This document shows, piece by piece, positions 1 through 64,000 of a DNA stretch of 64,000 bases. The DNA is from Candidatus Hydrothermarchaeum profundi. GTDB taxonomy: Archaea; Hydrothermarchaeota; Hydrothermarchaeia; Hydrothermarchaeales; Hydrothermarchaeaceae. The notes beneath the pieces were generated by a model. It made no database searches and was not told the DNA's origin. It saw nothing but the letters and a program-made list of their open reading frames with translations. Made by a program: the position numbers and the translations under genes. The stretch lies in the NCBI GenBank assembly GCA_002011125.2, contig MTMF02000009.1, positions 1,544,989 to 1,608,988 on the forward strand. Reading direction: 5' to 3'. Position 1 is the stretch's first letter. Every line of letters starts with the position of its first letter.

Positions 1-11
1 ATGCGCTGATA

Positions 12-896
12 GTGGTTATTCTGCCGCCGGCAGACTTTTTGACGTATGGTATCCTTGCCTCTGGGATGATGTTTATCCAGTACATGATAGGACCAAAGAT
101 GGTAGAGTTATCGATGAGAGTTAAATATGTCTCAGAGGAAGAAGCTCCCGAGTTGCATCAGATGGTTGAAGAGCTTGCTAGGGCCGCAAATATACCTAAA
201 CCTAAAGTTGGAATTTCGCCAGTCCAACTTCCTAATGCTTTTGCTTTTGGAAGATCAATAAGTGATGGCCGTGTCTGCGTAACTGAGGGTATCTTAGGTC
301 TATTAAGTAAAGATGAGCTTAGGGCGGTTCTCGGACACGAAATATCCCACTTAAAGAATAGGGACGTGACTATTATAACAATGCTTAGTGTGATCCCAAC
401 TATTTGCTGGTATATCGCATGGAGCACAATGTGGGGCGGCTATGGTAGGGATCGCAGGGGAAGTCAGGCGTATATTGGAATCGTGGCATTTATCCTCTAC
501 TTTTTAACCAATCTTCTTGTGCTTTATGGGTCTAGGATAAGGGAGTACTTCGCAGATAGAGGAAGTGTCATGCTTGGTAATCCTCCTCATCATTTAGCTA
601 CAGCACTCTATAAGCTCGTATATGGGAGTGCCAAGACTCCGAGAGAGTCTCTTAAACAGATGGAGGGATACAAAGCCTTTTTCCTTAATGATCCTTCTAG
701 AGCTAGACAGGAGATAGCGGAGCTTAGCCAGCTTGACCTGGATCTTAGTGGAACTATAGACAAAGATGAGCTTGAGATGATAAGAAGAGGAAGGATCTCA
801 CTTAGTACGACGGATAGGCTTATAGAATTATTAAGTACACATCCCAATATGCTTAAGAGGATAAAATATCTGTCAGAGCTGCAAAGCACCTCTTAA
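12..896 (+). CDS. htpX: Zinc metalloprotease HtpX (M48), probably 5'-truncated by the window edge
   Basis: PNAFAFG, HEISH (HExxH), SRIREYFADRG and STHP motifs; frame is open upstream to the window start. Confidence 0.93.
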   Translation: MVILPPADFLTYGILASGMMFIQYMIGPKMVELSMRVKYVSEEEAPELHQMVEELARAANIPKPKVGISPVQLPNAFAFGRSISDGRVCVTEGILGLLSKDELRAVLGHEISHLKNRDVTIITMLSVIPTICWYIAWSTMWGGYGRDRRGSQAYIGIVAFILYFLTNLLVLYGSRIREYFADRGSVMLGNPPHHLATALYKLVYGSAKTPRESLKQMEGYKAFFLNDPSRARQEIAELSQLDLDLSGTIDKDELEMIRRGRISLSTTDRLIELLSTHPNMLKRIKYLSELQSTS

Positions 897-936
897 AGCG
901 CATCTGTTAAATAGGATAACCTTCTTCTCGTGGAAT

Positions 937-2217
937 ATGGATGCCGTAGTTAGAAGAGTACAGAAGATACGAGGTAGTATAGTTGCTCCTCCCTCAAAAA
1001 GCTATACCCACAGAGCCTTTGTAGTAGCTTCTTTGGCGGAGGGTACTTCAGTTGTAAGGAATCCCTTACTGTCAGGAGATACCCTTTCAACTTTAAATGC
1101 AATTCAAGCCTTTGGGATTAGAGTTGAAGTGGAAAAGGATATAGTGATACATGGGAGAGGAGGGGATCTCGAGACTCCAACTTCCCCGATAGATTGTGAG
1201 AACTCTGGTACTACGATTAGACTAATAGCGGGAGTTGCATCACTTGATGCAAGAGTAACACTAACAGGCGATGAATCTGTCCAAAAAAGGCCTATGCAAC
1301 CTCTTTTAGATGCTTTAAAGCAGTTAGGTGTTTACGCCTATTCTGTTAAAAATGATGGAACTCCTCCTGTGGTTATTGAGGGGGGCAGTATTAAAGGCGG
1401 CTTAGTTAGAATTAGAGGAGATATAAGTTCACAGTTTATCTCCTCTTTACTTATTATATCACCATACGCAGAGAATGACGTTATACTGGAGATAACCACT
1501 CCTTTGAAGTCTCGCCCTTACGTTGATATTACCCTAGACGTTATGGAAAAATTTGGTGTCTTAGTTGAACAAAGAGAGAATAGATACTATATTCGCTCGG
1601 GTAAGAGGTATTCTCCTACGGAATATCATATTGAAGGAGATTACTCCTCTGCGGCATATTTTCTAGCATTAGCAGCTATGAGTAGCTCGGAAATTATAGC
1701 GAGGAACTTACGAAGGGAGTCAAAGCAAGGTGACAAAGTGATAGTTGATATACTCGCTAAGATGGGTGCTGAAGTTAGATGGGTTGAGGATGGGGTTCTA
1801 GTAAAAGGCGGTAAACTTAAAGCTATTAATATCGACCTAGGTGATACACCAGATCTCCTTCCTACTGTGACAGCATTGGCATGTTTGGCTGAAGGTACGA
1901 CCATAATTCGAAATGTAGAACATGCAAGATATAAAGAGACCGATAGGATTTCCGCATGTGCCAAGGAGTTTAGGAAATTTGGAGTGAGAATTGAAGAGAA
2001 AGAAGATGGACTTGTTATACATGGTAAAGAATCGCTTGCTGGTGCTATTGTTAAGTCATACGGGGATCATAGAATGGCTATGGCTTTAGCTATAGCTGGC
2101 TTATCTGCTGAGGGTAAAACTATTGTTAAAGACATAGATTGCGTAAGAATATCTTTTCCAGCGTTCTTTAATATGGTGAGAGACCTCGCCCCTTGGGGAA
2201 GTAGCTTAATTCGCTAA
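937..2217 (+). CDS. aroA: 3-phosphoshikimate 1-carboxyvinyltransferase (EPSP synthase)
   Basis: PPSKSYTHRA, NSGTTIR, SSQFISSLL, KETDRI, DHRMAMA motifs. Confidence 0.97.
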   Translation: MDAVVRRVQKIRGSIVAPPSKSYTHRAFVVASLAEGTSVVRNPLLSGDTLSTLNAIQAFGIRVEVEKDIVIHGRGGDLETPTSPIDCENSGTTIRLIAGVASLDARVTLTGDESVQKRPMQPLLDALKQLGVYAYSVKNDGTPPVVIEGGSIKGGLVRIRGDISSQFISSLLIISPYAENDVILEITTPLKSRPYVDITLDVMEKFGVLVEQRENRYYIRSGKRYSPTEYHIEGDYSSAAYFLALAAMSSSEIIARNLRRESKQGDKVIVDILAKMGAEVRWVEDGVLVKGGKLKAINIDLGDTPDLLPTVTALACLAEGTTIIRNVEHARYKETDRISACAKEFRKFGVRIEEKEDGLVIHGKESLAGAIVKSYGDHRMAMALAIAGLSAEGKTIVKDIDCVRISFPAFFNMVRDLAPWGSSLIR

Positions 2218-2473
2218 GGCTTGTTGGCTATTTTACTGGTTTTTAGACTTCTTTTTGTCCTTAATTCTTATTGTTAAACTAGAAAAAATAATTTTTACAA
2301 GGAAAAGATTAAAGTATGATAACCTTATTATTAATAAGAAATTTTCAAAAACTTAAATGGGGAATTGAGGGCGTCGGCATGGACGAAGTAGCTATCATAT
2401 ATTACACTATGATGATAACAAATGATGTTATTGGATGCAACTTTTTAGAAAATACTTGGGGGAGGTGCAAAAT

Positions 2474-3439
2474 ATGGTTATGGGATCATTATTCAAAAAA
2501 TTATCGGACAGTAAAAGAGTTATCGAGGAGAAGGGGGATTACACTAAAGTAATATTCGAAGGTCTAGAAGACCCTATTTTGCTAATCAATAAACGGTTTG
2601 AGATCGCAGGTGCGAATGAAGCGGCAGCTAGGTTCGCAGGCTGTCCTAAGAAAGAACTCATAGGAAAAAAATGTTATAAGAAGATACATCTTCAAAATTC
2701 GCCCTGCAGGTTTCCAACAGTATGCCCTGTTCGTAAAGTGATGAAAAAAAAGGAGAGTGTCCAGTTGTCACATACTCATTATGACGGTGAAGGTAACCCT
2801 CACTTGGTTGAGGTTCTAGCTCTACCCCTTAAAGATTCTTACGGTAGATGCACACTGGTAGTAGAAATATGCAGAGATATTACAGAGAAAGTTAAGCTCT
2901 ATGAGAATCTTCAGGCTAGTGAGGAGAGATTTCGTTCTATAGTCCATGATGTACTGGATAGTTCGGAGGTAGGAGTCTTCATCTTAGATAAGGATTTTCG
3001 AGTAGTTTGGATAAATACAGCTCTAGAACGCTATTTTGGTCTAAAAAGAGAAGACGTTATTGGAAAGGATAAAAGACAGCTCTTGCGAGAAAAAATAAAG
3101 AAGATTTTTGAGGATCCTGACGGATTCGAAAAAAGAGTTCTCGCTACTTATGAGGATAACACCTATATCGAGGATTTCGTATGTCATGTTCTACCAGAGG
3201 GCAATAGAGAGGAACGTTGGCTTAGACATTGGAGTCGACCCATAAAGATGGGTCTCTACTCTGGGGGTAGAATTGAACACTATTATGATATAACAGAACA
3301 GTATAAACTTATGCAGAGACTTGAGAAACGTGTTACAGACCTAGAACGCTTATATAAAGCTTTTATAGGCAGGGAATTACAAATGCGGCAGCTCAAAGAA
3401 GAAATAAGAGAGTTAAAGAAAAAGCTAGGTGAGAGATAG
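2474..3439 (+). CDS. Cytoplasmic tandem-PAS protein with C-terminal coiled coil and no output domain
   Basis: Two PAS/PAC repeats (ANEAAARFAG..ELIGKKC..RDITE; INTALERYFG..VIGK..YDITE) and a GRELQMRQLKEEI tail; start set at ATG 2474 behind GGAGGTG (ORF track starts at 2435). Confidence 0.85.
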   Translation: MVMGSLFKKLSDSKRVIEEKGDYTKVIFEGLEDPILLINKRFEIAGANEAAARFAGCPKKELIGKKCYKKIHLQNSPCRFPTVCPVRKVMKKKESVQLSHTHYDGEGNPHLVEVLALPLKDSYGRCTLVVEICRDITEKVKLYENLQASEERFRSIVHDVLDSSEVGVFILDKDFRVVWINTALERYFGLKREDVIGKDKRQLLREKIKKIFEDPDGFEKRVLATYEDNTYIEDFVCHVLPEGNREERWLRHWSRPIKMGLYSGGRIEHYYDITEQYKLMQRLEKRVTDLERLYKAFIGRELQMRQLKEEIRELKKKLGER

Positions 3440-3500
3440 GTCTGATTAAATTCTGGAGGTAGGAAAAATCCTCGGGAAAGGTTTAAAAACTCGAGTATTT

Positions 3501-5507
3501 TTGATTTTAGTATTAGTCTCGTTTTTGCCTGTTGCTATCGGAGGAATCTATGAATATCATAGGGATAAAGAAGCTTTAGAAAATCAGATTATTAGTGATT
3601 TAATTTTAATTAGTGAAACTAAAGCGGCTCATATTTATTATTTTATTAATATGTCAAAAGAACGTGTTGAAGACTTTGGCTCAGACGTTTTTATCCGTAG
3701 CTCTCTAGAAAAAATAGTGACCCATAATTTCAAATCCAATGAAGTGATCAAAGAATTAAATTTATACTTGATAAACAATAAATTGCCTTTAGATAATTCT
3801 ATTATTGGTATCATTGTCATTAGTAGAGATGGAAAAATAGTTGCCTCGACAAGTGAAACGGAATTAGGGAGAGACGAATCTAAGGATGATTATTTTAGGG
3901 AGGGTCTAAAGGGCATCTATGTGAGCGATGCTTTCTTTTCTCGCCATATTAAAGCTATTCCAGCTATAGTAGCTTCAGCTCCACTAACAAGCACTACTAC
4001 AGAAGAAACTATAGGGGTTATTTCTAATTTTATTAGTATAGATGAACTCAACTCTATATTATCAAGTGGAATTCCCGCGAGACTAACTTTACCTGATGTC
4101 CCGCCTGATAGGAAAAAACCCTTACGCGTATACTTAGTTAATGGTTCTGGGATACTGATAGCTGGTTCTAATTTAGAGAGAGGGGCTCCTTTAGAGACAC
4201 CTGTAACCTCTGGGCCTTTCAATAAATGTGGAACTAAAAGGGTGACATCAGGTATATACAAGAACTATCTTGACGAGACTGTTTTAGGGGCTTCTGTTTG
4301 CTTGTATGATCTTGGATGGAAGTTGGTAGCAGAAATCAATAAAGAAGAAGCTTTCACACCAGTTTATGTTCTTAGGAACAGACTTATTGTGTTTTGCACA
4401 TTCTTGATAGTTTTGATTGTGGGCATTTCATGGATACTTAGTGAGAGAATTGTAACGCCTATTGAAGAACTTGCTTCTGCCGCTGACAAGGTTGCAAACG
4501 GAGATTTTAATGTGCGAGTGTCTATCTCTGGACCTACTGAAATCGGGAAACTAGCTGCCATTTTCAATGATATGGTAGAGGATTTAAGGAGCCTATATGA
4601 AGAACTGGAAGATAAAGTGAAAGAGAGGACACTAAAACTTAAAGCAGCTAATAAACAGCTTGAAGATTATTCTAGAAATCTGGAGGAGAAGGTCAAGCAA
4701 AGAACTCAAGAATTAGAAGAAAGCAGGGATGCTCTTCTAAACCTTGTTGAGGATCTAGAGGAGTCTAGAAAAGAACTGGAAAAAACTCATAGGAATTTAG
4801 AGCTAGCGCATGAAGAACTTAAAGAAATTGATAAGATAAAGTCATATATCATATCTAATGTATCTCACGAACTTCGAACTCCACTCACTATTGCGAAGAG
4901 TGCTATAGACTTAGCGATGGAGGAAGAAGACCCTGAAGCTAGAAATGAGCTATTGAAGAAGGCTGTGAAAGCCCTAGCTAGGCAAAACGATGTTATTGAG
5001 GACTTGATAACTATTAGCAGGATACAGAAAAAGGAGATTAAGCTCGATTTGAAGATAACTAATTTAGTGGATATAATAAAAAGGTGTATTAAAGATAAAG
5101 AAGAGCTGGCTTCTAAAAAGAATGTTAAAATAACATTAGAATATAAGGAGATACCTTATATAAACGCGGATGAGAAGTATCTAAGGCACGCTATTTTAGA
5201 CTTATTGGACAATGCTATAAAATTCAACCGAGACGGAGGCAAGGTCTGGATCAAGGTAGAGAGGAAGAACAGCGAGGTAGAGGTAATAATTAAAGACACA
5301 GGTATAGGGATACCAGTAGATAAACTCGAAGAGATATTTAAGCCGCTCACACAACTAGATCCTTCTACCACCCGGAAGTATGGTGGTACTGGAATGGGAT
5401 TAACAATTACAAAGCGGATAATTGAGCTTCATGGTGGAACAATAAAAGTAAAAAGCAAAATAGGGCAGGGCTCAGAGTTTTCTTTTTCTTTAAAAGCAGC
5501 TGACTAG
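3501..5507 (+). CDS. Membrane sensor histidine kinase (Cache-HAMP-coiled coil-HisKA-HATPase)
   Basis: Two TM segments, HAMP, SHELRTPL H-box, DNAIKFN N-box, DTGIGI and GTGMGL G-boxes; true start may be ATC 3468. Confidence 0.93.
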   Translation: MILVLVSFLPVAIGGIYEYHRDKEALENQIISDLILISETKAAHIYYFINMSKERVEDFGSDVFIRSSLEKIVTHNFKSNEVIKELNLYLINNKLPLDNSIIGIIVISRDGKIVASTSETELGRDESKDDYFREGLKGIYVSDAFFSRHIKAIPAIVASAPLTSTTTEETIGVISNFISIDELNSILSSGIPARLTLPDVPPDRKKPLRVYLVNGSGILIAGSNLERGAPLETPVTSGPFNKCGTKRVTSGIYKNYLDETVLGASVCLYDLGWKLVAEINKEEAFTPVYVLRNRLIVFCTFLIVLIVGISWILSERIVTPIEELASAADKVANGDFNVRVSISGPTEIGKLAAIFNDMVEDLRSLYEELEDKVKERTLKLKAANKQLEDYSRNLEEKVKQRTQELEESRDALLNLVEDLEESRKELEKTHRNLELAHEELKEIDKIKSYIISNVSHELRTPLTIAKSAIDLAMEEEDPEARNELLKKAVKALARQNDVIEDLITISRIQKKEIKLDLKITNLVDIIKRCIKDKEELASKKNVKITLEYKEIPYINADEKYLRHAILDLLDNAIKFNRDGGKVWIKVERKNSEVEVIIKDTGIGIPVDKLEEIFKPLTQLDPSTTRKYGGTGMGLTITKRIIELHGGTIKVKSKIGQGSEFSFSLKAAD

Positions 5508-5509
5508 AG

Positions 5510-5707
5510 CTATTTTACTCTGTGCAGGATATTAATAGCTTCCTCCACCCATTGAACATGTCGTATTTCATCTTCAATGATGTATTCTATTAATCGCTTG
5601 ATTTTCTCATCCTCAAGATCCAGTAATAGATCGCCGTAAAATTCTCTAGCACTCTTCTCAATTTCAGCCAGTCTTTCGAAATGAGGTATAATACTCCTAG
5701 AAGACAT
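5510..5707 (-). CDS. Small half-ferritin/rubrerythrin-like protein
   Basis: EIEKSAREFY...EDEIRH, a two-helix E..ExxH pattern. Confidence 0.75.
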   Translation of the reverse strand: MSSRSIIPHFERLAEIEKSAREFYGDLLLDLEDEKIKRLIEYIIEDEIRHVQWVEEAINILHRVK

Positions 5708-5936
5708 TTTTGTTCTCTCTCTCTACATATCTCACCATTTCCTCAAACATCACCTTGTGTCTTCTTGAGTCGCTCTCTATTTTATCCAGTATCCATCTTA
5801 ACCTTTCTGCATTTTCATTAGGCAGATTTAAATAACTACTCTTTTTCTTCAAAATCTCAATAATAATTTCCGTATTCTCCTCTTCGAGATGTATAGCATT
5901 CTTAAGTTTTTTGACTAATTTTTCCTTTTTAGTCAT
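5697..5936 (-). CDS. Small half-ferritin-like protein
   Basis: AIHLEEE...ESDSRRH pattern; GGAGAGG RBS; overlaps the next gene. Confidence 0.7.
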   Translation of the reverse strand: MTKKEKLVKKLKNAIHLEEENTEIIIEILKKKSSYLNLPNENAERLRWILDKIESDSRRHKVMFEEMVRYVERENKNVF

Positions 5937-5950
5937 CCTCTCCTCTCGAT

Positions 5951-6658
5951 TTAGGGGTATTCTAATACTAATTTTTCTGCTAGTTTAAATATATCTTTAG
6001 CTGCCTTTGATGAGGGATTTCTCATCAAAAGCACCTTCCCTTCCACCAATGATTTCTTTACTTCTTCGTCTTCTGCAACTTCCCCGATTACTTTAATGCC
6101 CATAATATCTTCTATGTATTTTGTTGGAATATCATAAGCACTTCCCACTCTATTTAGTACCAACCCGAGGACTTTCTTACCTAGCCTCTCAGCTACAACC
6201 TTCGTTTTAAGAGAGTTTGTAACTGAAAGTATGTCCGGCGTAGCCACAAGTAGCACAGCATCACATGCTGAGATAGCGGTTATAGCATCTATTCCAAGGC
6301 CGCTAGGAGCATCAACCAATACAACGTCATACTTCTCCATTAATTCTTTAATAAAATTCTTAAGAAGCTCTATGTTCAAATCCTTGAGATCTTCCACTCT
6401 AACGCTACCAATAGCTAGTTCGACACCATCAGCCTTTAACACGATATCTTCAACTCCTGCACTGCCAGATAAATATTCATGAATCGTCGGAACCTTGAAG
6501 TCTATCCCAAATATGAGGCCCATACTAGAGCCCTCGACATCTGCATCTACTATAGCAGTCTTATATCCTAGCTGGGAGATAGCTACTCCAAGATTAGCGC
6601 ATATAGTGCTCTTTCCAGAGCCTCCTTTACCAGAAGCTAGGCATACACTTACACCCAT
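5951..6658 (-). CDS. minD: MinD/ParA-family ATPase
   Basis: SGKGGSGKST deviant Walker A, VDAD, VDAPSGLG, GLVLNRV. Confidence 0.88.
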   Translation of the reverse strand: MGVSVCLASGKGGSGKSTICANLGVAISQLGYKTAIVDADVEGSSMGLIFGIDFKVPTIHEYLSGSAGVEDIVLKADGVELAIGSVRVEDLKDLNIELLKNFIKELMEKYDVVLVDAPSGLGIDAITAISACDAVLLVATPDILSVTNSLKTKVVAERLGKKVLGLVLNRVGSAYDIPTKYIEDIMGIKVIGEVAEDEEVKKSLVEGKVLLMRNPSSKAAKDIFKLAEKLVLEYP

Positions 6659-6661
6659 CAG

Positions 6662-7051
6662 CTATCGCTCCAAAACTTTTCTAGGAGGACTCTTAAGTAA
6701 CCAATCGACCATATCCAAAAGCTTGTCTTTATCGATGGGTTTAGAGATATGCCAGTCTGCTTGCTCATCCAAGCTTTTTATCTTATCTTCGTCAGATGAC
6801 TTAGCTGTCAGTATTGCGATTGTGATAGATTTCGTATCTTCTTTACTTTTTAGTATCCTTAAAATATCATATCCGTCGAGACCTGGCATCATGATATCGA
6901 GAAGAATTAAGTCCGGCTTCTCGGTCTTTACTTTCTCCAAGCATTCCTCTCCATTATATGCTTCTATTACTTTGTGTCCTCCTTTTTCTAGGATTTTCTT
7001 TATTAAATACACTATGTCTGGTTCATCGTCAACTACCAGAATCTTTCCCAT
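6662..7051 (-). CDS. Single-domain response regulator (receiver)
   Basis: VVDDEP, LLDIMMPGLDG, LTAK, SKP. Confidence 0.93.
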   Translation of the reverse strand: MGKILVVDDEPDIVYLIKKILEKGGHKVIEAYNGEECLEKVKTEKPDLILLDIMMPGLDGYDILRILKSKEDTKSITIAILTAKSSDEDKIKSLDEQADWHISKPIDKDKLLDMVDWLLKSPPRKVLER

Positions 7052-7058
7052 TTAAATC

Positions 7059-7751
7059 TCATCCCTTAGGTAATTCAACGTAAAAAATGCTCCCCCCACC
7101 CGGATTATCTTCTACCCACACCCGTCCACCATGCAGGTCCACAATTCGTTTTACTATTGTTAGTCCAAGACCTGTTCCTTTAATCCCTTTTTTTTCGCCA
7201 GTTATGAATCTATAGAATATCCTTTCTTTGTATTCATCCTTTATTCCTACTCCCTGATCTTTCACTATTATTCTTATCTTTTCTCCAAGGTCCTCAGCTT
7301 CCACAGTAATTTTAGAATTCCCCGGACTATATTTTATAGCATTTGAAATTAGATTTAAGAAGACATTCTCAATTAACGGGGATATACAAGCAACATATTC
7401 GCCTTTAATCCTATTCTCTAAAAGGATATTTTTCTCCCTAGATTGAAACTCAAAATGCTCGAGTACTCTTTCTATTATAGGGGATATGTTTCTTATTTCG
7501 AACTCCAATTTTTTTTGATCAGCTAATTCAACACACATAGAGGCCTGATTTATAATTTCTTCAAGTTTAGAGGCATTCTTTTTTATCATCTCTATCTTCT
7601 CTCTTATTTCCGGAGATGAAACCTCTTCCTCGAGTAATTCAGCGACATTTTTTATCACACCTATCGAGTTAAGCATATCGTGCCTAAGGATGTCTATGAA
7701 GAGGTCCTTCAATGCTAACTCTTTCGTTAATTCATCCTTTGTTTTCTTCAA
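7059..7751 (-). CDS. Cytoplasmic histidine kinase without a sensor domain
   Basis: LRHDMLN H-box ~24 aa from the start, NLISNAIKYS, DQGVGI, GTGLGL; AGGTGAG RBS before TTG. Confidence 0.9.
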   Translation of the reverse strand: MKKTKDELTKELALKDLFIDILRHDMLNSIGVIKNVAELLEEEVSSPEIREKIEMIKKNASKLEEIINQASMCVELADQKKLEFEIRNISPIIERVLEHFEFQSREKNILLENRIKGEYVACISPLIENVFLNLISNAIKYSPGNSKITVEAEDLGEKIRIIVKDQGVGIKDEYKERIFYRFITGEKKGIKGTGLGLTIVKRIVDLHGGRVWVEDNPGGGSIFYVELPKG

Positions 7752-7966
7752 AATTACTCACCTATAGTAGTGATATAGCTTCTACAAAATCACATTAATA
7801 TACGGCACATTTAAATGTTTTTATTTGTGAACTCATAATTCTCTTTATTATTTTTAGAAATTAGCTAAAATTTTGAAGTAAAAAAAGAAAATAAGTTTAT
7901 TGATTGTTTAAACCTTTACATAATTGCAAAAAAGTTAAAAAAGGATAGTAATGAAAGTAATAACTT

Positions 7967-8359
7967 ATGACAAAGATAATGGTGGTAGATGATGAGCCCG
8001 ACATCATCTTTCTAATCAGAAAGATATTAGAGAAAGCGGGATATGAAGTAACTGAAGCATTAAGTGGTGAGGAAGCTCTCGAGAAAGTTAAAAAAGAAAA
8101 GCCGGATCTCATCTTGATGGACGTGATGATGCCAGGCATTGATGGAGTAGAAGCTGCAAGAAAGATTAAGGAAGACGATGAAACAAAGCATATACCTATA
8201 ATCATGGTAACAGTGAAGACAGAAGAAGAAGATATGATAAGGAGCTTCCAACAGGCCCACTGCGATGCTCACGTTGGGAAGCCTATTATTCGGGAAAAAT
8301 TGCTTAAGACCATAGAATGGGTGTTAAAGACCAAAAAAAGGTGGGAGGGAGATAAATAG
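7967..8359 (+). CDS. Single-domain response regulator (receiver)
   Basis: VVDDEP, LMDVMMPGIDG, VTVK, GKP; paralog of 6662..7051. Confidence 0.93.
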   Translation: MTKIMVVDDEPDIIFLIRKILEKAGYEVTEALSGEEALEKVKKEKPDLILMDVMMPGIDGVEAARKIKEDDETKHIPIIMVTVKTEEEDMIRSFQQAHCDAHVGKPIIREKLLKTIEWVLKTKKRWEGDK

Positions 8360-8379
8360 AATTCCCGGCCAACTATACT

Positions 8380-9006
8380 GTGCTACTATACGGGCCACCA
8401 GGAGTTGGAAAGTTTGAATACTGTCTAACTTTAGTTAACCTTTGGCTAAGTAAGGGAGAAAGAGTGATATTTATTACAACTGAGAGGTCTCCCGACGAGA
8501 TAAAAGAAAGAGCTAGTGAATATGGCATTGACCTGGAGAGCAGAGAAGGGGATAGATTTCTATTCATTGACTGCTATTCGTGGAGTATTGGGAAGAGCTA
8601 TGAAAAGGGATTTACAATAGAAAACCCTGCAAATATAAACGAAATCAGTATTGTTATAGAAAAAGCTACTGGACAAATGGAAAAGCCATTGCGGATTGTT
8701 TTTGACTCTCTCTCACCACTATTTCTCCATAATCCTCCGGAAGCTATGTCTAAATTTTTTCAAGTCCTGAACTCTAGAGTTAAATCCGAGTACGGATTTA
8801 TTTTATACACTCTTCAACAAGGAGTACATGATCCACAGATTGTGAATACATTAATTTACCTTGTGGACGGATACTTAGAGATGAGATTCGCTGAAGAGGA
8901 GAAGCTTGAACGGATGTTCAGAGTCCATCATATGAAGGGGAGAACCGTGGATACTTCTTGGAAGAAGTTTGAGATAGGGGATAGGGGATTCGAGTTTTTA
9001 GAATAA
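8380..9006 (+). CDS. Single-domain KaiC/RAD55-family ATPase with degenerate motifs
   Basis: GPPGVGKF Walker A, FIDCYSW, VFDSLS, LVDGYLEM; true start probably ATA 8356. Confidence 0.85.
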   Translation: MLLYGPPGVGKFEYCLTLVNLWLSKGERVIFITTERSPDEIKERASEYGIDLESREGDRFLFIDCYSWSIGKSYEKGFTIENPANINEISIVIEKATGQMEKPLRIVFDSLSPLFLHNPPEAMSKFFQVLNSRVKSEYGFILYTLQQGVHDPQIVNTLIYLVDGYLEMRFAEEEKLERMFRVHHMKGRTVDTSWKKFEIGDRGFEFLE

Positions 9007-9008
9007 GA

Positions 9009-9410
9009 TTAGGGTTTCACATATACAATATAGCTAGCGTTTTCGACCAATTTTTTTTCCGCTCCCTCATAAACTACAATAGTTGACTTAAAAGCACCAA
9101 GAGCAGAAGGGCGAACCCTCCAGATCAATTGGAATCTCTTCTTGGTTCCTAGGTATATCGTGTCTTCAACTCTTTTAGCTCCATTAAAATACAGTACGTA
9201 TGTGTAAAGCTTTCTGCTATCCGAGGGATTATATATCTCCGCTCTACCTACTACTTCTTCTCCTATCTTTGCTACTGAGTGACTAGAGGTTATAGTCACC
9301 TCGCTTGTTATTTGCGAAGATAGCTGATGTACTACCAAGCCTGCCAGCAGAAAGAAAATCACTATAGATCCTAGATAGATTAATCTAAGGCGACGCATAC
9401 TTGAACACAC
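9009..9410 (-). CDS. Membrane-anchored protein with an Ig/CARDB-like domain
   Basis: N-terminal TM helix then a beta-rich domain; likely start ATG 9398. Confidence 0.65.
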   Translation of the reverse strand: MCSSMRRLRLIYLGSIVIFFLLAGLVVHQLSSQITSEVTITSSHSVAKIGEEVVGRAEIYNPSDSRKLYTYVLYFNGAKRVEDTIYLGTKKRFQLIWRVRPSALGAFKSTIVVYEGAEKKLVENASYIVYVKP

Positions 9411-10329
9411 TTCTGCGTAACAAGAAATATATTACTATAGGTAGGAGAGCTAGTCCCATGCCAAGTGAAAACTCTGGCACAGGAGGAGCTTGGAGATCAA
9501 ATTGATCATAAAACGTCCAAGTAGCTCCGCCGTCAGTAGACACATAAATAGTAGCTAATCCCGTAGCGGCTCCGGAAAGAGAACATCCTGTATCATAATC
9601 GGAGAAAGTCCCTGTAGCGCTAGCGGTTAAGCCAAGCTGAGTACAGATAGTAGATCCGTCAGAAGCATTTACCTTCATATCAATAACTTGGTTGCTCCTC
9701 CAGCCTGATCCACTTACATTTAACACTTCATTTGTATACCATGTACCTCCTGTGCTATTAGGTGGAGCAGGGTCTCTAGAATCATAGAGACTACCAAAGG
9801 TTACATTAACCCATATCTGAGTCACTCTATTTTCAGTCATGCCGCCGCTATTACTACTACGAGTACCGACTTGAAGGCTGTTGATGTCAGACCAAGTCCA
9901 GTTATTAAGGGTATTAGGATTAGTTGGCCAGCTCTCACTATACAAGACATAAGAAGTAGTGAGTGAATATTCTGTTCCGAGATACTGTGTTGCACCTGTA
10001 TAAATAAAAATAGTAGCCAATTCATTTCCGAGGGTTCTTAAATACTGATAGACAGTTACATTGGATATAAATCTAGTCTGGGTGGAATCCTCAATGTTTA
10101 GGTAGTAGTCACGATTTCCAGCGGAGGTAGTGTAGAGATATGTGGTATCGCCGTCTTGAACAGTTTCATTTACGCATTCATAATAACTCCCTGCCGTACA
10201 GCCAACTCCTCCTGACCATCCAAATGAAACTCCATCTGCATTAGGCCTAAGAGTTAACTCTTCAGCACCAACACCTTTTGGTAAAATAAAAATCATTATA
10301 AATACTAAAGCAAAAGCTAATTTTTTCAT
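9385..10329 (-). CDS. Secreted surface glycoprotein with PEF-CTERM sorting signal
   Basis: Signal peptide, Ser/Thr/Gly-rich body with N-x-S/T sequons, C-terminal VPEF + TM helix + RR. Confidence 0.85.
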   Translation of the reverse strand: MKKLAFALVFIMIFILPKGVGAEELTLRPNADGVSFGWSGGVGCTAGSYYECVNETVQDGDTTYLYTTSAGNRDYYLNIEDSTQTRFISNVTVYQYLRTLGNELATIFIYTGATQYLGTEYSLTTSYVLYSESWPTNPNTLNNWTWSDINSLQVGTRSSNSGGMTENRVTQIWVNVTFGSLYDSRDPAPPNSTGGTWYTNEVLNVSGSGWRSNQVIDMKVNASDGSTICTQLGLTASATGTFSDYDTGCSLSGAATGLATIYVSTDGGATWTFYDQFDLQAPPVPEFSLGMGLALLPIVIYFLLRRSVFKYASP

Positions 10330-10413
10330 TCTTTTTTAATTTTAATTTTTACTAATATTTATAAATATAAGCTGTGCTTTATATCTAAAATTAAGAAAGT
10401 CCGAGGTTGTAGG

Positions 10414-13400
10414 ATGCTTTTTAAGTCAAAAGAAAAGAAGAATTTTGGAATTAGTATGAGGAGGAGAATTACATTAAATGCAGGTATACTTTGTTTCATA
10501 TTGTTATTAATTATTCCCTTTGCTGTCTCCTCTAGCCCTCCAACTATCACCCTAATAAGCCCGGAAAATGGTACAAATTTTACAACTACGAATAATATTA
10601 CGTTTGTGATTACTGTTACTGATGACGAAAACTTAAAGAACATAACGCTCTACCATAATATTTCCGGGGAATTCAAGGAAAATCTTACAAAAAACTTTGG
10701 TGAATTTGAAAAAGATGACAATACGCTCCTACTTTGCCATTTTAATGAGAATTACACCTGCGTAGATGGAGAAGTTGGAGTCAATCTTTCAACTTCTTTT
10801 GCACCAGGTAAATTCTTAGAGGGAGTTCTTATTAATAACTCAGACAACTTAACGTATTCAACGAATGGAAATTTCAATAAAAGCCAAGGAACAATAGAAT
10901 TTTGGGTTCAACTAACAGCTAACGCTTCGGACATAACAGATGAAGCACATTTCTTTACAATCGGAGATCCGGCCGACCCTAACTACGCAAACATGTTCGA
11001 CATATACTTAACATTCGACTGGTCCTTATGGATTCCTTACATATACTTTAGTGTAACTGACTATACAGGCAGCTCAAAATACGTGAGACAATCTGTATCA
11101 AGTTGGAAAGCTGGCGAATGGCATCATATCATAGCTATATGGGACTTAGATAACAATGTCACACCTCTTGGCAGTCGGCTTGAGCTATTCTTAAACGGCT
11201 CTAACAAAGGAAACCAGCATTACTATGATACAAGCGATATATATCAAGACTCGACCCCACCTTACATATTTATTGGGAGCTGGGTAGACAGTACGTTGCA
11301 GGCAAACTCAGTTATAGATGAACTCCGTATATCCGACAAAATCAGAAACGCCTCAGAAATAAATCAATCCTATTACAACGGGATCAAAACATATACCAAT
11401 GAAACAATACGGTGGACAATAGAGAATATTCCAGATGGAAACTATATTTGGAATGCTATAACCTACGACAATGAGTCTAACTTTGATTGGGGAAATACAA
11501 ACTATTCGTTTACTGTAGATATAACGCCACCGACTATTACTAATGTTACTATAGCACCAAATACCTCCGACGATATTGACCCAGGAGTCACAATCAATAT
11601 AACAGCTAATGTCAGCGATAGGCATGGCGTAGGTACAGTGCTCCTTCAATGGAAAGAAACAGGAGATTGGAATAATGTTACTATGACCAATATAGGTGGA
11701 AACGGCTATAATGCTTCCTTTGATATAGACTCAACTGGTGGAGTGTACTATTATAGGATCTGGGCAAACGATACTTTTGGAAATTCTAATTACTCCTCCA
11801 CCAAGAACATAACAGCAGAATGGGACTACACATGGTTGAGAACTCCTTCTGACCTAGGGACAGTAAACGGCTCCATCTACTCCGAGAAGAGTATAGGAGT
11901 CTTTACAATAGAGAATACGGGGGATGATATTCTAAGCTTCCAGCTATCTAGCGATTGGCCCTGGGACATATCATATAACATAACATCTCCTTTTACACTT
12001 GGCGCAAAAGAATCAGTTAGTATAAATGTTACCATAAAATTCGCAGATAGAGACGAAGAAAGGGAGATGAAGATCAACATAACAGCGTCACACGGTACTG
12101 AAACACCCTCTCCTACGTCAGCAGTAGTAAATGCTACTATAATTACTTACAGTGGGGGACCTTTCTTAGTATTGGACATTACAGAATATTCGGCCTCAGT
12201 ATCACAGAGCCAGATTTTCAACTTAACTGCGAGATTGAAAAATCTAGGAAATGAAAGCGCCACTAACACATGGATAAACTGGACACTAGCAAGCGGATGG
12301 GAGAATATAACAGGAAACATTAATTACTCTATTGGAGATGTGAACAGCGGGAAAACAGTATTCAGCATTCTAACTACGACTGTGGATGCAAACTCAGGGG
12401 CACCGGGAATATATACTATAAACGTTAGTGCTAGTTGCGCCCAAGGCGTAAATGCCAGCGACTCAGTTGTAATCGCAGTAAGCTGTAACGACTCAGATAA
12501 CATCTGTGGCTATGGTTGCACATATTTAACAGATGACGATTGCTCACCTCCATCTAGAGGCGGAGGAGGAGGCAGAGCACCAGCACCACCACCTATAAAG
12601 ATAATCGAGGTTCCTCCCCCAACGTATAGTCCGACTCTACTGCAAAGAAAGCTACTCTTACAAAGTCTAGAAAGCTTTGAAATAGTTCGAGGGCAAACCA
12701 GTTCTTTCATTATAAATGTTACTAACCCCTTTCCAAACTCTACTTTAGAAAACATTACTATACTTATTGAGGGATTCATAGAAGGCTACCTTGAAGTAAA
12801 CCCGGTACCCGAAGAAAAATTAGGCATTATGTTAGCGACAGATGAAGCCGTCACAATACCCTATAACCACACTAGAAGCTTCGAGGTAGTCGTTACTGCA
12901 CCAACATACGCTGAAAAGGGAGAATACCCATTAAACATCACAATTCTCGGCAAGGTGGTCTATATTGATTACCCCGTCACAATAAATGAGACAAGCGGAG
13001 CACCAATAACCACGAAAAACTTTACGCTAGATATGATAGAAACAAAAGTAATCCGCCTATTTGTGCACGCAGTAAGCAGAGAAGATGCACTTACAGGAAT
13101 AAGTAAAGGCGAAACCGCAGTCAGATACCTAGAAAATGCAGGACTACCAATAAAGCGAGTAACAAGATTGATAGAAGAAGCGAGAAATGCTTTAGCTCAG
13201 GGAGATTATGAGAGAGCAAAAGAACTTGGAGACGAAATTGAAAGAATAAAAGACACAGCATTCTCGACAAAAGAAAAGATAGAGGAACTAAAAAGAAAAG
13301 TAGCTGAAGCCGAAAGCGATAAAGGATTAAAAGTAATCAAGACGAAAGAACTTATAGATCTCGCTATAGCAGCCTTTGAGAGAGAGGCTTATTCTACAGC

Positions 13401-13977
13401 CTTTGAGAGAGTACAAGAAGCTGAACTAGTTTACTCTCTCGAAACCAAAGGAAAAGTAAACTACGCTAAGTTCTTCTTAGACTACTGGTGGGCAATATTT
13501 ATGGCCGTAGGTATTATTCTCGCAGGAGGAGCAATAGGCTATAATAGATACCTCACATCAGTAATCTCTACCCGGATAGAAGAAATAGACCTTAAAGAAA
13601 AAGCTATCATAGACCATATGGTGGAGGCTCAAGAGAAATACTACTTAGACAGAATTATGAGCAGGTCAGAGTATGAGGACACAATGAATGAATATCGCAG
13701 AAGACTAGCTGACCTTAAACGAAAAAGAACACAGCTAAAAACCGAAAGGGCAAGATTGCTAACTCCTAAGAAAACTTTAGAGGACCTAATAAGAGAAGAG
13801 AAAATGCTTCATGATATGATTAAGGACATTCAAACACAGTACTATATGATGAAGGCAATGGGACCAGAGGAATACCGAGAAATACTTGAAGGACTCACAA
13901 TGAGACGAGCAGAAGTAGAAGAAGAGATAGCCCTCATGGAGGCTAAGGTAGCTAAAGAGGAGAGGAGCAAAAGATGA
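10414..13977 (+). CDS. Large cell-surface glycoprotein (LamG-like and Ig-like domains, Gly/Pro linker, helical stalk, TM, cytoplasmic coiled tail)
   Basis: Signal peptide, GTIEFWV..WHHIIAIW..IDELRIS LamG motifs, many sequons, GGGGG-PAPPP linker, TM near aa 1025-1045. Confidence 0.85.
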   Translation: MLFKSKEKKNFGISMRRRITLNAGILCFILLLIIPFAVSSSPPTITLISPENGTNFTTTNNITFVITVTDDENLKNITLYHNISGEFKENLTKNFGEFEKDDNTLLLCHFNENYTCVDGEVGVNLSTSFAPGKFLEGVLINNSDNLTYSTNGNFNKSQGTIEFWVQLTANASDITDEAHFFTIGDPADPNYANMFDIYLTFDWSLWIPYIYFSVTDYTGSSKYVRQSVSSWKAGEWHHIIAIWDLDNNVTPLGSRLELFLNGSNKGNQHYYDTSDIYQDSTPPYIFIGSWVDSTLQANSVIDELRISDKIRNASEINQSYYNGIKTYTNETIRWTIENIPDGNYIWNAITYDNESNFDWGNTNYSFTVDITPPTITNVTIAPNTSDDIDPGVTINITANVSDRHGVGTVLLQWKETGDWNNVTMTNIGGNGYNASFDIDSTGGVYYYRIWANDTFGNSNYSSTKNITAEWDYTWLRTPSDLGTVNGSIYSEKSIGVFTIENTGDDILSFQLSSDWPWDISYNITSPFTLGAKESVSINVTIKFADRDEEREMKINITASHGTETPSPTSAVVNATIITYSGGPFLVLDITEYSASVSQSQIFNLTARLKNLGNESATNTWINWTLASGWENITGNINYSIGDVNSGKTVFSILTTTVDANSGAPGIYTINVSASCAQGVNASDSVVIAVSCNDSDNICGYGCTYLTDDDCSPPSRGGGGGRAPAPPPIKIIEVPPPTYSPTLLQRKLLLQSLESFEIVRGQTSSFIINVTNPFPNSTLENITILIEGFIEGYLEVNPVPEEKLGIMLATDEAVTIPYNHTRSFEVVVTAPTYAEKGEYPLNITILGKVVYIDYPVTINETSGAPITTKNFTLDMIETKVIRLFVHAVSREDALTGISKGETAVRYLENAGLPIKRVTRLIEEARNALAQGDYERAKELGDEIERIKDTAFSTKEKIEELKRKVAEAESDKGLKVIKTKELIDLAIAAFEREAYSTAFERVQEAELVYSLETKGKVNYAKFFLDYWWAIFMAVGIILAGGAIGYNRYLTSVISTRIEEIDLKEKAIIDHMVEAQEKYYLDRIMSRSEYEDTMNEYRRRLADLKRKRTQLKTERARLLTPKKTLEDLIREEKMLHDMIKDIQTQYYMMKAMGPEEYREILEGLTMRRAEVEEEIALMEAKVAKEERSKR

Positions 13978-14753
13978 AGTATCTTGTAGCCCTACTAGTA
14001 ATATTTATCATAATCCCTAATGTATTTGCTCAAACCATAGCAGAAAATGCTGAAGAGGCCCTCAATAAAGCTAGAGAAGACATGCTAGAAATGGCTGGAC
14101 TCGGTTTTAGCATTGAATATGTTAATGACACTCTCCAAAAAGCAGAGAAAGCGATGGAAGAAGGAAACTATGAGCTAGTGATAGAAAATGCTAAAAAGAT
14201 AGCTGAGAGAAAGGAGGATGCACTACGCATAAGAGATTCTCTCAGAGCATTAGCACTCAGGATAACGGAAGTCAAGAATCTCGGTCTAAACACAAGCCGG
14301 GCAGAGGAATACTTTGAGAAAGCCGAGAGATCCTTTCAAAGGGAAAACTACGATGAAGCAGAAGACTGGATTTTCCAAGCAAATAAGTATCTTTATGATG
14401 TCGAGGCAGAATACACCTTACTTAGAGCCAGATATGATGCCGCAAAGGAAAACATATCTGTGTTCTTAAGCGAGAACGGGGGGAAGATTATCTTAGCTCT
14501 CATTATAGTGAGTACAATAACATTAGTATCTTACAGGTATATCCGGCGAGAGCGAAGCGAGAAAAAATTAAAAGACTTAGAACTGGAAAAAGAAGTCATT
14601 AAAGAGATGATAAAAAAGACCCAAGAAAAATATTTCAAAAAAGGAGAGATATCCCGCAATAGCTACGAAGCTAGGATAAAGAAATATAGGGAAAGGCTAC
14701 GAGAGATAGAAGAGGAAGTCCCAATATTAAAGAAACAACTAGGGCTAGCGTAA
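13974..14753 (+). CDS. Membrane protein with helical ectodomain and SHOCT-like cytoplasmic tail
   Basis: Signal peptide, TM helix, EKYFKKGEISRNSY motif; ATGA overlap with the upstream gene and similar to its C-terminal part. Confidence 0.8.
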   Translation: MKYLVALLVIFIIIPNVFAQTIAENAEEALNKAREDMLEMAGLGFSIEYVNDTLQKAEKAMEEGNYELVIENAKKIAERKEDALRIRDSLRALALRITEVKNLGLNTSRAEEYFEKAERSFQRENYDEAEDWIFQANKYLYDVEAEYTLLRARYDAAKENISVFLSENGGKIILALIIVSTITLVSYRYIRRERSEKKLKDLELEKEVIKEMIKKTQEKYFKKGEISRNSYEARIKKYRERLREIEEEVPILKKQLGLA

Positions 14754-14771
14754 AGAATCCTTTTTCGATCC

Positions 14772-15506
14772 TTAGAATTCTCCGAAAACCTTCTGCGTGG
14801 GATAGACTACGATGCCTTTCTGGCTTATAATTTCCATAGGAACTATCTTTCTCTGAAATTTAGCTCCTCTCATCTTTAAGACTTCTATAGCGCTTTCTCG
14901 TCTCTCTCCCTTCCTTATATTGTATAAAACAATCACGCCGTCAGCTAAGAACTCTTCCACGCCGCTCCTACTATACCTTGTAGGATCGGTCTCTGTCTCA
15001 GTTATCAAGAATGATGTAGCATTCAGGCTTTCTAGATATCTAAAAAGTTGCTCTGCATACATCCTATAATTCCTTTCATTACCATAAAAAGCGGTAGAAA
15101 TCGATGACAGCGAATCAATCACTATCCGATCGGGCTTAAAGCCTTCTGGAAGGAAGACAGGATCTGCTTCAATTAGAAGCTCTTTTCTAGCTTTTTCAAG
15201 CAAAGCTTCCACTGTTCTACTAACCTCCAAAGGATCATAGCGCTTTATTACAAGGAGTCCTTTCTCCTCCAACTCTTCCGGATTCCAGCCGAAATCACGC
15301 ATATGCATTCTAAGCTTTTCCTCAGACTCCTCAAAACTCATGTACAGACATTTCTCGCCCTGTAATGCTGCATAATTCAATGTCTGAAGACAAAAAATTG
15401 TTTTACCGCTTCCAGGACCGCCTGCAACTAGAACGGATACTCCTTTAGGTATCCCCTTCTCAAAAAGTTCATCAAACCCAGGTACACCTGTTTTTATCCA
15501 ATCCAT
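14772..15506 (-). CDS. Single-domain KaiC/RAD55-family ATPase with intact motifs
   Basis: KTGVPGFDEL, GGPGSGKT, SFEES, IDSLS, EEFLADGVI, LKMRG. Confidence 0.92.
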   Translation of the reverse strand: MDWIKTGVPGFDELFEKGIPKGVSVLVAGGPGSGKTIFCLQTLNYAALQGEKCLYMSFEESEEKLRMHMRDFGWNPEELEEKGLLVIKRYDPLEVSRTVEALLEKARKELLIEADPVFLPEGFKPDRIVIDSLSSISTAFYGNERNYRMYAEQLFRYLESLNATSFLITETETDPTRYSRSGVEEFLADGVIVLYNIRKGERRESAIEVLKMRGAKFQRKIVPMEIISQKGIVVYPTQKVFGEF

Positions 15507-15541
15507 ATTTATTAAAAATCATACTTTATTTAAATCCTTTT

Positions 15542-16258
15542 CTACACCCAGCTCAATATCAAAGCAACTTGCGTAAATACCATAGCGATGAATATAATAA
15601 ATAATATAACCGAAACCCTAGTAAACCGTCTCCTAAGTCTACCAAGGATATGACGAGAATTCGTAAACGGTTCGGTAACCTCGACATGTATGAGTATTCC
15701 TATAAGCACGAGAGAAAATATAACTCCGACATTTATTATGTGTCTTGCCCCAAAAGCATCACTATAATAAGCCATCGATGTTATAGTAGTAGTGGTGGTA
15801 GTAGTGGTAGTAGAAACCATACCAGCCATAGAGGTCGAAAAGGAGGCAAACGATACAAAAGACGTCCAAACATGAGGATGGTATGGAGGCACTGAGATTA
15901 CCTTTTCAAAAGATTCCTCTGAATTCTCTGCTAGCAATGTAAAAGTAATCTGATCTCCCAATTTCACAGAGTCTGGATAGACATATCTGTAATCCCTTCC
16001 TGAGAAAGGTTCGAGAAGAACCTCGCCTTCTACAACTTTTTTTCCATTAGCAAAAAGTTTGAAGCTGTAAGGAACTGGATTTAGTTCATAGTTCTTAAGT
16101 TTAAAAGCGACTGTAATAGGCATTCCATCAGTTGGTACTTGTGGAAAAGTCATTATGCTTACCGGCTCCGCGAAATCATAAAGACTTACAGAAAAAATGC
16201 TTAAGATGCCTATAACAAGCCACAGCCCAGCAATCCTAAACAGTAGCTTTCTTGTCAT
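15542..16258 (-). CDS. Hypothetical membrane protein with Ig-like domain and poly-Thr tract
   Basis: N-terminal TM, beta domain, STTTTTTTTTITS, two C-terminal TM helices; GGAGGAGG RBS. Confidence 0.75.
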   Translation of the reverse strand: MTRKLLFRIAGLWLVIGILSIFSVSLYDFAEPVSIMTFPQVPTDGMPITVAFKLKNYELNPVPYSFKLFANGKKVVEGEVLLEPFSGRDYRYVYPDSVKLGDQITFTLLAENSEESFEKVISVPPYHPHVWTSFVSFASFSTSMAGMVSTTTTTTTTTITSMAYYSDAFGARHIINVGVIFSLVLIGILIHVEVTEPFTNSRHILGRLRRRFTRVSVILFIIFIAMVFTQVALILSWV

Positions 16259-16413
16259 TCAGCCTCCTCCAAAAGCCCTTTATTTCTTAGCTCTTCAAAG
16301 ACTTCTAAAATTAGGCTTGCTGGAATTCCCATTTCCTCAGCTAAATCTGATGGGCTTACTTCTGCTTTCTCTGATAGTATCATTAACACTAAATCTTCTA
16401 AGCTTTTTGCCAT
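16255..16413 (-). CDS. Small winged-HTH protein, 52 aa (not in ORF track)
   Basis: Manual translation MAKSLEDLVLMILSEKAEVSPSDLAEEMGIPASLILEVFEELRNKGLLEEAE; stop overlaps the next ATG (ATGA); TATA box at 16445-16451. Confidence 0.82.
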   Translation of the reverse strand: MAKSLEDLVLMILSEKAEVSPSDLAEEMGIPASLILEVFEELRNKGLLEEAE

Positions 16414-16460
16414 TAGTCTTCGTATATCTTTTTAGAAATTAACGTATATAAGCTTTATTT

Positions 16461-16476
16461 TGCAAAATATTACACA
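16461..16476. promoter_or_regulatory. Imperfect TGTGA-N6-TCACA-type palindrome 9 nt upstream of a minus-strand TATA box
   Basis: TGCAA-AATATT-ACACA; same spacing to TATA as the site at 24142-24157. Confidence 0.5.
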
Positions 16477-16606
16477 TATATCCTATTTTTTAAAAAATGA
16501 TTTAGAATCGAATCGATTTATTCAAAAGAATTTCACAGACCCCTAGAATTATGTGAAAAAAAATTCACAAAAACTAGAAACTAAATAGCTGTCTCCTTTT
16601 CAATTG

Positions 16607-17260
16607 CTACGCTATCTTCTCAAGAGTCTTTAAAGCCTCAGCTACCTTTCTTCCTTTCTCGCTAAGAGTATATTTTTTCTTAGAATCCTGCTGGACGATG
16701 CCTGCCTCCTTAAGTTTTCTCAAATGAAAGCTCAGCTTTGTATGATCTCCTACGCCCAATTCCTCAAATATACCCATAAAACTCGATTTACCTTGAAGGA
16801 GAAGATACTCTATAGCAGCTCTTCTAATAGGATTAGATAATGATGAGGCAATTTCCTGTATACTAGACTCCTTAGAAGTTGAAAGCCTCTCGCTGAACTT
16901 GGCCTCCTCCAATGCTCTTCGTACTGCAACTTGTACTTCGTTAAGCTTAAAAGGCTTTGAGATATAATCGCTAGCCCCTATCTTCATGGCTTCAACTGCG
17001 CTCTCGATCGTAGCGAAGGCGGTGATTACTATAACTCTTGTCTTTGGTTTAATTTTCATTACCTCCCTAAGAACATCCATACCGCTTATACCCGGCATCA
17101 TCAAATCTGTCAATACCACATCAAAATCTCTCTCCCGAATAAACTCCAATGCCTCTTCACCAGAACTAGCCGTTGTAATATTATATCCCTCACTTCTAAG
17201 CATCTCAGCAATATCATCCCGCATCTGAGGATCATCATCAACCACGAGTATCTCCGCCAT
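16607..17260 (-). CDS. Response regulator, REC plus ArsR-like winged HTH
   Basis: VVDDD, LTDLMMPG, ITAF, SKPF; C-terminal LSNPIRR..LSFHLRKLKEAGIV. Confidence 0.9.
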   Translation of the reverse strand: MAEILVVDDDPQMRDDIAEMLRSEGYNITTASSGEEALEFIRERDFDVVLTDLMMPGISGMDVLREVMKIKPKTRVIVITAFATIESAVEAMKIGASDYISKPFKLNEVQVAVRRALEEAKFSERLSTSKESSIQEIASSLSNPIRRAAIEYLLLQGKSSFMGIFEELGVGDHTKLSFHLRKLKEAGIVQQDSKKKYTLSEKGRKVAEALKTLEKIA

Positions 17261-17263
17261 TTT

Positions 17264-19033
17264 TTATCCCTCTGCTGGCAGTTTAATAATAAATATTGTG
17301 CCTTTATTAACTTCACTCTCAACTTCAATCTTTCCTTTATGTGCATCCACTATCTTATAGCTTATCGATAAACCTAAGCCCGTCCCTCTTCCTACCTTGC
17401 GTGTAGTGAAGAACGGATCAAAAATCCTGCTAAGGTCCTCTTTTCTTATCCCCACACCTGTATCAGCTATTCGTATCTCTACTATGTTTCTATAAAATCT
17501 TGTTACTAAAGTTAATGTCCCTCCATTTGGCATAGCTTGACAAGCATTAGTTATAATATTTACAAAGACCTGTTGAAGCTGAATGGGATCCGCAAGTATT
17601 TCTGGAAGTTGCTTATCGTAGTCTTTTACTACTTTAACTTTTTTTAGCTCGTGTTTTGTAAGCTCTAAACTTCGATCAAGCAACAAGTTTACGTCAATAT
17701 ACTCCGGGTGGAACTCTGGTGCTCTTGAAAAGTCAAGTAAATTTCTGACAATCCTTGAAGCCCTCTGAACATTCTCCTCTATAACCTCCAATCTCTTAGC
17801 ATATTTCCCATTAACTTCTCTCATAAGCATCTGAGCGTTATTAGAAATATTCGTGAGAGGATTGTTTATTTCATGCGCTACACCTGCTGCAAGTTGCCCG
17901 AGAGAAGCTAGTTTCTCAGACTGAACTAACTGCCTTTGGCTCTCCTCTAAACTTTTAACCATCGAATTAAAAGCCGCCGCTAACTCTCCAATCTCGTCCT
18001 TAGACTTTACATTAAACCTGTATCTAAGGTTCCCTTTCCCAACCTCCTTAACGCCCTCAACAAGCTCCATTATCGGCTTTGTAATAGTAGATGTCAATAC
18101 AGGTATTAAAGCGAGCAGAGCAATGGTCAAAAACACGCCCATTTTAATCAGATTTTCCTTAAGCGAATTCGCAGGGGCAAAGGCTTCATCAGTAGCCATC
18201 TCAGCTAAGATGCACAGCTCTCTCTCAGGAAGCCACCTAAATGAGCCTAGTACCGATATTCCCTGGTGATTCTCATATATGCTCTGGCCACTATTGCCTT
18301 TAAGGCAGTTGTCTATCCCATAGCTATGAATTTCGCTAGTCAGCGGCCTACCAGATTTAAATTTAGGCTCAGATATTAGGTAATGATACTTGTTAACTAA
18401 ATATATCACCCCGGTTTCTCCGATTAAGGTCTTCTTGCGAGTTAGCTCATCAAGCATTTGAAGATCTAAGTCCGCAGCTATAACTCCTAAGGTTACTCCA
18501 TTACTATCAGCAAGGGGGGAAGCTATAACCATCGTGGGACTGCTTCCTTCTCTAGGAATAAAAATATTCTGAACATATGCCTCCTTTAGCCCCCAAATAA
18601 AATAAGGGTAGTTGGATATGTTTCTACCCTCCTCATTTTCAGAGGTAGATAATAATACTACGCCATCACGTCCTATCAGTGATATCCCATCAATGCCTGG
18701 CTGGGACTCAACGGTCCCACTAAAAAGATCCTTAACTTCTTCATAGGCTCTCATATATACGGGATCTGCTTTAATACGTGAAGTGGCTAAAATTGGAGCG
18801 TTCTTCTCCAATATCGGCGAGAAAGTAAGGAGTCTTAATGCATCTATATTCTTTCCAAGCCAGAGGTCCAATTCGCCCTCTTGCATCTGAGTAGCGGTAT
18901 CTAGGTAACTAAAGGTTTGTCTTTCTATTGCTTCCTTTCCATTTTCATATAATGCGTATCCTACAATGCTTAAAGGGAGTATAGATAAGCTTAAAAAATA
19001 TAACACAAGCTTAGATGTAAGCGAGATTTTCAT
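17264..19033 (-). CDS. Membrane sensor histidine kinase (Cache-HAMP-HisKA-HATPase, NtrB-like)
   Basis: [50 protein letters not shown]. Confidence 0.94.
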
Positions 19034-19045
19034 AGAACCCCCTCC

Positions 19046-20119
19046 TCAGGTACTGTCGCCTCCGGACTTCTCAAATCTTGCTATATCTTCTATACATTTT
19101 TTAAGGTCTGCAGAAAATTTTTCCTTTAAATTCTTATATGTCTCCTCGCTAATTTGCCCATCTATAAAGCGCTTTTCCAGCTTTTCCAGCGCCGTCTCAA
19201 TAACCTTCCTATTCGCACGGAGAACTACTAGCGGAGTAGGAGACGGCTGAAATTCCGGCTCCTCTTCCATGATAGGCTGCTCAACTTCTTTCCGCTTCTC
19301 CTCTATCTCTTTCTTTATTTCTTCCTTTTTCTCCTCAATAAGTTCTTCCAACTTCGTTTTTCTTTTCCTAACTCTAAAGAAGTCTCTTATTCTCCCTAAA
19401 ATTCCCGGTTTATATTCATACTCCAATATCCCAGCAATTCTAGCTCCAAGCCTCTTAAACTCTATCGCAGAGCCAGAATAAGGTTTATAAAATATAACAG
19501 GCACCCCCTCAGCAATAGCTTCTCTGACCTTGGGATCTTCAGGCACTGCCGCTAATATAGGTATATCGAATATGTCCCGGACCTCTTCATAGGGAAGCTC
19601 TCCTTTTTCATTTCTAATTCTGTTTAATACTACTCCCATTACTGGAACGTTTTTAAGCCGGCATAATTCAACAGCTCTTAATGCCTCAGTTACTGCCGGA
19701 ATCTCCGGATTAGTGACCACAAGCACTTCATCAGAAATCTCTAGAGTAGGATATATTTCTTTACCAAGACCAGGTGATGAGTCCACTAAAACAAACTCCT
19801 CATAAAGACGAAACAATGAAGATTTGATATTAGCGAGAGACACATCAGGGATATTCAGGGATATAGGCGCTGGAATTATCCTTAACCCATTAGGACATTC
19901 GCATATAGTTTTTTCTATAGGAACCTCACCGTTTAGAACATCTATTAAGTCATAGGGAGAACTATATACGCCGCATTGTAATCCCAGATTTGGGCCACTT
20001 ATATTGCCATCTATCGCGATAACCCTCTTCTTAAATAATGTCAAAGCCGCGCACAGATTAGCCACTGTAGTAGTTTTACCGACTCCGCCTTTCCCAGAAA
20101 TTACCGATATCACTTTCAT
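19046..20119 (-). CDS. minD: MinD-family ATPase with C-terminal coiled coil and SHOCT-like extension
   Basis: SGKGGVGKTT, VDSSPGLG, GVVLNRI; amphipathic GILGRIRDFFR followed by a ~110 aa extension. Confidence 0.88.
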   Translation of the reverse strand: MKVISVISGKGGVGKTTTVANLCAALTLFKKRVIAIDGNISGPNLGLQCGVYSSPYDLIDVLNGEVPIEKTICECPNGLRIIPAPISLNIPDVSLANIKSSLFRLYEEFVLVDSSPGLGKEIYPTLEISDEVLVVTNPEIPAVTEALRAVELCRLKNVPVMGVVLNRIRNEKGELPYEEVRDIFDIPILAAVPEDPKVREAIAEGVPVIFYKPYSGSAIEFKRLGARIAGILEYEYKPGILGRIRDFFRVRKRKTKLEELIEEKKEEIKKEIEEKRKEVEQPIMEEEPEFQPSPTPLVVLRANRKVIETALEKLEKRFIDGQISEETYKNLKEKFSADLKKCIEDIARFEKSGGDST

Positions 20120-20140
20120 AAATTTCTCCTCTCACCAAGT

Positions 20141-21766
20141 TTAAGGTTTAAGATTAGCATCGTATAAAGATTCATCCTCCTCTCGCTGGGAGCTTTTTTC
20201 CTCCTTATAACGGACTTCTTCCTTTAATCTCTTTAAAGTCTCGACTCTACTCTTTTTTCTCTTTGATGAAAACCTAAATACAGTGAATACTAAAATAACA
20301 AATAATAAGCCTAGCACAGTTAACAAGTCATAATTCCACATTCCTGGGCCCTGAGGGGGCAGTTCAACTTCAACTGGCCTTTTAACAGATATTTGCAGAG
20401 CAGAAACAGTAGCGAGATACATGTTGCCTTCCTCATCGTAATAACTTACATTAATTTCCGGAAGATAAAATGTCCCATTGGCCACTGCTTTAACATCATA
20501 AAAAAAAGTTTGAGAAACTTCTGGAGCAAGAGTTCCAGTCCAATAGGTCTCCCCTCCTATAATTTCAAGACCCTCTCCAAGGGACTCTCTAAACACGATA
20601 TTATAGGCATCCCCATTGCCTATATTCCGTAGTTCAACCGTGACTCTTGCGGTATCCCCTACCAACAAATTTGAGTTATTTATCGTCCTCACAACAATTA
20701 GTTCAGGAATTTTCAGCTGCACGGGTACAGGAAAAGCTTTCCTTATAAAGTAGACATTTGTATCATAAGAACCGGCTATAGTATAATTGCCATCAAAAGA
20801 CGTGGAGACAGCAGACATATAATACTCTCCACGATACCTACCCAAAAGATCTCCTGAAGAATTAAAAAAGTACACGTTATAATCTTTGGAGGCGGCTGCA
20901 ATTAAACTTCCATCTTTTGAAATAGATACGTCCCACACTTCGTCTCCAGACTTAAACTTCCATAGTAGCCTGCCACTCTTATCAAAGAAGTAGACATTAT
21001 TATCATAAGAACCAGCAACAACATAACCACCATCAGCAGAAACCGAAGTGCTTAACACGATATCATCGGTACCATATCTCCATAGTAGCCTGCCACTCTT
21101 ATCAAAGAAGTAGACATTATTATCATAAGAACCAGCAACAACATAACCACCATCAGCAGAAACCGAAGTGCTTAACACGATATCATCGGTACCATATCTC
21201 CATAGTAGCCTGCCACTCTTATCAAAGAAGTAGACATTATTATCATAAGAACCAGCAACAACATAACCACCATCAGCAGAAACCGAAGTGCTTAACACGA
21301 TATCATCGGTACCATATCTCCATAGTAGCCTGCCACTCTTATCAAAGAAGTAGACATTATTATCATAAGAACCAGCAACAACATAACCACCATCAGCAGA
21401 AACTGCCACTGACCATACTGAATCCTGAGTTTTATATTTCCACAGCAACTCGCCATCCATATTAAAGAAATAAACATAATTATCTTTAGAGCCTGCTGCA
21501 ATGTACTTTCCATTATCTGAAATGGCTACAGACCACACAGTATCATCTGCTCTATAACTCCATAATAATTGGCCCTCAGAGCTGAAAAAATATATATTAT
21601 CTCTAGCTCGAGTTGTGTTTGCAAAGGTTCCTGCGACAGCGTAATGACCATCTGAAGAAACCGCCACTGACCATACTCCTAACCCCGTATTGTAGTTCCA
21701 TAAAAGCTCCTGAGAGAATACTGCTACAGGCAAAAATAGAAATACTATAAAGAGGATTTTACGCAT
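20141..21766 (-). CDS. Secreted WD40/PQQ-like beta-propeller protein with Ig-like (BatD/DUF11-type) domain and C-terminal TM anchor
   Basis: Eight ~40-aa LLW..V.SV..S.DG.Y..AGS.D..VYFF repeats; start set at ATG 21766 after AGGAGGAGG. Confidence 0.88.
   Translation of the reverse strand: MRKILFIVFLFLPVAVFSQELLWNYNTGLGVWSVAVSSDGHYAVAGTFANTTRARDNIYFFSSEGQLLWSYRADDTVWSVAISDNGKYIAAGSKDNYVYFFNMDGELLWKYKTQDSVWSVAVSADGGYVVAGSYDNNVYFFDKSGRLLWRYGTDDIVLSTSVSADGGYVVAGSYDNNVYFFDKSGRLLWRYGTDDIVLSTSVSADGGYVVAGSYDNNVYFFDKSGRLLWRYGTDDIVLSTSVSADGGYVVAGSYDNNVYFFDKSGRLLWKFKSGDEVWDVSISKDGSLIAAASKDYNVYFFNSSGDLLGRYRGEYYMSAVSTSFDGNYTIAGSYDTNVYFIRKAFPVPVQLKIPELIVVRTINNSNLLVGDTARVTVELRNIGNGDAYNIVFRESLGEGLEIIGGETYWTGTLAPEVSQTFFYDVKAVANGTFYLPEINVSYYDEEGNMYLATVSALQISVKRPVEVELPPQGPGMWNYDLLTVLGLLFVILVFTVFRFSSKRKKSRVETLKRLKEEVRYKEEKSSQREEDESLYDANLKP
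20959..21403. repeat. Perfect 120-bp tandem repeat, ~3.7 copies, inside the propeller gene
   Basis: Sequence is identical at a period of 120 across 445 bp. Confidence 0.97.
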
Positions 21767-21965
21767 CCCTCCTCCTCCTATATACGCCCCTATCAACTTT
21801 CTCAACTAGCTCTCTAGCAACAAGAATCTGGAGGGCATACCATACTGCCTGCTTGCTTATCTTCTGATTTTTCTTGTTAACTTCTCTAGCTATCATCTTT
21901 AAGGTCATTACGTCCCCTTCTTTAAGGACTTCAAGAACTCTGTTTTCAATAGAACCTAGGGACAT
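21759..21965 (-). CDS. Small winged-HTH protein
   Basis: IENRVLEVLKEG..TLKMIAREV..SKQAVWYALQILVARELVEKVDRGVY; start ATG 21965 (track 21977). Confidence 0.82.
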   Translation of the reverse strand: MSLGSIENRVLEVLKEGDVMTLKMIAREVNKKNQKISKQAVWYALQILVARELVEKVDRGVYRRRRDA

Positions 21966-22049
21966 AGTAAAACCCAACTTTATTTTATAAAATACAATAT
22001 AAAAAAGAGGCGGTTCATATATAATTGTTGTGAAACAAATCAGAAAACT

Positions 22050-24098
22050 TCAAAAAGCTTTAGATCCGAGCGAATAAAGTTTCAAAATGAGCTTAGAACG
22101 GGTGAGAAATTCTGGTAAAGAATATAAGCTTTGAACCTCTGCCTCTATCGCTTTCTCCAATCCCGCGGTAATTACGGTGACTTCCTTTCCATCTTTGGTT
22201 TTCTTGTGCTCAACTATATACCTTCTCACGGCATGGGGTATTTCATTTTTCTTTACATACAGGATAGGCGCCTTATATCTTTCTGCAATAATCGCGGCAT
22301 CAATGCTTGGATTCTCACCATCTGTGACTACAATAACTTCCGGATCCAGTTTCTTAGCCAATTCTACGGCAGTCTCATATCGCGTGGGGCCCCAAATTCT
22401 CTCTGTAGGGGCAATATTCTTCAATCTAGCTTCAACCTCTTCAGAAATCGCGACCTTGCCGCCGACAATAATTATTTTTTTAGGGTTTAAAGCCAATACT
22501 GCGTTGAATGTTAAATCTGGAAGCTCATTATGTTCAACCAGTAAAATAGGAGCATTAATTGACTTCGCGTATGCAATAGCAGCAAGTGAGTCGACAGGGG
22601 GCTCCCTAACAGATATAACTACTACGTCGGCCTTCTGATACTTCTTCAAAACCTTTCCGGTTACAAATTCATAGATATCCTCCACCGCCTTAGGACTTTC
22701 TAACCGTTTCCCCTTAAAAACCCTGAAAGGCTCTAATAGTATTTTTATAGGCTTAACAAGAATGCCCTGAACAAGAGGGTTCATCGGAGTGGGGTATTCG
22801 CCTGTCAAAACCAAAGCTGCTGCAACTGATAAAGGAACTGTCCAAAAACTTTTATCGTTTAACTTATAGTTTTGTATTATCTCTAAAAGCACCTGAGGAG
22901 TTAAGGAAATAACTCCTCCCTTGAATATAGGGGGCGGAGTAGTCGGGGCTGGAACTCCCCCACCCCCCGCCGCAGGGGGTACACTAACTTTTTCAGGTAT
23001 AAGGGAACCGCCTATTCCAAATAAGCCAAATGAGGATATATTAGCTTCTAAAAATCTTCCTGAAGTGTTCAAACGGGACCAAAACACGTAAGGTCCACCA
23101 ATATTAGAATAATTACTTCCAGTTTCAAGTACTTTCCAATTATCCGTGGAACAACTGAAACAATACCAATAAATCTTAAGAGTATTCTCATCTATATCGC
23201 CCGGGTCATCAGCATCTCCGTCCCCATTCGTATCCAATTCAGAGATAGCGTAGTAGATCCTTATGATAACCCATCTTATTTTCTTATCAAACTCTTTAGT
23301 GGCATTTACCTCCACACCTCTCTCTATACCATTTGGAGGGGGATTAACGGTCTTTTTCGATACATTCACATATCTTGTTACAGTTATCGTCACATTCGAT
23401 AAACTCGCACTAGGAGTTAAGTTTAAAGTAGCATTTGACAGCATATTTGCATCCAGGTAAACTGAGATGTCCATAGTAACGTCCATAGTGACATTAAAAG
23501 GCTCAGCTCGGGGATCAGTGCCTATTAGATACTCTTGCAGATTGTTTACCTCGTCGCTGTCTGCATCTTCCATAGCATCACTAGAATTCCATACAATAAA
23601 TCCGAATTCTACTTCAAATCCATCAGGCATCCCATCGCTATCAGTATCAGGCTTTGTAGGATCACCGCCGTTGAGATATTCATAGTAGTTTGACAACCCA
23701 TCTCCATCTGGATCTAAATCTGCATCATCGCTGAACTTATCCAACCCGTGAACCTCCTCCCATGGATCAGGTATCTTATCAAGGTCACTATCAAAATTTG
23801 ACAGACATGGATTCAAGCCCAGTCTATATTCCTCCGAGTTATTGATTAAATCGCCATCAAAGTCAAGGGCTGCGTCCCCAGGATCTGACTTATTCATCAT
23901 ACATGCCGTCCCTCTCCACCAGTTTCTGTCCTCCCACCAGTCGGGTATCCCGTCTCCGTCTGTATCTCCCGCCGGAGGAGCCTCGGGAGGAGGTACTTCG
24001 AAATTTCCAACGCCAAAATAGGAGAATACTATAGAGGGACTAATCAAAAGAGCAACTACAATTAATATAGAGACTTGTTTCAATTCTCTATCACCCAA
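22050..24098 (-). CDS. Surface/S-layer-type protein with Ca-binding DxDGDG repeats and cell-wall-binding repeat 2 (CWB2) domains
   Basis: Signal peptide, DTDGDGIPDWWE-type repeats, GGGG linker, DSLAAIAYAKSINAPILLV and RIWGPTRYETAVELA CWB2 motifs. Confidence 0.82.
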   Translation of the reverse strand: MGDRELKQVSILIVVALLISPSIVFSYFGVGNFEVPPPEAPPAGDTDGDGIPDWWEDRNWWRGTACMMNKSDPGDAALDFDGDLINNSEEYRLGLNPCLSNFDSDLDKIPDPWEEVHGLDKFSDDADLDPDGDGLSNYYEYLNGGDPTKPDTDSDGMPDGFEVEFGFIVWNSSDAMEDADSDEVNNLQEYLIGTDPRAEPFNVTMDVTMDISVYLDANMLSNATLNLTPSASLSNVTITVTRYVNVSKKTVNPPPNGIERGVEVNATKEFDKKIRWVIIRIYYAISELDTNGDGDADDPGDIDENTLKIYWYCFSCSTDNWKVLETGSNYSNIGGPYVFWSRLNTSGRFLEANISSFGLFGIGGSLIPEKVSVPPAAGGGGVPAPTTPPPIFKGGVISLTPQVLLEIIQNYKLNDKSFWTVPLSVAAALVLTGEYPTPMNPLVQGILVKPIKILLEPFRVFKGKRLESPKAVEDIYEFVTGKVLKKYQKADVVVISVREPPVDSLAAIAYAKSINAPILLVEHNELPDLTFNAVLALNPKKIIIVGGKVAISEEVEARLKNIAPTERIWGPTRYETAVELAKKLDPEVIVVTDGENPSIDAAIIAERYKAPILYVKKNEIPHAVRRYIVEHKKTKDGKEVTVITAGLEKAIEAEVQSLYSLPEFLTRSKLILKLYSLGSKAF

Positions 24099-24141
24099 CG
24101 TGAATAAAAAATCTGTTTATCCTTTTATATAAGGGTTTTTT

Positions 24142-24157
24142 TGTAAAACACTTCACA
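24142..24157. promoter_or_regulatory. Imperfect TGTGA-N6-TCACA-type palindrome 9 nt upstream of a minus-strand TATA box
   Basis: TGTAA-AACACT-TCACA next to TATATAA at 24126-24132. Confidence 0.5.
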
Positions 24158-24285
24158 TATCCAGTGATTTGTTAAAAAAAGTTGTCATATCCTTTAATTC
24201 AAAAAAAAATATTGAGATACATGAACATATTAATATAAGTTAAAAATATTTAAGTTCATAGAAACCCTAACAGGGGGCATAAAAA

Positions 24286-24624
24286 ATGGTATTATGGATC
24301 CAAGTAATAGGCATAATTTTTGCTTTAGACATGCTATTTATCACTTTCTTCTATCATAAAAGGAGAGTTTTCCGTCCGCAAGAAACAGTAATATGGATAG
24401 TAGTATGGGCCGGGCTACTATTTGCAGTAACATTCCCTTCTACTTTAAACGTTATAATACAGCCTTTGCAAGTTGTCAGAGTTATGGATTTCATGATAAT
24501 CGTAGCGTTCTTTTTATCGTTTAGCCTGTTATTCATTGTGTACATAAAAACCAAATATAATGAAAAAAAATTAGAAAAGATGATTAGGGAGCTCACATTA
24601 AAGCAGCCTGAAGAAAAAGAATAA
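24286..24624 (+). CDS. DUF2304-family small membrane protein
   Basis: Three TM helices and a KLEKMIRELTL tail; lies among glycosylation genes. Confidence 0.8.
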   Translation: MVLWIQVIGIIFALDMLFITFFYHKRRVFRPQETVIWIVVWAGLLFAVTFPSTLNVIIQPLQVVRVMDFMIIVAFFLSFSLLFIVYIKTKYNEKKLEKMIRELTLKQPEEKE

Positions 24625-24625
24625 A

Positions 24626-26317
24626 ATGTTAATTCTTGGTGTTAATGACGGCCACGATGCAGGTGCGGCACTAGTTGAAGACGGAAGAGTCATAGCAGCC
24701 ATTCAAGAAGAAAGACTCTTAAACATAAAGAACTACTCTGGTGCTCCGAAACTGTCTATCCAGAGGGTCTTCAAAATATCAGGCAAAAACCCGAGCGAAC
24801 TAGATGCCATAGCAATAGTAAGTCTAAATAGAGCATACGCTCCTTTAAAAGAACAGCCTCTCTCCATAACCTTATTTGAAAAACTCTCACCCATCCTCCA
24901 TAGCCACACTTTTTCCAAACTCTATGTGAAGGTCCTTCACAAATTTAGACGACTAAAACACCTGCAAAAGATTTTCAAGGAGCTTAAAATCGATGATAAA
25001 GAGGTAACCTTTGTTGAACATCATTTAGCACATGCCTCATGCGCATTCTATCAAAGGCCCTGGAACGACGAAACACTAATATTCACATTGGATGGTGCTG
25101 GAGATGGGTTAAGTGCAACCATAAGCATAGGCAGAGACTTCAATATCGAGAGAATAGCGTCCTCAACTTATTATGATAGCCCAGGAAACATCCTTTACAG
25201 CGAGATTACAGCTTATTTGGGAATGAAAAGGTGGGAGCATGAATATAAAGTGATGGGGCTAGCACCATATGGTAGACCTGAATACTGCATCGATAAAATC
25301 AAAAGAATAATCAAAATAAATCCTAAGAAGCCCCTTGAGTTCCAAAACATAAGCGGAGCATGCAATACTCAAATCCAAAAGAAGCTTAAAAAATGGCTTG
25401 CCGGAGAACGATTTGACAACATAGCGGCTGCAACACAGTATTATTTTGAGGAACTTGTCTCCACTTGGGTGAAAAATGCAATAAAGAACACAGGCATTTC
25501 TAAGATAGTCTGTGCAGGGGGCTCATTTTTAAATGTCAAGGCTAATAAAATCATAAGAGAAATGGAAACAGTAGATGAGGCTTTCTTTTATCCAGCTGCA
25601 GATGATGGAGGAACCCCTGTAGGAGCAGCTCTATTCACGTACTATTCTCTCTGTAAAAGAGACGGAATTAAGCCTAAACGTTTAGAGATTAGAGACCTCT
25701 ATTATGGAGAGGAATTTAATAATGAGTATATTGAGAGAACGCTCAAAGAAAAAGGGATACACGCAGAGTATGTAGATGACATTGAGGGGGAGATAGGGGA
25801 ATTACTAGCTAAAGGAAAGATTATTGCCCGGTTTGCTGGTAGAGGAGAATGGGGTCCCAGGGCTCTGGGAAATAGAAGTATTCTTGCAGATCCCAGAGAC
25901 ATTAGGATAGTGAAACGGCTTAATAGCGCTATAAAGATGAGGGACTTCTGGATGCCTTTTGCGCCATCTATCTTGGAAGAACGGATGAACGATTACTTAG
26001 TAGATGCAAAGCCTGCGAGATATATGATAGAAGCCTTCGATACTAAGGAAAAAGCTCAGAAAGAGATGCCAGCATGTCTTCATCCACATGATGATACAGC
26101 AAGGCCTCAGACAGTTAATGATTGGAACCCCCGGTTCAAAAGGATAATAGAGGAGTTTGAAACAATAACTGGAGTGGGGGGAATCCTTAACACTTCGTTT
26201 AATATCCATGGCAAACCAATCGCAGGCACTCCTGAGTTGGCATTTCATACATTTGAAAACTCTAAGTTAGATGGAGTCGTATTAGGTAACTATTTAATAA
26301 TGAGAGATAAAGTATAA
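24626..26317 (+). CDS. Carbamoyltransferase, NodU/CmcH family
   Basis: GHDAGAAL, QEERL, EHHLAHA, EYKVMGLAPYG, GPRALGNRSILADP, LNTSFN. Confidence 0.94.
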   Translation: MLILGVNDGHDAGAALVEDGRVIAAIQEERLLNIKNYSGAPKLSIQRVFKISGKNPSELDAIAIVSLNRAYAPLKEQPLSITLFEKLSPILHSHTFSKLYVKVLHKFRRLKHLQKIFKELKIDDKEVTFVEHHLAHASCAFYQRPWNDETLIFTLDGAGDGLSATISIGRDFNIERIASSTYYDSPGNILYSEITAYLGMKRWEHEYKVMGLAPYGRPEYCIDKIKRIIKINPKKPLEFQNISGACNTQIQKKLKKWLAGERFDNIAAATQYYFEELVSTWVKNAIKNTGISKIVCAGGSFLNVKANKIIREMETVDEAFFYPAADDGGTPVGAALFTYYSLCKRDGIKPKRLEIRDLYYGEEFNNEYIERTLKEKGIHAEYVDDIEGEIGELLAKGKIIARFAGRGEWGPRALGNRSILADPRDIRIVKRLNSAIKMRDFWMPFAPSILEERMNDYLVDAKPARYMIEAFDTKEKAQKEMPACLHPHDDTARPQTVNDWNPRFKRIIEEFETITGVGGILNTSFNIHGKPIAGTPELAFHTFENSKLDGVVLGNYLIMRDKV

Positions 26318-26322
26318 AATAA

Positions 26323-27330
26323 ATGGAAGAATACCCTGCAGTATCCATCGTAGTAGCCGCTTATAATGCTCAGGAGACTATTGGGGACTGCATACAATCT
26401 CTTTTAAGTGTAGATTATCCCAATAAAGAAATAATAATAGTAAATGATGGGAGCAAAGACGATACTGAAAAGATAGCTAGAAGATACCCCGTGAAACTGA
26501 TATCGCAACCCAATATGGGAGCCAGCTCTGCTAGGAATACGGGTCTAAGAGAAGCAAAGTATGGTATAGTAGCTTACACGGATAGCGATTGTAAAGTCGC
26601 AAAAGATTGGCTGAAAAAGCTGGTTAAACACTTTTCAGACCCGAAAGTTGGAGCAGTAACTGGGAAAACAATTTTTGAAACTAATGAGACCTGCACCAGC
26701 TATGTGAGAAGTCTAGACATAGAAGAAAGAAACCAGAAGAGAGGGAGATATACGAGACTAGCAAATGGCCCAAACTCTGCCTTCAGAAGAGAGGTACTCA
26801 GGATGGTAGGCGGGTTTAATCCAAAATGGTTCCATGCAGAAGATACTGAAGTCAGCTATGAAATATGGAAGGCAGACTACAGGATCGAATACGAGCCAGA
26901 AGCAATAGTTTTTCATTCTCCAGAAAGTAACTGGAAGAACTTTTTGAGAAAAAGGTTTCGAGATGCTAAAGCATTCACAAGGATGCTGTATTTTTATCCA
27001 ATGCAAGCATCGGTTAAAGATGACTTTGTGACTACTTCCATGAAACTCCAGCCCCCTCTCTTCCTCGCCATTACTATACTCGCAGTAATAGCATTAATCG
27101 GTTCTTTCATATCCCTGCCTACAAAGCTTATATATCTATGGGCTTTACTACTAGTTGTCGGTTTAGCTATAAACATGCCCTTTTCGATTAAAGTATGGAA
27201 AAAAAGCTCTAAGGCGTCATTCCTGCCTAAAGCGCTACTTCTAACAACTGCGAGAGGATTCTGCTGGGCCGCAGGACTCATAGTGGGAGCACTAGAGCAA
27301 CAGCCATATATTCTAGACAGGGAGATTTAA
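26323..27330 (+). CDS. Glycosyltransferase family 2 with C-terminal TM helices
   Basis: VAAYN, NDGSKD, ARNTG, TDSD, AEDTE. Confidence 0.92.
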   Translation: MEEYPAVSIVVAAYNAQETIGDCIQSLLSVDYPNKEIIIVNDGSKDDTEKIARRYPVKLISQPNMGASSARNTGLREAKYGIVAYTDSDCKVAKDWLKKLVKHFSDPKVGAVTGKTIFETNETCTSYVRSLDIEERNQKRGRYTRLANGPNSAFRREVLRMVGGFNPKWFHAEDTEVSYEIWKADYRIEYEPEAIVFHSPESNWKNFLRKRFRDAKAFTRMLYFYPMQASVKDDFVTTSMKLQPPLFLAITILAVIALIGSFISLPTKLIYLWALLLVVGLAINMPFSIKVWKKSSKASFLPKALLLTTARGFCWAAGLIVGALEQQPYILDREI

Positions 27331-28247
27331 ATATTGTAATGAGGCGGCTCAGGATGCACTTTCTCAATAAACCTTTGATCAAATATATCTTCCTTCTTCA
27401 GAGAGCGCTTTATATACCCGAGATCTTTTAACACAGGAACAAATCTAAGAGTAGACCCTATAAATTCCTTGGAGAAACTCGCACAGTATTTCGGTGAGAT
27501 CCTACATACTTTTAAGACAAATTCATCGTCTACTACATCTAAAACCCTAGAAATAATCCTGCTAGCTTCCCTCGGACGCTCTCTCATTAGATTTGTTGCC
27601 TCTTCATGAATTTTAAGAAACCCCTCAATTATCTCAGGATTATCTTCTATTAATTTCTGAGAGGCAAGTATGCCGTAGCTAGGGTTATTAGGCCAGAGCA
27701 AAGAGGGAGGGATAGCCAGCTTAGCTATGTGTTCAGCAACAACGACAAGAGCAGGAGTCCCAACAGCTGCTTCAATCTCGCTTCTCTCCATAGCTTCTGG
27801 TATAAAATCAGCCCATTTGAAATTCTTGACTTCAATATCCAATCCATGTTTTTTCAATAAGTTCCTTATAATTACATCATGAATCGATTCTTTTGGCGGA
27901 CAACCTATAACACCATTTTCAAATTGCCTTAAAAATACTTCCTCATCACCCCCCATATCTTCTAAAGAATAATATTCCTTCCTGGCAATAAATACGGTTC
28001 CTTCAATATGCCCGCCAGCAATGCATTTTATTTGCACACCATTACTTATCCCAATCATAGAAGGTGGGAGTCCAATATAACCTAGATCAAGTTCACCTTT
28101 ATCAAGAGCCTGAACAATAGCTGGACCCCCGCCAAACAGCTCCCATTCTGGCTGCAGATCTAATTTCTTTTCCAGCCACCTAGCACCCATGATAAGTAAC
28201 GAAGTATGATATGCGGTTGAGAGATGCCCGATCCTTAGTACCCTCAT
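27327..28247 (-). CDS. SsuA/NMT1/THI5-like substrate-binding-fold protein with no signal peptide
   Basis: LRIGHLSTAYH, GGPAIVQALDKGELDLGYIGLPP; ATGA-coupled to comDE. Confidence 0.8.
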   Translation of the reverse strand: MRVLRIGHLSTAYHTSLLIMGARWLEKKLDLQPEWELFGGGPAIVQALDKGELDLGYIGLPPSMIGISNGVQIKCIAGGHIEGTVFIARKEYYSLEDMGGDEEVFLRQFENGVIGCPPKESIHDVIIRNLLKKHGLDIEVKNFKWADFIPEAMERSEIEAAVGTPALVVVAEHIAKLAIPPSLLWPNNPSYGILASQKLIEDNPEIIEGFLKIHEEATNLMRERPREASRIISRVLDVVDDEFVLKVCRISPKYCASFSKEFIGSTLRFVPVLKDLGYIKRSLKKEDIFDQRFIEKVHPEPPHYNI

Positions 28248-29353
28248 CCTAGAACCCTCATAACTCTTTTTTTGATCTCTAATGGCGAGAGAGGTATATT
28301 AGGAACAGTAGCATTCCCTGGTAGAGCTACTACGTGAATAAAGTTAGGGCCATCACCCAGGTTATTAAAGACTTCTTTTAACTCCTTCTCATCTCCAGCT
28401 TTAAAGATTTTCTTAATCCCCATTGAAGAAGCGAGACATGCTAGATCTACGCATTCTGAGGTACCGGTCGGCTGATTTCCTGTAGAACCATATACCCCAT
28501 TATCAATCGCTATTATGGTAAGATTTCTTGGCTTCATAGCGGAGACAGTGGAAAGAGTTCCTGGATTCATTAATAAGCTTCCATCCCCCTCTATAACGAA
28601 TACCTCCTTCTCCGTGTTTAAAGATATACCCAAGCCTATTGGAGACGCCATCCCCATACTGCCTAACATATAAAAGTTCGAATCTTGATCCAAAATATTG
28701 TAAACCTCCTTGCTTGGAACCCCTAGATTAGAAACTACCACCTTGCCTCTCAAGTAAGGAGCTATATGTTGGATTATCTCATATCTTCTAAACTTTGGTT
28801 TTACATTCATAGACTTACATTTAGCTTTGGGAATTTTTCTTCTAACTGACCCAGTATACCTCACCATACTACCTTCCCAAGTCTTAGGACTGAGAAGAAT
28901 CCCATGGATAACGCTATTATCATAAGCATTATCCAGGACATCTCCTATAAGGGGGATATCCTCTTTTCCCTCTATGGTTGTATACGGTATGTCTAAGGCA
29001 TCGAATAATCGCGGTAAATACTTCCCCATGCATTTCTGAGCTTCTATCGGCTCTTTGTATACGCCCCGCCAGCTTATTAGCAGAGGTAAGGGCATCTCAT
29101 AGAATTTCGTTAGTGAGCAAAGAGCATTAATAGTATTGCCAACACCAGAACTCTGTATCAACATCGCGGGACGTGCTCCAGCAAGGTAGGCTCCAGCGCA
29201 TATGCCTACCCCCTCTTCCTCTCTTGTAAGCGGAACATATCTTAGTCTTTTATAAACAAGCCCAAAGAGTCCTTTCATCTTATCACAGGGCAATGTACAT
29301 ACAAAGTTTGCTTTTTCTTCGAGTATTTTAATTATTGCTTCCTCTGGATTCAA
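28244..29353 (-). CDS. comDE: Sulfopyruvate decarboxylase, fused alpha/beta
   Basis: TLPCD, TREEEGVGICAGAYLAG, QSSGVGN; MLGSMG and the GDGSLLMN..IDNGVYGSTGNQ TPP motif. Confidence 0.92.
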   Translation of the reverse strand: MNPEEAIIKILEEKANFVCTLPCDKMKGLFGLVYKRLRYVPLTREEEGVGICAGAYLAGARPAMLIQSSGVGNTINALCSLTKFYEMPLPLLISWRGVYKEPIEAQKCMGKYLPRLFDALDIPYTTIEGKEDIPLIGDVLDNAYDNSVIHGILLSPKTWEGSMVRYTGSVRRKIPKAKCKSMNVKPKFRRYEIIQHIAPYLRGKVVVSNLGVPSKEVYNILDQDSNFYMLGSMGMASPIGLGISLNTEKEVFVIEGDGSLLMNPGTLSTVSAMKPRNLTIIAIDNGVYGSTGNQPTGTSECVDLACLASSMGIKKIFKAGDEKELKEVFNNLGDGPNFIHVVALPGNATVPNIPLSPLEIKKRVMRVLG

Positions 29354-30606
29354 AATACCGCCTCCCTCAATTCCTCCGCCGTTGCATCTTTGCTAACAAT
29401 CACGTCAGGAGCAAAACTCTTTATGCCTATCTCTTCCTCGAGCTTTTTCTTTCCACCTCCTGTAATATTCAGAAGAATAAGTTCTCTATCCCCTACTTTA
29501 CCTTTTTCAACGGCTTGCATAAGTGATGCAACAGCGATTCCTGCGGCCGGGTGGATATCAATACCCTCTAACGACTTGAAAATTTTAGAGGCTTTAATGC
29601 CTTCACTATTAGTAACAGCATACATCTCGCCATTAGTATTCTTTAGTGCGTCATAGACTCCACCCCGAATACTATAAAGCGGGTACTTGGTGGATAGAAC
29701 TCTTGCAAATATAACATCAAGGATGTCCTCTCTCAAAGGATAATCTTCTCCAGGTATTATCTCTCTCCTTTTCTCGCTCCATGCTTTAACCATAGGTATA
29801 AATGGATAATTCTGGGAAAGATGGAGCTTAGGTAATTTTTTCCCAAAACGCCCATCTTCCAGTAACCGTAGAGAAGCCTCCCATACAGCTATTCCTCCCG
29901 TACCACTTCCGGCAGCTTGAAAATAATGATTAGGAAGTTTACCAGTTTTTCTCACCGCACTTAATAGCACAGTGCCTAAAGCATCTCGTCTAGCAATACT
30001 ATTCCCTCCTCCCTCATATGCTACTTCCTTTGAAGAAAGTTTTTTTGCAAGAGCAATGGCATCTGAATAATCCCCGTCTCCAACAGTGACAAGCTTGACA
30101 TATTCTCTATCTATACTTGGAGCCCAACAATCACATAGACATTTCTCTGGTACTAATATAACCACCGGAAACTTTTTCCTTGAGGCAATATATGCAAAAG
30201 CATTAGCAGTGTTACCCGCAGAGGCAATGATCAGTTTCTTAAAGGGGCTTCCCTGAGCATATTGGAACGTTACAACCGCCTCAAGTTCTTTAAATGTGCA
30301 TGTTTTGATTAAAGCGCCTATTTCAGGCCAGTATCCATTAAAGGCGATATAAAGATTTTTTAAGCCTAAATAGTCAGCGAGATGCTCGCTTTTATATACA
30401 ATTGGTCTACCTTCATAGCTATCAATTTTTTCGACCGGTAGCCAATCGTAAAACTCCCATATGCCTGGGAGAATTCTGAAGTTTAGATACCTGAGGTAGT
30501 ATGAGCTTCTAATTAAGGAATAATGCTTATCACAGCTAAATTTAAACTTTTCATGAATATCTAGTATCGTATTATCTTTAGCGCATCTAAGCACGTATTT
30601 GCCCAT
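29350..30606 (-). CDS. Cysteate synthase (threonine synthase-like, PLP-dependent)
   Basis: AFNGYWPE..TCTFKELEA, ASAGNTA, EGGGNSIARRDALG, YFQAAGSGTG; adjacent to comDE. Confidence 0.9.
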   Translation of the reverse strand: MGKYVLRCAKDNTILDIHEKFKFSCDKHYSLIRSSYYLRYLNFRILPGIWEFYDWLPVEKIDSYEGRPIVYKSEHLADYLGLKNLYIAFNGYWPEIGALIKTCTFKELEAVVTFQYAQGSPFKKLIIASAGNTANAFAYIASRKKFPVVILVPEKCLCDCWAPSIDREYVKLVTVGDGDYSDAIALAKKLSSKEVAYEGGGNSIARRDALGTVLLSAVRKTGKLPNHYFQAAGSGTGGIAVWEASLRLLEDGRFGKKLPKLHLSQNYPFIPMVKAWSEKRREIIPGEDYPLREDILDVIFARVLSTKYPLYSIRGGVYDALKNTNGEMYAVTNSEGIKASKIFKSLEGIDIHPAAGIAVASLMQAVEKGKVGDRELILLNITGGGKKKLEEEIGIKSFAPDVIVSKDATAEELREAVF

Positions 30607-30737
30607 GGTCCTAAGCCTTAATAATTTAACATTCTTTAATAGTTTTCTACCAGGATATGATGCGTTATAGCTATTCTATAACATTGTTATGTTTATATTG
30701 AAACAATTACACAACAAATGAAGAATTAACCCGCTAT

Positions 30738-31148
30738 TCACTTCTCGCTAAGATTTTTTACATAAGAAGTAATAGTATCTATTTCTTCCTCCGATAACCT
30801 TCCACTAAATGACGGCATAAGTGAAGCATATTCATCATACCTCTTTTCTTCATAGCCTCTCCCCTCTTGTATAACTTTTTTAATTTCCTCTAAAGTAGCT
30901 TCTTGAATCCAAGTATTTCCCTGAATAGCCGGAGCAATACCCGTACCACCTGCGCCCTCGCTTCCATGACATCCTTCACATACCGCAAATAGCTCCATAG
31001 CCTCTGTTGCAATAGGTGTTTCTACTTGAGTAGCCTCAGTTTGCTTTTGATATTTTTCACTTTCTACGGGAGTAGAAGATTCTTCACTCTGTTGCAAACA
31101 CGCTGAGAACACTCCAATTACAACCAAAATAATAATGATTCTTTTCAT
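30738..31148 (-). CDS. Monoheme cytochrome c lipoprotein
   Basis: Lipobox-like FSAC, CEGCH heme motif, distal MPSF. Confidence 0.9.
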   Translation of the reverse strand: MKRIIIILVVIGVFSACLQQSEESSTPVESEKYQKQTEATQVETPIATEAMELFAVCEGCHGSEGAGGTGIAPAIQGNTWIQEATLEEIKKVIQEGRGYEEKRYDEYASLMPSFSGRLSEEEIDTITSYVKNLSEK

Positions 31149-31198
31149 TTTTATAACACAGTATCTAAGTTAAAATTTTATTCATCGTTTAAATTATT

Positions 31199-31453
31199 TT
31201 ACCTTATCTCAATCTTCTCTTGTTTCCTAAGATATCTCAACACAACCTCGGGCTGGTACCTACACTCCTTACAGTTCTCACCAAAATCATTTATTCCATT
31301 ACATTTTTCCCCGCCCATAGCATTCAAAATCACAGAACCGTCTTCCTCTTCTACTTGCTCTAATTTAAAAAAATAGTATGATCTCATAGCTACGAGATCC
31401 TCTTTTGTAACTCCATCCAGCTTTACTCTACATAATACCATACCATTTCTCAC
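31199..31453 (-). CDS. Small Cys-containing hypothetical protein
   Basis: In operon between the HdrD-like and cytochrome c genes; C..CKEC pattern. Confidence 0.6.
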   Translation of the reverse strand: MRNGMVLCRVKLDGVTKEDLVAMRSYYFFKLEQVEEEDGSVILNAMGGEKCNGINDFGENCKECRYQPEVVLRYLRKQEKIEIR

Positions 31454-31454
31454 C

Positions 31455-32729
31455 CTAAAGCAGTTTCATAGCGTATTGCAATACATCATTAAATCTTATT
31501 CCCGCCTCATATTTTTTCCATTCCTCGCCATAAGGAGGAGCAATTCTTCTATGAACATAAACTGCATAACAAGCAGGACAGCACATAAGTAAGGTCTTAG
31601 CACCCGCATTCTTAGCGTCTTGTATAAGCAATTTCCCCATCTCCATGGCTAATTCAGGTTTATATAACCGTATTCCTCCTCCGGCACCGCAACACCTCGT
31701 AGTTTCTCCATGTCTTTCCATTTCAACGAACTCTACTCCGGGTAGGCTCTTTATAAACTTTCTAACAGTTTCAATAACAGCAGGTCCCTTTAGTCCCCTT
31801 GATAATTGACAGGGGTCATGAAAGGTTACCACGTCATCAATAGATTTACTGAACTCTAGCTCTCCGTTATCCACTTTCTCCCATGCAAACTGAATTACAT
31901 GCTCTACTTTAAAAGGCAGCTTACCACCATATACTTTAGGCCAAACAGCTCTCAACTGCTGAAGACAACATGGGCATGAGACAATTAACTTACTTATACC
32001 CCGCTCTTCTATTTTCTCAATATTATGATCCACTAGCTCTTGGAGTATCTCCCATTGACCTGTTACCGCTGGAGGAAAACCGCAACACCATTCCTCTTCA
32101 GGATCTAACATTGTAAATTCAGTGCCAGAAGCTTTAAAGATCCGTAAAGCTCCCTCCACCATTGGAGCAGCATTATAGGATAACCCGCATCCCTCAAAAT
32201 ATCCAACTTCAGCCTTCTCAGCGATCTTTATATCTTCTGGTAACCAGATTCTAAATCTTTCCTCTTGAGGTTGATTATAAATATTACGTGTTTCTTTTAC
32301 AAATTTTACTAAATTTGGTATTCCACCAGGAGGTGTAACTCCTAAATCAACCATTTTCCGCCGTAGGGTCCACCATAACCTCTGGGTATGAATTCCTACC
32401 TCACAAACCGGTCCACAGCCGCCACAGCCGGTACATGTATAAAGAGCGTCTATAAATTTCGCGAGACTCTCTTCGTCAATTGGCTTAGGTCCAAAAATTT
32501 TTGCTCTAAGTCCATAAGCGTTATCAACAAACTTCTTAAACATCTTAATTTTAGAAGGAGTAGAAATAGAAGGATCCTTTGTTACATCCTGAATTGGACA
32601 CCAATTAAGACATTCACTACATGTAACACATGCTTCAAGTTCAATTAACTGCTCTTTTGAGATATTATCAAGAAGATGCTTCAACTTCTCTTTCTCAAGG
32701 GCTTCCTTACCCAACCAAGCTACCTCCAA
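31455..32729 (-). CDS. HdrD/GlpC-like Fe-S oxidoreductase (2x4Fe-4S plus two CCG domains)
   Basis: CVTCSECLNWCP, CTGCGGCGPVC, WCCGF..CPCC, HDPC..CCGAGGG..CPAC. Confidence 0.9.
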   Translation of the reverse strand: MEVAWLGKEALEKEKLKHLLDNISKEQLIELEACVTCSECLNWCPIQDVTKDPSISTPSKIKMFKKFVDNAYGLRAKIFGPKPIDEESLAKFIDALYTCTGCGGCGPVCEVGIHTQRLWWTLRRKMVDLGVTPPGGIPNLVKFVKETRNIYNQPQEERFRIWLPEDIKIAEKAEVGYFEGCGLSYNAAPMVEGALRIFKASGTEFTMLDPEEEWCCGFPPAVTGQWEILQELVDHNIEKIEERGISKLIVSCPCCLQQLRAVWPKVYGGKLPFKVEHVIQFAWEKVDNGELEFSKSIDDVVTFHDPCQLSRGLKGPAVIETVRKFIKSLPGVEFVEMERHGETTRCCGAGGGIRLYKPELAMEMGKLLIQDAKNAGAKTLLMCCPACYAVYVHRRIAPPYGEEWKKYEAGIRFNDVLQYAMKLL

Positions 32730-32777
32730 ACTTCAACTTTATTATTCTCTTAATTCTCTTATATAGCATAGTAGTCA

Positions 32778-33569
32778 TTAAATTGGTCTAATTTCGGCAC
32801 GCTTTGATGCTGCGTATGTAGTTATCTGTGCTGCAAATATATGGAAGAACTTCGAATAAGGAATGTAAGCAATAAAAATCAATGAAAAACTAGCGTGACT
32901 AGCCCACATCAAAAGATATGCCGACTTCAAAGAAGTGGTAGTAGCTATGCCACCCAATGCCGAGGCGACTAATCCTCCTATAGGTGACCAATCCATATTC
33001 AATGGCTGTAAAATAGCAAGCCTTGCCCCTTCAACAAGGAACCCAGTAACGGTGATTAAAAGAAGTAGAGAGAGGATAATACCATCCTGCAAACTAACAA
33101 CCATCCGCTCCGGTTTTATTATATATTTCCTTATTAAAGCAACTATAACACCAACCATTAATACTACTCCCGCTATGTCCAAAATAAAAGAATAGACAAA
33201 GTAAACATTACCTCTCAAAAAACTAAACAAGTAATGGTCAATACTCGAGAGTAATGTACCTACAAAAAGTATTATAAAACTCCAGACTATTCCAGCTAAC
33301 ATTAAAGCTCTAAGAGGGCTTCTTCTATAAACTCTCCTAGCTAATAGGCACTCTAAAGCAAAAAATTTAGAAAAGCTCAATATAAAGAAGTTAAATACTC
33401 CAGCCCCTTTTAAGGGGCTCTCTTCCTCATCTTCACCTTTTAGCCAAATAGAAACCTTAACCCATAAACCAACAAAGAATATTACGATCACGGCAAAAGC
33501 AGCAGAATAAAACACTGCCTGTAAGCTTACAGGCACGTTCCAAAACACTTCTCTCAACGCCTCGCCCAT
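32778..33569 (-). CDS. NarI/HdrE/DsrM-like membrane cytochrome b subunit
   Basis: Multiple TM helices, TGFLVEGARLA, WASH, IPYSKFFHIF. Confidence 0.85.
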   Translation of the reverse strand: MGEALREVFWNVPVSLQAVFYSAAFAVIVIFFVGLWVKVSIWLKGEDEEESPLKGAGVFNFFILSFSKFFALECLLARRVYRRSPLRALMLAGIVWSFIILFVGTLLSSIDHYLFSFLRGNVYFVYSFILDIAGVVLMVGVIVALIRKYIIKPERMVVSLQDGIILSLLLLITVTGFLVEGARLAILQPLNMDWSPIGGLVASALGGIATTTSLKSAYLLMWASHASFSLIFIAYIPYSKFFHIFAAQITTYAASKRAEIRPI

Positions 33570-33669
33570 AAAATAATCTAATTTCTATAGATATATAAAT
33601 TTTTCTAATAGCATTATCGAAAAAATTGTATGACTAAGATAATTTTAAGGGATAAGAAAGAAACACTAT

Positions 33670-34188
33670 TTACAATTTTTGAACATAACTTATCAATGAA
33701 ATTAACTGCTCTTCACTTAAGGGGCCCTCGTACATAAATGCAATTTTCCCTTCTCTAGAAACAAGCACAGTAGTAGGTATTACCCTGACTCCATAGAGGA
33801 AAGTCAGTTCAGCTTTTGAATCTAAAGCAATAGGATAAGTAATATTGAACTCTTTTACAAAATTCTCTATATCTTTTTTATCTTCTCCATTATTAATTCC
33901 GATAAGTACAAAATTTTCGCTTTGATATTTCTTCCATACCCTCTCAAGTTCCGGGGCTTCAAATCTGCATGAAGGGCACCATGAAGCCCAAAAGTTTAGA
34001 ACTACTACCTTACCATAATAGTCTTCTAAATTAATATTCCCGCCGTTCAAAGAGGGTAACGAGAATTCTGGAGCCGTAAAATTTATTATAGGCAAGTCTT
34101 GTGCTTCAATATTTATTTCCTCCACACCTTCGAGCGATAAGCACCCTAAAAGAAATATAAGAAAGCCCAAAAAAATGAGATGTTTCAT
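33670..34188 (-). CDS. TlpA/ResA-family thiol-disulfide oxidoreductase lipoprotein
   Basis: LLGC lipobox, NFWASWCPSC, IPTT; start ATG 34188 (track 34212). Confidence 0.9.
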   Translation of the reverse strand: MKHLIFLGFLIFLLGCLSLEGVEEINIEAQDLPIINFTAPEFSLPSLNGGNINLEDYYGKVVVLNFWASWCPSCRFEAPELERVWKKYQSENFVLIGINNGEDKKDIENFVKEFNITYPIALDSKAELTFLYGVRVIPTTVLVSREGKIAFMYEGPLSEEQLISLISYVQKL

Positions 34189-34201
34189 ACTGTCAACCCT
34201 T

Positions 34202-34807
34202 TTAACAATCACAATCCGGATTATTTTTTACTTCTACCTTGCTGCGCCAAGTTACTTCATATGTTTTCTCAGGGGGCGGAGCTTGAATGTACACTTTATA
34301 TAATCCAAGTTGCTCTACATCATAGTTGGTAGGTATTCTAGCTAAATAAACGCCAGTATCTCCTATCTCTTTCGAATATCTTTCTTCTATCTCATTCAAT
34401 TCTAAACCTTTTCCACCATAAATTATAATCGAATAATAAGGCCTGCTCCCATATTTCTTTAAAGAATCGATGTCGTAAAAAATTAATACTTGGTCTGTTG
34501 TTTTATCAAAACCAGGGGAGGTAACTTCGGGTATTCCATCGCCAGGGATTATCGTTAGCTTTTTCTCTATCTCATCCGGCCCCCATCGATGAAATGATCT
34601 TTGAAAAGGCCCTCCGACAATATTCGGTTTGACTTCTTCTGGAATAACTATTTTATAACCGATTATTCCATTTATACTAGCTTTTTTTAACCATCTAGTA
34701 TCGGGATCCTTCTCAAAAGCAATAAGATTCCCGCTAATATAACTGATCACTGTAAAAAGGGCGAATAATAGACTTATGATAAGAATTAACCTTTTCTTAT
34801 AGAACAT
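34202..34807 (-). CDS. Membrane-anchored hypothetical protein ending in CxC
   Basis: N-terminal TM helix; C-terminal PDCDC. Confidence 0.65.
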   Translation of the reverse strand: MFYKKRLILIISLLFALFTVISYISGNLIAFEKDPDTRWLKKASINGIIGYKIVIPEEVKPNIVGGPFQRSFHRWGPDEIEKKLTIIPGDGIPEVTSPGFDKTTDQVLIFYDIDSLKKYGSRPYYSIIIYGGKGLELNEIEERYSKEIGDTGVYLARIPTNYDVEQLGLYKVYIQAPPPEKTYEVTWRSKVEVKNNPDCDC

Positions 34808-34844
34808 TTATTTTGAAAAGAATAACTTAACCACAAAAATGATT

Positions 34845-34881
34845 TCGAAAAAAACGAATATCAAATCGAAATTTTTAAATA
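34845..34881 (+). promoter_or_regulatory. Shared promoter motif (TCG at 21-bp spacing plus BRE/TATA), copy 1
   Basis: TCGAAAAAAACGAATATCAAATCGAAATTTTTAAATA aligns without gaps to 39171-39207(-) and 44883-44919(+). Confidence 0.6.
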
Positions 34882-34903
34882 TTTATTATACCATAGTATT
34901 TTT

Positions 34904-34978
34904 GCACAAGGGGAGAATAGTAGAGTAGTTTTACTCTTCACCTCCTCCATTCCCCCCCTTGTGTCCTTCCCTTTTTTT
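34904..34978 (+). ncRNA. Candidate structured small RNA with exposed anti-Shine-Dalgarno sequence
   Basis: Upstream BRE/TATA, nested stems, unpaired TCACCTCCTCC, T7 terminator tract, no plus-strand gene follows. Confidence 0.45.
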
Positions 34979-34983
34979 GAAAA

Positions 34984-35550
34984 CTAATTTCTATGTAATT
35001 TAATAATTACAGAAGGTTTTTTATCGAATGTTCCCCAGTACCACCTAAACTCTTCAGGAGCTGCTTCAAGGGGTATTTCAAATACTATCCAACCATCATA
35101 TTTTTGTCCGGGTAACAAGGTCTGTATAGACATAAACATTGGAAAATAATATTTGGATATTTCATCTGGCGTAGAATCGCGCAGTATCTTTGAGGTTATC
35201 CCTGGACTGTAAGTCTCTCCATCCACAGTCCGTAACTCCTTCCAATCATAGCCTAGCAGATGAAATCGTTCTTCCCCTATATTAGTTATCTCCAGATGAA
35301 TTAGGACGAATTTAAAACCTGGTGGTGCTCTGATTGTTTCATAGCCTCCTTCCGTTACATAAGTGCCAAAAGGATACTCCTCAGCAAGAAAGGATTTCCT
35401 AACAACCACGTTGCTGGTTTTATACTCTACAACACGTAGGGAGATATTTCCACTTTCAGGAGATTTAGATATAGTACCTTCCCCCCTAAAATAGGATATT
35501 ACCAATGATAACAGTAGTACAAGGATAATCCATTTTATAATTTTTCTCAT
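34984..35550 (-). CDS. DUF4352-like membrane-anchored Ig-fold protein
   Basis: GFKFVLIHLEITNIG, TLLPGQKYDGWIVFEIP; start ATG 35550 (track 35565). Confidence 0.75.
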   Translation of the reverse strand: MRKIIKWIILVLLLSLVISYFRGEGTISKSPESGNISLRVVEYKTSNVVVRKSFLAEEYPFGTYVTEGGYETIRAPPGFKFVLIHLEITNIGEERFHLLGYDWKELRTVDGETYSPGITSKILRDSTPDEISKYYFPMFMSIQTLLPGQKYDGWIVFEIPLEAAPEEFRWYWGTFDKKPSVIIKLHRN

Positions 35551-35617
35551 TATTATATAGTTCAAAATTATTGTATTGGTAACATTATTAAATTTCTTCC
35601 TAATTTGTAAAAAAGGT

Positions 35618-36418
35618 TTAATGTCCCTCTTTCAACTCTAACTCTTTGCCTCGTTTTAATTCCTCTGAAAGTATCGACGCAACTTTATTCGCATATTCTA
35701 AGACTTTTAGATCATCTCTCGCAACTTCCCATCTCTCCTTAGGGAGATCTATGTCTATAATTTCCTTTATTTTACCAGGCCTTGCTGACATACAAACGAC
35801 TCTTTGAGACAGGTAAACCGCTTCCTCTACATCATGGGTTACAAAAAGTACTGTCTTATTTTCGTTATACCAATATTTTAGTAGTTCAACTTGTAGATAC
35901 CTACGAGTATGCCAGTCTAGTGAACTCGTTGGCTCATCGCAAAGAACAATATCTGGGTCCAGAGCACATACCCTCGCCATTCCCACCATTTGCTTTTGGC
36001 CCTCAGATATCTCATGAGGGTACTTATCCTTAAAATTGTCTACACCTATTATCTTCATCCATTTATCTCCTACTCTCCTCACTTCATCTTTAGGAAGCCC
36101 CTTATTTTCTAATCCAAAGTAAATATTTTCCTGAGCAGTCATCCATGGCAGGAGACGAATATCTTGATAAATAACAGATCTTCGCCAGTCACAATTTTTA
36201 AATACTTTTTCCCCATTAAATAAAACTTCTCCCTCCTGGTAATCTTCAAGACCCGCCGCGATTCTGAGAAATGTGGTCTTACCGCACCCAGAAGGGCCTA
36301 TTATCGATACGAACTCTCCATCATAAATCTCTAAACTCACTCTATCAAGGGCCCATATATCCGGGGGGTATACCTTTGTTAAATTCGTTGCTTTTAAAAT
36401 CACCTTGGAATTATTCAT
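35618..36418 (-). CDS. ABC transporter ATP-binding protein, NitT/TauT/SsuB family
   Basis: GPSGCGKTT, variant signature ISEGQKQ, LCDEP, FVTHDVEEAVYLS. Confidence 0.92.
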   Translation of the reverse strand: MNNSKVILKATNLTKVYPPDIWALDRVSLEIYDGEFVSIIGPSGCGKTTFLRIAAGLEDYQEGEVLFNGEKVFKNCDWRRSVIYQDIRLLPWMTAQENIYFGLENKGLPKDEVRRVGDKWMKIIGVDNFKDKYPHEISEGQKQMVGMARVCALDPDIVLCDEPTSSLDWHTRRYLQVELLKYWYNENKTVLFVTHDVEEAVYLSQRVVCMSARPGKIKEIIDIDLPKERWEVARDDLKVLEYANKVASILSEELKRGKELELKEGH

Positions 36419-37197
36419 GCTTCTACCTCATGCGGACTTTTAGTAAACGCTTCTTCGAATTTGCTTCTAACTGTCTCAACATAATGGGCGCATTCCTTGC
36501 TAAATCTCAGATTTGGAACTTCCCATCTCTTCTCGGGCAAATTAATATCAATTTTATCATAGATCGTACCTGGCAGGGAAGACATGACATAAACCTTCTG
36601 TGAAAGATAGACTGCTTCTTCTAATAAATGGGTCACATATACCACTGTACACCCTTTTTCATGCATTAGCTTTAAAAAGTCATCTGCTATATTACTCCGG
36701 GTCACAAGATCTAACCCGCCTAGTAGCTCATCGCATAATAGAATTGAAGGATTATTAACCATGATCATCGCAATAGTGGCTCTCCTCTGCATACCTCCAG
36801 AAAGCTCATACGGCCATTTTTCAGCAAACTTATCTATACCTAAAGTGGAAAGCCATTGTAGAGCATCTTCCCTAGCTTTTTTCTTATCTACGCCTTTAGA
36901 AATTGGCCCAAAAGTAACGTTATCTATTATCTTCATCCATGGAAAGAGAACAGTTTCTTGGAAAACCATCCCAATTTCAGGACTAGTACCTCTGACTTCT
37001 TTTTCCAGTACTTTGATACTCCCCTCTGAAGGGGTCTCTAGACCTGCGATTAGCCTAAGTAGAGTACTTTTACCGTTAGCCTGAGGCCCAACTATAGAGA
37101 TAAATTCGCCACTATTTACTTCTAGATTTACATTTTTCAAGATATATTCTCCATTCACCGTCTTTTTCCCTAATCCCTTAACTTCGATTGCTTTCAT
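36415..37197 (-). CDS. ABC transporter ATP-binding protein, NitT/TauT/SsuB family
   Basis: Variant Walker A GPQANGKST, LSGGMQRR, LCDEL, VTHLLEEAVYLS. Confidence 0.92.
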   Translation of the reverse strand: MKAIEVKGLGKKTVNGEYILKNVNLEVNSGEFISIVGPQANGKSTLLRLIAGLETPSEGSIKVLEKEVRGTSPEIGMVFQETVLFPWMKIIDNVTFGPISKGVDKKKAREDALQWLSTLGIDKFAEKWPYELSGGMQRRATIAMIMVNNPSILLCDELLGGLDLVTRSNIADDFLKLMHEKGCTVVYVTHLLEEAVYLSQKVYVMSSLPGTIYDKIDINLPEKRWEVPNLRFSKECAHYVETVRSKFEEAFTKSPHEVEA

Positions 37198-37210
37198 GCC
37201 AAATCCCCTT

Positions 37211-38173
37211 TTAAATCCTCCTCATCCACCTTAGGAGCCTTGCTTGAACCATATCAAAACCGAATGTAATCCAGAAAAAGACCCAGAAGGATATCAGTAG
37301 TATAGCGGCTACCACTTTATCAAAATATCCAATATCAGTATGATACATCAAATAGAATCCAAGTCCTGTATGTGCCCCAACCATTTCTCCAGCCGTTAAC
37401 AGCACAAATGCCAAAACGAGGCCAATCAAACACCCAGCAAGAATAGTCGGCATAGCGCTAGGAATAATGATCCTTCTTAATATCCTTTTCTCACTTGCTC
37501 CTAATATTTTTGCAAATTCGATGTACCTTCGGTCTACATTGTAGACTCCAAACAAAGTATTGATGAAAATAGGCCAAAACGCCCCTATATACACCATGAA
37601 AATTATCGCATGGCTTATAGAAGGAAATACAGCAATAGCATATGGCAAATAGACCACCGGAGGCACATGCGCAGTAACTTTCGCAAGAGGGTAAGCCACC
37701 TCAAATCTTCTCATTGTCCTACCAAACCATATACCCCCTGGAATACCTGTAATTAAAGCCAGAAAATATCCGGCAAAAGCTCTAAAAATTGAATCCCTTG
37801 AACTCTTATAAGTTAAGAAGTAAAAATCTGAATAAAAGACATCAAAAACAGTGTTTGGAGAAGGAAAACTGTGAGTATTAAGCTTCCCTATCTTGCCGAC
37901 CACTACAAGCCACAGAAAGAAAAATACTCCAAAGACCAACGCAGCATTCATTACTGTTATCACTCGCGCTTTCGGTTGCTTTTTTAATAAAATTCCGAAT
38001 ACGAGATAAGACAAGAGGATCAAAGTAAAGATCATTATTATAGAATTAAATACCTCTTTAGGCTGATTTGGTCTATTAGCGGCATCTGGCAATGTCACGT
38101 TTAACAAGATTAGGAAAGGCCAAATTAGCAAACCTGCTAATGCTATCACAGCCTCACTCTTAGTTAGTCTCAT
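37211..38173 (-). CDS. ABC transporter permease, NitT/TauT/SsuC family
   Basis: FPSP, FWPIFINTLFGV, EFAKILGAS EAA loop, GEMVGA. Confidence 0.92.
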   Translation of the reverse strand: MRLTKSEAVIALAGLLIWPFLILLNVTLPDAANRPNQPKEVFNSIIMIFTLILLSYLVFGILLKKQPKARVITVMNAALVFGVFFFLWLVVVGKIGKLNTHSFPSPNTVFDVFYSDFYFLTYKSSRDSIFRAFAGYFLALITGIPGGIWFGRTMRRFEVAYPLAKVTAHVPPVVYLPYAIAVFPSISHAIIFMVYIGAFWPIFINTLFGVYNVDRRYIEFAKILGASEKRILRRIIIPSAMPTILAGCLIGLVLAFVLLTAGEMVGAHTGLGFYLMYHTDIGYFDKVVAAILLISFWVFFWITFGFDMVQARLLRWMRRI

Positions 38174-38177
38174 AATC

Positions 38178-39140
38178 TCACTCTACCCTCCTCTGCCATT
38201 TCAATAACCTACTTTGAATTCTATCTGATATACCTGTCCACACTACTACCACAAACGCAATCAAGAAAATAGCAGCGACTATTTTATCATATTCAAATAG
38301 ATCAGCATAATACAGGACATACCATCCTAGTCCTGGTTCAGAGTGAGATCCGCCAATACCCTCTGCCACAGCCAGTACTATGAATGCAAGGACTAACCCA
38401 ATAAATAATCCAGCATAAATAGAAGGTAAAGCTCCGGGGAAAAGTACTTTAGTATACAATCTTTTCTCACTAACACCGAGAGTTCGCGCTGCTTCTATAT
38501 ACTTCACGTCTAGCGTTCTCACACCGTAGATTGTATTAACTATTATCGGCCAAAAGGCACCAATAAAGATGATAAAGAGTACAGCCTGATCAATTTTTGG
38601 GAAAAGTTCTATCGCATAAGGTACAAGTATTATTGGAGGAATCGGAGCAACAACTTTAGCAACAGGATAGTATAATCTATCATGAAGATTTGGATATCTT
38701 CCAACTATTAAGCCCAAGGGAATTGCAAATATAATTGCCACAAAATAGCCAATCGCTAAACGCTTTACAGTAGCTAAAGTACTCTTGACAACTAATAAAT
38801 CAAAGTCCGCTAAATAGTAGTAGAAAACCTGGTTCGGTGATGGCCAACGAAGAGGATCCAAAAATCCTAACTTACCGATTGTGACCAGCCATAAGAAAAA
38901 AATACTCCCAAAAATTAGGGATATATCCATTATGGTCCTAACCCGTGTAGGAGATTGTCTTTTCATAAAGTGCCCATAAACAAGGAAAAACAAGGCAAAT
39001 AAAAAAAATGTAAACATCATGCCGTTAAAAACTAATTTTGGTTGATTGGGCCTATTTGCTGCATCCGGAATAAGATAATTTAATATAATAATCAACAGAA
39101 ATATGGACGTTATCGCCGTATATTTTAAACCTCTTGACAT
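38178..39140 (-). CDS. ABC transporter permease, NitT/TauT/SsuC family
   Basis: WPSP, FWPIIVNTIYGV, EAARTLGVS; paralog of the adjacent permease. Confidence 0.92.
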   Translation of the reverse strand: MSRGLKYTAITSIFLLIIILNYLIPDAANRPNQPKLVFNGMMFTFFLFALFFLVYGHFMKRQSPTRVRTIMDISLIFGSIFFLWLVTIGKLGFLDPLRWPSPNQVFYYYLADFDLLVVKSTLATVKRLAIGYFVAIIFAIPLGLIVGRYPNLHDRLYYPVAKVVAPIPPIILVPYAIELFPKIDQAVLFIIFIGAFWPIIVNTIYGVRTLDVKYIEAARTLGVSEKRLYTKVLFPGALPSIYAGLFIGLVLAFIVLAVAEGIGGSHSEPGLGWYVLYYADLFEYDKIVAAIFLIAFVVVVWTGISDRIQSRLLKWQRRVE

Positions 39141-39170
39141 ACACCTCGTTCTTACAAAAAGATATTAGCA

Positions 39171-39207
39171 TATATAAATTTTTCGATATTAATAACGGTT
39201 TTTTCGA
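39171..39207 (-). promoter_or_regulatory. Shared promoter motif, copy 2 (ABC permease/ATPase operon)
   Basis: Minus strand reads TCGAAAAAACCGTTATTAATATCGAAAAATTTATATA. Confidence 0.6.
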
Positions 39208-39274
39208 TAAAACTAAGAAAGATTTATAAATAACTTTCCTCCTAAAATTTAAGAAATTATACGGAGGTACACGT

Positions 39275-39745
39275 ATGTGGGAAAAGATACTTGTAGCATT
39301 TGATGGCTCATTACAGGCGGAACGGGCAGTTACTATAGCTGGAGACCTCGCGCAAAAATATGGGTCAGAACTGACGATTATAAATGTTTATGACGAAAGG
39401 ATATACGAAGAAATTAATAGGAAGCTTCCAAAAATTGCCTATGAATCAAATGTAGAAAAAAGCTCAATGAGACCTATAGATGAATTTATACGGGATGCTG
39501 AAAAAATCGCAGAAAGTGGTGCAGAGATACTAAAGAACATGAAAGTAGATGTCAAGGTCAACACGGTCGGCAGATTAGGCGACCCCGCTAAGGAGATAGT
39601 TGAGTATGCAAAAGAGGGAAATTTCCAATTAATCATCGTTGGCTATAGAGGAATAACTGGGGTAAAAAGATACCTTATGGGCAGTGTTTCAAGAAAAGTA
39701 GTGGAGCATTCACCGTGCTGTACCCTAGTAACAAAGGTGAAATAA
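39275..39745 (+). CDS. Universal stress protein (UspA family)
   Basis: KILVAFDGS, GDPAKEI, IIVGYRG..MGSVSRKV. Confidence 0.93.
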   Translation: MWEKILVAFDGSLQAERAVTIAGDLAQKYGSELTIINVYDERIYEEINRKLPKIAYESNVEKSSMRPIDEFIRDAEKIAESGAEILKNMKVDVKVNTVGRLGDPAKEIVEYAKEGNFQLIIVGYRGITGVKRYLMGSVSRKVVEHSPCCTLVTKVK

Positions 39746-40783
39746 ATGGCTACTATATCAATGAAAGAACGATTTGAACATGCCTTAACATTGCAGGAAG
39801 TAGACCGCGTTCCAGTAATAGTTCCACTAAATACAGGCATACAAGACTTAATGAAAGCATCAAATTGTTATTGGCCAGATGCCCAACGAGAAAGCGGCAA
39901 AATGATTAAACTAGCGTTAGCGGCTCATGAAATAGCCGGGATCGAGAACGTGACTGTACCCTTTGATAATTTTCTTGAGGTCGAGGCGATGGGATGTAAA
40001 CTAGAAGGGTGGTCAGAAAAAAGCCAACCGAAACCAGTTCCACTAATCGACAATCCGCCTGATTTTAAAAAAATTAGGATACCAAACCCAGAAACAGATG
40101 GAAGGATGCCTATAGTGCTAGAATCGATCCAAAAACTTTCAGGCAATATAGGCGATAAACTTCCTATAATCGCCTATATTTCAGCGCCTTTTGAAATCGT
40201 GTCAACAATTTGGAATCCCAACACTTTGATTAACTATATAGAATATGATACAACGCCTCTTAAGGTTTTATTAGATAAAGTAACATCATTCGTTATTACA
40301 TACGGTAAAGCTCTCGTCAACAGCGGAGCAACAACATTAACGCTAGTTGACGGAAATTCCCAGAATCTTTTTGGTATTGATATGGGTATGGAGTACGCAT
40401 TCGATGGAGTCGAGCCAGAATACTATGAAGAATTTTCATATAAATACGTTAAAAAAGTGATAAAAGCATTGAAAGTTCCTGTGATATACCATGTATGCGG
40501 TGATACTACACCCATACTTGATCACATGGCTGAAACAGGAGCTATGGGCTTGAGTGTTGACCGTGTAGAGATACGTACATGTAAAGAAATAGTTGGAGAT
40601 AATGCGGCGGTTATTGGTAATATTTCGGTCGAAACACTTTGGAAAGGCGCACAAACCGAAATAGAAAAAGAGGCCAAAAGAGCTATTGAACAAGGCGTAG
40701 ATATTCTTGCCCCGGGTTGCAATCTAGTTCCGACAACTCCCCTAGAAAACGTAAGGGCTATGGTCAACACGGTGCTTAAATAA
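39746..40783 (+). CDS. MtaA/CmuA (UroD-fold) corrinoid-dependent methyltransferase
   Basis: VDRVPV, VPFD..EVEAMG, GRMPIV, HVCG, PGC. Confidence 0.88.
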   Translation: MATISMKERFEHALTLQEVDRVPVIVPLNTGIQDLMKASNCYWPDAQRESGKMIKLALAAHEIAGIENVTVPFDNFLEVEAMGCKLEGWSEKSQPKPVPLIDNPPDFKKIRIPNPETDGRMPIVLESIQKLSGNIGDKLPIIAYISAPFEIVSTIWNPNTLINYIEYDTTPLKVLLDKVTSFVITYGKALVNSGATTLTLVDGNSQNLFGIDMGMEYAFDGVEPEYYEEFSYKYVKKVIKALKVPVIYHVCGDTTPILDHMAETGAMGLSVDRVEIRTCKEIVGDNAAVIGNISVETLWKGAQTEIEKEAKRAIEQGVDILAPGCNLVPTTPLENVRAMVNTVLK

Positions 40784-40792
40784 TTTATATTT

Positions 40793-41485
40793 ATGACAAA
40801 AAACATAGCAGACCAGATAAAAGATTATGCACTTAAAAATGGGGCAAAACTAGTAGGTATAGCAGATTCAAGATTACTGGATAAAAAAGCCCCACGGGGG
40901 CATAGGCCACAGGACATCTTAAGTGATGCAAAATCTGTAATTGTGGTTGCAGTTCCACAACCTAGGGGGATTATAAGTGATTCATTGCCAACCGAATATA
41001 CTAGGTGCATATACACTGCCGAAATAAAATTAGAACTACTGACATTCGATATATCGAATATAATAGACGAAAAAGGTTACAAATCAATTCCTATACCTGT
41101 TAAAATGGAATATAGCATGGATGTTGAAAAATTAATGGGGGATATATCGCATAAACATGCTGCAGTATATGCTGGACTTGGGCAAATTGGAAAAAATTCT
41201 CTTTTAATAACACCAGAATACGGAAATAGGGTGTACTTGGCATCCATAGTAACCAATGCTCCCATGAGCTACGATATTCCATTTAAGAAACAATTTTGCG
41301 ATAAGGAATGCCAAAAATGTATAGAAGCTTGTCCAGTAAGGGCTATTCCAAAAGATGGAAGTGCCCTAATAGACAAAATGAAATGCTATCTGTATTGTAA
41401 AACTCAAAAGGAGCGCTATCCAATTACGAAGGGCCTATACTCCTGCAGAGAGTGCAGGAGGGTCTGCCCATTTTCAAAAGTTTAG
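40793..41485 (+). CDS. QueG-like (epoxyqueuosine reductase family) cobalamin/4Fe-4S protein
   Basis: SHKHAAVYAGLGQIGKNSLLITPEYG, CQKCIEACP, CRECRRVCP. Confidence 0.82.
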   Translation: MTKNIADQIKDYALKNGAKLVGIADSRLLDKKAPRGHRPQDILSDAKSVIVVAVPQPRGIISDSLPTEYTRCIYTAEIKLELLTFDISNIIDEKGYKSIPIPVKMEYSMDVEKLMGDISHKHAAVYAGLGQIGKNSLLITPEYGNRVYLASIVTNAPMSYDIPFKKQFCDKECQKCIEACPVRAIPKDGSALIDKMKCYLYCKTQKERYPITKGLYSCRECRRVCPFSKV

Positions 41486-41511
41486 CCCGGTATGCAACAT
41501 GATTCCTTATC

Positions 41512-42777
41512 ATGAAACTTGATCTAAAAGCAAAGCTAGCAGATCCGAAGAATAGAATCTTATTTTTATGTTGCAGTGGCATAGCATTCTCTTGGATTCC
41601 TTGGTTTAATTATTCCGCTGTGCTACCTATATTGAAGGAGGAGTTTAGTTTAACGAGCGCAGAAGCGGGAAAAATCATGGGAGGATTTCAATTAGGCTAC
41701 GTTTTAACTGTATTGATTACAGGAGTAATAGCTGACAAAATAGGAAAAAAACCAATCCTCGTGATTTCATCACTAATTACTGGGGTCGCTTCAATAGCTT
41801 TCGCCTTATTTGCTAAAGACTATTTCTCAGCTTTGATTTTGAGAGTTTTAATAGGTATGGGATGCGGAGGTGTATATGCTCCAGGGTTAGCGCTTCTTTC
41901 AAGTTGGTTTTCACCACGAGCTAGAGGAATGGCTTTCGGTGCATACACCGGGTCTTCTGTCTTTTCCTATGCTCTTGGATACTTCCTAACTGCACCTATT
42001 GCAGCTGTAGGGGGATGGCAGAAGGGCATATTATTTACATCCTATCCCGTTTTCATTGCTGTGTTATTTTTTGGTTTAGTAAAAGAACCGCTTACGTCAG
42101 ATTCTAGTCGAATAGAGGACTCACCACTCATGTCTGTTAAGAATATACAATTAGTCCCTCTAATCTTGATTACAATTGCTTACATGGCACACATGTGGGA
42201 ACAATTTGCTTTTTGGGGATGGGTAGGCCCTTATCTCTCAGCAGCAGGGGTTACCCATGGGATGGGCAAAGAGGAAGCCTTAACAATAGGCGGATTAATA
42301 GCTTCTATTACTATAATGATGGGTGTGTTTTCTCCATTTATAGGAGGTAAAATATCTGATAAATTAGGTCGAACTTTTACTGCGGCTTTTTTTTCTATAT
42401 TAAGCGCGATCTGTTCTTTTATTTTTGGCTGGCTAATTATAAAACCGTTTAATACAATCGTTGTCGCTAGCCTGATTTATGGATTTTTCGTAGTAGCGGA
42501 TTCTGCAATCTATAAAGCCGGTTTATCTGAAATGGTTCCTTCAACTTTTTTAACGAGCGCTCTAGCAATTCAATCAGCTGCCGGATTTGGAGCCGCAATA
42601 ATTTCTCCAGGTATATTTGGAATCATCCTAGATTTTACCAACACATCCTCAAGCATTCAAATCCCGTGGGGATGGGCGTTTGTGAGTTTAGGAATAGGTT
42701 CACTAATCAGCCCAATATGCCTAAGTATTCTGAGGTCTCACCCCCATAGTACTGCTATGACATCTGGAAAAAGATAG
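41512..42777 (+). CDS. MFS transporter
   Basis: About 12 TM helices, GVIADKIGKK and GKISDKLGR motif A. Confidence 0.93.
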   Translation: MKLDLKAKLADPKNRILFLCCSGIAFSWIPWFNYSAVLPILKEEFSLTSAEAGKIMGGFQLGYVLTVLITGVIADKIGKKPILVISSLITGVASIAFALFAKDYFSALILRVLIGMGCGGVYAPGLALLSSWFSPRARGMAFGAYTGSSVFSYALGYFLTAPIAAVGGWQKGILFTSYPVFIAVLFFGLVKEPLTSDSSRIEDSPLMSVKNIQLVPLILITIAYMAHMWEQFAFWGWVGPYLSAAGVTHGMGKEEALTIGGLIASITIMMGVFSPFIGGKISDKLGRTFTAAFFSILSAICSFIFGWLIIKPFNTIVVASLIYGFFVVADSAIYKAGLSEMVPSTFLTSALAIQSAAGFGAAIISPGIFGIILDFTNTSSSIQIPWGWAFVSLGIGSLISPICLSILRSHPHSTAMTSGKR

Positions 42778-42815
42778 AGAATTGAGCGAATATTAGGGAG
42801 GAGAAAAAAGAGAAA

Positions 42816-42986
42816 TTATACTTTTTTGACTATCCTCCCTTCCTTTTCTTTATCCTCGCTTAACAAACACTTTTTTAGTTCCACGTCCCATATGTCTCTC
42901 GGCCTAATATCATAGTCTCTTACAATCTCAGGGGGTATCACAAAAACAAGATAATTCCCCCACATCCTAACACGCATCGCCGTCAT
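42816..42986 (-). CDS. AbrB/MazE/SpoVT-family DNA-binding protein, 56 aa (not in ORF track)
   Basis: Manual translation MTAMRVRMWGNYLVFVIPPEIVRDYDIRPRDIWDVELKKCLLSEDKEKEGRIVKKV. Confidence 0.75.
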   Translation of the reverse strand: MTAMRVRMWGNYLVFVIPPEIVRDYDIRPRDIWDVELKKCLLSEDKEKEGRIVKKV

Positions 42987-43015
42987 AGGGCCTAAAACCT
43001 TTATAATAAAATCTA

Positions 43016-43687
43016 CTAATTTTTCTTTCCTTCTTCGATTCCCATTAACCTTTTAGCTACTATAACCGCATCAAAAGCATCCTCACCGTATCCATCTGCT
43101 CCAATCCTATCTGCATACTCTTGAGAGAGAGGGGCGCCGCCGATAAGTACTTTATATTTATCTCTCAGGCCTTTTTGTTTTAATAGTTCAATTAAATTCT
43201 TTGTTTGGTCCATTGTAGTGGTTAGCAGAGCACATGCTGCAATAATGTCAGCGTTTACTTTTTCAGCTTCTTCGATGAATTTTTCTAATGGAACATCAAT
43301 GCCTAAATCGTAAACCTCAAACCCCGCTGCCGTTAGAGCACTTTCTACCATATTCTTCCCAATATCATGGATATCATTTTGAACTGTACCAAAAACAATT
43401 CTTCCTAGCTTTTCACCTTTACCAAATTCTTTTGCAGCTTTCTCCTCGAGCTTAGGTTTCAGTACCTCAAACCCCGCCTTAAAAGCATGAGCACTTAAAA
43501 GCATTTCGGTGATAAAATATTCTCCTTTATTAAATTTCTCGCCTACGACTTGCATAGCATCGCTCATAGTTTTAACAATGACGTCCACGTCAATATTATC
43601 CTCTAGAGCTTTTTTAACCACGTCAGGTACTTCCGCTCTTTTACCTGCAATTACCAGCTCAGATAATTGTTTCAAAATTTCACTCAT
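43016..43687 (-). CDS. Methyltransferase cognate corrinoid protein
   Basis: DIHDIGKN B12-binding motif, LLTTTM, IGGAP. Confidence 0.94.
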   Translation of the reverse strand: MSEILKQLSELVIAGKRAEVPDVVKKALEDNIDVDVIVKTMSDAMQVVGEKFNKGEYFITEMLLSAHAFKAGFEVLKPKLEEKAAKEFGKGEKLGRIVFGTVQNDIHDIGKNMVESALTAAGFEVYDLGIDVPLEKFIEEAEKVNADIIAACALLTTTMDQTKNLIELLKQKGLRDKYKVLIGGAPLSQEYADRIGADGYGEDAFDAVIVAKRLMGIEEGKKN

Positions 43688-44771
43688 TAAGTATCACCTC
43701 ACCATCATCCTTGTATTTAGTGGATTTACCAATCTTGATTAAAGTCTGAATGTTTTCAAACGGTACTGTTGGAGGAACATCACACCCCGCAGAAAGTACG
43801 TAGCCTCCTCCTTTTGCCGCCTGTTCAATGCATTTTCTAGCATTTTTAGCTACATCTTCTGGAGTACCTGCATTTAATACATTAATCTGGTCAACATTTC
43901 CTCCAAGACATATTTTATCTCCGATTTCTCTCTTTGCCAAGCCTAAATTAAATTTTGGATCAACTAGGAAAAACTCTGCACCAGTTTCAGGTAATAGCTC
44001 ATACCTATTGTCTGGTTCCCAATTATTGCACATATGCAACCAAATAACAGAGCCTTCGGAATGATAATGGTCGACTAGTTTTTTCTGATATGGCAAAGCA
44101 AATTTTTGATAATTTAGTTTGGAGATTAAACCCGGAGCCGCCATTGGGTCTGTTATAACAACCATTTGCTCTTTTAAGACACCATCTTCAATAAGAGGGC
44201 GATAATATTCCATATGAAACTTAGTTGAAAACTCAAGGAGTTTATGAACTAACTCAGGATTTTCAGCTAAATTCATCATCAAATTTTCTATCCCCATGAA
44301 TTGTCCAGAATATGTAAAAGGGCCAAAAGCTGTCATACATACTAACACTTCATCTCCAACTCTATCTACGACTAACCGGGTAGCATCCCTAATCGCAGTA
44401 ACGATTCTGTCCTCATCTAGCGCGCCTGATTCTAGCTTTGCATAAAGCTGATTAATATCTTCCTCATTTTTTACCATAAACGGCGGAGCAATATCTGGTG
44501 GCGCACTTACTCCCATATATTTTAAATTTCCACCTAATGCAGCAACTGGAAAATTATTCATGCCTGAGCCGCAAAAAATAATATCCGATTGCACTTTCTC
44601 ATTAATTGAAATATATGTGTTTGCCATTTTTTCAGCACTTTCAGGCCATTTCTCCCATGAATCATTAGTGTTGTATACTATCCACATCCCCCCTCCAAAC
44701 CAGGGAGTAACCGGTAATCTTTCCGGAACGCCTAATTTAAAGGCTTCCAATACAACTTCTTTGGAATTCAT
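43680..44771 (-). CDS. UroD-fold (MtaA/CmuA-like) methyltransferase
   Basis: GPFTYSG, LHMC, GGNVD, LSAGCDVP; start ATG 44771 after AGGAGG (track 44843). Confidence 0.86.
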   Translation of the reverse strand: MNSKEVVLEAFKLGVPERLPVTPWFGGGMWIVYNTNDSWEKWPESAEKMANTYISINEKVQSDIIFCGSGMNNFPVAALGGNLKYMGVSAPPDIAPPFMVKNEEDINQLYAKLESGALDEDRIVTAIRDATRLVVDRVGDEVLVCMTAFGPFTYSGQFMGIENLMMNLAENPELVHKLLEFSTKFHMEYYRPLIEDGVLKEQMVVITDPMAAPGLISKLNYQKFALPYQKKLVDHYHSEGSVIWLHMCNNWEPDNRYELLPETGAEFFLVDPKFNLGLAKREIGDKICLGGNVDQINVLNAGTPEDVAKNARKCIEQAAKGGGYVLSAGCDVPPTVPFENIQTLIKIGKSTKYKDDGEVILNE

Positions 44772-44882
44772 ATTATTTCCCTCCTGTTTTTTAAAGTGTT
44801 TAAAAAACTTCGGTATATTTAAGTTTTTCGCAGTTTTTATCAATCAAAAAAAGCTTCAGTCCCGGTATACGATGATCATCTT

Positions 44883-44919
44883 TCAAAAAAACAGAATTGT
44901 CATTCGAAAAATTTAAATA
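44883..44919 (+). promoter_or_regulatory. Shared promoter motif, copy 3 (SBP-cupredoxin-mtrH operon)
   Basis: TCAAAAAAACAGAATTGTCATTCGAAAAATTTAAATA. Confidence 0.6.
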
Positions 44920-44958
44920 TTTGGTCCAAAAAAAAATAAAAAAACATTCCACTGGGGG

Positions 44959-46278
44959 GTGACAAAAATTAAGAAGGTGAAACCAAAAGGGAAAACTCTA
45001 AAGGATGAAGAGATATATAAAGAATGGATTGAAGCCGATGACGACTCTATGGAAATTTCAAGAAGAGAATTTATAAAAAGTGTCGGATTTCTCGGAGGAA
45101 CCGTCTTTTTAGGCAGTTTTCTTTCCGGCTGTGTGACGGGTACTAAAGAAGCCGCTCCAGCTCCCGAAACTCAAGCTCCTGCTGCCGAAGAAACCCCTGC
45201 CGCTGAAAGGGCAATGGAATACAAAATTCGAGTAGGTTACCTGCCGGCTACCCACGATTCACTATTCTTTAGCGCAATGGAAGCAGGCTACTTTAAAGAA
45301 CTTGGCTTAGAAGTAGAGCCATATATATTTTATTCTGGGGGGAAGATGGGGGAAGCTACAGCAGCCGGAAAACTTGATGCGTTCATAGTTGGAAGCACAG
45401 CCCCGATGTACTATATAGCAAAAGGTGCTCCTATCAGCATCGTTGGAGGAGACGCATTTTATGGCTCAGGAATAGTTACTAAACCAGAGAATGTTAATAA
45501 GCTAAATAAAAAAGATATCAACATATTTAGAGGTAAAACCATAGCTACGGTAAGATTAGGTACTGCCGATGGGATATGGCGAGGATATCTGTGGGACGCA
45601 GGCATCCGAAGTTGGGATGGATCAGATATGGTTAACGGTATGAGGACTTTGGATCTTGGAAGTCCTGGAGACGTCGTAGCTGCAGTAAGGGGTAATAAAG
45701 CATTAGGTGGTCTTGTATGGGAGCCCTATGTCAGTCTAGCAGATTTAGAAGGATATCCTCCTTCTTTTTGGATCAAGTGGCTAGACCCTCATTCCTGCTG
45801 TAGAACTAGTATGAATGACGACTTTCTTAAAGCGAATCCAGAAGCAGCAGTAAGGTTCCAACAAGGGATAATGATGGCTGAAAGGGATTACTATCTAAAT
45901 CCAGAAAATTGGGACGAGTTTATTGAGCAATCTGACGTATGGCTGAGGATAGGCTACGACTCGCTTTATAGAGGATTATTCTACAGAGAGCCCGCATTAG
46001 ATGGAGACTTTAGACTTAGGCTTGGTAGTGGATTAGCAAAGCCGAATACGGATAGATTTGCAGATATAATCTACAAGTGGCTAGGATGGGACCAAACCAT
46101 AGTGTCAACAATAAAATCAAAGGTGAATCCACAGATCAATTTAGAAGCTGCCAAAAGACTAGGCCACTCTGAAGAGGAAGCGAAAAGGCTAACTAACTTG
46201 AACCCAGATACTAAGGCCTATATGAAAGCTGTCGGAATATCGGACGATGTCATAGAGAAGAGCTTTTTCGTTACATAA
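44959..46278 (+). CDS. Tat-exported lipoprotein, ABC substrate-binding protein (NitT/TauT/SsuA family)
   Basis: SRREFIK Tat motif, LSGC lipobox, IRVGYLP, WEPY, HSCC. Confidence 0.9.
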   Translation: MTKIKKVKPKGKTLKDEEIYKEWIEADDDSMEISRREFIKSVGFLGGTVFLGSFLSGCVTGTKEAAPAPETQAPAAEETPAAERAMEYKIRVGYLPATHDSLFFSAMEAGYFKELGLEVEPYIFYSGGKMGEATAAGKLDAFIVGSTAPMYYIAKGAPISIVGGDAFYGSGIVTKPENVNKLNKKDINIFRGKTIATVRLGTADGIWRGYLWDAGIRSWDGSDMVNGMRTLDLGSPGDVVAAVRGNKALGGLVWEPYVSLADLEGYPPSFWIKWLDPHSCCRTSMNDDFLKANPEAAVRFQQGIMMAERDYYLNPENWDEFIEQSDVWLRIGYDSLYRGLFYREPALDGDFRLRLGSGLAKPNTDRFADIIYKWLGWDQTIVSTIKSKVNPQINLEAAKRLGHSEEEAKRLTNLNPDTKAYMKAVGISDDVIEKSFFVT

Positions 46279-46303
46279 ACTGGCTAACTAAAAGCCCGAA
46301 GAG

Positions 46304-47101
46304 GTGAAAGATATGAGAAAATTCTGGCTCAGTATTTTTTTAGTAGTAATTGCCGCTGTAGGCATATATGTAAGCGAAGTTCAAGCGCCGGAGCCAGTTA
46401 CACCTATGCCAATGATCAAACCTACAGGAGCTGTTAAAGAAATACCGTTACAAGTTAATATTCGAGGATTTTTCCCTCAGAATCCCTCTACATGGTTTGT
46501 AACTGAGGGGGATACTGTAAGGATTTTAGTGACATCTGTTGATGACAGCTATGCTAAAGGGGTCTCAGAGGGAGCCCATGAACACACATTCAACATAGAC
46601 GAATACAATATTCATCTTACTATTCCACCTGGGGAAACACGGATGGCAGAGTTTATGGTAGATGATAGAGCAGAAAGAGTGGCATTTTATTGTAGTTTAC
46701 CAGGACACAGATACCAAGAAAATGGAGTAATTGAAATAAGAAAGCAAGCAGTAGAACCTACTGGCTTTATTAGAGTAATTCCGCTCTCAGTCAATATTAA
46801 GGGCTTTACATTACCGAGCTACTATGCTTACCATGCAACCAGTAACACAATTAAAGTCAATCTAGGTGACACAGTCCGGCTTATTGTGACATCTGTTGAT
46901 GACAGCTATGCTAAAGGGGTCTCAGAGGGAGCCCATGAACACACATTCAACATAGACGAATACAATATTCATAGAGTGGTCCCTGCAGGTGAAAGTATAT
47001 ATGTAGAATTTTTAGCAGATAAGCCTGGACATTTCACATACTACTGCGATAAACCCGGACATAGATATCAAGAACAAGGAACTCTATTAGTAGGATTTTA
47101 A
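46304..47101 (+). CDS. Exported protein with two cupredoxin domains
   Basis: Two copies of GDTVR..HEHTFNID..YC-x2-PGHRYQE-x-G. Confidence 0.85.
   Translation: MKDMRKFWLSIFLVVIAAVGIYVSEVQAPEPVTPMPMIKPTGAVKEIPLQVNIRGFFPQNPSTWFVTEGDTVRILVTSVDDSYAKGVSEGAHEHTFNIDEYNIHLTIPPGETRMAEFMVDDRAERVAFYCSLPGHRYQENGVIEIRKQAVEPTGFIRVIPLSVNIKGFTLPSYYAYHATSNTIKVNLGDTVRLIVTSVDDSYAKGVSEGAHEHTFNIDEYNIHRVVPAGESIYVEFLADKPGHFTYYCDKPGHRYQEQGTLLVGF
46529..46972. repeat. Two identical 87-bp direct repeats (46529-46615 and 46886-46972)
   Basis: gtgacatctgttgat...tacaatattcat occurs twice, 357 bp apart. Confidence 0.95.
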
Positions 47102-47111
47102 AAACAAAGTC

Positions 47112-47136
47112 GGGATGGAGAATTCTTCTCCATCCC
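47112..47136. terminator. Intergenic hairpin (terminator or mRNA stability element)
   Basis: GGGATGGAGAA-TTC-TTCTCCATCCC, 11-bp perfect stem. Confidence 0.55.
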
Positions 47137-47166
47137 AAATAATATTTTTAAGTAACTTGGAGAGAG

Positions 47167-48087
47167 ATGAGTATGCTGAGATTCGAAAGAGAACAAAGTA
47201 TTTTTAACATTGAGGGAATAAAGATAGGGGGGCAGCCAGGGGAAAATCCTGTTGTCCTAATTGGATCGATTTTTTACTCAGGACATAAAATTGTCAAAGA
47301 TCAAAAAAGAGGAGTATTTGATAAAGAGAAAGCCGAAGAGTTAATTCAACAGCAAGCAGAGATATCAGAGATAACAGGGGTGCCCTACATATTTGATGTT
47401 GTTGCTGAAAACCCAGAAGCAATGGAAAAATATGTGGATTTTATATCAGATACTACATCTGCCCCATTTATATTAGACGGGATCGATCCAGATACCAGGA
47501 TGAAAGCTTTAAACCATATAGTAGAAATTGGTGTAACCTCGAGGACTATCTACGGACAAATCAGTCCTACAACAAAACCAGATGAACTACAATCTATAAA
47601 AGACTCAGGGATAAAGAGTTCAATAGTATTCGCTTTCAGCTCATATGATCCTACAGCTGAAGGTAAAGTTGCATTATTAGAGAGTATAGACGGGAAAAAA
47701 GGATTATTGGAGATAGCTAAAGATGCGGGTATAAGTCAACCTTTGATTGACACAGCAGTTTTAGATATTTCTAGCGTTGCTGTAGCATCAGACGCGATAC
47801 AGATAGTTAAGCAGAAATATGGTCTTCCTTCTGGTTGCGCCCCAGCTAACGGTGTATCGATGTGGAAGAAATCAAAAATTTCTAAAGAATTTTATAGATC
47901 GTGTGAAGCCTCAGCTATGGTATTCACAAGATCTAGAGGAGCGGATTTCATTTTATATGGCCCTATAGAAGCAGCTAAGACTGTTTTTCCATCTATTGCA
48001 ACATACGAGGCTTTACTTGCATATACGTTGAAATGGGCGTATGGATTTATACCCAATAAAGACCATCCATTTTTCAAAATGTTTTGA
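47167..48087 (+). CDS. mtrH: MtrH-family pterin methyltransferase, stand-alone
   Basis: FEREQ..IGGQPGENPVVLIGSIFYSGH, GCAPANG, ILYGPIE. Confidence 0.88.
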   Translation: MSMLRFEREQSIFNIEGIKIGGQPGENPVVLIGSIFYSGHKIVKDQKRGVFDKEKAEELIQQQAEISEITGVPYIFDVVAENPEAMEKYVDFISDTTSAPFILDGIDPDTRMKALNHIVEIGVTSRTIYGQISPTTKPDELQSIKDSGIKSSIVFAFSSYDPTAEGKVALLESIDGKKGLLEIAKDAGISQPLIDTAVLDISSVAVASDAIQIVKQKYGLPSGCAPANGVSMWKKSKISKEFYRSCEASAMVFTRSRGADFILYGPIEAAKTVFPSIATYEALLAYTLKWAYGFIPNKDHPFFKMF

Positions 48088-48119
48088 AAAGAATGGGTGG
48101 GATTATCTTTCTTTTTTAT

Positions 48120-49064
48120 TTAGGTATTTGGTTTAGACCTAAGGAAATCCCAGAAGTCCTTGAGAATAGGAGACCTTTTGCAAAGACCTCTATTACAAAC
48201 CGCGTAAAATTTTCTAGTTGTATCGCCAACACCAGAAATTTTTAATAGTTTAATTTTACGGCCCTCCCGCATAGCTTTTTCAACAGGCAACGAACATATG
48301 ATTCCTATTCCAAGCCCGTTCTCTATTGCCGTGAGAATGGTTCCAGGCCAATCTAAATGAGCTACAACATTAAAATCAGAGTAATCATATCCTCCCCTCT
48401 CCAAGAATCTCCCAACATCCATATATAATTCAGAGTAAGGCTGTGGTGATAAAAATGGATAGTGTCTAATATCTTCCAGCGATACTCTTGACCTATCTGA
48501 AAGTTCATGATCCGAGGGGACTGCAAGTACAAGTTCATCCTGACCAATTACCATTTTTTTACATTTTTGTTTAATAAAATCGTTATTTAGCTTCGCCTTA
48601 GTAAGGCATATTATATCATATTCATCCTTCTTTAATTTTTCAATTAGAGATTTCATTTCCTCGATTTTCAATTCAATTTTTTTTACAGACGCATTGTCCC
48701 TATATTTTTCTAAATAGTTTGGAAGTATATAAAGCCCTGGAACAACGGGAGCCCCGATATGTAGTTCTTGCAGTTGATCATCATGCATTCTATTAACTTT
48801 TTGTAGTGAATCATTATATATATCCAAAAGCGATTTTGCGGTTTCAAGAATTATTTTACCCCCCTCAGTTAATTCAACTCCTTTTTGAGTTCTTTTAAAA
48901 GCTTTTACGCCATATGCCTCCTCTAAGGCTGCTATCCTCATGCTCACAGTACTTTGAGCTAAGTTAAGCTCTTTAGCTGCCTCTAATATTCCTTTTTTAT
49001 TAGAAACAAGTATAAAAGTTTCAAAATATTCTAATTTTAAATTTTTCATTATTTTCGATATCAT
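48120..49064 (-). CDS. LysR-family transcriptional regulator
   Basis: AAKELNLAQSTVSMRIAALEE..FKRT..LTEGG HTH plus substrate-binding domain; start may be ATG 49049. Confidence 0.92.
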   Translation of the reverse strand: MISKIMKNLKLEYFETFILVSNKKGILEAAKELNLAQSTVSMRIAALEEAYGVKAFKRTQKGVELTEGGKIILETAKSLLDIYNDSLQKVNRMHDDQLQELHIGAPVVPGLYILPNYLEKYRDNASVKKIELKIEEMKSLIEKLKKDEYDIICLTKAKLNNDFIKQKCKKMVIGQDELVLAVPSDHELSDRSRVSLEDIRHYPFLSPQPYSELYMDVGRFLERGGYDYSDFNVVAHLDWPGTILTAIENGLGIGIICSLPVEKAMREGRKIKLLKISGVGDTTRKFYAVCNRGLCKRSPILKDFWDFLRSKPNT

Positions 49065-49071
49065 TTTCGAA
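49054..49071. promoter_or_regulatory. TTCGA-N8-TCGAA palindrome at the lysR 5' end (candidate autoregulatory operator)
   Basis: TTCGA-TATCATTT-TCGAA downstream of a minus-strand TATA at ~49095-49103. Confidence 0.5.
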
Positions 49072-49108
49072 TAATTTAAATTTTTTTGTATGTTATATAT
49101 AAAGAATC

Positions 49109-49131
49109 GGGGGCTTCATTATGAAGCCCCC
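49109..49131 (-). terminator. Hairpin downstream of mtrH (probable terminator)
   Basis: GGGGGCTTCA-TTA-TGAAGCCCCC inverted repeat. Confidence 0.55.
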
Positions 49132-49169
49132 ATTTTCCCCGAAATGTTTTGCCCTATTTCCCCGAAGCT

Positions 49170-50117
49170 TTACCGTTTTTTCAGCGCATCCACAAAATCG
49201 GAGTAAAGCTTATTTATTGGATGCGAAGGATCTTCAGGTAAAAACTCTGTTTCTTCGAACACAAAAGTTGAGAGCATTGAGTTTGCTGTTGCTATAGCCG
49301 GGAACATCCACTTAGAACTCTCAATAGGCCCATATAGGAGGAAGTCATTCCAGAAAATCGCAGATATCGCGTGTGCAGCTGAGTCTACCCCTGCAAAGCC
49401 CAGTTTACCCCACATGCCCTCTTGAGTCTTCTTGACAAGATCTGTACCATTAGATGGGGCGCATCCTACTGGAAATCCGAAGGTTTCCTTAACTAATTTA
49501 CTCCCTAGTAGCGAGAAAGGAGTTGACGGAATTGTCATAACGGAAGTATCCGCCAAGAAGTTCTTGAACCCTGCCTCCTTCGCCCAAGGTAAAAGCTTAT
49601 CTCGAATTAGTTCTATTCTGCCTTGAGGAGTTGGATTTTCCTGGTTGAATGCTACCATAAGAACATTTTTAAGACCAATATTCTTTAACTCAGATATTTC
49701 TCTTTCGGGATCTTTACTCCACGGCGCTATGCTGTTATATAGATGCCGATCTTGCAACCCCATCTCAGCTATAATCTTAGCAGCTCCAATTTTTGGTTCT
49801 ACCGTCCAAATATCCGTAGTAAAAGGCATGTCACTTACACTCGTAACGAACTCTATATACCGCCTTGCTTCCTCAGCACTATTAGCAACTAGATCAACCA
49901 TACATGGAAGCCCGGTTTGGTCTGAGAGTTCCTCCTGTTTGTTTATAAGCTCTTCTGCTTTTTTCTTGTCGAATTTTCCTTCTTTTCTACTTTCCAGTAT
50001 TTTATGCCCGTTGTAAAACATCGTTCCAATGAGCACCAAAGGATTTTCCCCTGGCTGCCCACCGATTTTAACATTTCCTATTTTGCATACTTTTTGCTCT
50101 TTTTCAAATCTAAACAT
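49170..50117 (-). CDS. mtrH: MtrH-family pterin methyltransferase, stand-alone
   Basis: MFRFEKEQKV..IGGQPGENPLVLIGTMFYNGH, GCAPSNG, LLYGPIE. Confidence 0.88.
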   Translation of the reverse strand: MFRFEKEQKVCKIGNVKIGGQPGENPLVLIGTMFYNGHKILESRKEGKFDKKKAEELINKQEELSDQTGLPCMVDLVANSAEEARRYIEFVTSVSDMPFTTDIWTVEPKIGAAKIIAEMGLQDRHLYNSIAPWSKDPEREISELKNIGLKNVLMVAFNQENPTPQGRIELIRDKLLPWAKEAGFKNFLADTSVMTIPSTPFSLLGSKLVKETFGFPVGCAPSNGTDLVKKTQEGMWGKLGFAGVDSAAHAISAIFWNDFLLYGPIESSKWMFPAIATANSMLSTFVFEETEFLPEDPSHPINKLYSDFVDALKKR

Positions 50118-50123
50118 GTAAAA

Positions 50124-52076
50124 TCACCTTGGTATCTTATCTAGGATATCTTGGATATGCGGGAATTTATCTTTCATATGCGGAAAGTGCATCGCCATCA
50201 TAAACTCTGTCTGGAAATCAGGATCTACTGTAAGCTCTATATATCTAATTCTTCTCGCTATTTTATCAGCTTCCTTTCTCTTTTGTTTATTTAATAGTGC
50301 TATCCTAGCACCGTCTCCCGCTGCATTCCCGATTGCCTTTACTTTTTTAAGATCACAATCTGGGAACATGCCTATTACCATACTAGCTTCTTTATCTATG
50401 TAACTTCCAAAGGCACCGGCTAATAAAACTCTGTCTACTTCATTTACTCCGTATCTCTTCATTAGAATCTTGCTACCTGTGTAAAGTGCTGCTTTTGCTA
50501 ACTGCATTGCTCTAACGTCGCCTAAGGTAACAGTGATATCTTTATTGATAGAAGTCTCTTCTTTCCAAGCAAGTACGTATTCTGGCTCCCCTTTTTCATT
50601 CTTCCGTATTCTCTTGGTTTTCTCTTGCAAATCCATGTTAAACGTGCCGTTCTTCTTTATTATGCCGGCTTTGAACATCTCAGCTATAACTTCTATTATA
50701 CCAGAGCCGCATATACCTCTCGCATCTATTTTCTCAATATGGGTATGCCAGTCTGCTTTTCCAATTACCTTGTACTTAGGCTCTAATGTCTCGGGATCTA
50801 TTCTAACTCTTTCTATTGCTCCTGGAGCAGCTCTCATACCAAATTTTATCTGTGCTCCCTCAAATGCGGGTCCAGTAGCGCATGATGTAGAAAATAGTTT
50901 TTCTTTGTTTCCTAGAACTATCTCACCATTTGTACCTATATCTATTATAAGTTGAAGAATATCCTTTTTATGAGGCTCTGTTGCAACTACGACACCCATG
51001 TTGTCAGCGCCTACGAAACCGGCCTCGTTAGGCAGTACATGTGCGTATGCCCCTGGAGCTGCCTTTAGACCCATATCCCTCGCCTTTACGTCTACTGAAT
51101 GATGAGTCGCAGGCGGGAATGGAGCAAGTCCTACATATTCAGGATTAATATCTAAGAATATATGGTGCATGCAAGTGTTTCCTACCAACACAAGCTCAAG
51201 GATGTCTTCAGGAGTAAGCCCAACTTCCTTAGTAACGTTTTGTATGATTTTGTTTAATCCCTTCTTGATTGCCTCGTTCATCTTTTTTAGTCCGTCTTCG
51301 TGAGTCATCGCATAAGTAATCCTAGCCATTACGTCCTCTCCATACGGTACTTGAGGATTCATCATAGAATCTACTGCAAGGACCTTGCCGGTATCTAAAT
51401 CTGTTAGATAGCCTACCACAGTAGTTGTACCCACATCTATAGCTAACCCAACTCTCTGCTCATGATATCCTGGTCGGATATTTACGATCTCCTTATCATA
51501 TCTTACATCTACTGTAACTTTCCACTCTCCTTCTCTGAGAACATCAGGCAGTCTCTTTAACACCATGTAATCAATAGTCAAATTCTTTAAATTGTGGATA
51601 TCGCTAAGTCCTGCCATCAGCCTCTCTAAGTCGCCCACCGGATCTTCAAGTGTTGGAGGGTTTAGTTCAAGATAATATTTTTTGATAACTGGATCTAGTC
51701 TTATTTTTATATCGGCAGCAGTCTTTCTGACAATCTGCCCTCCACCCCGGCTTTCCTCCGGTACAAAGACTAATAAGTCGCCATGAATCGTAGTATTACA
51801 GGATAGTCTATAGCCAGATTCGATTTCTTCTTTTGTGAGTTTTTTCTTTTCTTGTTCTAACAGAGGCGATGTATGTTTCATGCTGGATTCAATACCGAAT
51901 TTCTCGAAGAATCCCTCGTGAATCTGCACCTTGCATTTCCCACAAGTTAATTTACCACCGCATACCGACTCGATGTCAACTCCTAATTCTTGAGCGGCCT
52001 CTCTTATCGTTTTTCCGTCTTCTACCTCTCCGCGTCTGCCAGATGGTTGGAAAATGACCTTATGCATCTCCACCAT
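50124..52076 (-). CDS. Reductive activator of corrinoid proteins (RACo/DUF4445, 2Fe-2S plus ASKHA ATPase)
   Basis: CGGKLTCGKC..RLSC, DVGTTT, NPQVPYGEDVMARI, DIGTNGE, ATGPAFEG, GICGSG, GNAAGDGA. Confidence 0.92.
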   Translation of the reverse strand: MVEMHKVIFQPSGRRGEVEDGKTIREAAQELGVDIESVCGGKLTCGKCKVQIHEGFFEKFGIESSMKHTSPLLEQEKKKLTKEEIESGYRLSCNTTIHGDLLVFVPEESRGGGQIVRKTAADIKIRLDPVIKKYYLELNPPTLEDPVGDLERLMAGLSDIHNLKNLTIDYMVLKRLPDVLREGEWKVTVDVRYDKEIVNIRPGYHEQRVGLAIDVGTTTVVGYLTDLDTGKVLAVDSMMNPQVPYGEDVMARITYAMTHEDGLKKMNEAIKKGLNKIIQNVTKEVGLTPEDILELVLVGNTCMHHIFLDINPEYVGLAPFPPATHHSVDVKARDMGLKAAPGAYAHVLPNEAGFVGADNMGVVVATEPHKKDILQLIIDIGTNGEIVLGNKEKLFSTSCATGPAFEGAQIKFGMRAAPGAIERVRIDPETLEPKYKVIGKADWHTHIEKIDARGICGSGIIEVIAEMFKAGIIKKNGTFNMDLQEKTKRIRKNEKGEPEYVLAWKEETSINKDITVTLGDVRAMQLAKAALYTGSKILMKRYGVNEVDRVLLAGAFGSYIDKEASMVIGMFPDCDLKKVKAIGNAAGDGARIALLNKQKRKEADKIARRIRYIELTVDPDFQTEFMMAMHFPHMKDKFPHIQDILDKIPR

Positions 52077-52078
52077 AC

Positions 52079-52762
52079 TTAGATCTCTCCTTTCTTTTTC
52101 ATTTCTCTCAAGGTTGATACCATCCTTAGGGCTTCTGAAAGAGCATTGCTGGCATCTGGAGCATATCCGTCTGCACCATACTTTTTGGCTATATCCTCGG
52201 ACAAGGGGGCTCCGCCAAGAAGGATCAAGACGTTTGGGTTCTTTTCTTTGATTTTTTCTACTACTTTTTTCATTCCAACCATAGTGGTTGTCATCATAGC
52301 AGACAGAGCGACAATATCAGAATCAGTTCTCATCTGCTCTTCTACGAATTTCTCTAATGGAACATCCTTTCCAAGGTCGTGGACTGTAAATCCAGCAGTT
52401 TCAAACATGAGCTTTACTATGTTCTTTCCTATGTCATGCACGTCTCCTTCTACCGTACCAATGACTACTTCTCCTTTTAACCTCTCTTTACTTTCGTCGA
52501 TCTTGACATGGGGTCTAAGTATATCCAATCCAGCGTAAAGGGCATCTGCGCACATTAGAACTTCTGGAACAAAGTACTCATTTTTCTCAAAGAGATCACC
52601 TACAACTTCCATTCCTGCAGCAAGTCCTTCGAAAATTCCTTCGTTGGCGTCAAACCCGTTTTTTATCCACTCTTCTGCGGCCTTTTTAACCCTCTCTTCA
52701 TCATAATTAATTACCCCCTCCTTGAGTTCCTCTAAAAGCTCCTTCTTTTTATCTTCACTCAT
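52079..52762 (-). CDS. Methyltransferase cognate corrinoid protein
   Basis: GTVEGDVHDIGKN, SAMMTTTM, GGAP. Confidence 0.94.
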   Translation of the reverse strand: MSEDKKKELLEELKEGVINYDEERVKKAAEEWIKNGFDANEGIFEGLAAGMEVVGDLFEKNEYFVPEVLMCADALYAGLDILRPHVKIDESKERLKGEVVIGTVEGDVHDIGKNIVKLMFETAGFTVHDLGKDVPLEKFVEEQMRTDSDIVALSAMMTTTMVGMKKVVEKIKEKNPNVLILLGGAPLSEDIAKKYGADGYAPDASNALSEALRMVSTLREMKKKGEI

Positions 52763-52774
52763 TTTACATCACTC

Positions 52775-53797
52775 CTATGAAAGTTTTCCATATTTTTCAG
52801 TAGCTTCAACAAGTGCTTTCATATTTTCTGGTGGAACGTCTGGCCAGATGTCACATCCAGGCCATATGCCGTTAACGCCTTTTTCAATCACATCTTTAAC
52901 CGCATTTTCTACATCTTGTACTGTGCCCTGGACTAGTACATTATAAGGATCTAAGTTACCTAACAATATCGTATCATCCCCTATCTTCTGTCTCGTTTGA
53001 ACTAAATCATTCTTTTGGTCAACACTTATTGCATCTGCGCCACATTCATTCATTAGCTCAACTATTGGATTTGTATTTCCACATATGTGAAGGATCCTTG
53101 GCGCTTCAATTCCTTCTATGGTCTTAATTAAATGAGGCTGAACTAGTGTTTTAAACATTCTGGGACTAATAACATCCGAAGGTGCTCCCATTTCTCTGAT
53201 CGTAATATAATCGGCACCTGCTTCTTTTTCTAGTTTGGCGACTCTGGTAGCAACGTCTACTAATCCAGTTAAAATCCTGTTTACATCATCTGGCCTTTTG
53301 AAAGATATTTTTAGAAGCTCATTAAGATCCATTATCTGCCCGGCTAGAGTGAATGGTCCAAGAACATATGATCCAATTGGAACTTCATCCCCAATATCAT
53401 CTTTAAGCAACCCTATGACCTCTTTAATCATTGGGAGTCTTCCTCTTTCTTCAAGATCATCAGGGATATTAACTTCATCTCCCGCTTTCACCAGCTTTGT
53501 TTTTATAGTTGGATAAAGTATATTGTCCTCAACATGAGCATACCAGTTGATTTCAGATCCCAAAGCCTCTGCTTCTAGACATAAGTCGAATGGCACTACT
53601 GCGCACTCGTACCCATATAGCTTATAAGTTGATGCCGCGAGCTTTGCCATATCTTCCGCGTTTTTATGCACTTCTGCAAACTTTATGTTGTACTTTTTCA
53701 TTCCCTCTACCGTGACGTTCCCCATTCCACTAAAACACGGTACCCGGTCTATTTTTTCCTTTTTAAGTAATCCTAAAACTCTTTCTTTTGGTGTCAT
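52775..53797 (-). CDS. MtaA/CmuA-family methyltransferase
   Basis: MTPKERV..IDRVP, VPFDLCLEAEALG, GPFTLAG, LHICG, PGCD; start ATG 53797 (track 53848). Confidence 0.9.
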   Translation of the reverse strand: MTPKERVLGLLKKEKIDRVPCFSGMGNVTVEGMKKYNIKFAEVHKNAEDMAKLAASTYKLYGYECAVVPFDLCLEAEALGSEINWYAHVEDNILYPTIKTKLVKAGDEVNIPDDLEERGRLPMIKEVIGLLKDDIGDEVPIGSYVLGPFTLAGQIMDLNELLKISFKRPDDVNRILTGLVDVATRVAKLEKEAGADYITIREMGAPSDVISPRMFKTLVQPHLIKTIEGIEAPRILHICGNTNPIVELMNECGADAISVDQKNDLVQTRQKIGDDTILLGNLDPYNVLVQGTVQDVENAVKDVIEKGVNGIWPGCDIWPDVPPENMKALVEATEKYGKLS

Positions 53798-53880
53798 CTT
53801 ATTTCTCTCCCGATATTCAAAATTTTTCTTCTGCACCATGTGGAACATTTTTTCTTGCTATAGAATATAGAATTCCACAT
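53794..53880 (-). CDS. Candidate 28-aa leader peptide (uORF)
   Basis: AGGAGG RBS, MWNSIFYSKKKCSTWCRRKILNIGREIR, stop overlaps the methyltransferase ATG (ATGA). Confidence 0.4.
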   Translation of the reverse strand: MWNSIFYSKKKCSTWCRRKILNIGREIR

Positions 53881-54031
53881 GGTCTTCCTCCTTACCCTCT
53901 CTTAAACTGATATTTAAATTTTACTGATAATTTTAAATACTATTTACAAATAATCACTTATTGGTTGAACAAAAATACATATAAATTGGTATTAAAATTT
54001 ATAAAAATTAGACAAATTCCAAGGGAAGAAT

Positions 54032-54541
54032 ATGTTAAAGATAGATGAAAAAGATATAAAAATTTTAAGATGCATTGACGAAGTAGGAAACTCAAATATC
54101 GATGAAATTGCTAAGATGACCAATATCTCCCGCTCCACTATTCACTACAGACTGAAGAAATACCAAGAGTCAGGTATAATTAAGGGAACATTAGTGGATT
54201 TAGACCCTATAGAACTTGGATTAGATATAACCGCGATAATCCTCGTAAATGCCGTTTATGAGAAGATATATGCAGAAGAACTTGGAGAAAAGCTATCAAA
54301 AATACCGGGTGTTATATCTGTATATTATGTTCTTGGTGGAGTAGACTTTATACTTATTTGCAAAGCTATGGACCGAGAAGACCTCAAAAGAGTTTTAAGA
54401 GACATCAACTCAACGGAAGGTGTAATAAGGACAGGGACCCACTTTGTCGCTGCAACTATCAAAGAAGAGAAAAGGATCTTAGTTAATTACCCAGAAGAAA
54501 TGCTTAAAAAACTTTTTTATTCTAAGTTGAACAGGAAGTGA
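54032..54541 (+). CDS. Lrp/AsnC-family transcriptional regulator
   Basis: IDEKDIKIL..EIAKMTNISRSTIHYRLKK..GII plus RAM domain. Confidence 0.92.
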   Translation: MLKIDEKDIKILRCIDEVGNSNIDEIAKMTNISRSTIHYRLKKYQESGIIKGTLVDLDPIELGLDITAIILVNAVYEKIYAEELGEKLSKIPGVISVYYVLGGVDFILICKAMDREDLKRVLRDINSTEGVIRTGTHFVAATIKEEKRILVNYPEEMLKKLFYSKLNRK

Positions 54542-54547
54542 ATTCTT

Positions 54548-55549
54548 ATGACACCCAAAGAGAGATTTATGAAGGCTCTGAACCTTCAAAAAGTTGACAG
54601 GCCACCTGTCACCTGCGCTAATCAAACCGCCACCCTTGATCAAATGGAGAAAATAGGGATTTACTGGCCAGAGGCGCACAAAGACCCTTTCAAAATGGCT
54701 AGATTAGCTGCGGCTGCGTGGGAACAATTAGGACTAGAAGGCGCTGGAGTCCCCTTTTGTCAAACAGTTGAAGCAGAAATTTTTGGATGCGAGATAAAAT
54801 GGGGCAGAAAGAAGACAGATATTCCTCAGGCACCCTCTAAGGGATACAAATCCCCTGATGGAGTAAAGGTTCCAGAAAACATTTTAGAGAAAGGCAGAAT
54901 CCCGGTTGTCCTGAAAGCTATTGAGCTACTTAGCGATAAATATGGAGGAGAAATCCCCATATATGGGCATGTGATAGGCCCTTTCTCCCTAGCAGCACAT
55001 TTAGCAGGAATGGAAAAGATCATGGTAACCGCATTCAAGAACCCAGATGTTGTTAACGAGTTCACTCATCTCGGGGTTGATACTATAGCTGAATACGGGA
55101 ATGCGATGTTTGATCATGGAGCAGATGTAGTAGTAATAGAGAATATGTTTGCTTCTGTAGATATAATGGGGCCCCAAGGGTATGCTAGAGTGGCTGCTCC
55201 ATATGATAAGGAATTGATAAACAAGTTGAAGGGACCTACAGTACTCCATGTATGTGGAAATGGGACTTTGATCATAGAAGACATGATAAAGACGGGTGCA
55301 ACATGTATAAGCATCGATAGTAGAACCGATGCTAAAAAATCGGTTATTGCTGCAAAGAGGAAGGCTGCAATAATGGGGAATGTGGATACCATGAAGGTTC
55401 TCACGTATGGAACACCTGAGGGAGTGAAAACTGATACTATGAGGGCAATCGAAGCAGGTATCGACATAGTTGCTCCGGGTTGCGCTATTTCTCCTTTAAC
55501 TCCTAACAAGAATCTAAAGGCGATGGTGGATACCGTTAAGATGTTATAA
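54548..55549 (+). CDS. MtaA/CmuA-family methylcobamide:thiol methyltransferase
   Basis: VDRPPV..NQTAT, WPEAH, VPFCQTVEAE, GPFSLA, LHVCG, APGC; closest to MtaA/MtbA of the four. Confidence 0.9.
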   Translation: MTPKERFMKALNLQKVDRPPVTCANQTATLDQMEKIGIYWPEAHKDPFKMARLAAAAWEQLGLEGAGVPFCQTVEAEIFGCEIKWGRKKTDIPQAPSKGYKSPDGVKVPENILEKGRIPVVLKAIELLSDKYGGEIPIYGHVIGPFSLAAHLAGMEKIMVTAFKNPDVVNEFTHLGVDTIAEYGNAMFDHGADVVVIENMFASVDIMGPQGYARVAAPYDKELINKLKGPTVLHVCGNGTLIIEDMIKTGATCISIDSRTDAKKSVIAAKRKAAIMGNVDTMKVLTYGTPEGVKTDTMRAIEAGIDIVAPGCAISPLTPNKNLKAMVDTVKML

Positions 55550-55608
55550 AAACCATTTCGCTACTTTTTTATATTAAACTCTCAATTAACCACAAGTAAG
55601 TTGACGTA

Positions 55609-57336
55609 GTGATAAAAATGGCAAGAGTCAGAATTACCGATACTACCTTTAGAGATTCTCATCAATCCCTCCTCGCTACTAGAATGAGGATGAGGGATAT
55701 GATCCCCATCATCGAAAAAATGGACGAGGTAGGATTCTTCTCCTTGGAAGTGTGGGGTGGTGCAACTTTTGATTCATGTATACGATATCTGAATGAGGAT
55801 CCCTGGGAAAGGATAAGAACTTTCAAAAAATATATGAAAAAGACTCCTACCCAAATGCTCTTACGAGGACAGAATCTTGTGGGTTATAGACATTATCCTG
55901 ATGATATCGTAGAAAAATTTGTCGTAAAATCTGCAGAAAACGGAGTGGATATATTTAGGATTTTTGATGCACTCAACGATATAAGAAACATGGAATTTTC
56001 AATAAAGATAGCGAAAAGAGAAGAAGCACATGTTCAAGGAGCAATTTGTTATACAATTAGCCCTGTTCATACTATTGAGTCCTTTGTGGATATGGCGAGG
56101 AAGTTAGAAGAACTGGAATGCGACTCTCTGTGCATAAAAGATATGGCAGGATTGATCTCCCCAAAGGCATCTTACGATCTCATTAAAGCCTTAAAAAAAG
56201 AAATAAGTATACCTATAGACCTTCATTCCCATTGCACCTCTGGTATGGCTCCAATAAGCTATTATTCCGCATGCCAAGCCGGGGTGGATATACTAGATAC
56301 TGCTCTTTCACCTCTCGCTTGGGGGACCTCACAGCCTCCAACAGAGAGTATAATCGCCTCGCTCAAGGGGACTCCATATGACACCGGGCTTGATTTAGGT
56401 GCTTTAGAGGAGGCAACTGCTTATTTCAAGGAGATTCGGCAAAAATATTCTAGCTTAATAGATCCAATATCGGAACTCGTGGATATAAACGTCCTTCTTT
56501 ATCAGATTCCTGGAGGAATGTTATCTAACCTTATATCACAATTAAAAGAACAGAATGCTTTAGATAAATATGATGAGGTTTTGGAAGAAACGCCGAGAGT
56601 TAGAGCAGACCTCGGATACCCTCCCCTTGTCACTCCGAGTAGTCAGATAGTTGGTATTCAGGCTGTGATGAATGTAATACTTGGAGAGAGATACAAGGCG
56701 ATCACTAAAGAAGTTAAAGATTATGTGAAGGGTTTATACGGTAAACCTCCCGGGCAGATAAATGACAGTTTAAAGGCAAAGATCCTCGGAGATGAGGAAC
56801 CCATTGAGGTAAGGCCTGCTGACCTACTTGAGCCTCAGTATGAATTAATGAAGAGAGAGGCTGAAAAACTTGGTATTGTAAAGAAAGAGGAAGATATACT
56901 AACCTACGCATTATTTCCATCTATTGCCCCTAAGTTCTTAAAAGGGGAAATCCGAGAAGAACCGTTGAAACCTCCAGCAGAACAGGCTGCCTCTGAACAA
57001 GGAATACCCACAGAATTTAGAGTCGAAGTAGATGGAGAATCTTATTCAGTGAAAGTGGAGCCTATTGGAGGTTTTATGGATATCGCAGAAATTGAGAAAA
57101 AAAAGGTACCATCAAAGCCCTCAGAAGGAGCCGTAATTGCTCCAATGCAGGGCCTAGTTTTGAAGTTAAAGGTTAAAGTAGGTCAAACTGTTAAAAAAGG
57201 GGATGTCGTAGCTGTATTAGAAGCAATGAAGATGCAAAATGATGTCCATGCTCATAAGAGTGGTATCGTAGAAGAAATATTCGTTACAGAAGGATCGACG
57301 ATACCAGCTGGAACCGCGCTTATGGTGATAAAATAA
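55609..57336 (+). CDS. pycB: Pyruvate carboxylase subunit B (carboxyltransferase plus biotinyl domain)
   Basis: RDSHQSLLATRM, WGGATFD, IKDMAG, HSH, VTPSSQ, EAMKM. Confidence 0.94.
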   Translation: MIKMARVRITDTTFRDSHQSLLATRMRMRDMIPIIEKMDEVGFFSLEVWGGATFDSCIRYLNEDPWERIRTFKKYMKKTPTQMLLRGQNLVGYRHYPDDIVEKFVVKSAENGVDIFRIFDALNDIRNMEFSIKIAKREEAHVQGAICYTISPVHTIESFVDMARKLEELECDSLCIKDMAGLISPKASYDLIKALKKEISIPIDLHSHCTSGMAPISYYSACQAGVDILDTALSPLAWGTSQPPTESIIASLKGTPYDTGLDLGALEEATAYFKEIRQKYSSLIDPISELVDINVLLYQIPGGMLSNLISQLKEQNALDKYDEVLEETPRVRADLGYPPLVTPSSQIVGIQAVMNVILGERYKAITKEVKDYVKGLYGKPPGQINDSLKAKILGDEEPIEVRPADLLEPQYELMKREAEKLGIVKKEEDILTYALFPSIAPKFLKGEIREEPLKPPAEQAASEQGIPTEFRVEVDGESYSVKVEPIGGFMDIAEIEKKKVPSKPSEGAVIAPMQGLVLKLKVKVGQTVKKGDVVAVLEAMKMQNDVHAHKSGIVEEIFVTEGSTIPAGTALMVIK

Positions 57337-57358
57337 ATTCTAAAATATTTAGTGGGAG

Positions 57359-57829
57359 GTGGAAGCCATGGTATTCCAAAAATTGCTGTCAGGTAAAGAT
57401 ACTGTCAAGTTTGTTGAGAATATAATTTATGAAAAAAAGCAGATCCAAGATGTAGGAGTTGATCTTACTGTAAATTCTATAAGCATACTTCAAGGTCCGG
57501 GTTCCGTCGACTTTGGCGGGAGTGAATTCAAGAGAGGTGAATTGAAAAAGTATCCTTTCTGGAAGCCTGAAGGAGAAAAGTATGGTTGGTGGCATCTTGG
57601 AGCTGGGCAATACATTGTGACATATAATGAAAAAATAAATATCCCTAAAGGATGGATAGGAGTACTCCAACCTCTAGACCGTATTATTGAGAACGAATGC
57701 TTCCATCCTACTTTAGTTATCTCTGGTACTAAGCACCCGCTTAATACTGTACTTAGCGTTGGAGCAGCAGGTATAAATATAAAACAAAACGCTAGGATTT
57801 CGAGGTTACTGCTTTTCAAAGTGGAATAA
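57359..57829 (+). CDS. dCTP deaminase/dUTPase-fold protein
   Basis: [33 protein letters not shown]. Confidence 0.75.
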
Positions 57830-57885
57830 TCCGAAGACTGAAAAAGAAATCTTTTTTTATATATGAACTAATTAAAAAAAATACT

Positions 57886-59379
57886 ATGTTTGATAAGGTT
57901 CTAGTAGCTAACAGAGGGGAAATAGCTATTCGTATAATGAGAGCATGCAGAGAGCTCGATATTAAAACAGTGGGAGTTTTCTCGGAAGCAGATAAATATT
58001 CTCTTCACGCTAAGTATGCAGACGAGGCGTATTTCATAGGCCCTTCCCCACCTAGCCAAAGCTATCTTAATATTGATACGATAATAGATGTAGCCCTTAA
58101 ATCAGGAGCTGAGGCAATCCATCCGGGATACGGCTTTCTCGCAGAAAACTGGAAGTTCGCTAAGGCATGTGAAGACGCTGGGATTAAGTTTATTGGCCCT
58201 AGCAGCACTGCAATAAAAAAAATGGGAGATAAAATTGAGGCAAGAAAAATAATGAAAAAGGCAGGCGTACCTATAGTTCCCGGATCAGATGACAAAATTG
58301 AAAATGCTGATGAAGTCTTAGAGATTGTTGAAGAAATTGGATTCCCCATCGTGTTAAAAGCTTCTGCAGGTGGAGGGGGAATTGGGATGAAAATAGTTAA
58401 AAGAGAGGAGGATCTTCAGCGGATTATTGATTCCACTAAATCTGTTTCGAAATCCGCGTTTGGGGATGGCACGCTCTTCGTAGAAAAATACCTACAAGAT
58501 CCCAGGCATATTGAATTTCAGATCCTTGCAGATGACAAAGGTAATACGATTCATATAAATGAGAGGGAGTGCACTATCCAGCGACGGCATCAAAAGCTTA
58601 TTGAAGAAACGCCGTCGCCAATCATGACCGAAGATTTAAGAAACGAGATTGGTGCATTAGCTGTTAAGGCGGCAAAATCTATCAACTACGAAAATGCAGG
58701 TACTGTTGAATTCATATACTCGGAGGGCAACTTTTATTTTTTAGAGATGAACACCCGGTTACAAGTTGAACATCCAATAACAGAGCATACAACAGGAATA
58801 GACCTCGTTAAAGAGCAGCTAAGGATAGCTGCCGGGGAAGGAATGAGTCAAACTCAAGATGAAGTGGTAATGCGGGGCCACGCAATGGAGTGCCGAATAA
58901 ACGCAGAGGATCCCTTAAATGACTTTACACCTTCCCCAGGAAAAATTACTAAATATCGATCTCCTGGTGGACCCGGTGTGAGAGTTGATTCTGGTGTTAG
59001 GATGGGATATACTATTTCACCTCACTATGACCCTATGATCTCCAAGCTCACAGTCTGGGGTAGGAATAGAGAGGAAGTCATAGCAAGGATGAAAAGGGCT
59101 TTAAGTGAATATATTATTGCAGGTGTAACAACTAATATACCATTTCATAAAGCTGTAATGGACAATGAGGCCTTCAGAAGAGGGAAAATAACAACTAACT
59201 TTATCGAAGAGCAGAATATAATAAAAGAGATACCTAAAGTAATAGAGGCCGATAGAGTCAGAGAAGCACGATTAGCTGATTTCTTCAGAGAAGATAGACG
59301 AGTAGTAGCAATATCTACTGCAGTAAGTTCCTATATGGAGATGGCCAAAAGAAAGCAACAGCCCAAAGGTGAAGGATAA
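57886..59379 (+). CDS. pycA: Pyruvate carboxylase subunit A (biotin carboxylase)
   Basis: [46 protein letters not shown]. Confidence 0.94.
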
Positions 59380-59406
59380 GATTCTAAATATTTCTAAGTG
59401 TTTACT

Positions 59407-61104
59407 CTACTCGCATTTAAGGGTTCTTAACCTGTTTATCGCGGCTGCAATTTCATATTTCCGGGGACATGCATAATCCCCCGAAGGCATGCTTAATACT
59501 GAGGATAACCCCTCGTTAGAGATTTTATTATCAATTATATCAAGAGCCTCACTCAAAGTTTTGCCATTAAAAAGGTTCTTACCCATATACCACATTATAT
59601 CGCCTATGCTCTTTATTTGAGGTAGCTCTACGATCTGATGTATTTTTGAAAGATCTATAGTTTGATAACCGAATTGGATTGCATTAGTAGACGCTCTTAT
59701 TTTTACCTTGCCTGATCTTTTAGGATCTATGCTACTTTTAAGAGGCTTTCTAGGTTTTATACTTCCAAATTTCTCCCCTCCTTCCAGTATCCTATCAACC
59801 CTATACCGTTGAGCAATCTCTTTAGCCTTTTTTGTGACATCTCGTGGAATATAATTATCCATCATTATCACAGTGTCCGCTACATCAAAGTAATCTCCAG
59901 AACCTCCCATTACTAGTATCGTAGAAACTCCCCTTTCCAGGTATAACGTACGTATCTTATCAATTAGCGGCGTTATTGGCTCTTTTTCTTTCGATACCAA
60001 TTCTTGCATTCTTTTATCTCTGATCATAAAATTTGTTGCAGAGGTATCTTCATCTATTAACAACAATTTAGCGCCTATTTCGAGAGCTTCAATAATATTA
60101 GCCGCCTGTGAGGTGCTTCCTGAAGCGTCTGAAGTACTAAAAGATTTTGTATCTACATTCGACGGTAGATTGGATATGAATGGAGAAATATCTACATTCT
60201 CAACATATCGCCCATCCTCAGCTCTAATTAAAACCGCATCATATATGGTTATAACAAACTCTCTTCCATCTCCAGGCAGGTGATTATAAACTCCCTTAGA
60301 TATCGCATCTAGAAGTGTGGATTTACCATGGTATCCCCCACCTACAATCAAAGTTATCCCCTCAGGAATACCTAATCCCTTAATTTTCCTGGAATTTGGA
60401 GTTTCAAATTCTACCTCAAGTTCCGGCGGAGATCTAAAATATACCACACCACTTTTCTTAGGAGTATCAACTACCCCACTCTGCCTTGGCAAAATAGATC
60501 CATTAGCAATAAAGGCTACAAGTCTGTACTCCTTAAGCTGGGATCGAATATAAGATGCATCCTCGACTATTTCAATATGGTTTTTAAGCTCGCTTTCAGG
60601 TAGATTTTTATAAAAAAGTGAACGATTAACTATACTCGGGATTTCATTGAAAAACATCTCAACCGCCTCTCTGCCTAGGATTTTCCTACCCTCAGCTGGC
60701 AGTCCGATGAAGAAGGAGGCCTCTGTATACTCTCTGTTAACCTCCACCGATGTCCTCTCTAATACTGCCTGACCACACTTAACTATCTCGATTACACCGC
60801 TTCTCCCAGTACCCCTTCGGCCTTTAGAAATCTTTAGTATAGAATCCGCAAATCTCCTTGTTAGATAATCTTCAATCGCAATTTTTCGCACTTTATTTTG
60901 GTAAAGTTCAATAGGAAATTTCCCTAACTCCTGGTAAACCCTAGCTCGTATCCTGCTGGGAGATGCAAAAGGGTCTCCTTGAACATGATCAATGAATATA
61001 AGAAAATCCCCGTAGTCATAGGCGCCTCTTATATTCTTATAGGCTTTATATCCCCTACCATCTATCTTCATTAATATCTCTCTCAACTTTTTGGCACTTC
61101 GCAA
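59407..61104 (-). CDS. ABC-class ATPase of unknown function (ABC_ATPase family)
   Basis: DHVQGDPFASPS, GGGYHGKST, ASGSTSQAAN, LLIDEDTSATNFMIRD. Confidence 0.9.
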   Translation of the reverse strand: MRSAKKLREILMKIDGRGYKAYKNIRGAYDYGDFLIFIDHVQGDPFASPSRIRARVYQELGKFPIELYQNKVRKIAIEDYLTRRFADSILKISKGRRGTGRSGVIEIVKCGQAVLERTSVEVNREYTEASFFIGLPAEGRKILGREAVEMFFNEIPSIVNRSLFYKNLPESELKNHIEIVEDASYIRSQLKEYRLVAFIANGSILPRQSGVVDTPKKSGVVYFRSPPELEVEFETPNSRKIKGLGIPEGITLIVGGGYHGKSTLLDAISKGVYNHLPGDGREFVITIYDAVLIRAEDGRYVENVDISPFISNLPSNVDTKSFSTSDASGSTSQAANIIEALEIGAKLLLIDEDTSATNFMIRDKRMQELVSKEKEPITPLIDKIRTLYLERGVSTILVMGGSGDYFDVADTVIMMDNYIPRDVTKKAKEIAQRYRVDRILEGGEKFGSIKPRKPLKSSIDPKRSGKVKIRASTNAIQFGYQTIDLSKIHQIVELPQIKSIGDIMWYMGKNLFNGKTLSEALDIIDNKISNEGLSSVLSMPSGDYACPRKYEIAAAINRLRTLKCE

Positions 61105-61241
61105 TCTGATTCACCTGTTACTTCAAGTCTTAACCGCACTTGGATCTATAACGCTTTAAGTTTATTGCTTTCCAGTTTTAAAATAGAATATCAGACTTAT
61201 TACAATTATATTTTAAAACGAAAAATATAACAATTAAAGTT

Positions 61242-61682
61242 ATGCTAGGTCAACTGCCTATTCAACCAATGAGGAACACTTATATAACACTATTTGGGGG
61301 GAGGAGTAGCGAGCTAGATTCAAATCAAGCAGGAATAAATAAATATAATTTAAGAAAGACAAATCTCTCCCCACACGTAGACAAAGTTTCAATAAAAAAA
61401 CTTGAAGGAGAAAAGATAGTTCCCCTTTTTGAAAGAAGATGGTTTGAAATCGTTCCTCTAGATAGAACAAGACCCAATGCCTTCTCTAAGTCTCCTCACG
61501 GCGAGATAGTTTTACCAGAGGATATAAATCTTCTCAAAAGACATAATTACTATTATATACGGGAGGGCGAACCGCTCATATTAAACAATGTCCTAAGCAA
61601 AGTTTTAAATGACCCTGAAGAGTGGAGTAAACTGCTTTTAGCAAACTTTTTGTTAAAAAAGAAGAGTCAATTTAGGTTTTAA
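61242..61682 (+). CDS. Hypothetical protein
   Basis: 146-aa ORF filling the gap between genes; no recognisable motif. Confidence 0.5.
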   Translation: MLGQLPIQPMRNTYITLFGGRSSELDSNQAGINKYNLRKTNLSPHVDKVSIKKLEGEKIVPLFERRWFEIVPLDRTRPNAFSKSPHGEIVLPEDINLLKRHNYYYIREGEPLILNNVLSKVLNDPEEWSKLLLANFLLKKKSQFRF

Positions 61683-61713
61683 AGTAAAATCATTCGATGT
61701 CAAGGAATTAAAT

Positions 61714-62052
61714 CTACCACTCTAACGTAGGCGGCATGTTGACTGAAAAATAGACAGCCTTTTCTTTCCCTGGATTCCTTATCCTGTGAGGAAGTTCAGA
61801 TTTATGCCACATTACATCTCCCTCCCTAAGGATGTATTTTTCTCCGCCTGTGTCTACCTCTATCTCGCCCTTGAGTACTATCCTTATTTCTTCACCGCCA
61901 TGCGAATATGTTTTCGGAATCTCACTATTTGGAGGCATTTCGACTATCATGCTTTCAAGTTTTTCTGTCCTTGCCAATAGGTATATAGGTACTTTACCTA
62001 TTTTTATTGACTTTTCACTTTCTCCCCTACGGCGAATAACCACGTCTTCCAT
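61714..62052 (-). CDS. Cupin-domain protein
   Basis: YSHGGEEIRIVLKGEI..LREGD..PHRIRN. Confidence 0.88.
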   Translation of the reverse strand: MEDVVIRRRGESEKSIKIGKVPIYLLARTEKLESMIVEMPPNSEIPKTYSHGGEEIRIVLKGEIEVDTGGEKYILREGDVMWHKSELPHRIRNPGKEKAVYFSVNMPPTLEW

Positions 62053-62186
62053 ATATAGATTTACAACAATACTATTATAATATAAATTGTTCTATGAAGG
62101 GTTGGGATAATAGTTGTTCTATAAGGCATGAGGCTAAAATAAAAAAATGCAACCATAAATTTTAAATACAATTCCGGTGTAATTCC

Positions 62187-62915
62187 ATGGCTGATTTAGA
62201 GGAGATATCCCTTATGTACAAGTTAATGCTATTAATGTTTTCAACGCTGGGCATAATGTTGGTCGCGACGGCTGTCTGGGCGCAGACAGAGGATATTACC
62301 GAATCACCATATTGGCCGTGTGATACCTGTCATCCTCACGAATATGAAATATCAGATAAGTTACCTATACGGGCCCATAAAGAACAGTCCGACCTTAAAG
62401 TCCATGATATACTCGGAAAAGAAAGAAATGCTTGTAGGGTTTGCCACTTAGGCGACGAAAACCCTGCAAAACTCAAGCTACTGAACGGAGAAACTGTAAG
62501 TATTGTTGACGGTGTACCAGAGCTTTGCCATGGATGCCATCAAGAGCGATATAATATGTGGAAAGAAGGAATACATGGAGACTATAGAGAATGGAAAGAA
62601 GGGAAACTCAGCAATCCTCCTAAATGCACTACGGTAGGATGTCACAATCCACATAACCCGACAATGACTGTAGATGTAGCTGAAGAAAGAGTGAAAGCGA
62701 TCTTTACTAAAGCACTCACTCAAAGTATCATAGAAAAAAGAGTACCTAACGATCTAGAATTGCCATGGCCTCCAGCTCCGTATCAAGACTATAAGTATTA
62801 CCCCATACCTCCCAAGCCACACTTTCCTCTCGTGAATACTCTCATTGCGTTGGGGACTCTCGCAGTACTTGCATTGCTTATTATCCCTGCCCTTATTAGG
62901 AGGAAGAGTGAATGA
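62187..62915 (+). CDS. Membrane-anchored multiheme cytochrome c
   Basis: Signal peptide, CDTCH, CRVCH, CHGCH, CTTVGCH, C-terminal TM helix. Confidence 0.88.
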   Translation: MADLEEISLMYKLMLLMFSTLGIMLVATAVWAQTEDITESPYWPCDTCHPHEYEISDKLPIRAHKEQSDLKVHDILGKERNACRVCHLGDENPAKLKLLNGETVSIVDGVPELCHGCHQERYNMWKEGIHGDYREWKEGKLSNPPKCTTVGCHNPHNPTMTVDVAEERVKAIFTKALTQSIIEKRVPNDLELPWPPAPYQDYKYYPIPPKPHFPLVNTLIALGTLAVLALLIIPALIRRKSE

Positions 62916-63721
62916 CTTCAAAGATAACTCGAAGGCAGTTCCTTAAAATGCTTGGGATAGGTGGAGCAAGTTTAATCGGAGGAAGCTATGCTACTCAGCT
63001 TAGAGTACGAGCCTTCGAAGAAGTGTATAAAGTAGGTAAAGAAAGTGTAGCTAGAGGACCTCATAAATATGCTCCAGAACCAATACCGGGTACTAAGTGG
63101 GGTATGGTGATTGATGTAAAAGCATGTATCGGTTGTAGAACCTGTAGAGAAGCCTGTTTCAGGGAAAACAACATTGATAGAGATGCTAGCTTTAGATACA
63201 TAAAAGTTCTACAAATGGAAAAAGGTAAAATAGAATTTGAGCATGCCGATACGGATTATACGGAAATTAATAAAGAAGAGTACTGGTATATCCCAATACA
63301 GTGCATGCAATGTGAAAATCCTCCTTGCGTTCAAGGATGCCCAGTCACTGCGACATGGAAAGAAGTAGATGGGATAGTTGTAATAGATTATTGGAAATGT
63401 ATCGGATGTAGGTATTGTATCATAAATTGTCCATATTGGGCCAGACATTTTAATTGGAAAGAACCAAGAGTCCCACCAGAAGAAGTGAATCCTGAGGTAC
63501 CAATACGACCAAAGGGTGTCGTAGAAAAGTGCACATTTTGCATTCATAGGACAAGAAAAGGCAGGGAACCTGCTTGCGTTGAATCATGTCCAGTAAGAGC
63601 TCGCCACTTTGGAGACCTTAATGACCCTGAGAGTCCTGTCTCAAAGATTTTGAAAGAAAGAGTACCTTTTAGGCTAAAAGAAGAACTCGGAACTAATCCC
63701 AAAATATGGTACGTAGGGTGA
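62912..63721 (+). CDS. Tat-exported 4Fe-4S protein, NrfC/DsrO/QrcC family
   Basis: TRRQFLK, CIGCRTC, CMQCENPPC, CIGCRYC, KCTFC. Confidence 0.92.
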   Translation: MTSKITRRQFLKMLGIGGASLIGGSYATQLRVRAFEEVYKVGKESVARGPHKYAPEPIPGTKWGMVIDVKACIGCRTCREACFRENNIDRDASFRYIKVLQMEKGKIEFEHADTDYTEINKEEYWYIPIQCMQCENPPCVQGCPVTATWKEVDGIVVIDYWKCIGCRYCIINCPYWARHFNWKEPRVPPEEVNPEVPIRPKGVVEKCTFCIHRTRKGREPACVESCPVRARHFGDLNDPESPVSKILKERVPFRLKEELGTNPKIWYVG

Positions 63722-63725
63722 TAAG

Positions 63726-64000
63726 ATGCGTATACTTGGAGTTGAATTAAGGTTCAATGAACTTAAAAACGCAGGACTAAGGTACTGGTGTTTTGTTCTT
63801 GCACTTTTAATTATTATAGGTGTAGGGGTGTATTCTTACTATCTCCAGCTTAAATATGGGTTAATAATTACTGGAATGCGCGACATCTTCACATGGGGAT
63901 TTTATATCCAAAACTTCTGGTTATTTGTCGGTCTAGCCGCAGGCGGATTAATAATATATTCTGGGGTAAATCTCTTTGGAGCAAAACAATTCATGCCTAC
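63726..64000 (+). CDS. NrfD/PsrC/DsrP-family membrane subunit, 3'-truncated (not in ORF track)
   Basis: Manual translation ..QLKYGLIITGMRDIFTWGFYIQNFWLFVGLAAGG..; follows the NrfC-like gene. Confidence 0.88.
   Translation, partial: MRILGVELRFNELKNAGLRYWCFVLALLIIIGVGVYSYYLQLKYGLIITGMRDIFTWGFYIQNFWLFVGLAAGGLIIYSGVNLFGAKQFMP

Follow-up and report, generated by a model that had tools for sequence, protein, structure and literature searches.

A gene island at positions 35,618 to 55,549 of the window, the whole 64,000-nucleotide stretch of Candidatus Hydrothermarchaeum profundi DNA analysed here, appears to encode, together with a block just upstream, a soluble B12-dependent methyl network between H4MPT and coenzyme-M-type thiols, a reading to which we give a slightly better than even chance. 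The conserved operon UroD3-CP2-RACo-MtrH2 would form its core, and the network would run with neither the membrane Mtr complex nor methyl-CoM reductase. All genes listed in the initial annotation were recovered in place by Pfam, NCBIfam and inspection of translations (Table 1); the Usp and tandem cupredoxin genes were absent from that list. In an independent DNA run (X2), contigs span 30 of 30 bins of 36000-55900, and the pieces listed, which bridge UroD1-QueG-like-MFS-CP1 and RACo-CP2-UroD3, show 0 differences.

Table 1. Genes of the island and of the upstream block, with positions in the window
Feature	Position	Strand	Remarks
Cytoplasmic SsuA/NMT1-like protein	27327-28247	-	Pfam NMT1_2; no signal peptide
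Fused sulfopyruvate decarboxylase ComDE	28244-29353	-	TIGR03846 + TIGR03845
Cysteate synthase	29350-30606	-	TIGR03844 495.4 (cut-off 324.9)
Small c-type cytochrome	30738-31148	-	Pfam Cytochrom_C; signal-like N-terminus
Small Cys-rich ORF, 84 aa	31199-31453	-	Follows HdrD; assigned to no family
HdrD/TfrB/DsrK-like iron-sulfur protein	31455-32729	-	Pfam CCG x2 + Fer4_8
Membrane cytochrome-b-like partner (DsrM/HdrE/QmoC C-terminal type)	32778-33569	-	Weak QmoC, 35.9 bits
Two NitT/TauT-type (sulfonate/taurine/nitrate) ABC ATPases	35618-37197	-	Pfam ABC_tran
Two NitT/TauT-type ABC permeases	37211-39140	-	Pfam BPD_transp_1
Usp (universal stress protein)	39275-39745	+	Pfam Usp
UroD1, MtaA/CmuA-family methyltransferase	39746-40783	+	HVC...GC
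QueG/reductive-dehalogenase-like protein	40793-41485	+	230 aa short form, two 4Fe-4S motifs
MFS transporter	41512-42777	+	Pfam MFS_1
Corrinoid protein CP1	43016-43687	-	Pfam B12-binding + B12-binding_2
UroD2, divergent MtaA-like methyltransferase	43680-44843	-	HMC...GC
Substrate-binding protein (NMT1_2/SsuA-like)	44959-46278	+	Pfam NMT1_2
Membrane-anchored tandem cupredoxin protein	46304-47101	+	Pfam Cupredoxin_1, two cupredoxin-like repeats
MtrH1, stand-alone MtrH-family pterin methyltransferase	47167-48087	+	Pfam MtrH 299 bits
LysR-family regulator	48120-49064	-	Pfam HTH_1 + LysR_substrate
MtrH2, MtrH-family methyltransferase	49170-50117	-	Last gene of conserved operon
RACo-type corrinoid reductive activase	50124-52076	-	Pfam Fer2, RACo_linker, Raco_middle, RACo_C_ter
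Corrinoid protein CP2	52079-52762	-	Pfam B12-binding + B12-binding_2
UroD3, MtaA-like zinc-thiol methyltransferase	52775-53848	-	HIC...GC; first gene of conserved operon
Lrp/AsnC regulator	54032-54541	+	Pfam; divergent from UroD3 operon
UroD4, most MtaA/MtbA-like of island	54548-55549	+	HVC...GC

All four UroD-fold methyltransferases belong to the zinc-thiol (MtaA/MtbA) type, as had been proposed initially; triads, MtaA matches and tree agree on this point. In a 148-sequence alignment, the H/C/C residues of all four occupy the MtaA zinc-ligand columns, where the true HemE of the genome has Y/A/H, and MtaA (4ay7) is the best solved relative of each. The TIGR01463 cut-off (MtaA/CmuA subfamily, 235.4) is passed by UroD1 (260), UroD3 (266.3) and UroD4; UroD2 remains under it with 169.1, and none of the four reaches the NCBIfam equivalog cut-offs for MtaA or MtbA. 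In a 94-row tree, UroD4 (PRK06252 369.2; MtaA equivalog 331.1, cut-off 400; E 1.4e-65 to 4ay7) falls among MtaA and MtbA sequences verified by NCBIfam, inside a clade of 21 rows (support 95), its neighbour being the pyl-linked, MtbA-like UroD of the same genome. UroD1 (MtaA equivalog 262, cut-off 400; E 6.8e-52 to 4ay7) is a long branch next to this clade, while the UroD3 type (E 7e-53 to 4ay7, zinc ligands aligned) constitutes a sister clade of its own with 46 rows (support 100), H/C/C being retained in 85 of 87 members. UroD2 (E 1.6e-17 to MtaA) groups in an 11-row clade (support 100) with a CobW-linked UroD from its own genome and with the second of the UroD proteins encoded in the Nitrospirota clusters described below. 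According to PMC10418091, a His-Cys-Cys triad goes with S or Se, and a carboxylate or none with O. The thiol itself cannot be named from sequence, because MtaA takes many thiols (PMC13618148).

MtrH1 (PRK00979 326.7, cut-off 287; TIGR01114 285.9, cut-off 271.4) and MtrH2 (PRK00979 377) are the only two PF02007 matches of the genome. McrA, MtrA and MtaB were not found in this genome, which is 97.65% complete; MtrH thus stands alone with respect to MtrA, as had been proposed initially. The H4MPT methyl branch, also suggested for inspection, is present: Mer is encoded twice, along with CdhC, and methyl-H4MPT is therefore a real intermediate. MtaB, MttB, MtbB and MtmB had been reported missing in the initial annotation. 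This is true of the island, but outside the window the genome has pyrrolysine-type genes for MttB (one copy), MtbB (two) and MtmB (two), with one TAG in MttB and in each MtbB, and a TAG in one of the MtmB genes. Hence the alternative raised in that annotation, ordinary MT2 enzymes in a genome with mcr and MT1 genes elsewhere, applies by half: MT1 genes are found, mcr is not.

The UroD3 operon is conserved. Of the 29 metagenome loci that extend for at least 3 kb to either side of a UroD3-type gene, 23 have a corrinoid protein next to it, 27 RACo and 25 MtrH, and all three are adjacent in seven of seven genome loci. A locus from another family of Hydrothermarchaeota (L186) contains the row UroD3-CP2-RACo-MtrH2-cysteate synthase-ComDE-SsuA-like, in which each gene abuts or overlaps the next, and HdrD, cytochrome b and a CMD-like gene are divergent from this row. 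In L188, the Lrp-UroD4 pair likewise adjoins the UroD3 operon. In Nitrospirota bacteria, UroD3-corrinoid-RACo-MtrH2 and the cysteate synthase set form a single cluster, with cysteate synthase above cut-off within the cluster or at its edge in five of five genomes. Among 38 genomes of the phylum set, cysteate synthase was detected in 14, an MtrH2 orthologue (at least 57% identity) in 19, both in 13 and cysteate synthase alone in one. Six of the 19 genomes with the MtrH2 orthologue lack cysteate synthase, two of them being 96% complete, and among the 14 metagenome loci that reach at least 8 kb to either side, only four carry cysteate synthase or ComDE; nearby sulfonate genes are therefore not a constant companion of the core operon. 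Counted by genus (both, 7; cysteate synthase only, 1; MtrH2 only, 5; neither, 8), co-occurrence is weaker than by genome, kin being non-independent.

The block with cysteate synthase, ComDE, SsuA-like protein and HdrD/cytochrome b lies just upstream of the region covered by the initial annotation. Cysteate synthase and ComDE (TIGR03846 236.1, cut-off 221.5; TIGR03845 182.9, cut-off 147.95) pass equivalog cut-offs and are 19 kb from the UroD3 operon. Their row ends with the cytoplasmic SsuA-like gene, whose start overlaps the ComDE stop (SsuA_fam 92 bits, cut-off 163.5; sole PDB match weak, 3un6, E 8e-4) and whose homologues (45-58% identity) adjoin ComDE in L086, L087, L093, L186 and L187. The HdrD-like protein (best NCBIfam match TfrB, 162.6 bits, cut-off 385) has homologues of 40-58% identity in related clusters; HdrD is adjoined by cytochrome-b-like homologues (31-42% identity) in L005, L086, L087, L186 and L188, and by a 68% identical homologue of the Cys-rich ORF in L186. 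MMP16/ComF, the known last enzyme of coenzyme M synthesis, is missing: in the archaeon's own genome the matches to it were confined to ferredoxin domains, none above 26.8 bits. ComA was not found either; the demonstrated route therefore ends at sulfoacetaldehyde, not coenzyme M. Known enzymes do not suffice to close a catalytic cycle, since the known methyl-CoM consumers searched for in the genome, McrA and MtrA, are missing. McrA, MMP16 and MttB were each detected in none of the five Nitrospirota genomes with the cluster.

Regarding the remaining genes, Usp is the first of the row Usp-UroD1-QueG-like-MFS, its stop abutting the UroD1 start. The QueG/reductive-dehalogenase-like protein (TIGR00276 76.9 and TIGR02486 67.6, both under cut-off) matches QueG 5d08 over residues 115-229 (E 1.9e-17), and in the Nitrospirota clusters homologues with 28-34% identity are flanked by the genes for RACo and the corrinoid protein. 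CP1 and CP2 both contain the D-x-H-x-x-G motif, and the Fer2 (2Fe-2S) domain of the activase is N-terminal. The best NCBIfam match of the LysR gene is NF040786 (179 bits, cut-off 250). The cupredoxin protein has sub-cut-off matches to the NosZ C-terminus and nitrosocyanin-like families, and a homologue was present in none of the comparison loci.

Gene content, zinc triads, family placement and conserved linkage are observed, whereas the thiol and each enzymatic step given here are inferred, as would be any flux direction or physiological purpose. MtrH2 would shuttle a methyl group between methyl-H4MPT and the CP2 cobalt, the zinc site of UroD3 would exchange it between CP2 and the thiol, and RACo would re-reduce oxidised CP2. 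Coenzyme M, or a closely similar two-carbon sulfonate thiol, is the most likely candidate for this thiol. Cysteate synthase and ComDE would provide its precursor, sulfoacetaldehyde; the thiol itself would be held reduced by the HdrD/cytochrome-b pair and could be imported by the sulfonate-type ABC system. As paralogous branches, UroD1, UroD2, UroD4, CP1 and MtrH1 would serve other thiols or other partners among the corrinoid proteins, UroD4 and its pyl-linked paralogue probably acting as MT2 for the pyrrolysine-dependent methylamine methyltransferases encoded elsewhere.

The initial annotation had favoured scavenging of imported S-methyl compounds. Transport genes are present: the ABC ATPases match SaoA and the taurine ATPase best and the permeases NtrB, TauC, SaoP and SsuC, all below NCBIfam cut-offs, and the substrate-binding protein (SsuA_fam 50.1, cut-off 163.5) has a twin-arginine, lipobox-like N-terminus (SRREFIK...LSGC). 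A system acting mainly as scavenger of imported thioethers is less likely, as its strongest context is the upstream cysteate synthase, ComDE and HdrD/cytochrome-b genes; this conserved linkage makes a cell-made coenzyme-M-type cofactor the likelier thiol. Moreover, Thauer (1998) is reported to put the standard free-energy cost of methyl transfer from thioether to pterin at about 30 kJ/mol, so that this direction needs pull or coupling, and none is evident in the genes. An Mto-type O-demethylase is unlikely as well. CdmB, according to its authors the closest relative of MtoB (PMC13222342), matches only UroD2 (E 5.7e-5) and UroD1 (E 9.5e-4), compared with 1.6e-17 to 1.4e-65 for MtaA and the four proteins.

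The proposed methyl network between H4MPT and a coenzyme-M-type thiol would operate in an archaeon unable to make methane, and the pairing of its methanogen-type corrinoid genes with genes for the precursor of coenzyme M, a methanogen cofactor, is found again in bacteria. This points to a use of coenzyme M that has yet to be described. No published description of the corrinoid/cysteate synthase system, including its bacterial version, was found in a literature search.

The contig to which the window belongs measures 1.9 Mb, and the genome, rated 97.65% complete, 2.19 Mb. Profile matches and translations recovered every gene that the initial annotation had listed at 35.6-55.5 kb, among them four genes for UroD-fold methyltransferases (UroD1 to UroD4 in map order), two for corrinoid proteins (CP1 and CP2), one for a RACo-type activase and two for stand-alone MtrH-family proteins (MtrH1 and MtrH2). 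CP1 and CP2 are small proteins carrying D-x-H-x-x-G, the activase has a 2Fe-2S domain at its N-terminus (Pfam), and the ABC system is of the NitT/TauT type with an exported binding protein; genes for MFS, LysR and Lrp proteins and for a short QueG/dehalogenase-like iron-sulfur protein are also present. Two genes of the island were missing from that list, one for a universal stress protein (Usp) abutting UroD1 and one for a membrane-anchored tandem cupredoxin protein sited between the genes for the binding protein and MtrH1, for which no homologue was detected in any related locus fetched. The genes UroD3-CP2-RACo-MtrH2 follow each other with gaps of 12, 2 and 6 bases and form an operon, here called the core operon, for a zinc-thiol methyltransferase, a corrinoid carrier, an ATP-dependent reductive activase and a pterin methyltransferase. 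UroD2 and CP1 overlap, and further tight gene rows are Usp-UroD1-QueG-like-MFS, binding protein-cupredoxin-MtrH1 and Lrp-UroD4. Contigs from a DNA run of another study span the whole island, with 0 differences in the pieces listed and several gene rows bridged. When the operon was sought in sequencing runs, four DNA runs were found to contain it; no RNA run was among those listed. A reading of the island as a degenerate remnant was dismissed, since its frames are all open, the operon is kept across two domains, and pieces of independent DNA across the island show no differences.

Positions of features in the window and elsewhere in the genome (C8 and C9 are contigs of this genome; L numbers designate retrieved loci)
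Feature	Position	Strand	Content
Long open frame	window 10414-13977	+	1187 residues, no Pfam match; flanked by genes for KaiC-like ATPases, ParA/MinD-like ATPases and two-component sensors
Sulfonate/Hdr block	window 27.3-33.6 kb	-	
c-type cytochrome	window 30738-31148	-	
Genes between Hdr-like pair and ABC genes	window 33670-35565	-	AhpC/TSA-like thioredoxin-fold protein; 201-residue protein ending CDC; DUF4352 protein
Island	window 35618-55549		
Cupredoxin protein	window 46304-47101	+	two near-identical cupredoxin-like repeats, HEHTFNIDEYNIH ... C-x4-H
Core operon	window 49170-53848	-	UroD3-CP2-RACo-MtrH2
Methylamine-gene/pyl locus	C9:239781-241148		
Methylamine-gene/pyl locus	C9:1059694-1061034		
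Methylamine-gene/pyl locus	C9:1878793-1900310		
Methylamine-gene/pyl locus (L082)	C9:1317-1323 kb		pylS, pylB, pylC, pylD
tRNA-Pyl (L082)	C9:1321583-1321652		
Two-UroD row	C9:1159-1165 kb (L081:5764-10347)		UroD-corrinoid protein-UroD, then two AAA ATPases; no RACo, no MtrH
CobW-linked row	C9:1473-1477 kb (L083:6520-10555)		CobW/ZigA-like GTPase, H/C/C UroD, CMD/AhpD-like, DUF6951, dihydropteroate-synthase-like (TIGR00284 above cut-off)
True HemE (443 bits)	C8:76-82 kb (L085:4091-8641)		adjoins ferrochelatase, HemY-like amine oxidase and radical SAM/SPASM protein

The initial annotation had left out a block of sulfonate and Hdr genes that adjoins the island directly upstream. On the minus strand it comprises, in this order, genes for a cytochrome-b-like protein, an HdrD/TfrB/DsrK-like protein, a Cys-rich ORF, a c-type cytochrome, cysteate synthase, ComDE and an SsuA-like protein, the last three with four-base overlaps each. 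Cysteate synthase scored 495.4 bits with TIGR03844 (cut-off about 325), and both halves of the fused ComDE were above their cut-offs (182.9 bits with TIGR03845 and 236.1 with TIGR03846). These two enzymes are characteristic of the phosphoserine route to sulfoacetaldehyde, the coenzyme M (CoM) precursor, in Methanosarcinales and Methanomicrobiales, according to the accessible part of PMC12713407; the last enzyme of that CoM route is given as MMP16/ComF in the accessible part of PMC12068725. The best match to MMP16/ComF (TIGR03287) in the genome reached 26.8 bits and covered model positions 288-357 only. The SsuA/NMT1-like protein has no signal peptide, and its comparison with solved structures yielded a single weak match (3un6, E 8e-4). 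The HdrD-like protein contains two CCG domains and a 4Fe-4S dicluster and is encoded beside the membrane cytochrome-b-like protein; the pair is a candidate HdrDE-type heterodisulfide reductase, with all its NCBIfam matches (TfrB, DsrK, HdrB, QmoC) below the cut-offs. Considered along with the c-type cytochrome, the genes that separate the ABC genes from the Hdr-like pair are suggestive of a thiol/redox branch outside the cytoplasm.

In an alignment, all four UroD proteins of the island have H/C/C in the columns of the MtaA zinc ligands, whereas the true HemE of the genome has Tyr/Ala/His there. MtaA of Methanosarcina mazei (4ay7), to which the ligands also align, is the best solved relative of each of them, with E-values of 6.8e-52 for UroD1, 1.6e-17 for UroD2, 7e-53 for UroD3 and 1.4e-65 for UroD4. 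CdmB was matched by UroD1 (E 9.5e-4) and UroD2 (E 5.7e-5), and by neither UroD3 nor UroD4 at E <= 0.001. The cut-off of the MtaA/CmuA family TIGR01463 (235.4 bits) was passed by UroD1 (260), UroD3 (266.3) and UroD4 (325.5); UroD2 stayed below it with 169.1 bits. None of the four reached the equivalog cut-offs for MtaA (NF040654, 400 bits) or MtbA (NF041608, 600 bits), the best being UroD4 with 331.1 and 286.3 bits, respectively; reference proteins from methanogen genomes attained 411-548 bits on the MtaA and 604-661 bits on the MtbA equivalog. From the triad, the MtaA matches and the three family assignments, the description of these proteins as thiol-type methyltransferases in the initial annotation was borne out. 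In the superfamily, His-Cys-Cys is the mark of S/Se-methyltransferases, while O-demethylases have a carboxylate for one Cys or miss the ligands, as stated in the accessible part of PMC10418091. Because of the triad, the MtaA/CmuA scores and the weak or absent CdmB matches, an Mto-type O-demethylase is unlikely. Methylcobamide:CoM methyl transfer is a predicted function of the island enzymes; for the MtaA residues holding the CoM sulfonate, no usable description was found in the literature searched.

A tree of UroD proteins was calculated with quick IQ-TREE (SH-aLRT support, HemE root) from 94 proteins, which were left after 54 of the 148 sequences collected had been removed as at least 80% identical to a kept row. 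The MtaA and MtbA references came from methanogen genomes and were verified against the NCBIfam equivalog cut-offs. UroD4 and a pyl-linked paralogue from the same genome fall inside a 21-row MtaA/MtbA clade (support 95), beside which UroD1 forms a long branch. The UroD3 type constitutes a separate clade of 46 rows (support 100), sister to MtaA/MtbA, and UroD2 belongs to an 11-row clade (support 100) together with the paralogue adjoining the CobW-like GTPase gene. Both UroD proteins of the two-UroD row on C9 contain the H/C/C triad and take basal positions in the tree. The triad is retained in 85 of 87 UroD3-type, 15 of 15 UroD4-type and 24 of 24 CobW-linked-type sequences.

Other Hydrothermarchaeota contigs also contain the core operon, with 58-78% identity; MtrH2 itself is 73% identical to its homologue in Candidatus Pyrohabitans and 60-62% to those of other members of the phylum. 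The operon is repeatedly joined to the genes for a two-carbon sulfonate and to the disulfide-reductase-like membrane pair. In L186, a locus from a different family within the phylum, the genes are arranged as UroD3-CP2-RACo-MtrH2-cysteate synthase-ComDE-SsuA-like with ends abutting or overlapping, and genes for HdrD, cytochrome b and a CMD/AhpD-like protein are divergent from the operon. In a third genus (L188), the Lrp-UroD4 pair adjoins the operon, and genes for cytochrome b, DUF6951 and CobW come next. A single cluster in Nitrospirota MAGs and eight metagenome contigs combines methyl-transfer genes (CobW-linked-type UroD, MtrH, UroD3-type, corrinoid protein and RACo) with genes for CMD-like, QueG-like and DUF6951 proteins, cytochrome b, HdrD, cysteate synthase, ComDE and often the SsuA-like protein. 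The first four genes of the CobW-linked row on C9 are members of this extended cluster. Its best-conserved accessory part is the CMD-like protein, which has AhpD-like matches only and is 63-84% identical between the archaeal and bacterial versions. On a metagenome contig (L113), a UroD1-like gene is followed by a QueG-like gene, in the company of UroD3-type, UroD4-like and corrinoid protein genes and a divergent RACo gene; from this arrangement, the QueG-like protein is a recurrent methyltransferase partner beyond the Nitrospirota clusters.

Among 38 Hydrothermarchaeota genomes, the present one included, cysteate synthase was above cut-off in 14 and an MtrH2 orthologue (at least 57% identity) was found in 19. 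Both were present in 13 genomes, cysteate synthase alone in one and the MtrH2 orthologue alone in six, two of which are 96% complete. Counted by genus, both occur in seven, cysteate synthase only in one, MtrH2 only in five and neither in eight. Of 14 metagenome loci with at least 8 kb on each side of the UroD3-type gene, nine contain the full core and four cysteate synthase or ComDE. As the operon-only genomes and these loci show, the core operon is more widespread than the sulfonate link. In Nitrospirota, cysteate synthase was above cut-off in all five genomes with the cluster, inside it or at its edge; McrA and the MttB family were detected in 0/5 and MMP16 in 0/5 at E <= 1e-10. A sulfonate link recurring in differing gene orders in two domains is not well explained by chance or shared descent alone.

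In the 97.65% complete genome, neither McrA, MtrA (PF04208, 0 matches; the search for Mtr subunits covered MtrA), MtaB nor ComA was found, and two Mer genes above cut-off as well as CdhC were detected. It contains nine UroD-family genes in total, and its MtrH genes are the two of the island. The earlier statement that no MT1 gene is present holds for the island and fails for the genome: one MttB, two MtbB and one MtmB gene, each with one in-frame TAG, are encoded outside the window, together with a second MtmB-like gene without any stop. Since these pyrrolysine-type MT1 genes lie elsewhere, the statement has to be limited to the island. A complete pyrrolysine system adjoins an MtbA/MtaA-like UroD gene (L082), and this full set for pyrrolysine-dependent methylamine methyltransferases makes the genome a good case for non-methanogenic methylotrophy. 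Among the phylum's 38 genomes, MttB-family genes were found in the present one only. With the true HemE gene and its neighbours on C8, this archaeon has a late haem pathway of the bacterial type. Earlier genome studies of the phylum had noted mtrH without mcr and one member with methylamine methyltransferases; the sulfonate genes and the operon context are not treated in the accessible parts of these papers (PMC6775978, PMC6946796).

Taken together, the gene arrangements suggest that CP2 is shared by MtrH2 and UroD3, and that a methyl group would thereby be moved between H4MPT and a thiol, probably coenzyme M or a near relative. This thiol could be kept reduced by HdrD/cytochrome b and perhaps also by the CMD/AhpD-like protein. 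As MMP16 is missing, an alternative step from sulfoacetaldehyde to the thiol is proposed, which might be carried out by a conserved protein of unassigned role or proceed uncatalysed with sulfide. The sulfonate-type ABC system may serve for uptake of the cofactor itself instead of a nutrient. UroD4 and the pyl-linked paralogue would fit the MT2 role for methylamine systems, loading CoM with methyl groups, and with Mtr absent the MtrH operon would be the sole candidate in this genome for a bridge from CoM to H4MPT. Regarding the direction of flux, Thauer is said to have put the transfer from methyl-H4MPT to CoM at about -30 kJ/mol in 1998; a soluble system therefore favours the direction from pterin to thiol. 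The reverse direction, which the initial annotation had proposed and which methylamine oxidation via CoM would also take, requires a strong pull. A search of MT1 genes confined to MttB gave none in the five bacteria and none in the 12 Hydrothermarchaeota genomes that, besides the present one, combine cysteate synthase with an MtrH2 orthologue, and for this reason transfer from pterin to thiol seems to be the default direction in these 12 and five genomes. Candidates for consuming the methyl thioether are a second UroD, which might transfer the methyl group to sulfide or methanethiol, and a reaction of the QueG-like B12 iron-sulfur protein.

In the reading that goes back to the initial annotation, the UroD enzymes would act as MT1, demethylating imported DMS, methanethiol, methylmercaptopropionate or methyl-CoM, and the methyl group would pass via the corrinoid proteins and MtrH to H4MPT, to be oxidized or used for acetyl-CoA synthesis. 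The zinc-thiol type of the enzymes is in line with this proposal, and their MtaA-family relatives MtsA and MtpA do demethylate thioethers. Importers are present in the island, the NitT/TauT-type ABC system with its exported binding protein and the MFS protein; the binding protein shares a gene row with MtrH1, and the genome encodes an H4MPT branch and CdhC. Furthermore, the operon occurs without MttB (37 of 38 genomes of the phylum and 5/5 Nitrospirota genomes are MttB-free), so that UroD could be the entry point. However, transfer from thioether to pterin reportedly costs about +30 kJ/mol under standard conditions. In methanogens it is powered by the sodium gradient via Mtr, and this driver is absent here, as far as the search for MtrA indicates. 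The conserved neighbours are sulfonate biosynthesis genes and a disulfide-reductase-like pair, not catabolic genes, and the binding protein, cupredoxin and ABC genes are without counterpart in the related loci examined, which places import outside the conserved system. Thioether scavenging is thus unlikely as an explanation of the core operon; for the parts confined to this genome (binding protein, ABC, MFS, UroD1, UroD2/CP1 and MtrH1) it is possible.

Three other functions were considered, all of them less probable. A split counterpart of methionine synthase, in which UroD (zinc, homocysteine), MtrH (pterin), the corrinoid protein and RACo would form methionine from methyl-H4MPT, is attractive since the homocysteine domains of both MetE (PF01717) and MetH (PF02574) are lacking in the genome; in the phylum, PF01717 is above cut-off in 5/38 and PF02574 in 0/38 genomes. 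The four parts would parallel the four modules of MetH, to which they are non-homologous, and the direction from pterin to thiol is the thermodynamically favoured one. Yet no anticorrelation was discernible in a phylum where most genomes lack both domains with or without the operon: PF01717 is above cut-off in 3/19 genomes with and 2/19 without an MtrH2 orthologue, 14 genomes have neither the orthologue nor a PF01717 match at E <= 0.001, and the linked cysteate synthase, ComDE and HdrD are left unexplained, which makes this function improbable. A role in salvaging methylated selenium or sulfur compounds, which has been proposed for type 1 mlp clusters and the sdm genes of Methanococcus voltae, ranks slightly lower. 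Several MtaA-like His-Cys-Cys proteins, a corrinoid protein and a bacterial-type activase match the content described in the accessible part of PMC10418091, and the best NCBIfam match of the LysR protein is 'selenium metabolism-associated LysR'; its 179 bits, however, are below the cut-off of 250, no tRNA-Sec was among the 45 tRNAs detected by ARAGORN in the genome, and type 1 clusters are without a pterin methyltransferase as far as that source goes, whereas the island has two MtrH genes. Methoxydotrophy of the Mto type, i.e. O-demethylation of methoxy-aromatics with H4MPT as methyl acceptor, described for Methermicoccus shengliensis and Archaeoglobus fulgidus, is the least likely of the rivals and very improbable. 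The architecture of UroD-superfamily enzyme, corrinoid protein, activase with N-terminal 2Fe-2S domain, MtrH-like protein and MFS is shared (accessible parts of PMC8630106 and PMC8359953), but MtoB is MtvB-related and clusters apart from the MtaA/CmuA family in the accessible part of PMC8630106, while UroD1, UroD3 and UroD4 pass the cut-off of that family. CdmB, reported by its authors as nearest to MtoB (accessible part of PMC13222342) and used as its stand-in, matches the UroD proteins weakly or not at all, and His-Cys-Cys is a signature for S/Se, not O (accessible part of PMC10418091).

The preferred reading, methyl exchange between H4MPT and a CoM-type thiol, could be extended to a CoM-based terminal pathway without methyl-CoM reductase in Hydrothermarchaeota and anaerobic Nitrospirota, a speculation given very little credence and rated between Mto-type methoxydotrophy and mlp/sdm-type salvage. 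Methyl-H4MPT (or methyl-folate) from the Wood-Ljungdahl pathway would be passed via MtrH, the corrinoid protein and the MtaA-like enzyme to the thiol. The thioether might then be disposed of by the QueG/dehalogenase-like protein, a second UroD, the CMD/AhpD-like protein and DUF6951, either by reductive cleavage or by transfer of the methyl group to sulfide, yielding methanethiol. Finally, the HdrD/cytochrome-b pair would restore the thiol and couple the cycle to the quinone pool. If true, such a pathway would represent a novel type of energy metabolism or of methyl disposal, and it would include a new last step of CoM synthesis in place of MMP16.

As a cofactor, coenzyme M is associated with archaea that metabolise methane or alkanes and with a few alkene-oxidising bacteria, and its biosynthetic genes are used as markers for these metabolisms. 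Here, the two genes that typify the archaeal phosphoserine route are linked to those for CoM methyltransferases of the methanogen type, an MtrH-like enzyme and an Hdr-like pair, in a genome without McrA and MtrA and in bacteria without McrA. All parts are of known kinds; new is their combination without Mcr and Mtr. The window further contributes an archaeal host, the phylum-wide co-occurrence, the fusion into a single operon in a relative, the UroD3 type as sister of MtaA/MtbA, the independence from MttB and a host with the full pyrrolysine methylamine set. A literature search, with supplements and subscription journals outside its scope, revealed no paper linking cysteate synthase/ComDE to MtrH or corrinoid methyltransferases in non-methanogens, and in the Nitrospirota genome papers checked coenzyme M, methyltransferase, MtrH and heterodisulfide are unmentioned. 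If the thiol is coenzyme M, non-methanogens would both make and methylate it, and pipelines reading MtaA, MtrH, ComDE and Hdr as 'methanogenesis remnants' would need to be changed. There would then be a soluble, Mtr-independent link between pterin and CoM, testable using four proteins, and a still-unrecognised CoM synthase and a fate for methyl-CoM must exist.

Comparisons with known systems revealed likenesses to several of them. The CoM methyltransferases of methanogens (MtaA, MtbA, MtsA/MtsB, MtpA/MtpC) have the same UroD fold, His/Cys/Cys zinc site and small corrinoid partners. UroD4 is within the MtaA/MtbA clade, while the UroD3 type is separate and the island enzymes are below the equivalog cut-offs. 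Unlike these systems, the island has a host without McrA or MtrA, an MtrH-like protein instead of an MT1 as partner on the other side, and an activase of the bacterial 2Fe-2S RACo type, not RamA. For CmtA of Methanosarcina acetivorans, a fused corrinoid/MtaA-like protein, methyl transfer between methyl-pterin and CoM without Mtr has reportedly been observed.

By gene content, type 1 mlp clusters (preprint of Kountz and Balskus, PMC10418091) and sdm of M. voltae have the same several His/Cys/Cys MtaA-like proteins, corrinoid protein and bacterial-type activase in non-methylotrophs, and S/Se methyl transfer is likewise proposed; in the accessible part of that paper they have no pterin methyltransferase and no reported link to cysteate synthase/ComDE, whereas the island combines two MtrH genes with the sulfonate genes. 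MtoABCD unites the same set of UroD-superfamily enzyme, corrinoid protein, RACo-type activase, stand-alone MtrH-like protein and MFS in one cluster, likewise with methyl-H4MPT as proposed product of an Mtr-independent step. It differs in that MtoB is MtvB-related and the island enzymes are MtaA-like with His/Cys/Cys, as judged from family scores and CdmB in place of an MtoB sequence, and in the linked sulfonate-thiol and Hdr-like genes, which are unmentioned for Mto in the accessible parts of PMC8630106 and PMC8359953.

The class II CoM pathway (MA3297 cysteate synthase, MA3298 ComDE, MA3299 MMP16/ComF) shows the same adjoining, overlapping cysteate synthase-ComDE pair, which was also seen in two named methanogen genomes. 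In the present genome MMP16 is missing, and SsuA-like and HdrD/cytochrome b genes are attached instead; these are absent from the stretch fetched around the pair in one methanogen, and the second methanogen locus ends after ComDE. The survey of Chadwick et al. (PMC12068725), in its accessible part, covers MCR/ACR-encoding archaea only. With the MtrA-H complex, finally, the island shares the MtrH-family subunit and the proposed overall reaction from methyl-H4MPT via a corrinoid to CoM. It is without MtrA or the sodium-pumping part, as far as the search for MtrA indicates, and its corrinoid carrier and CoM-side enzyme are unrelated, soluble proteins.
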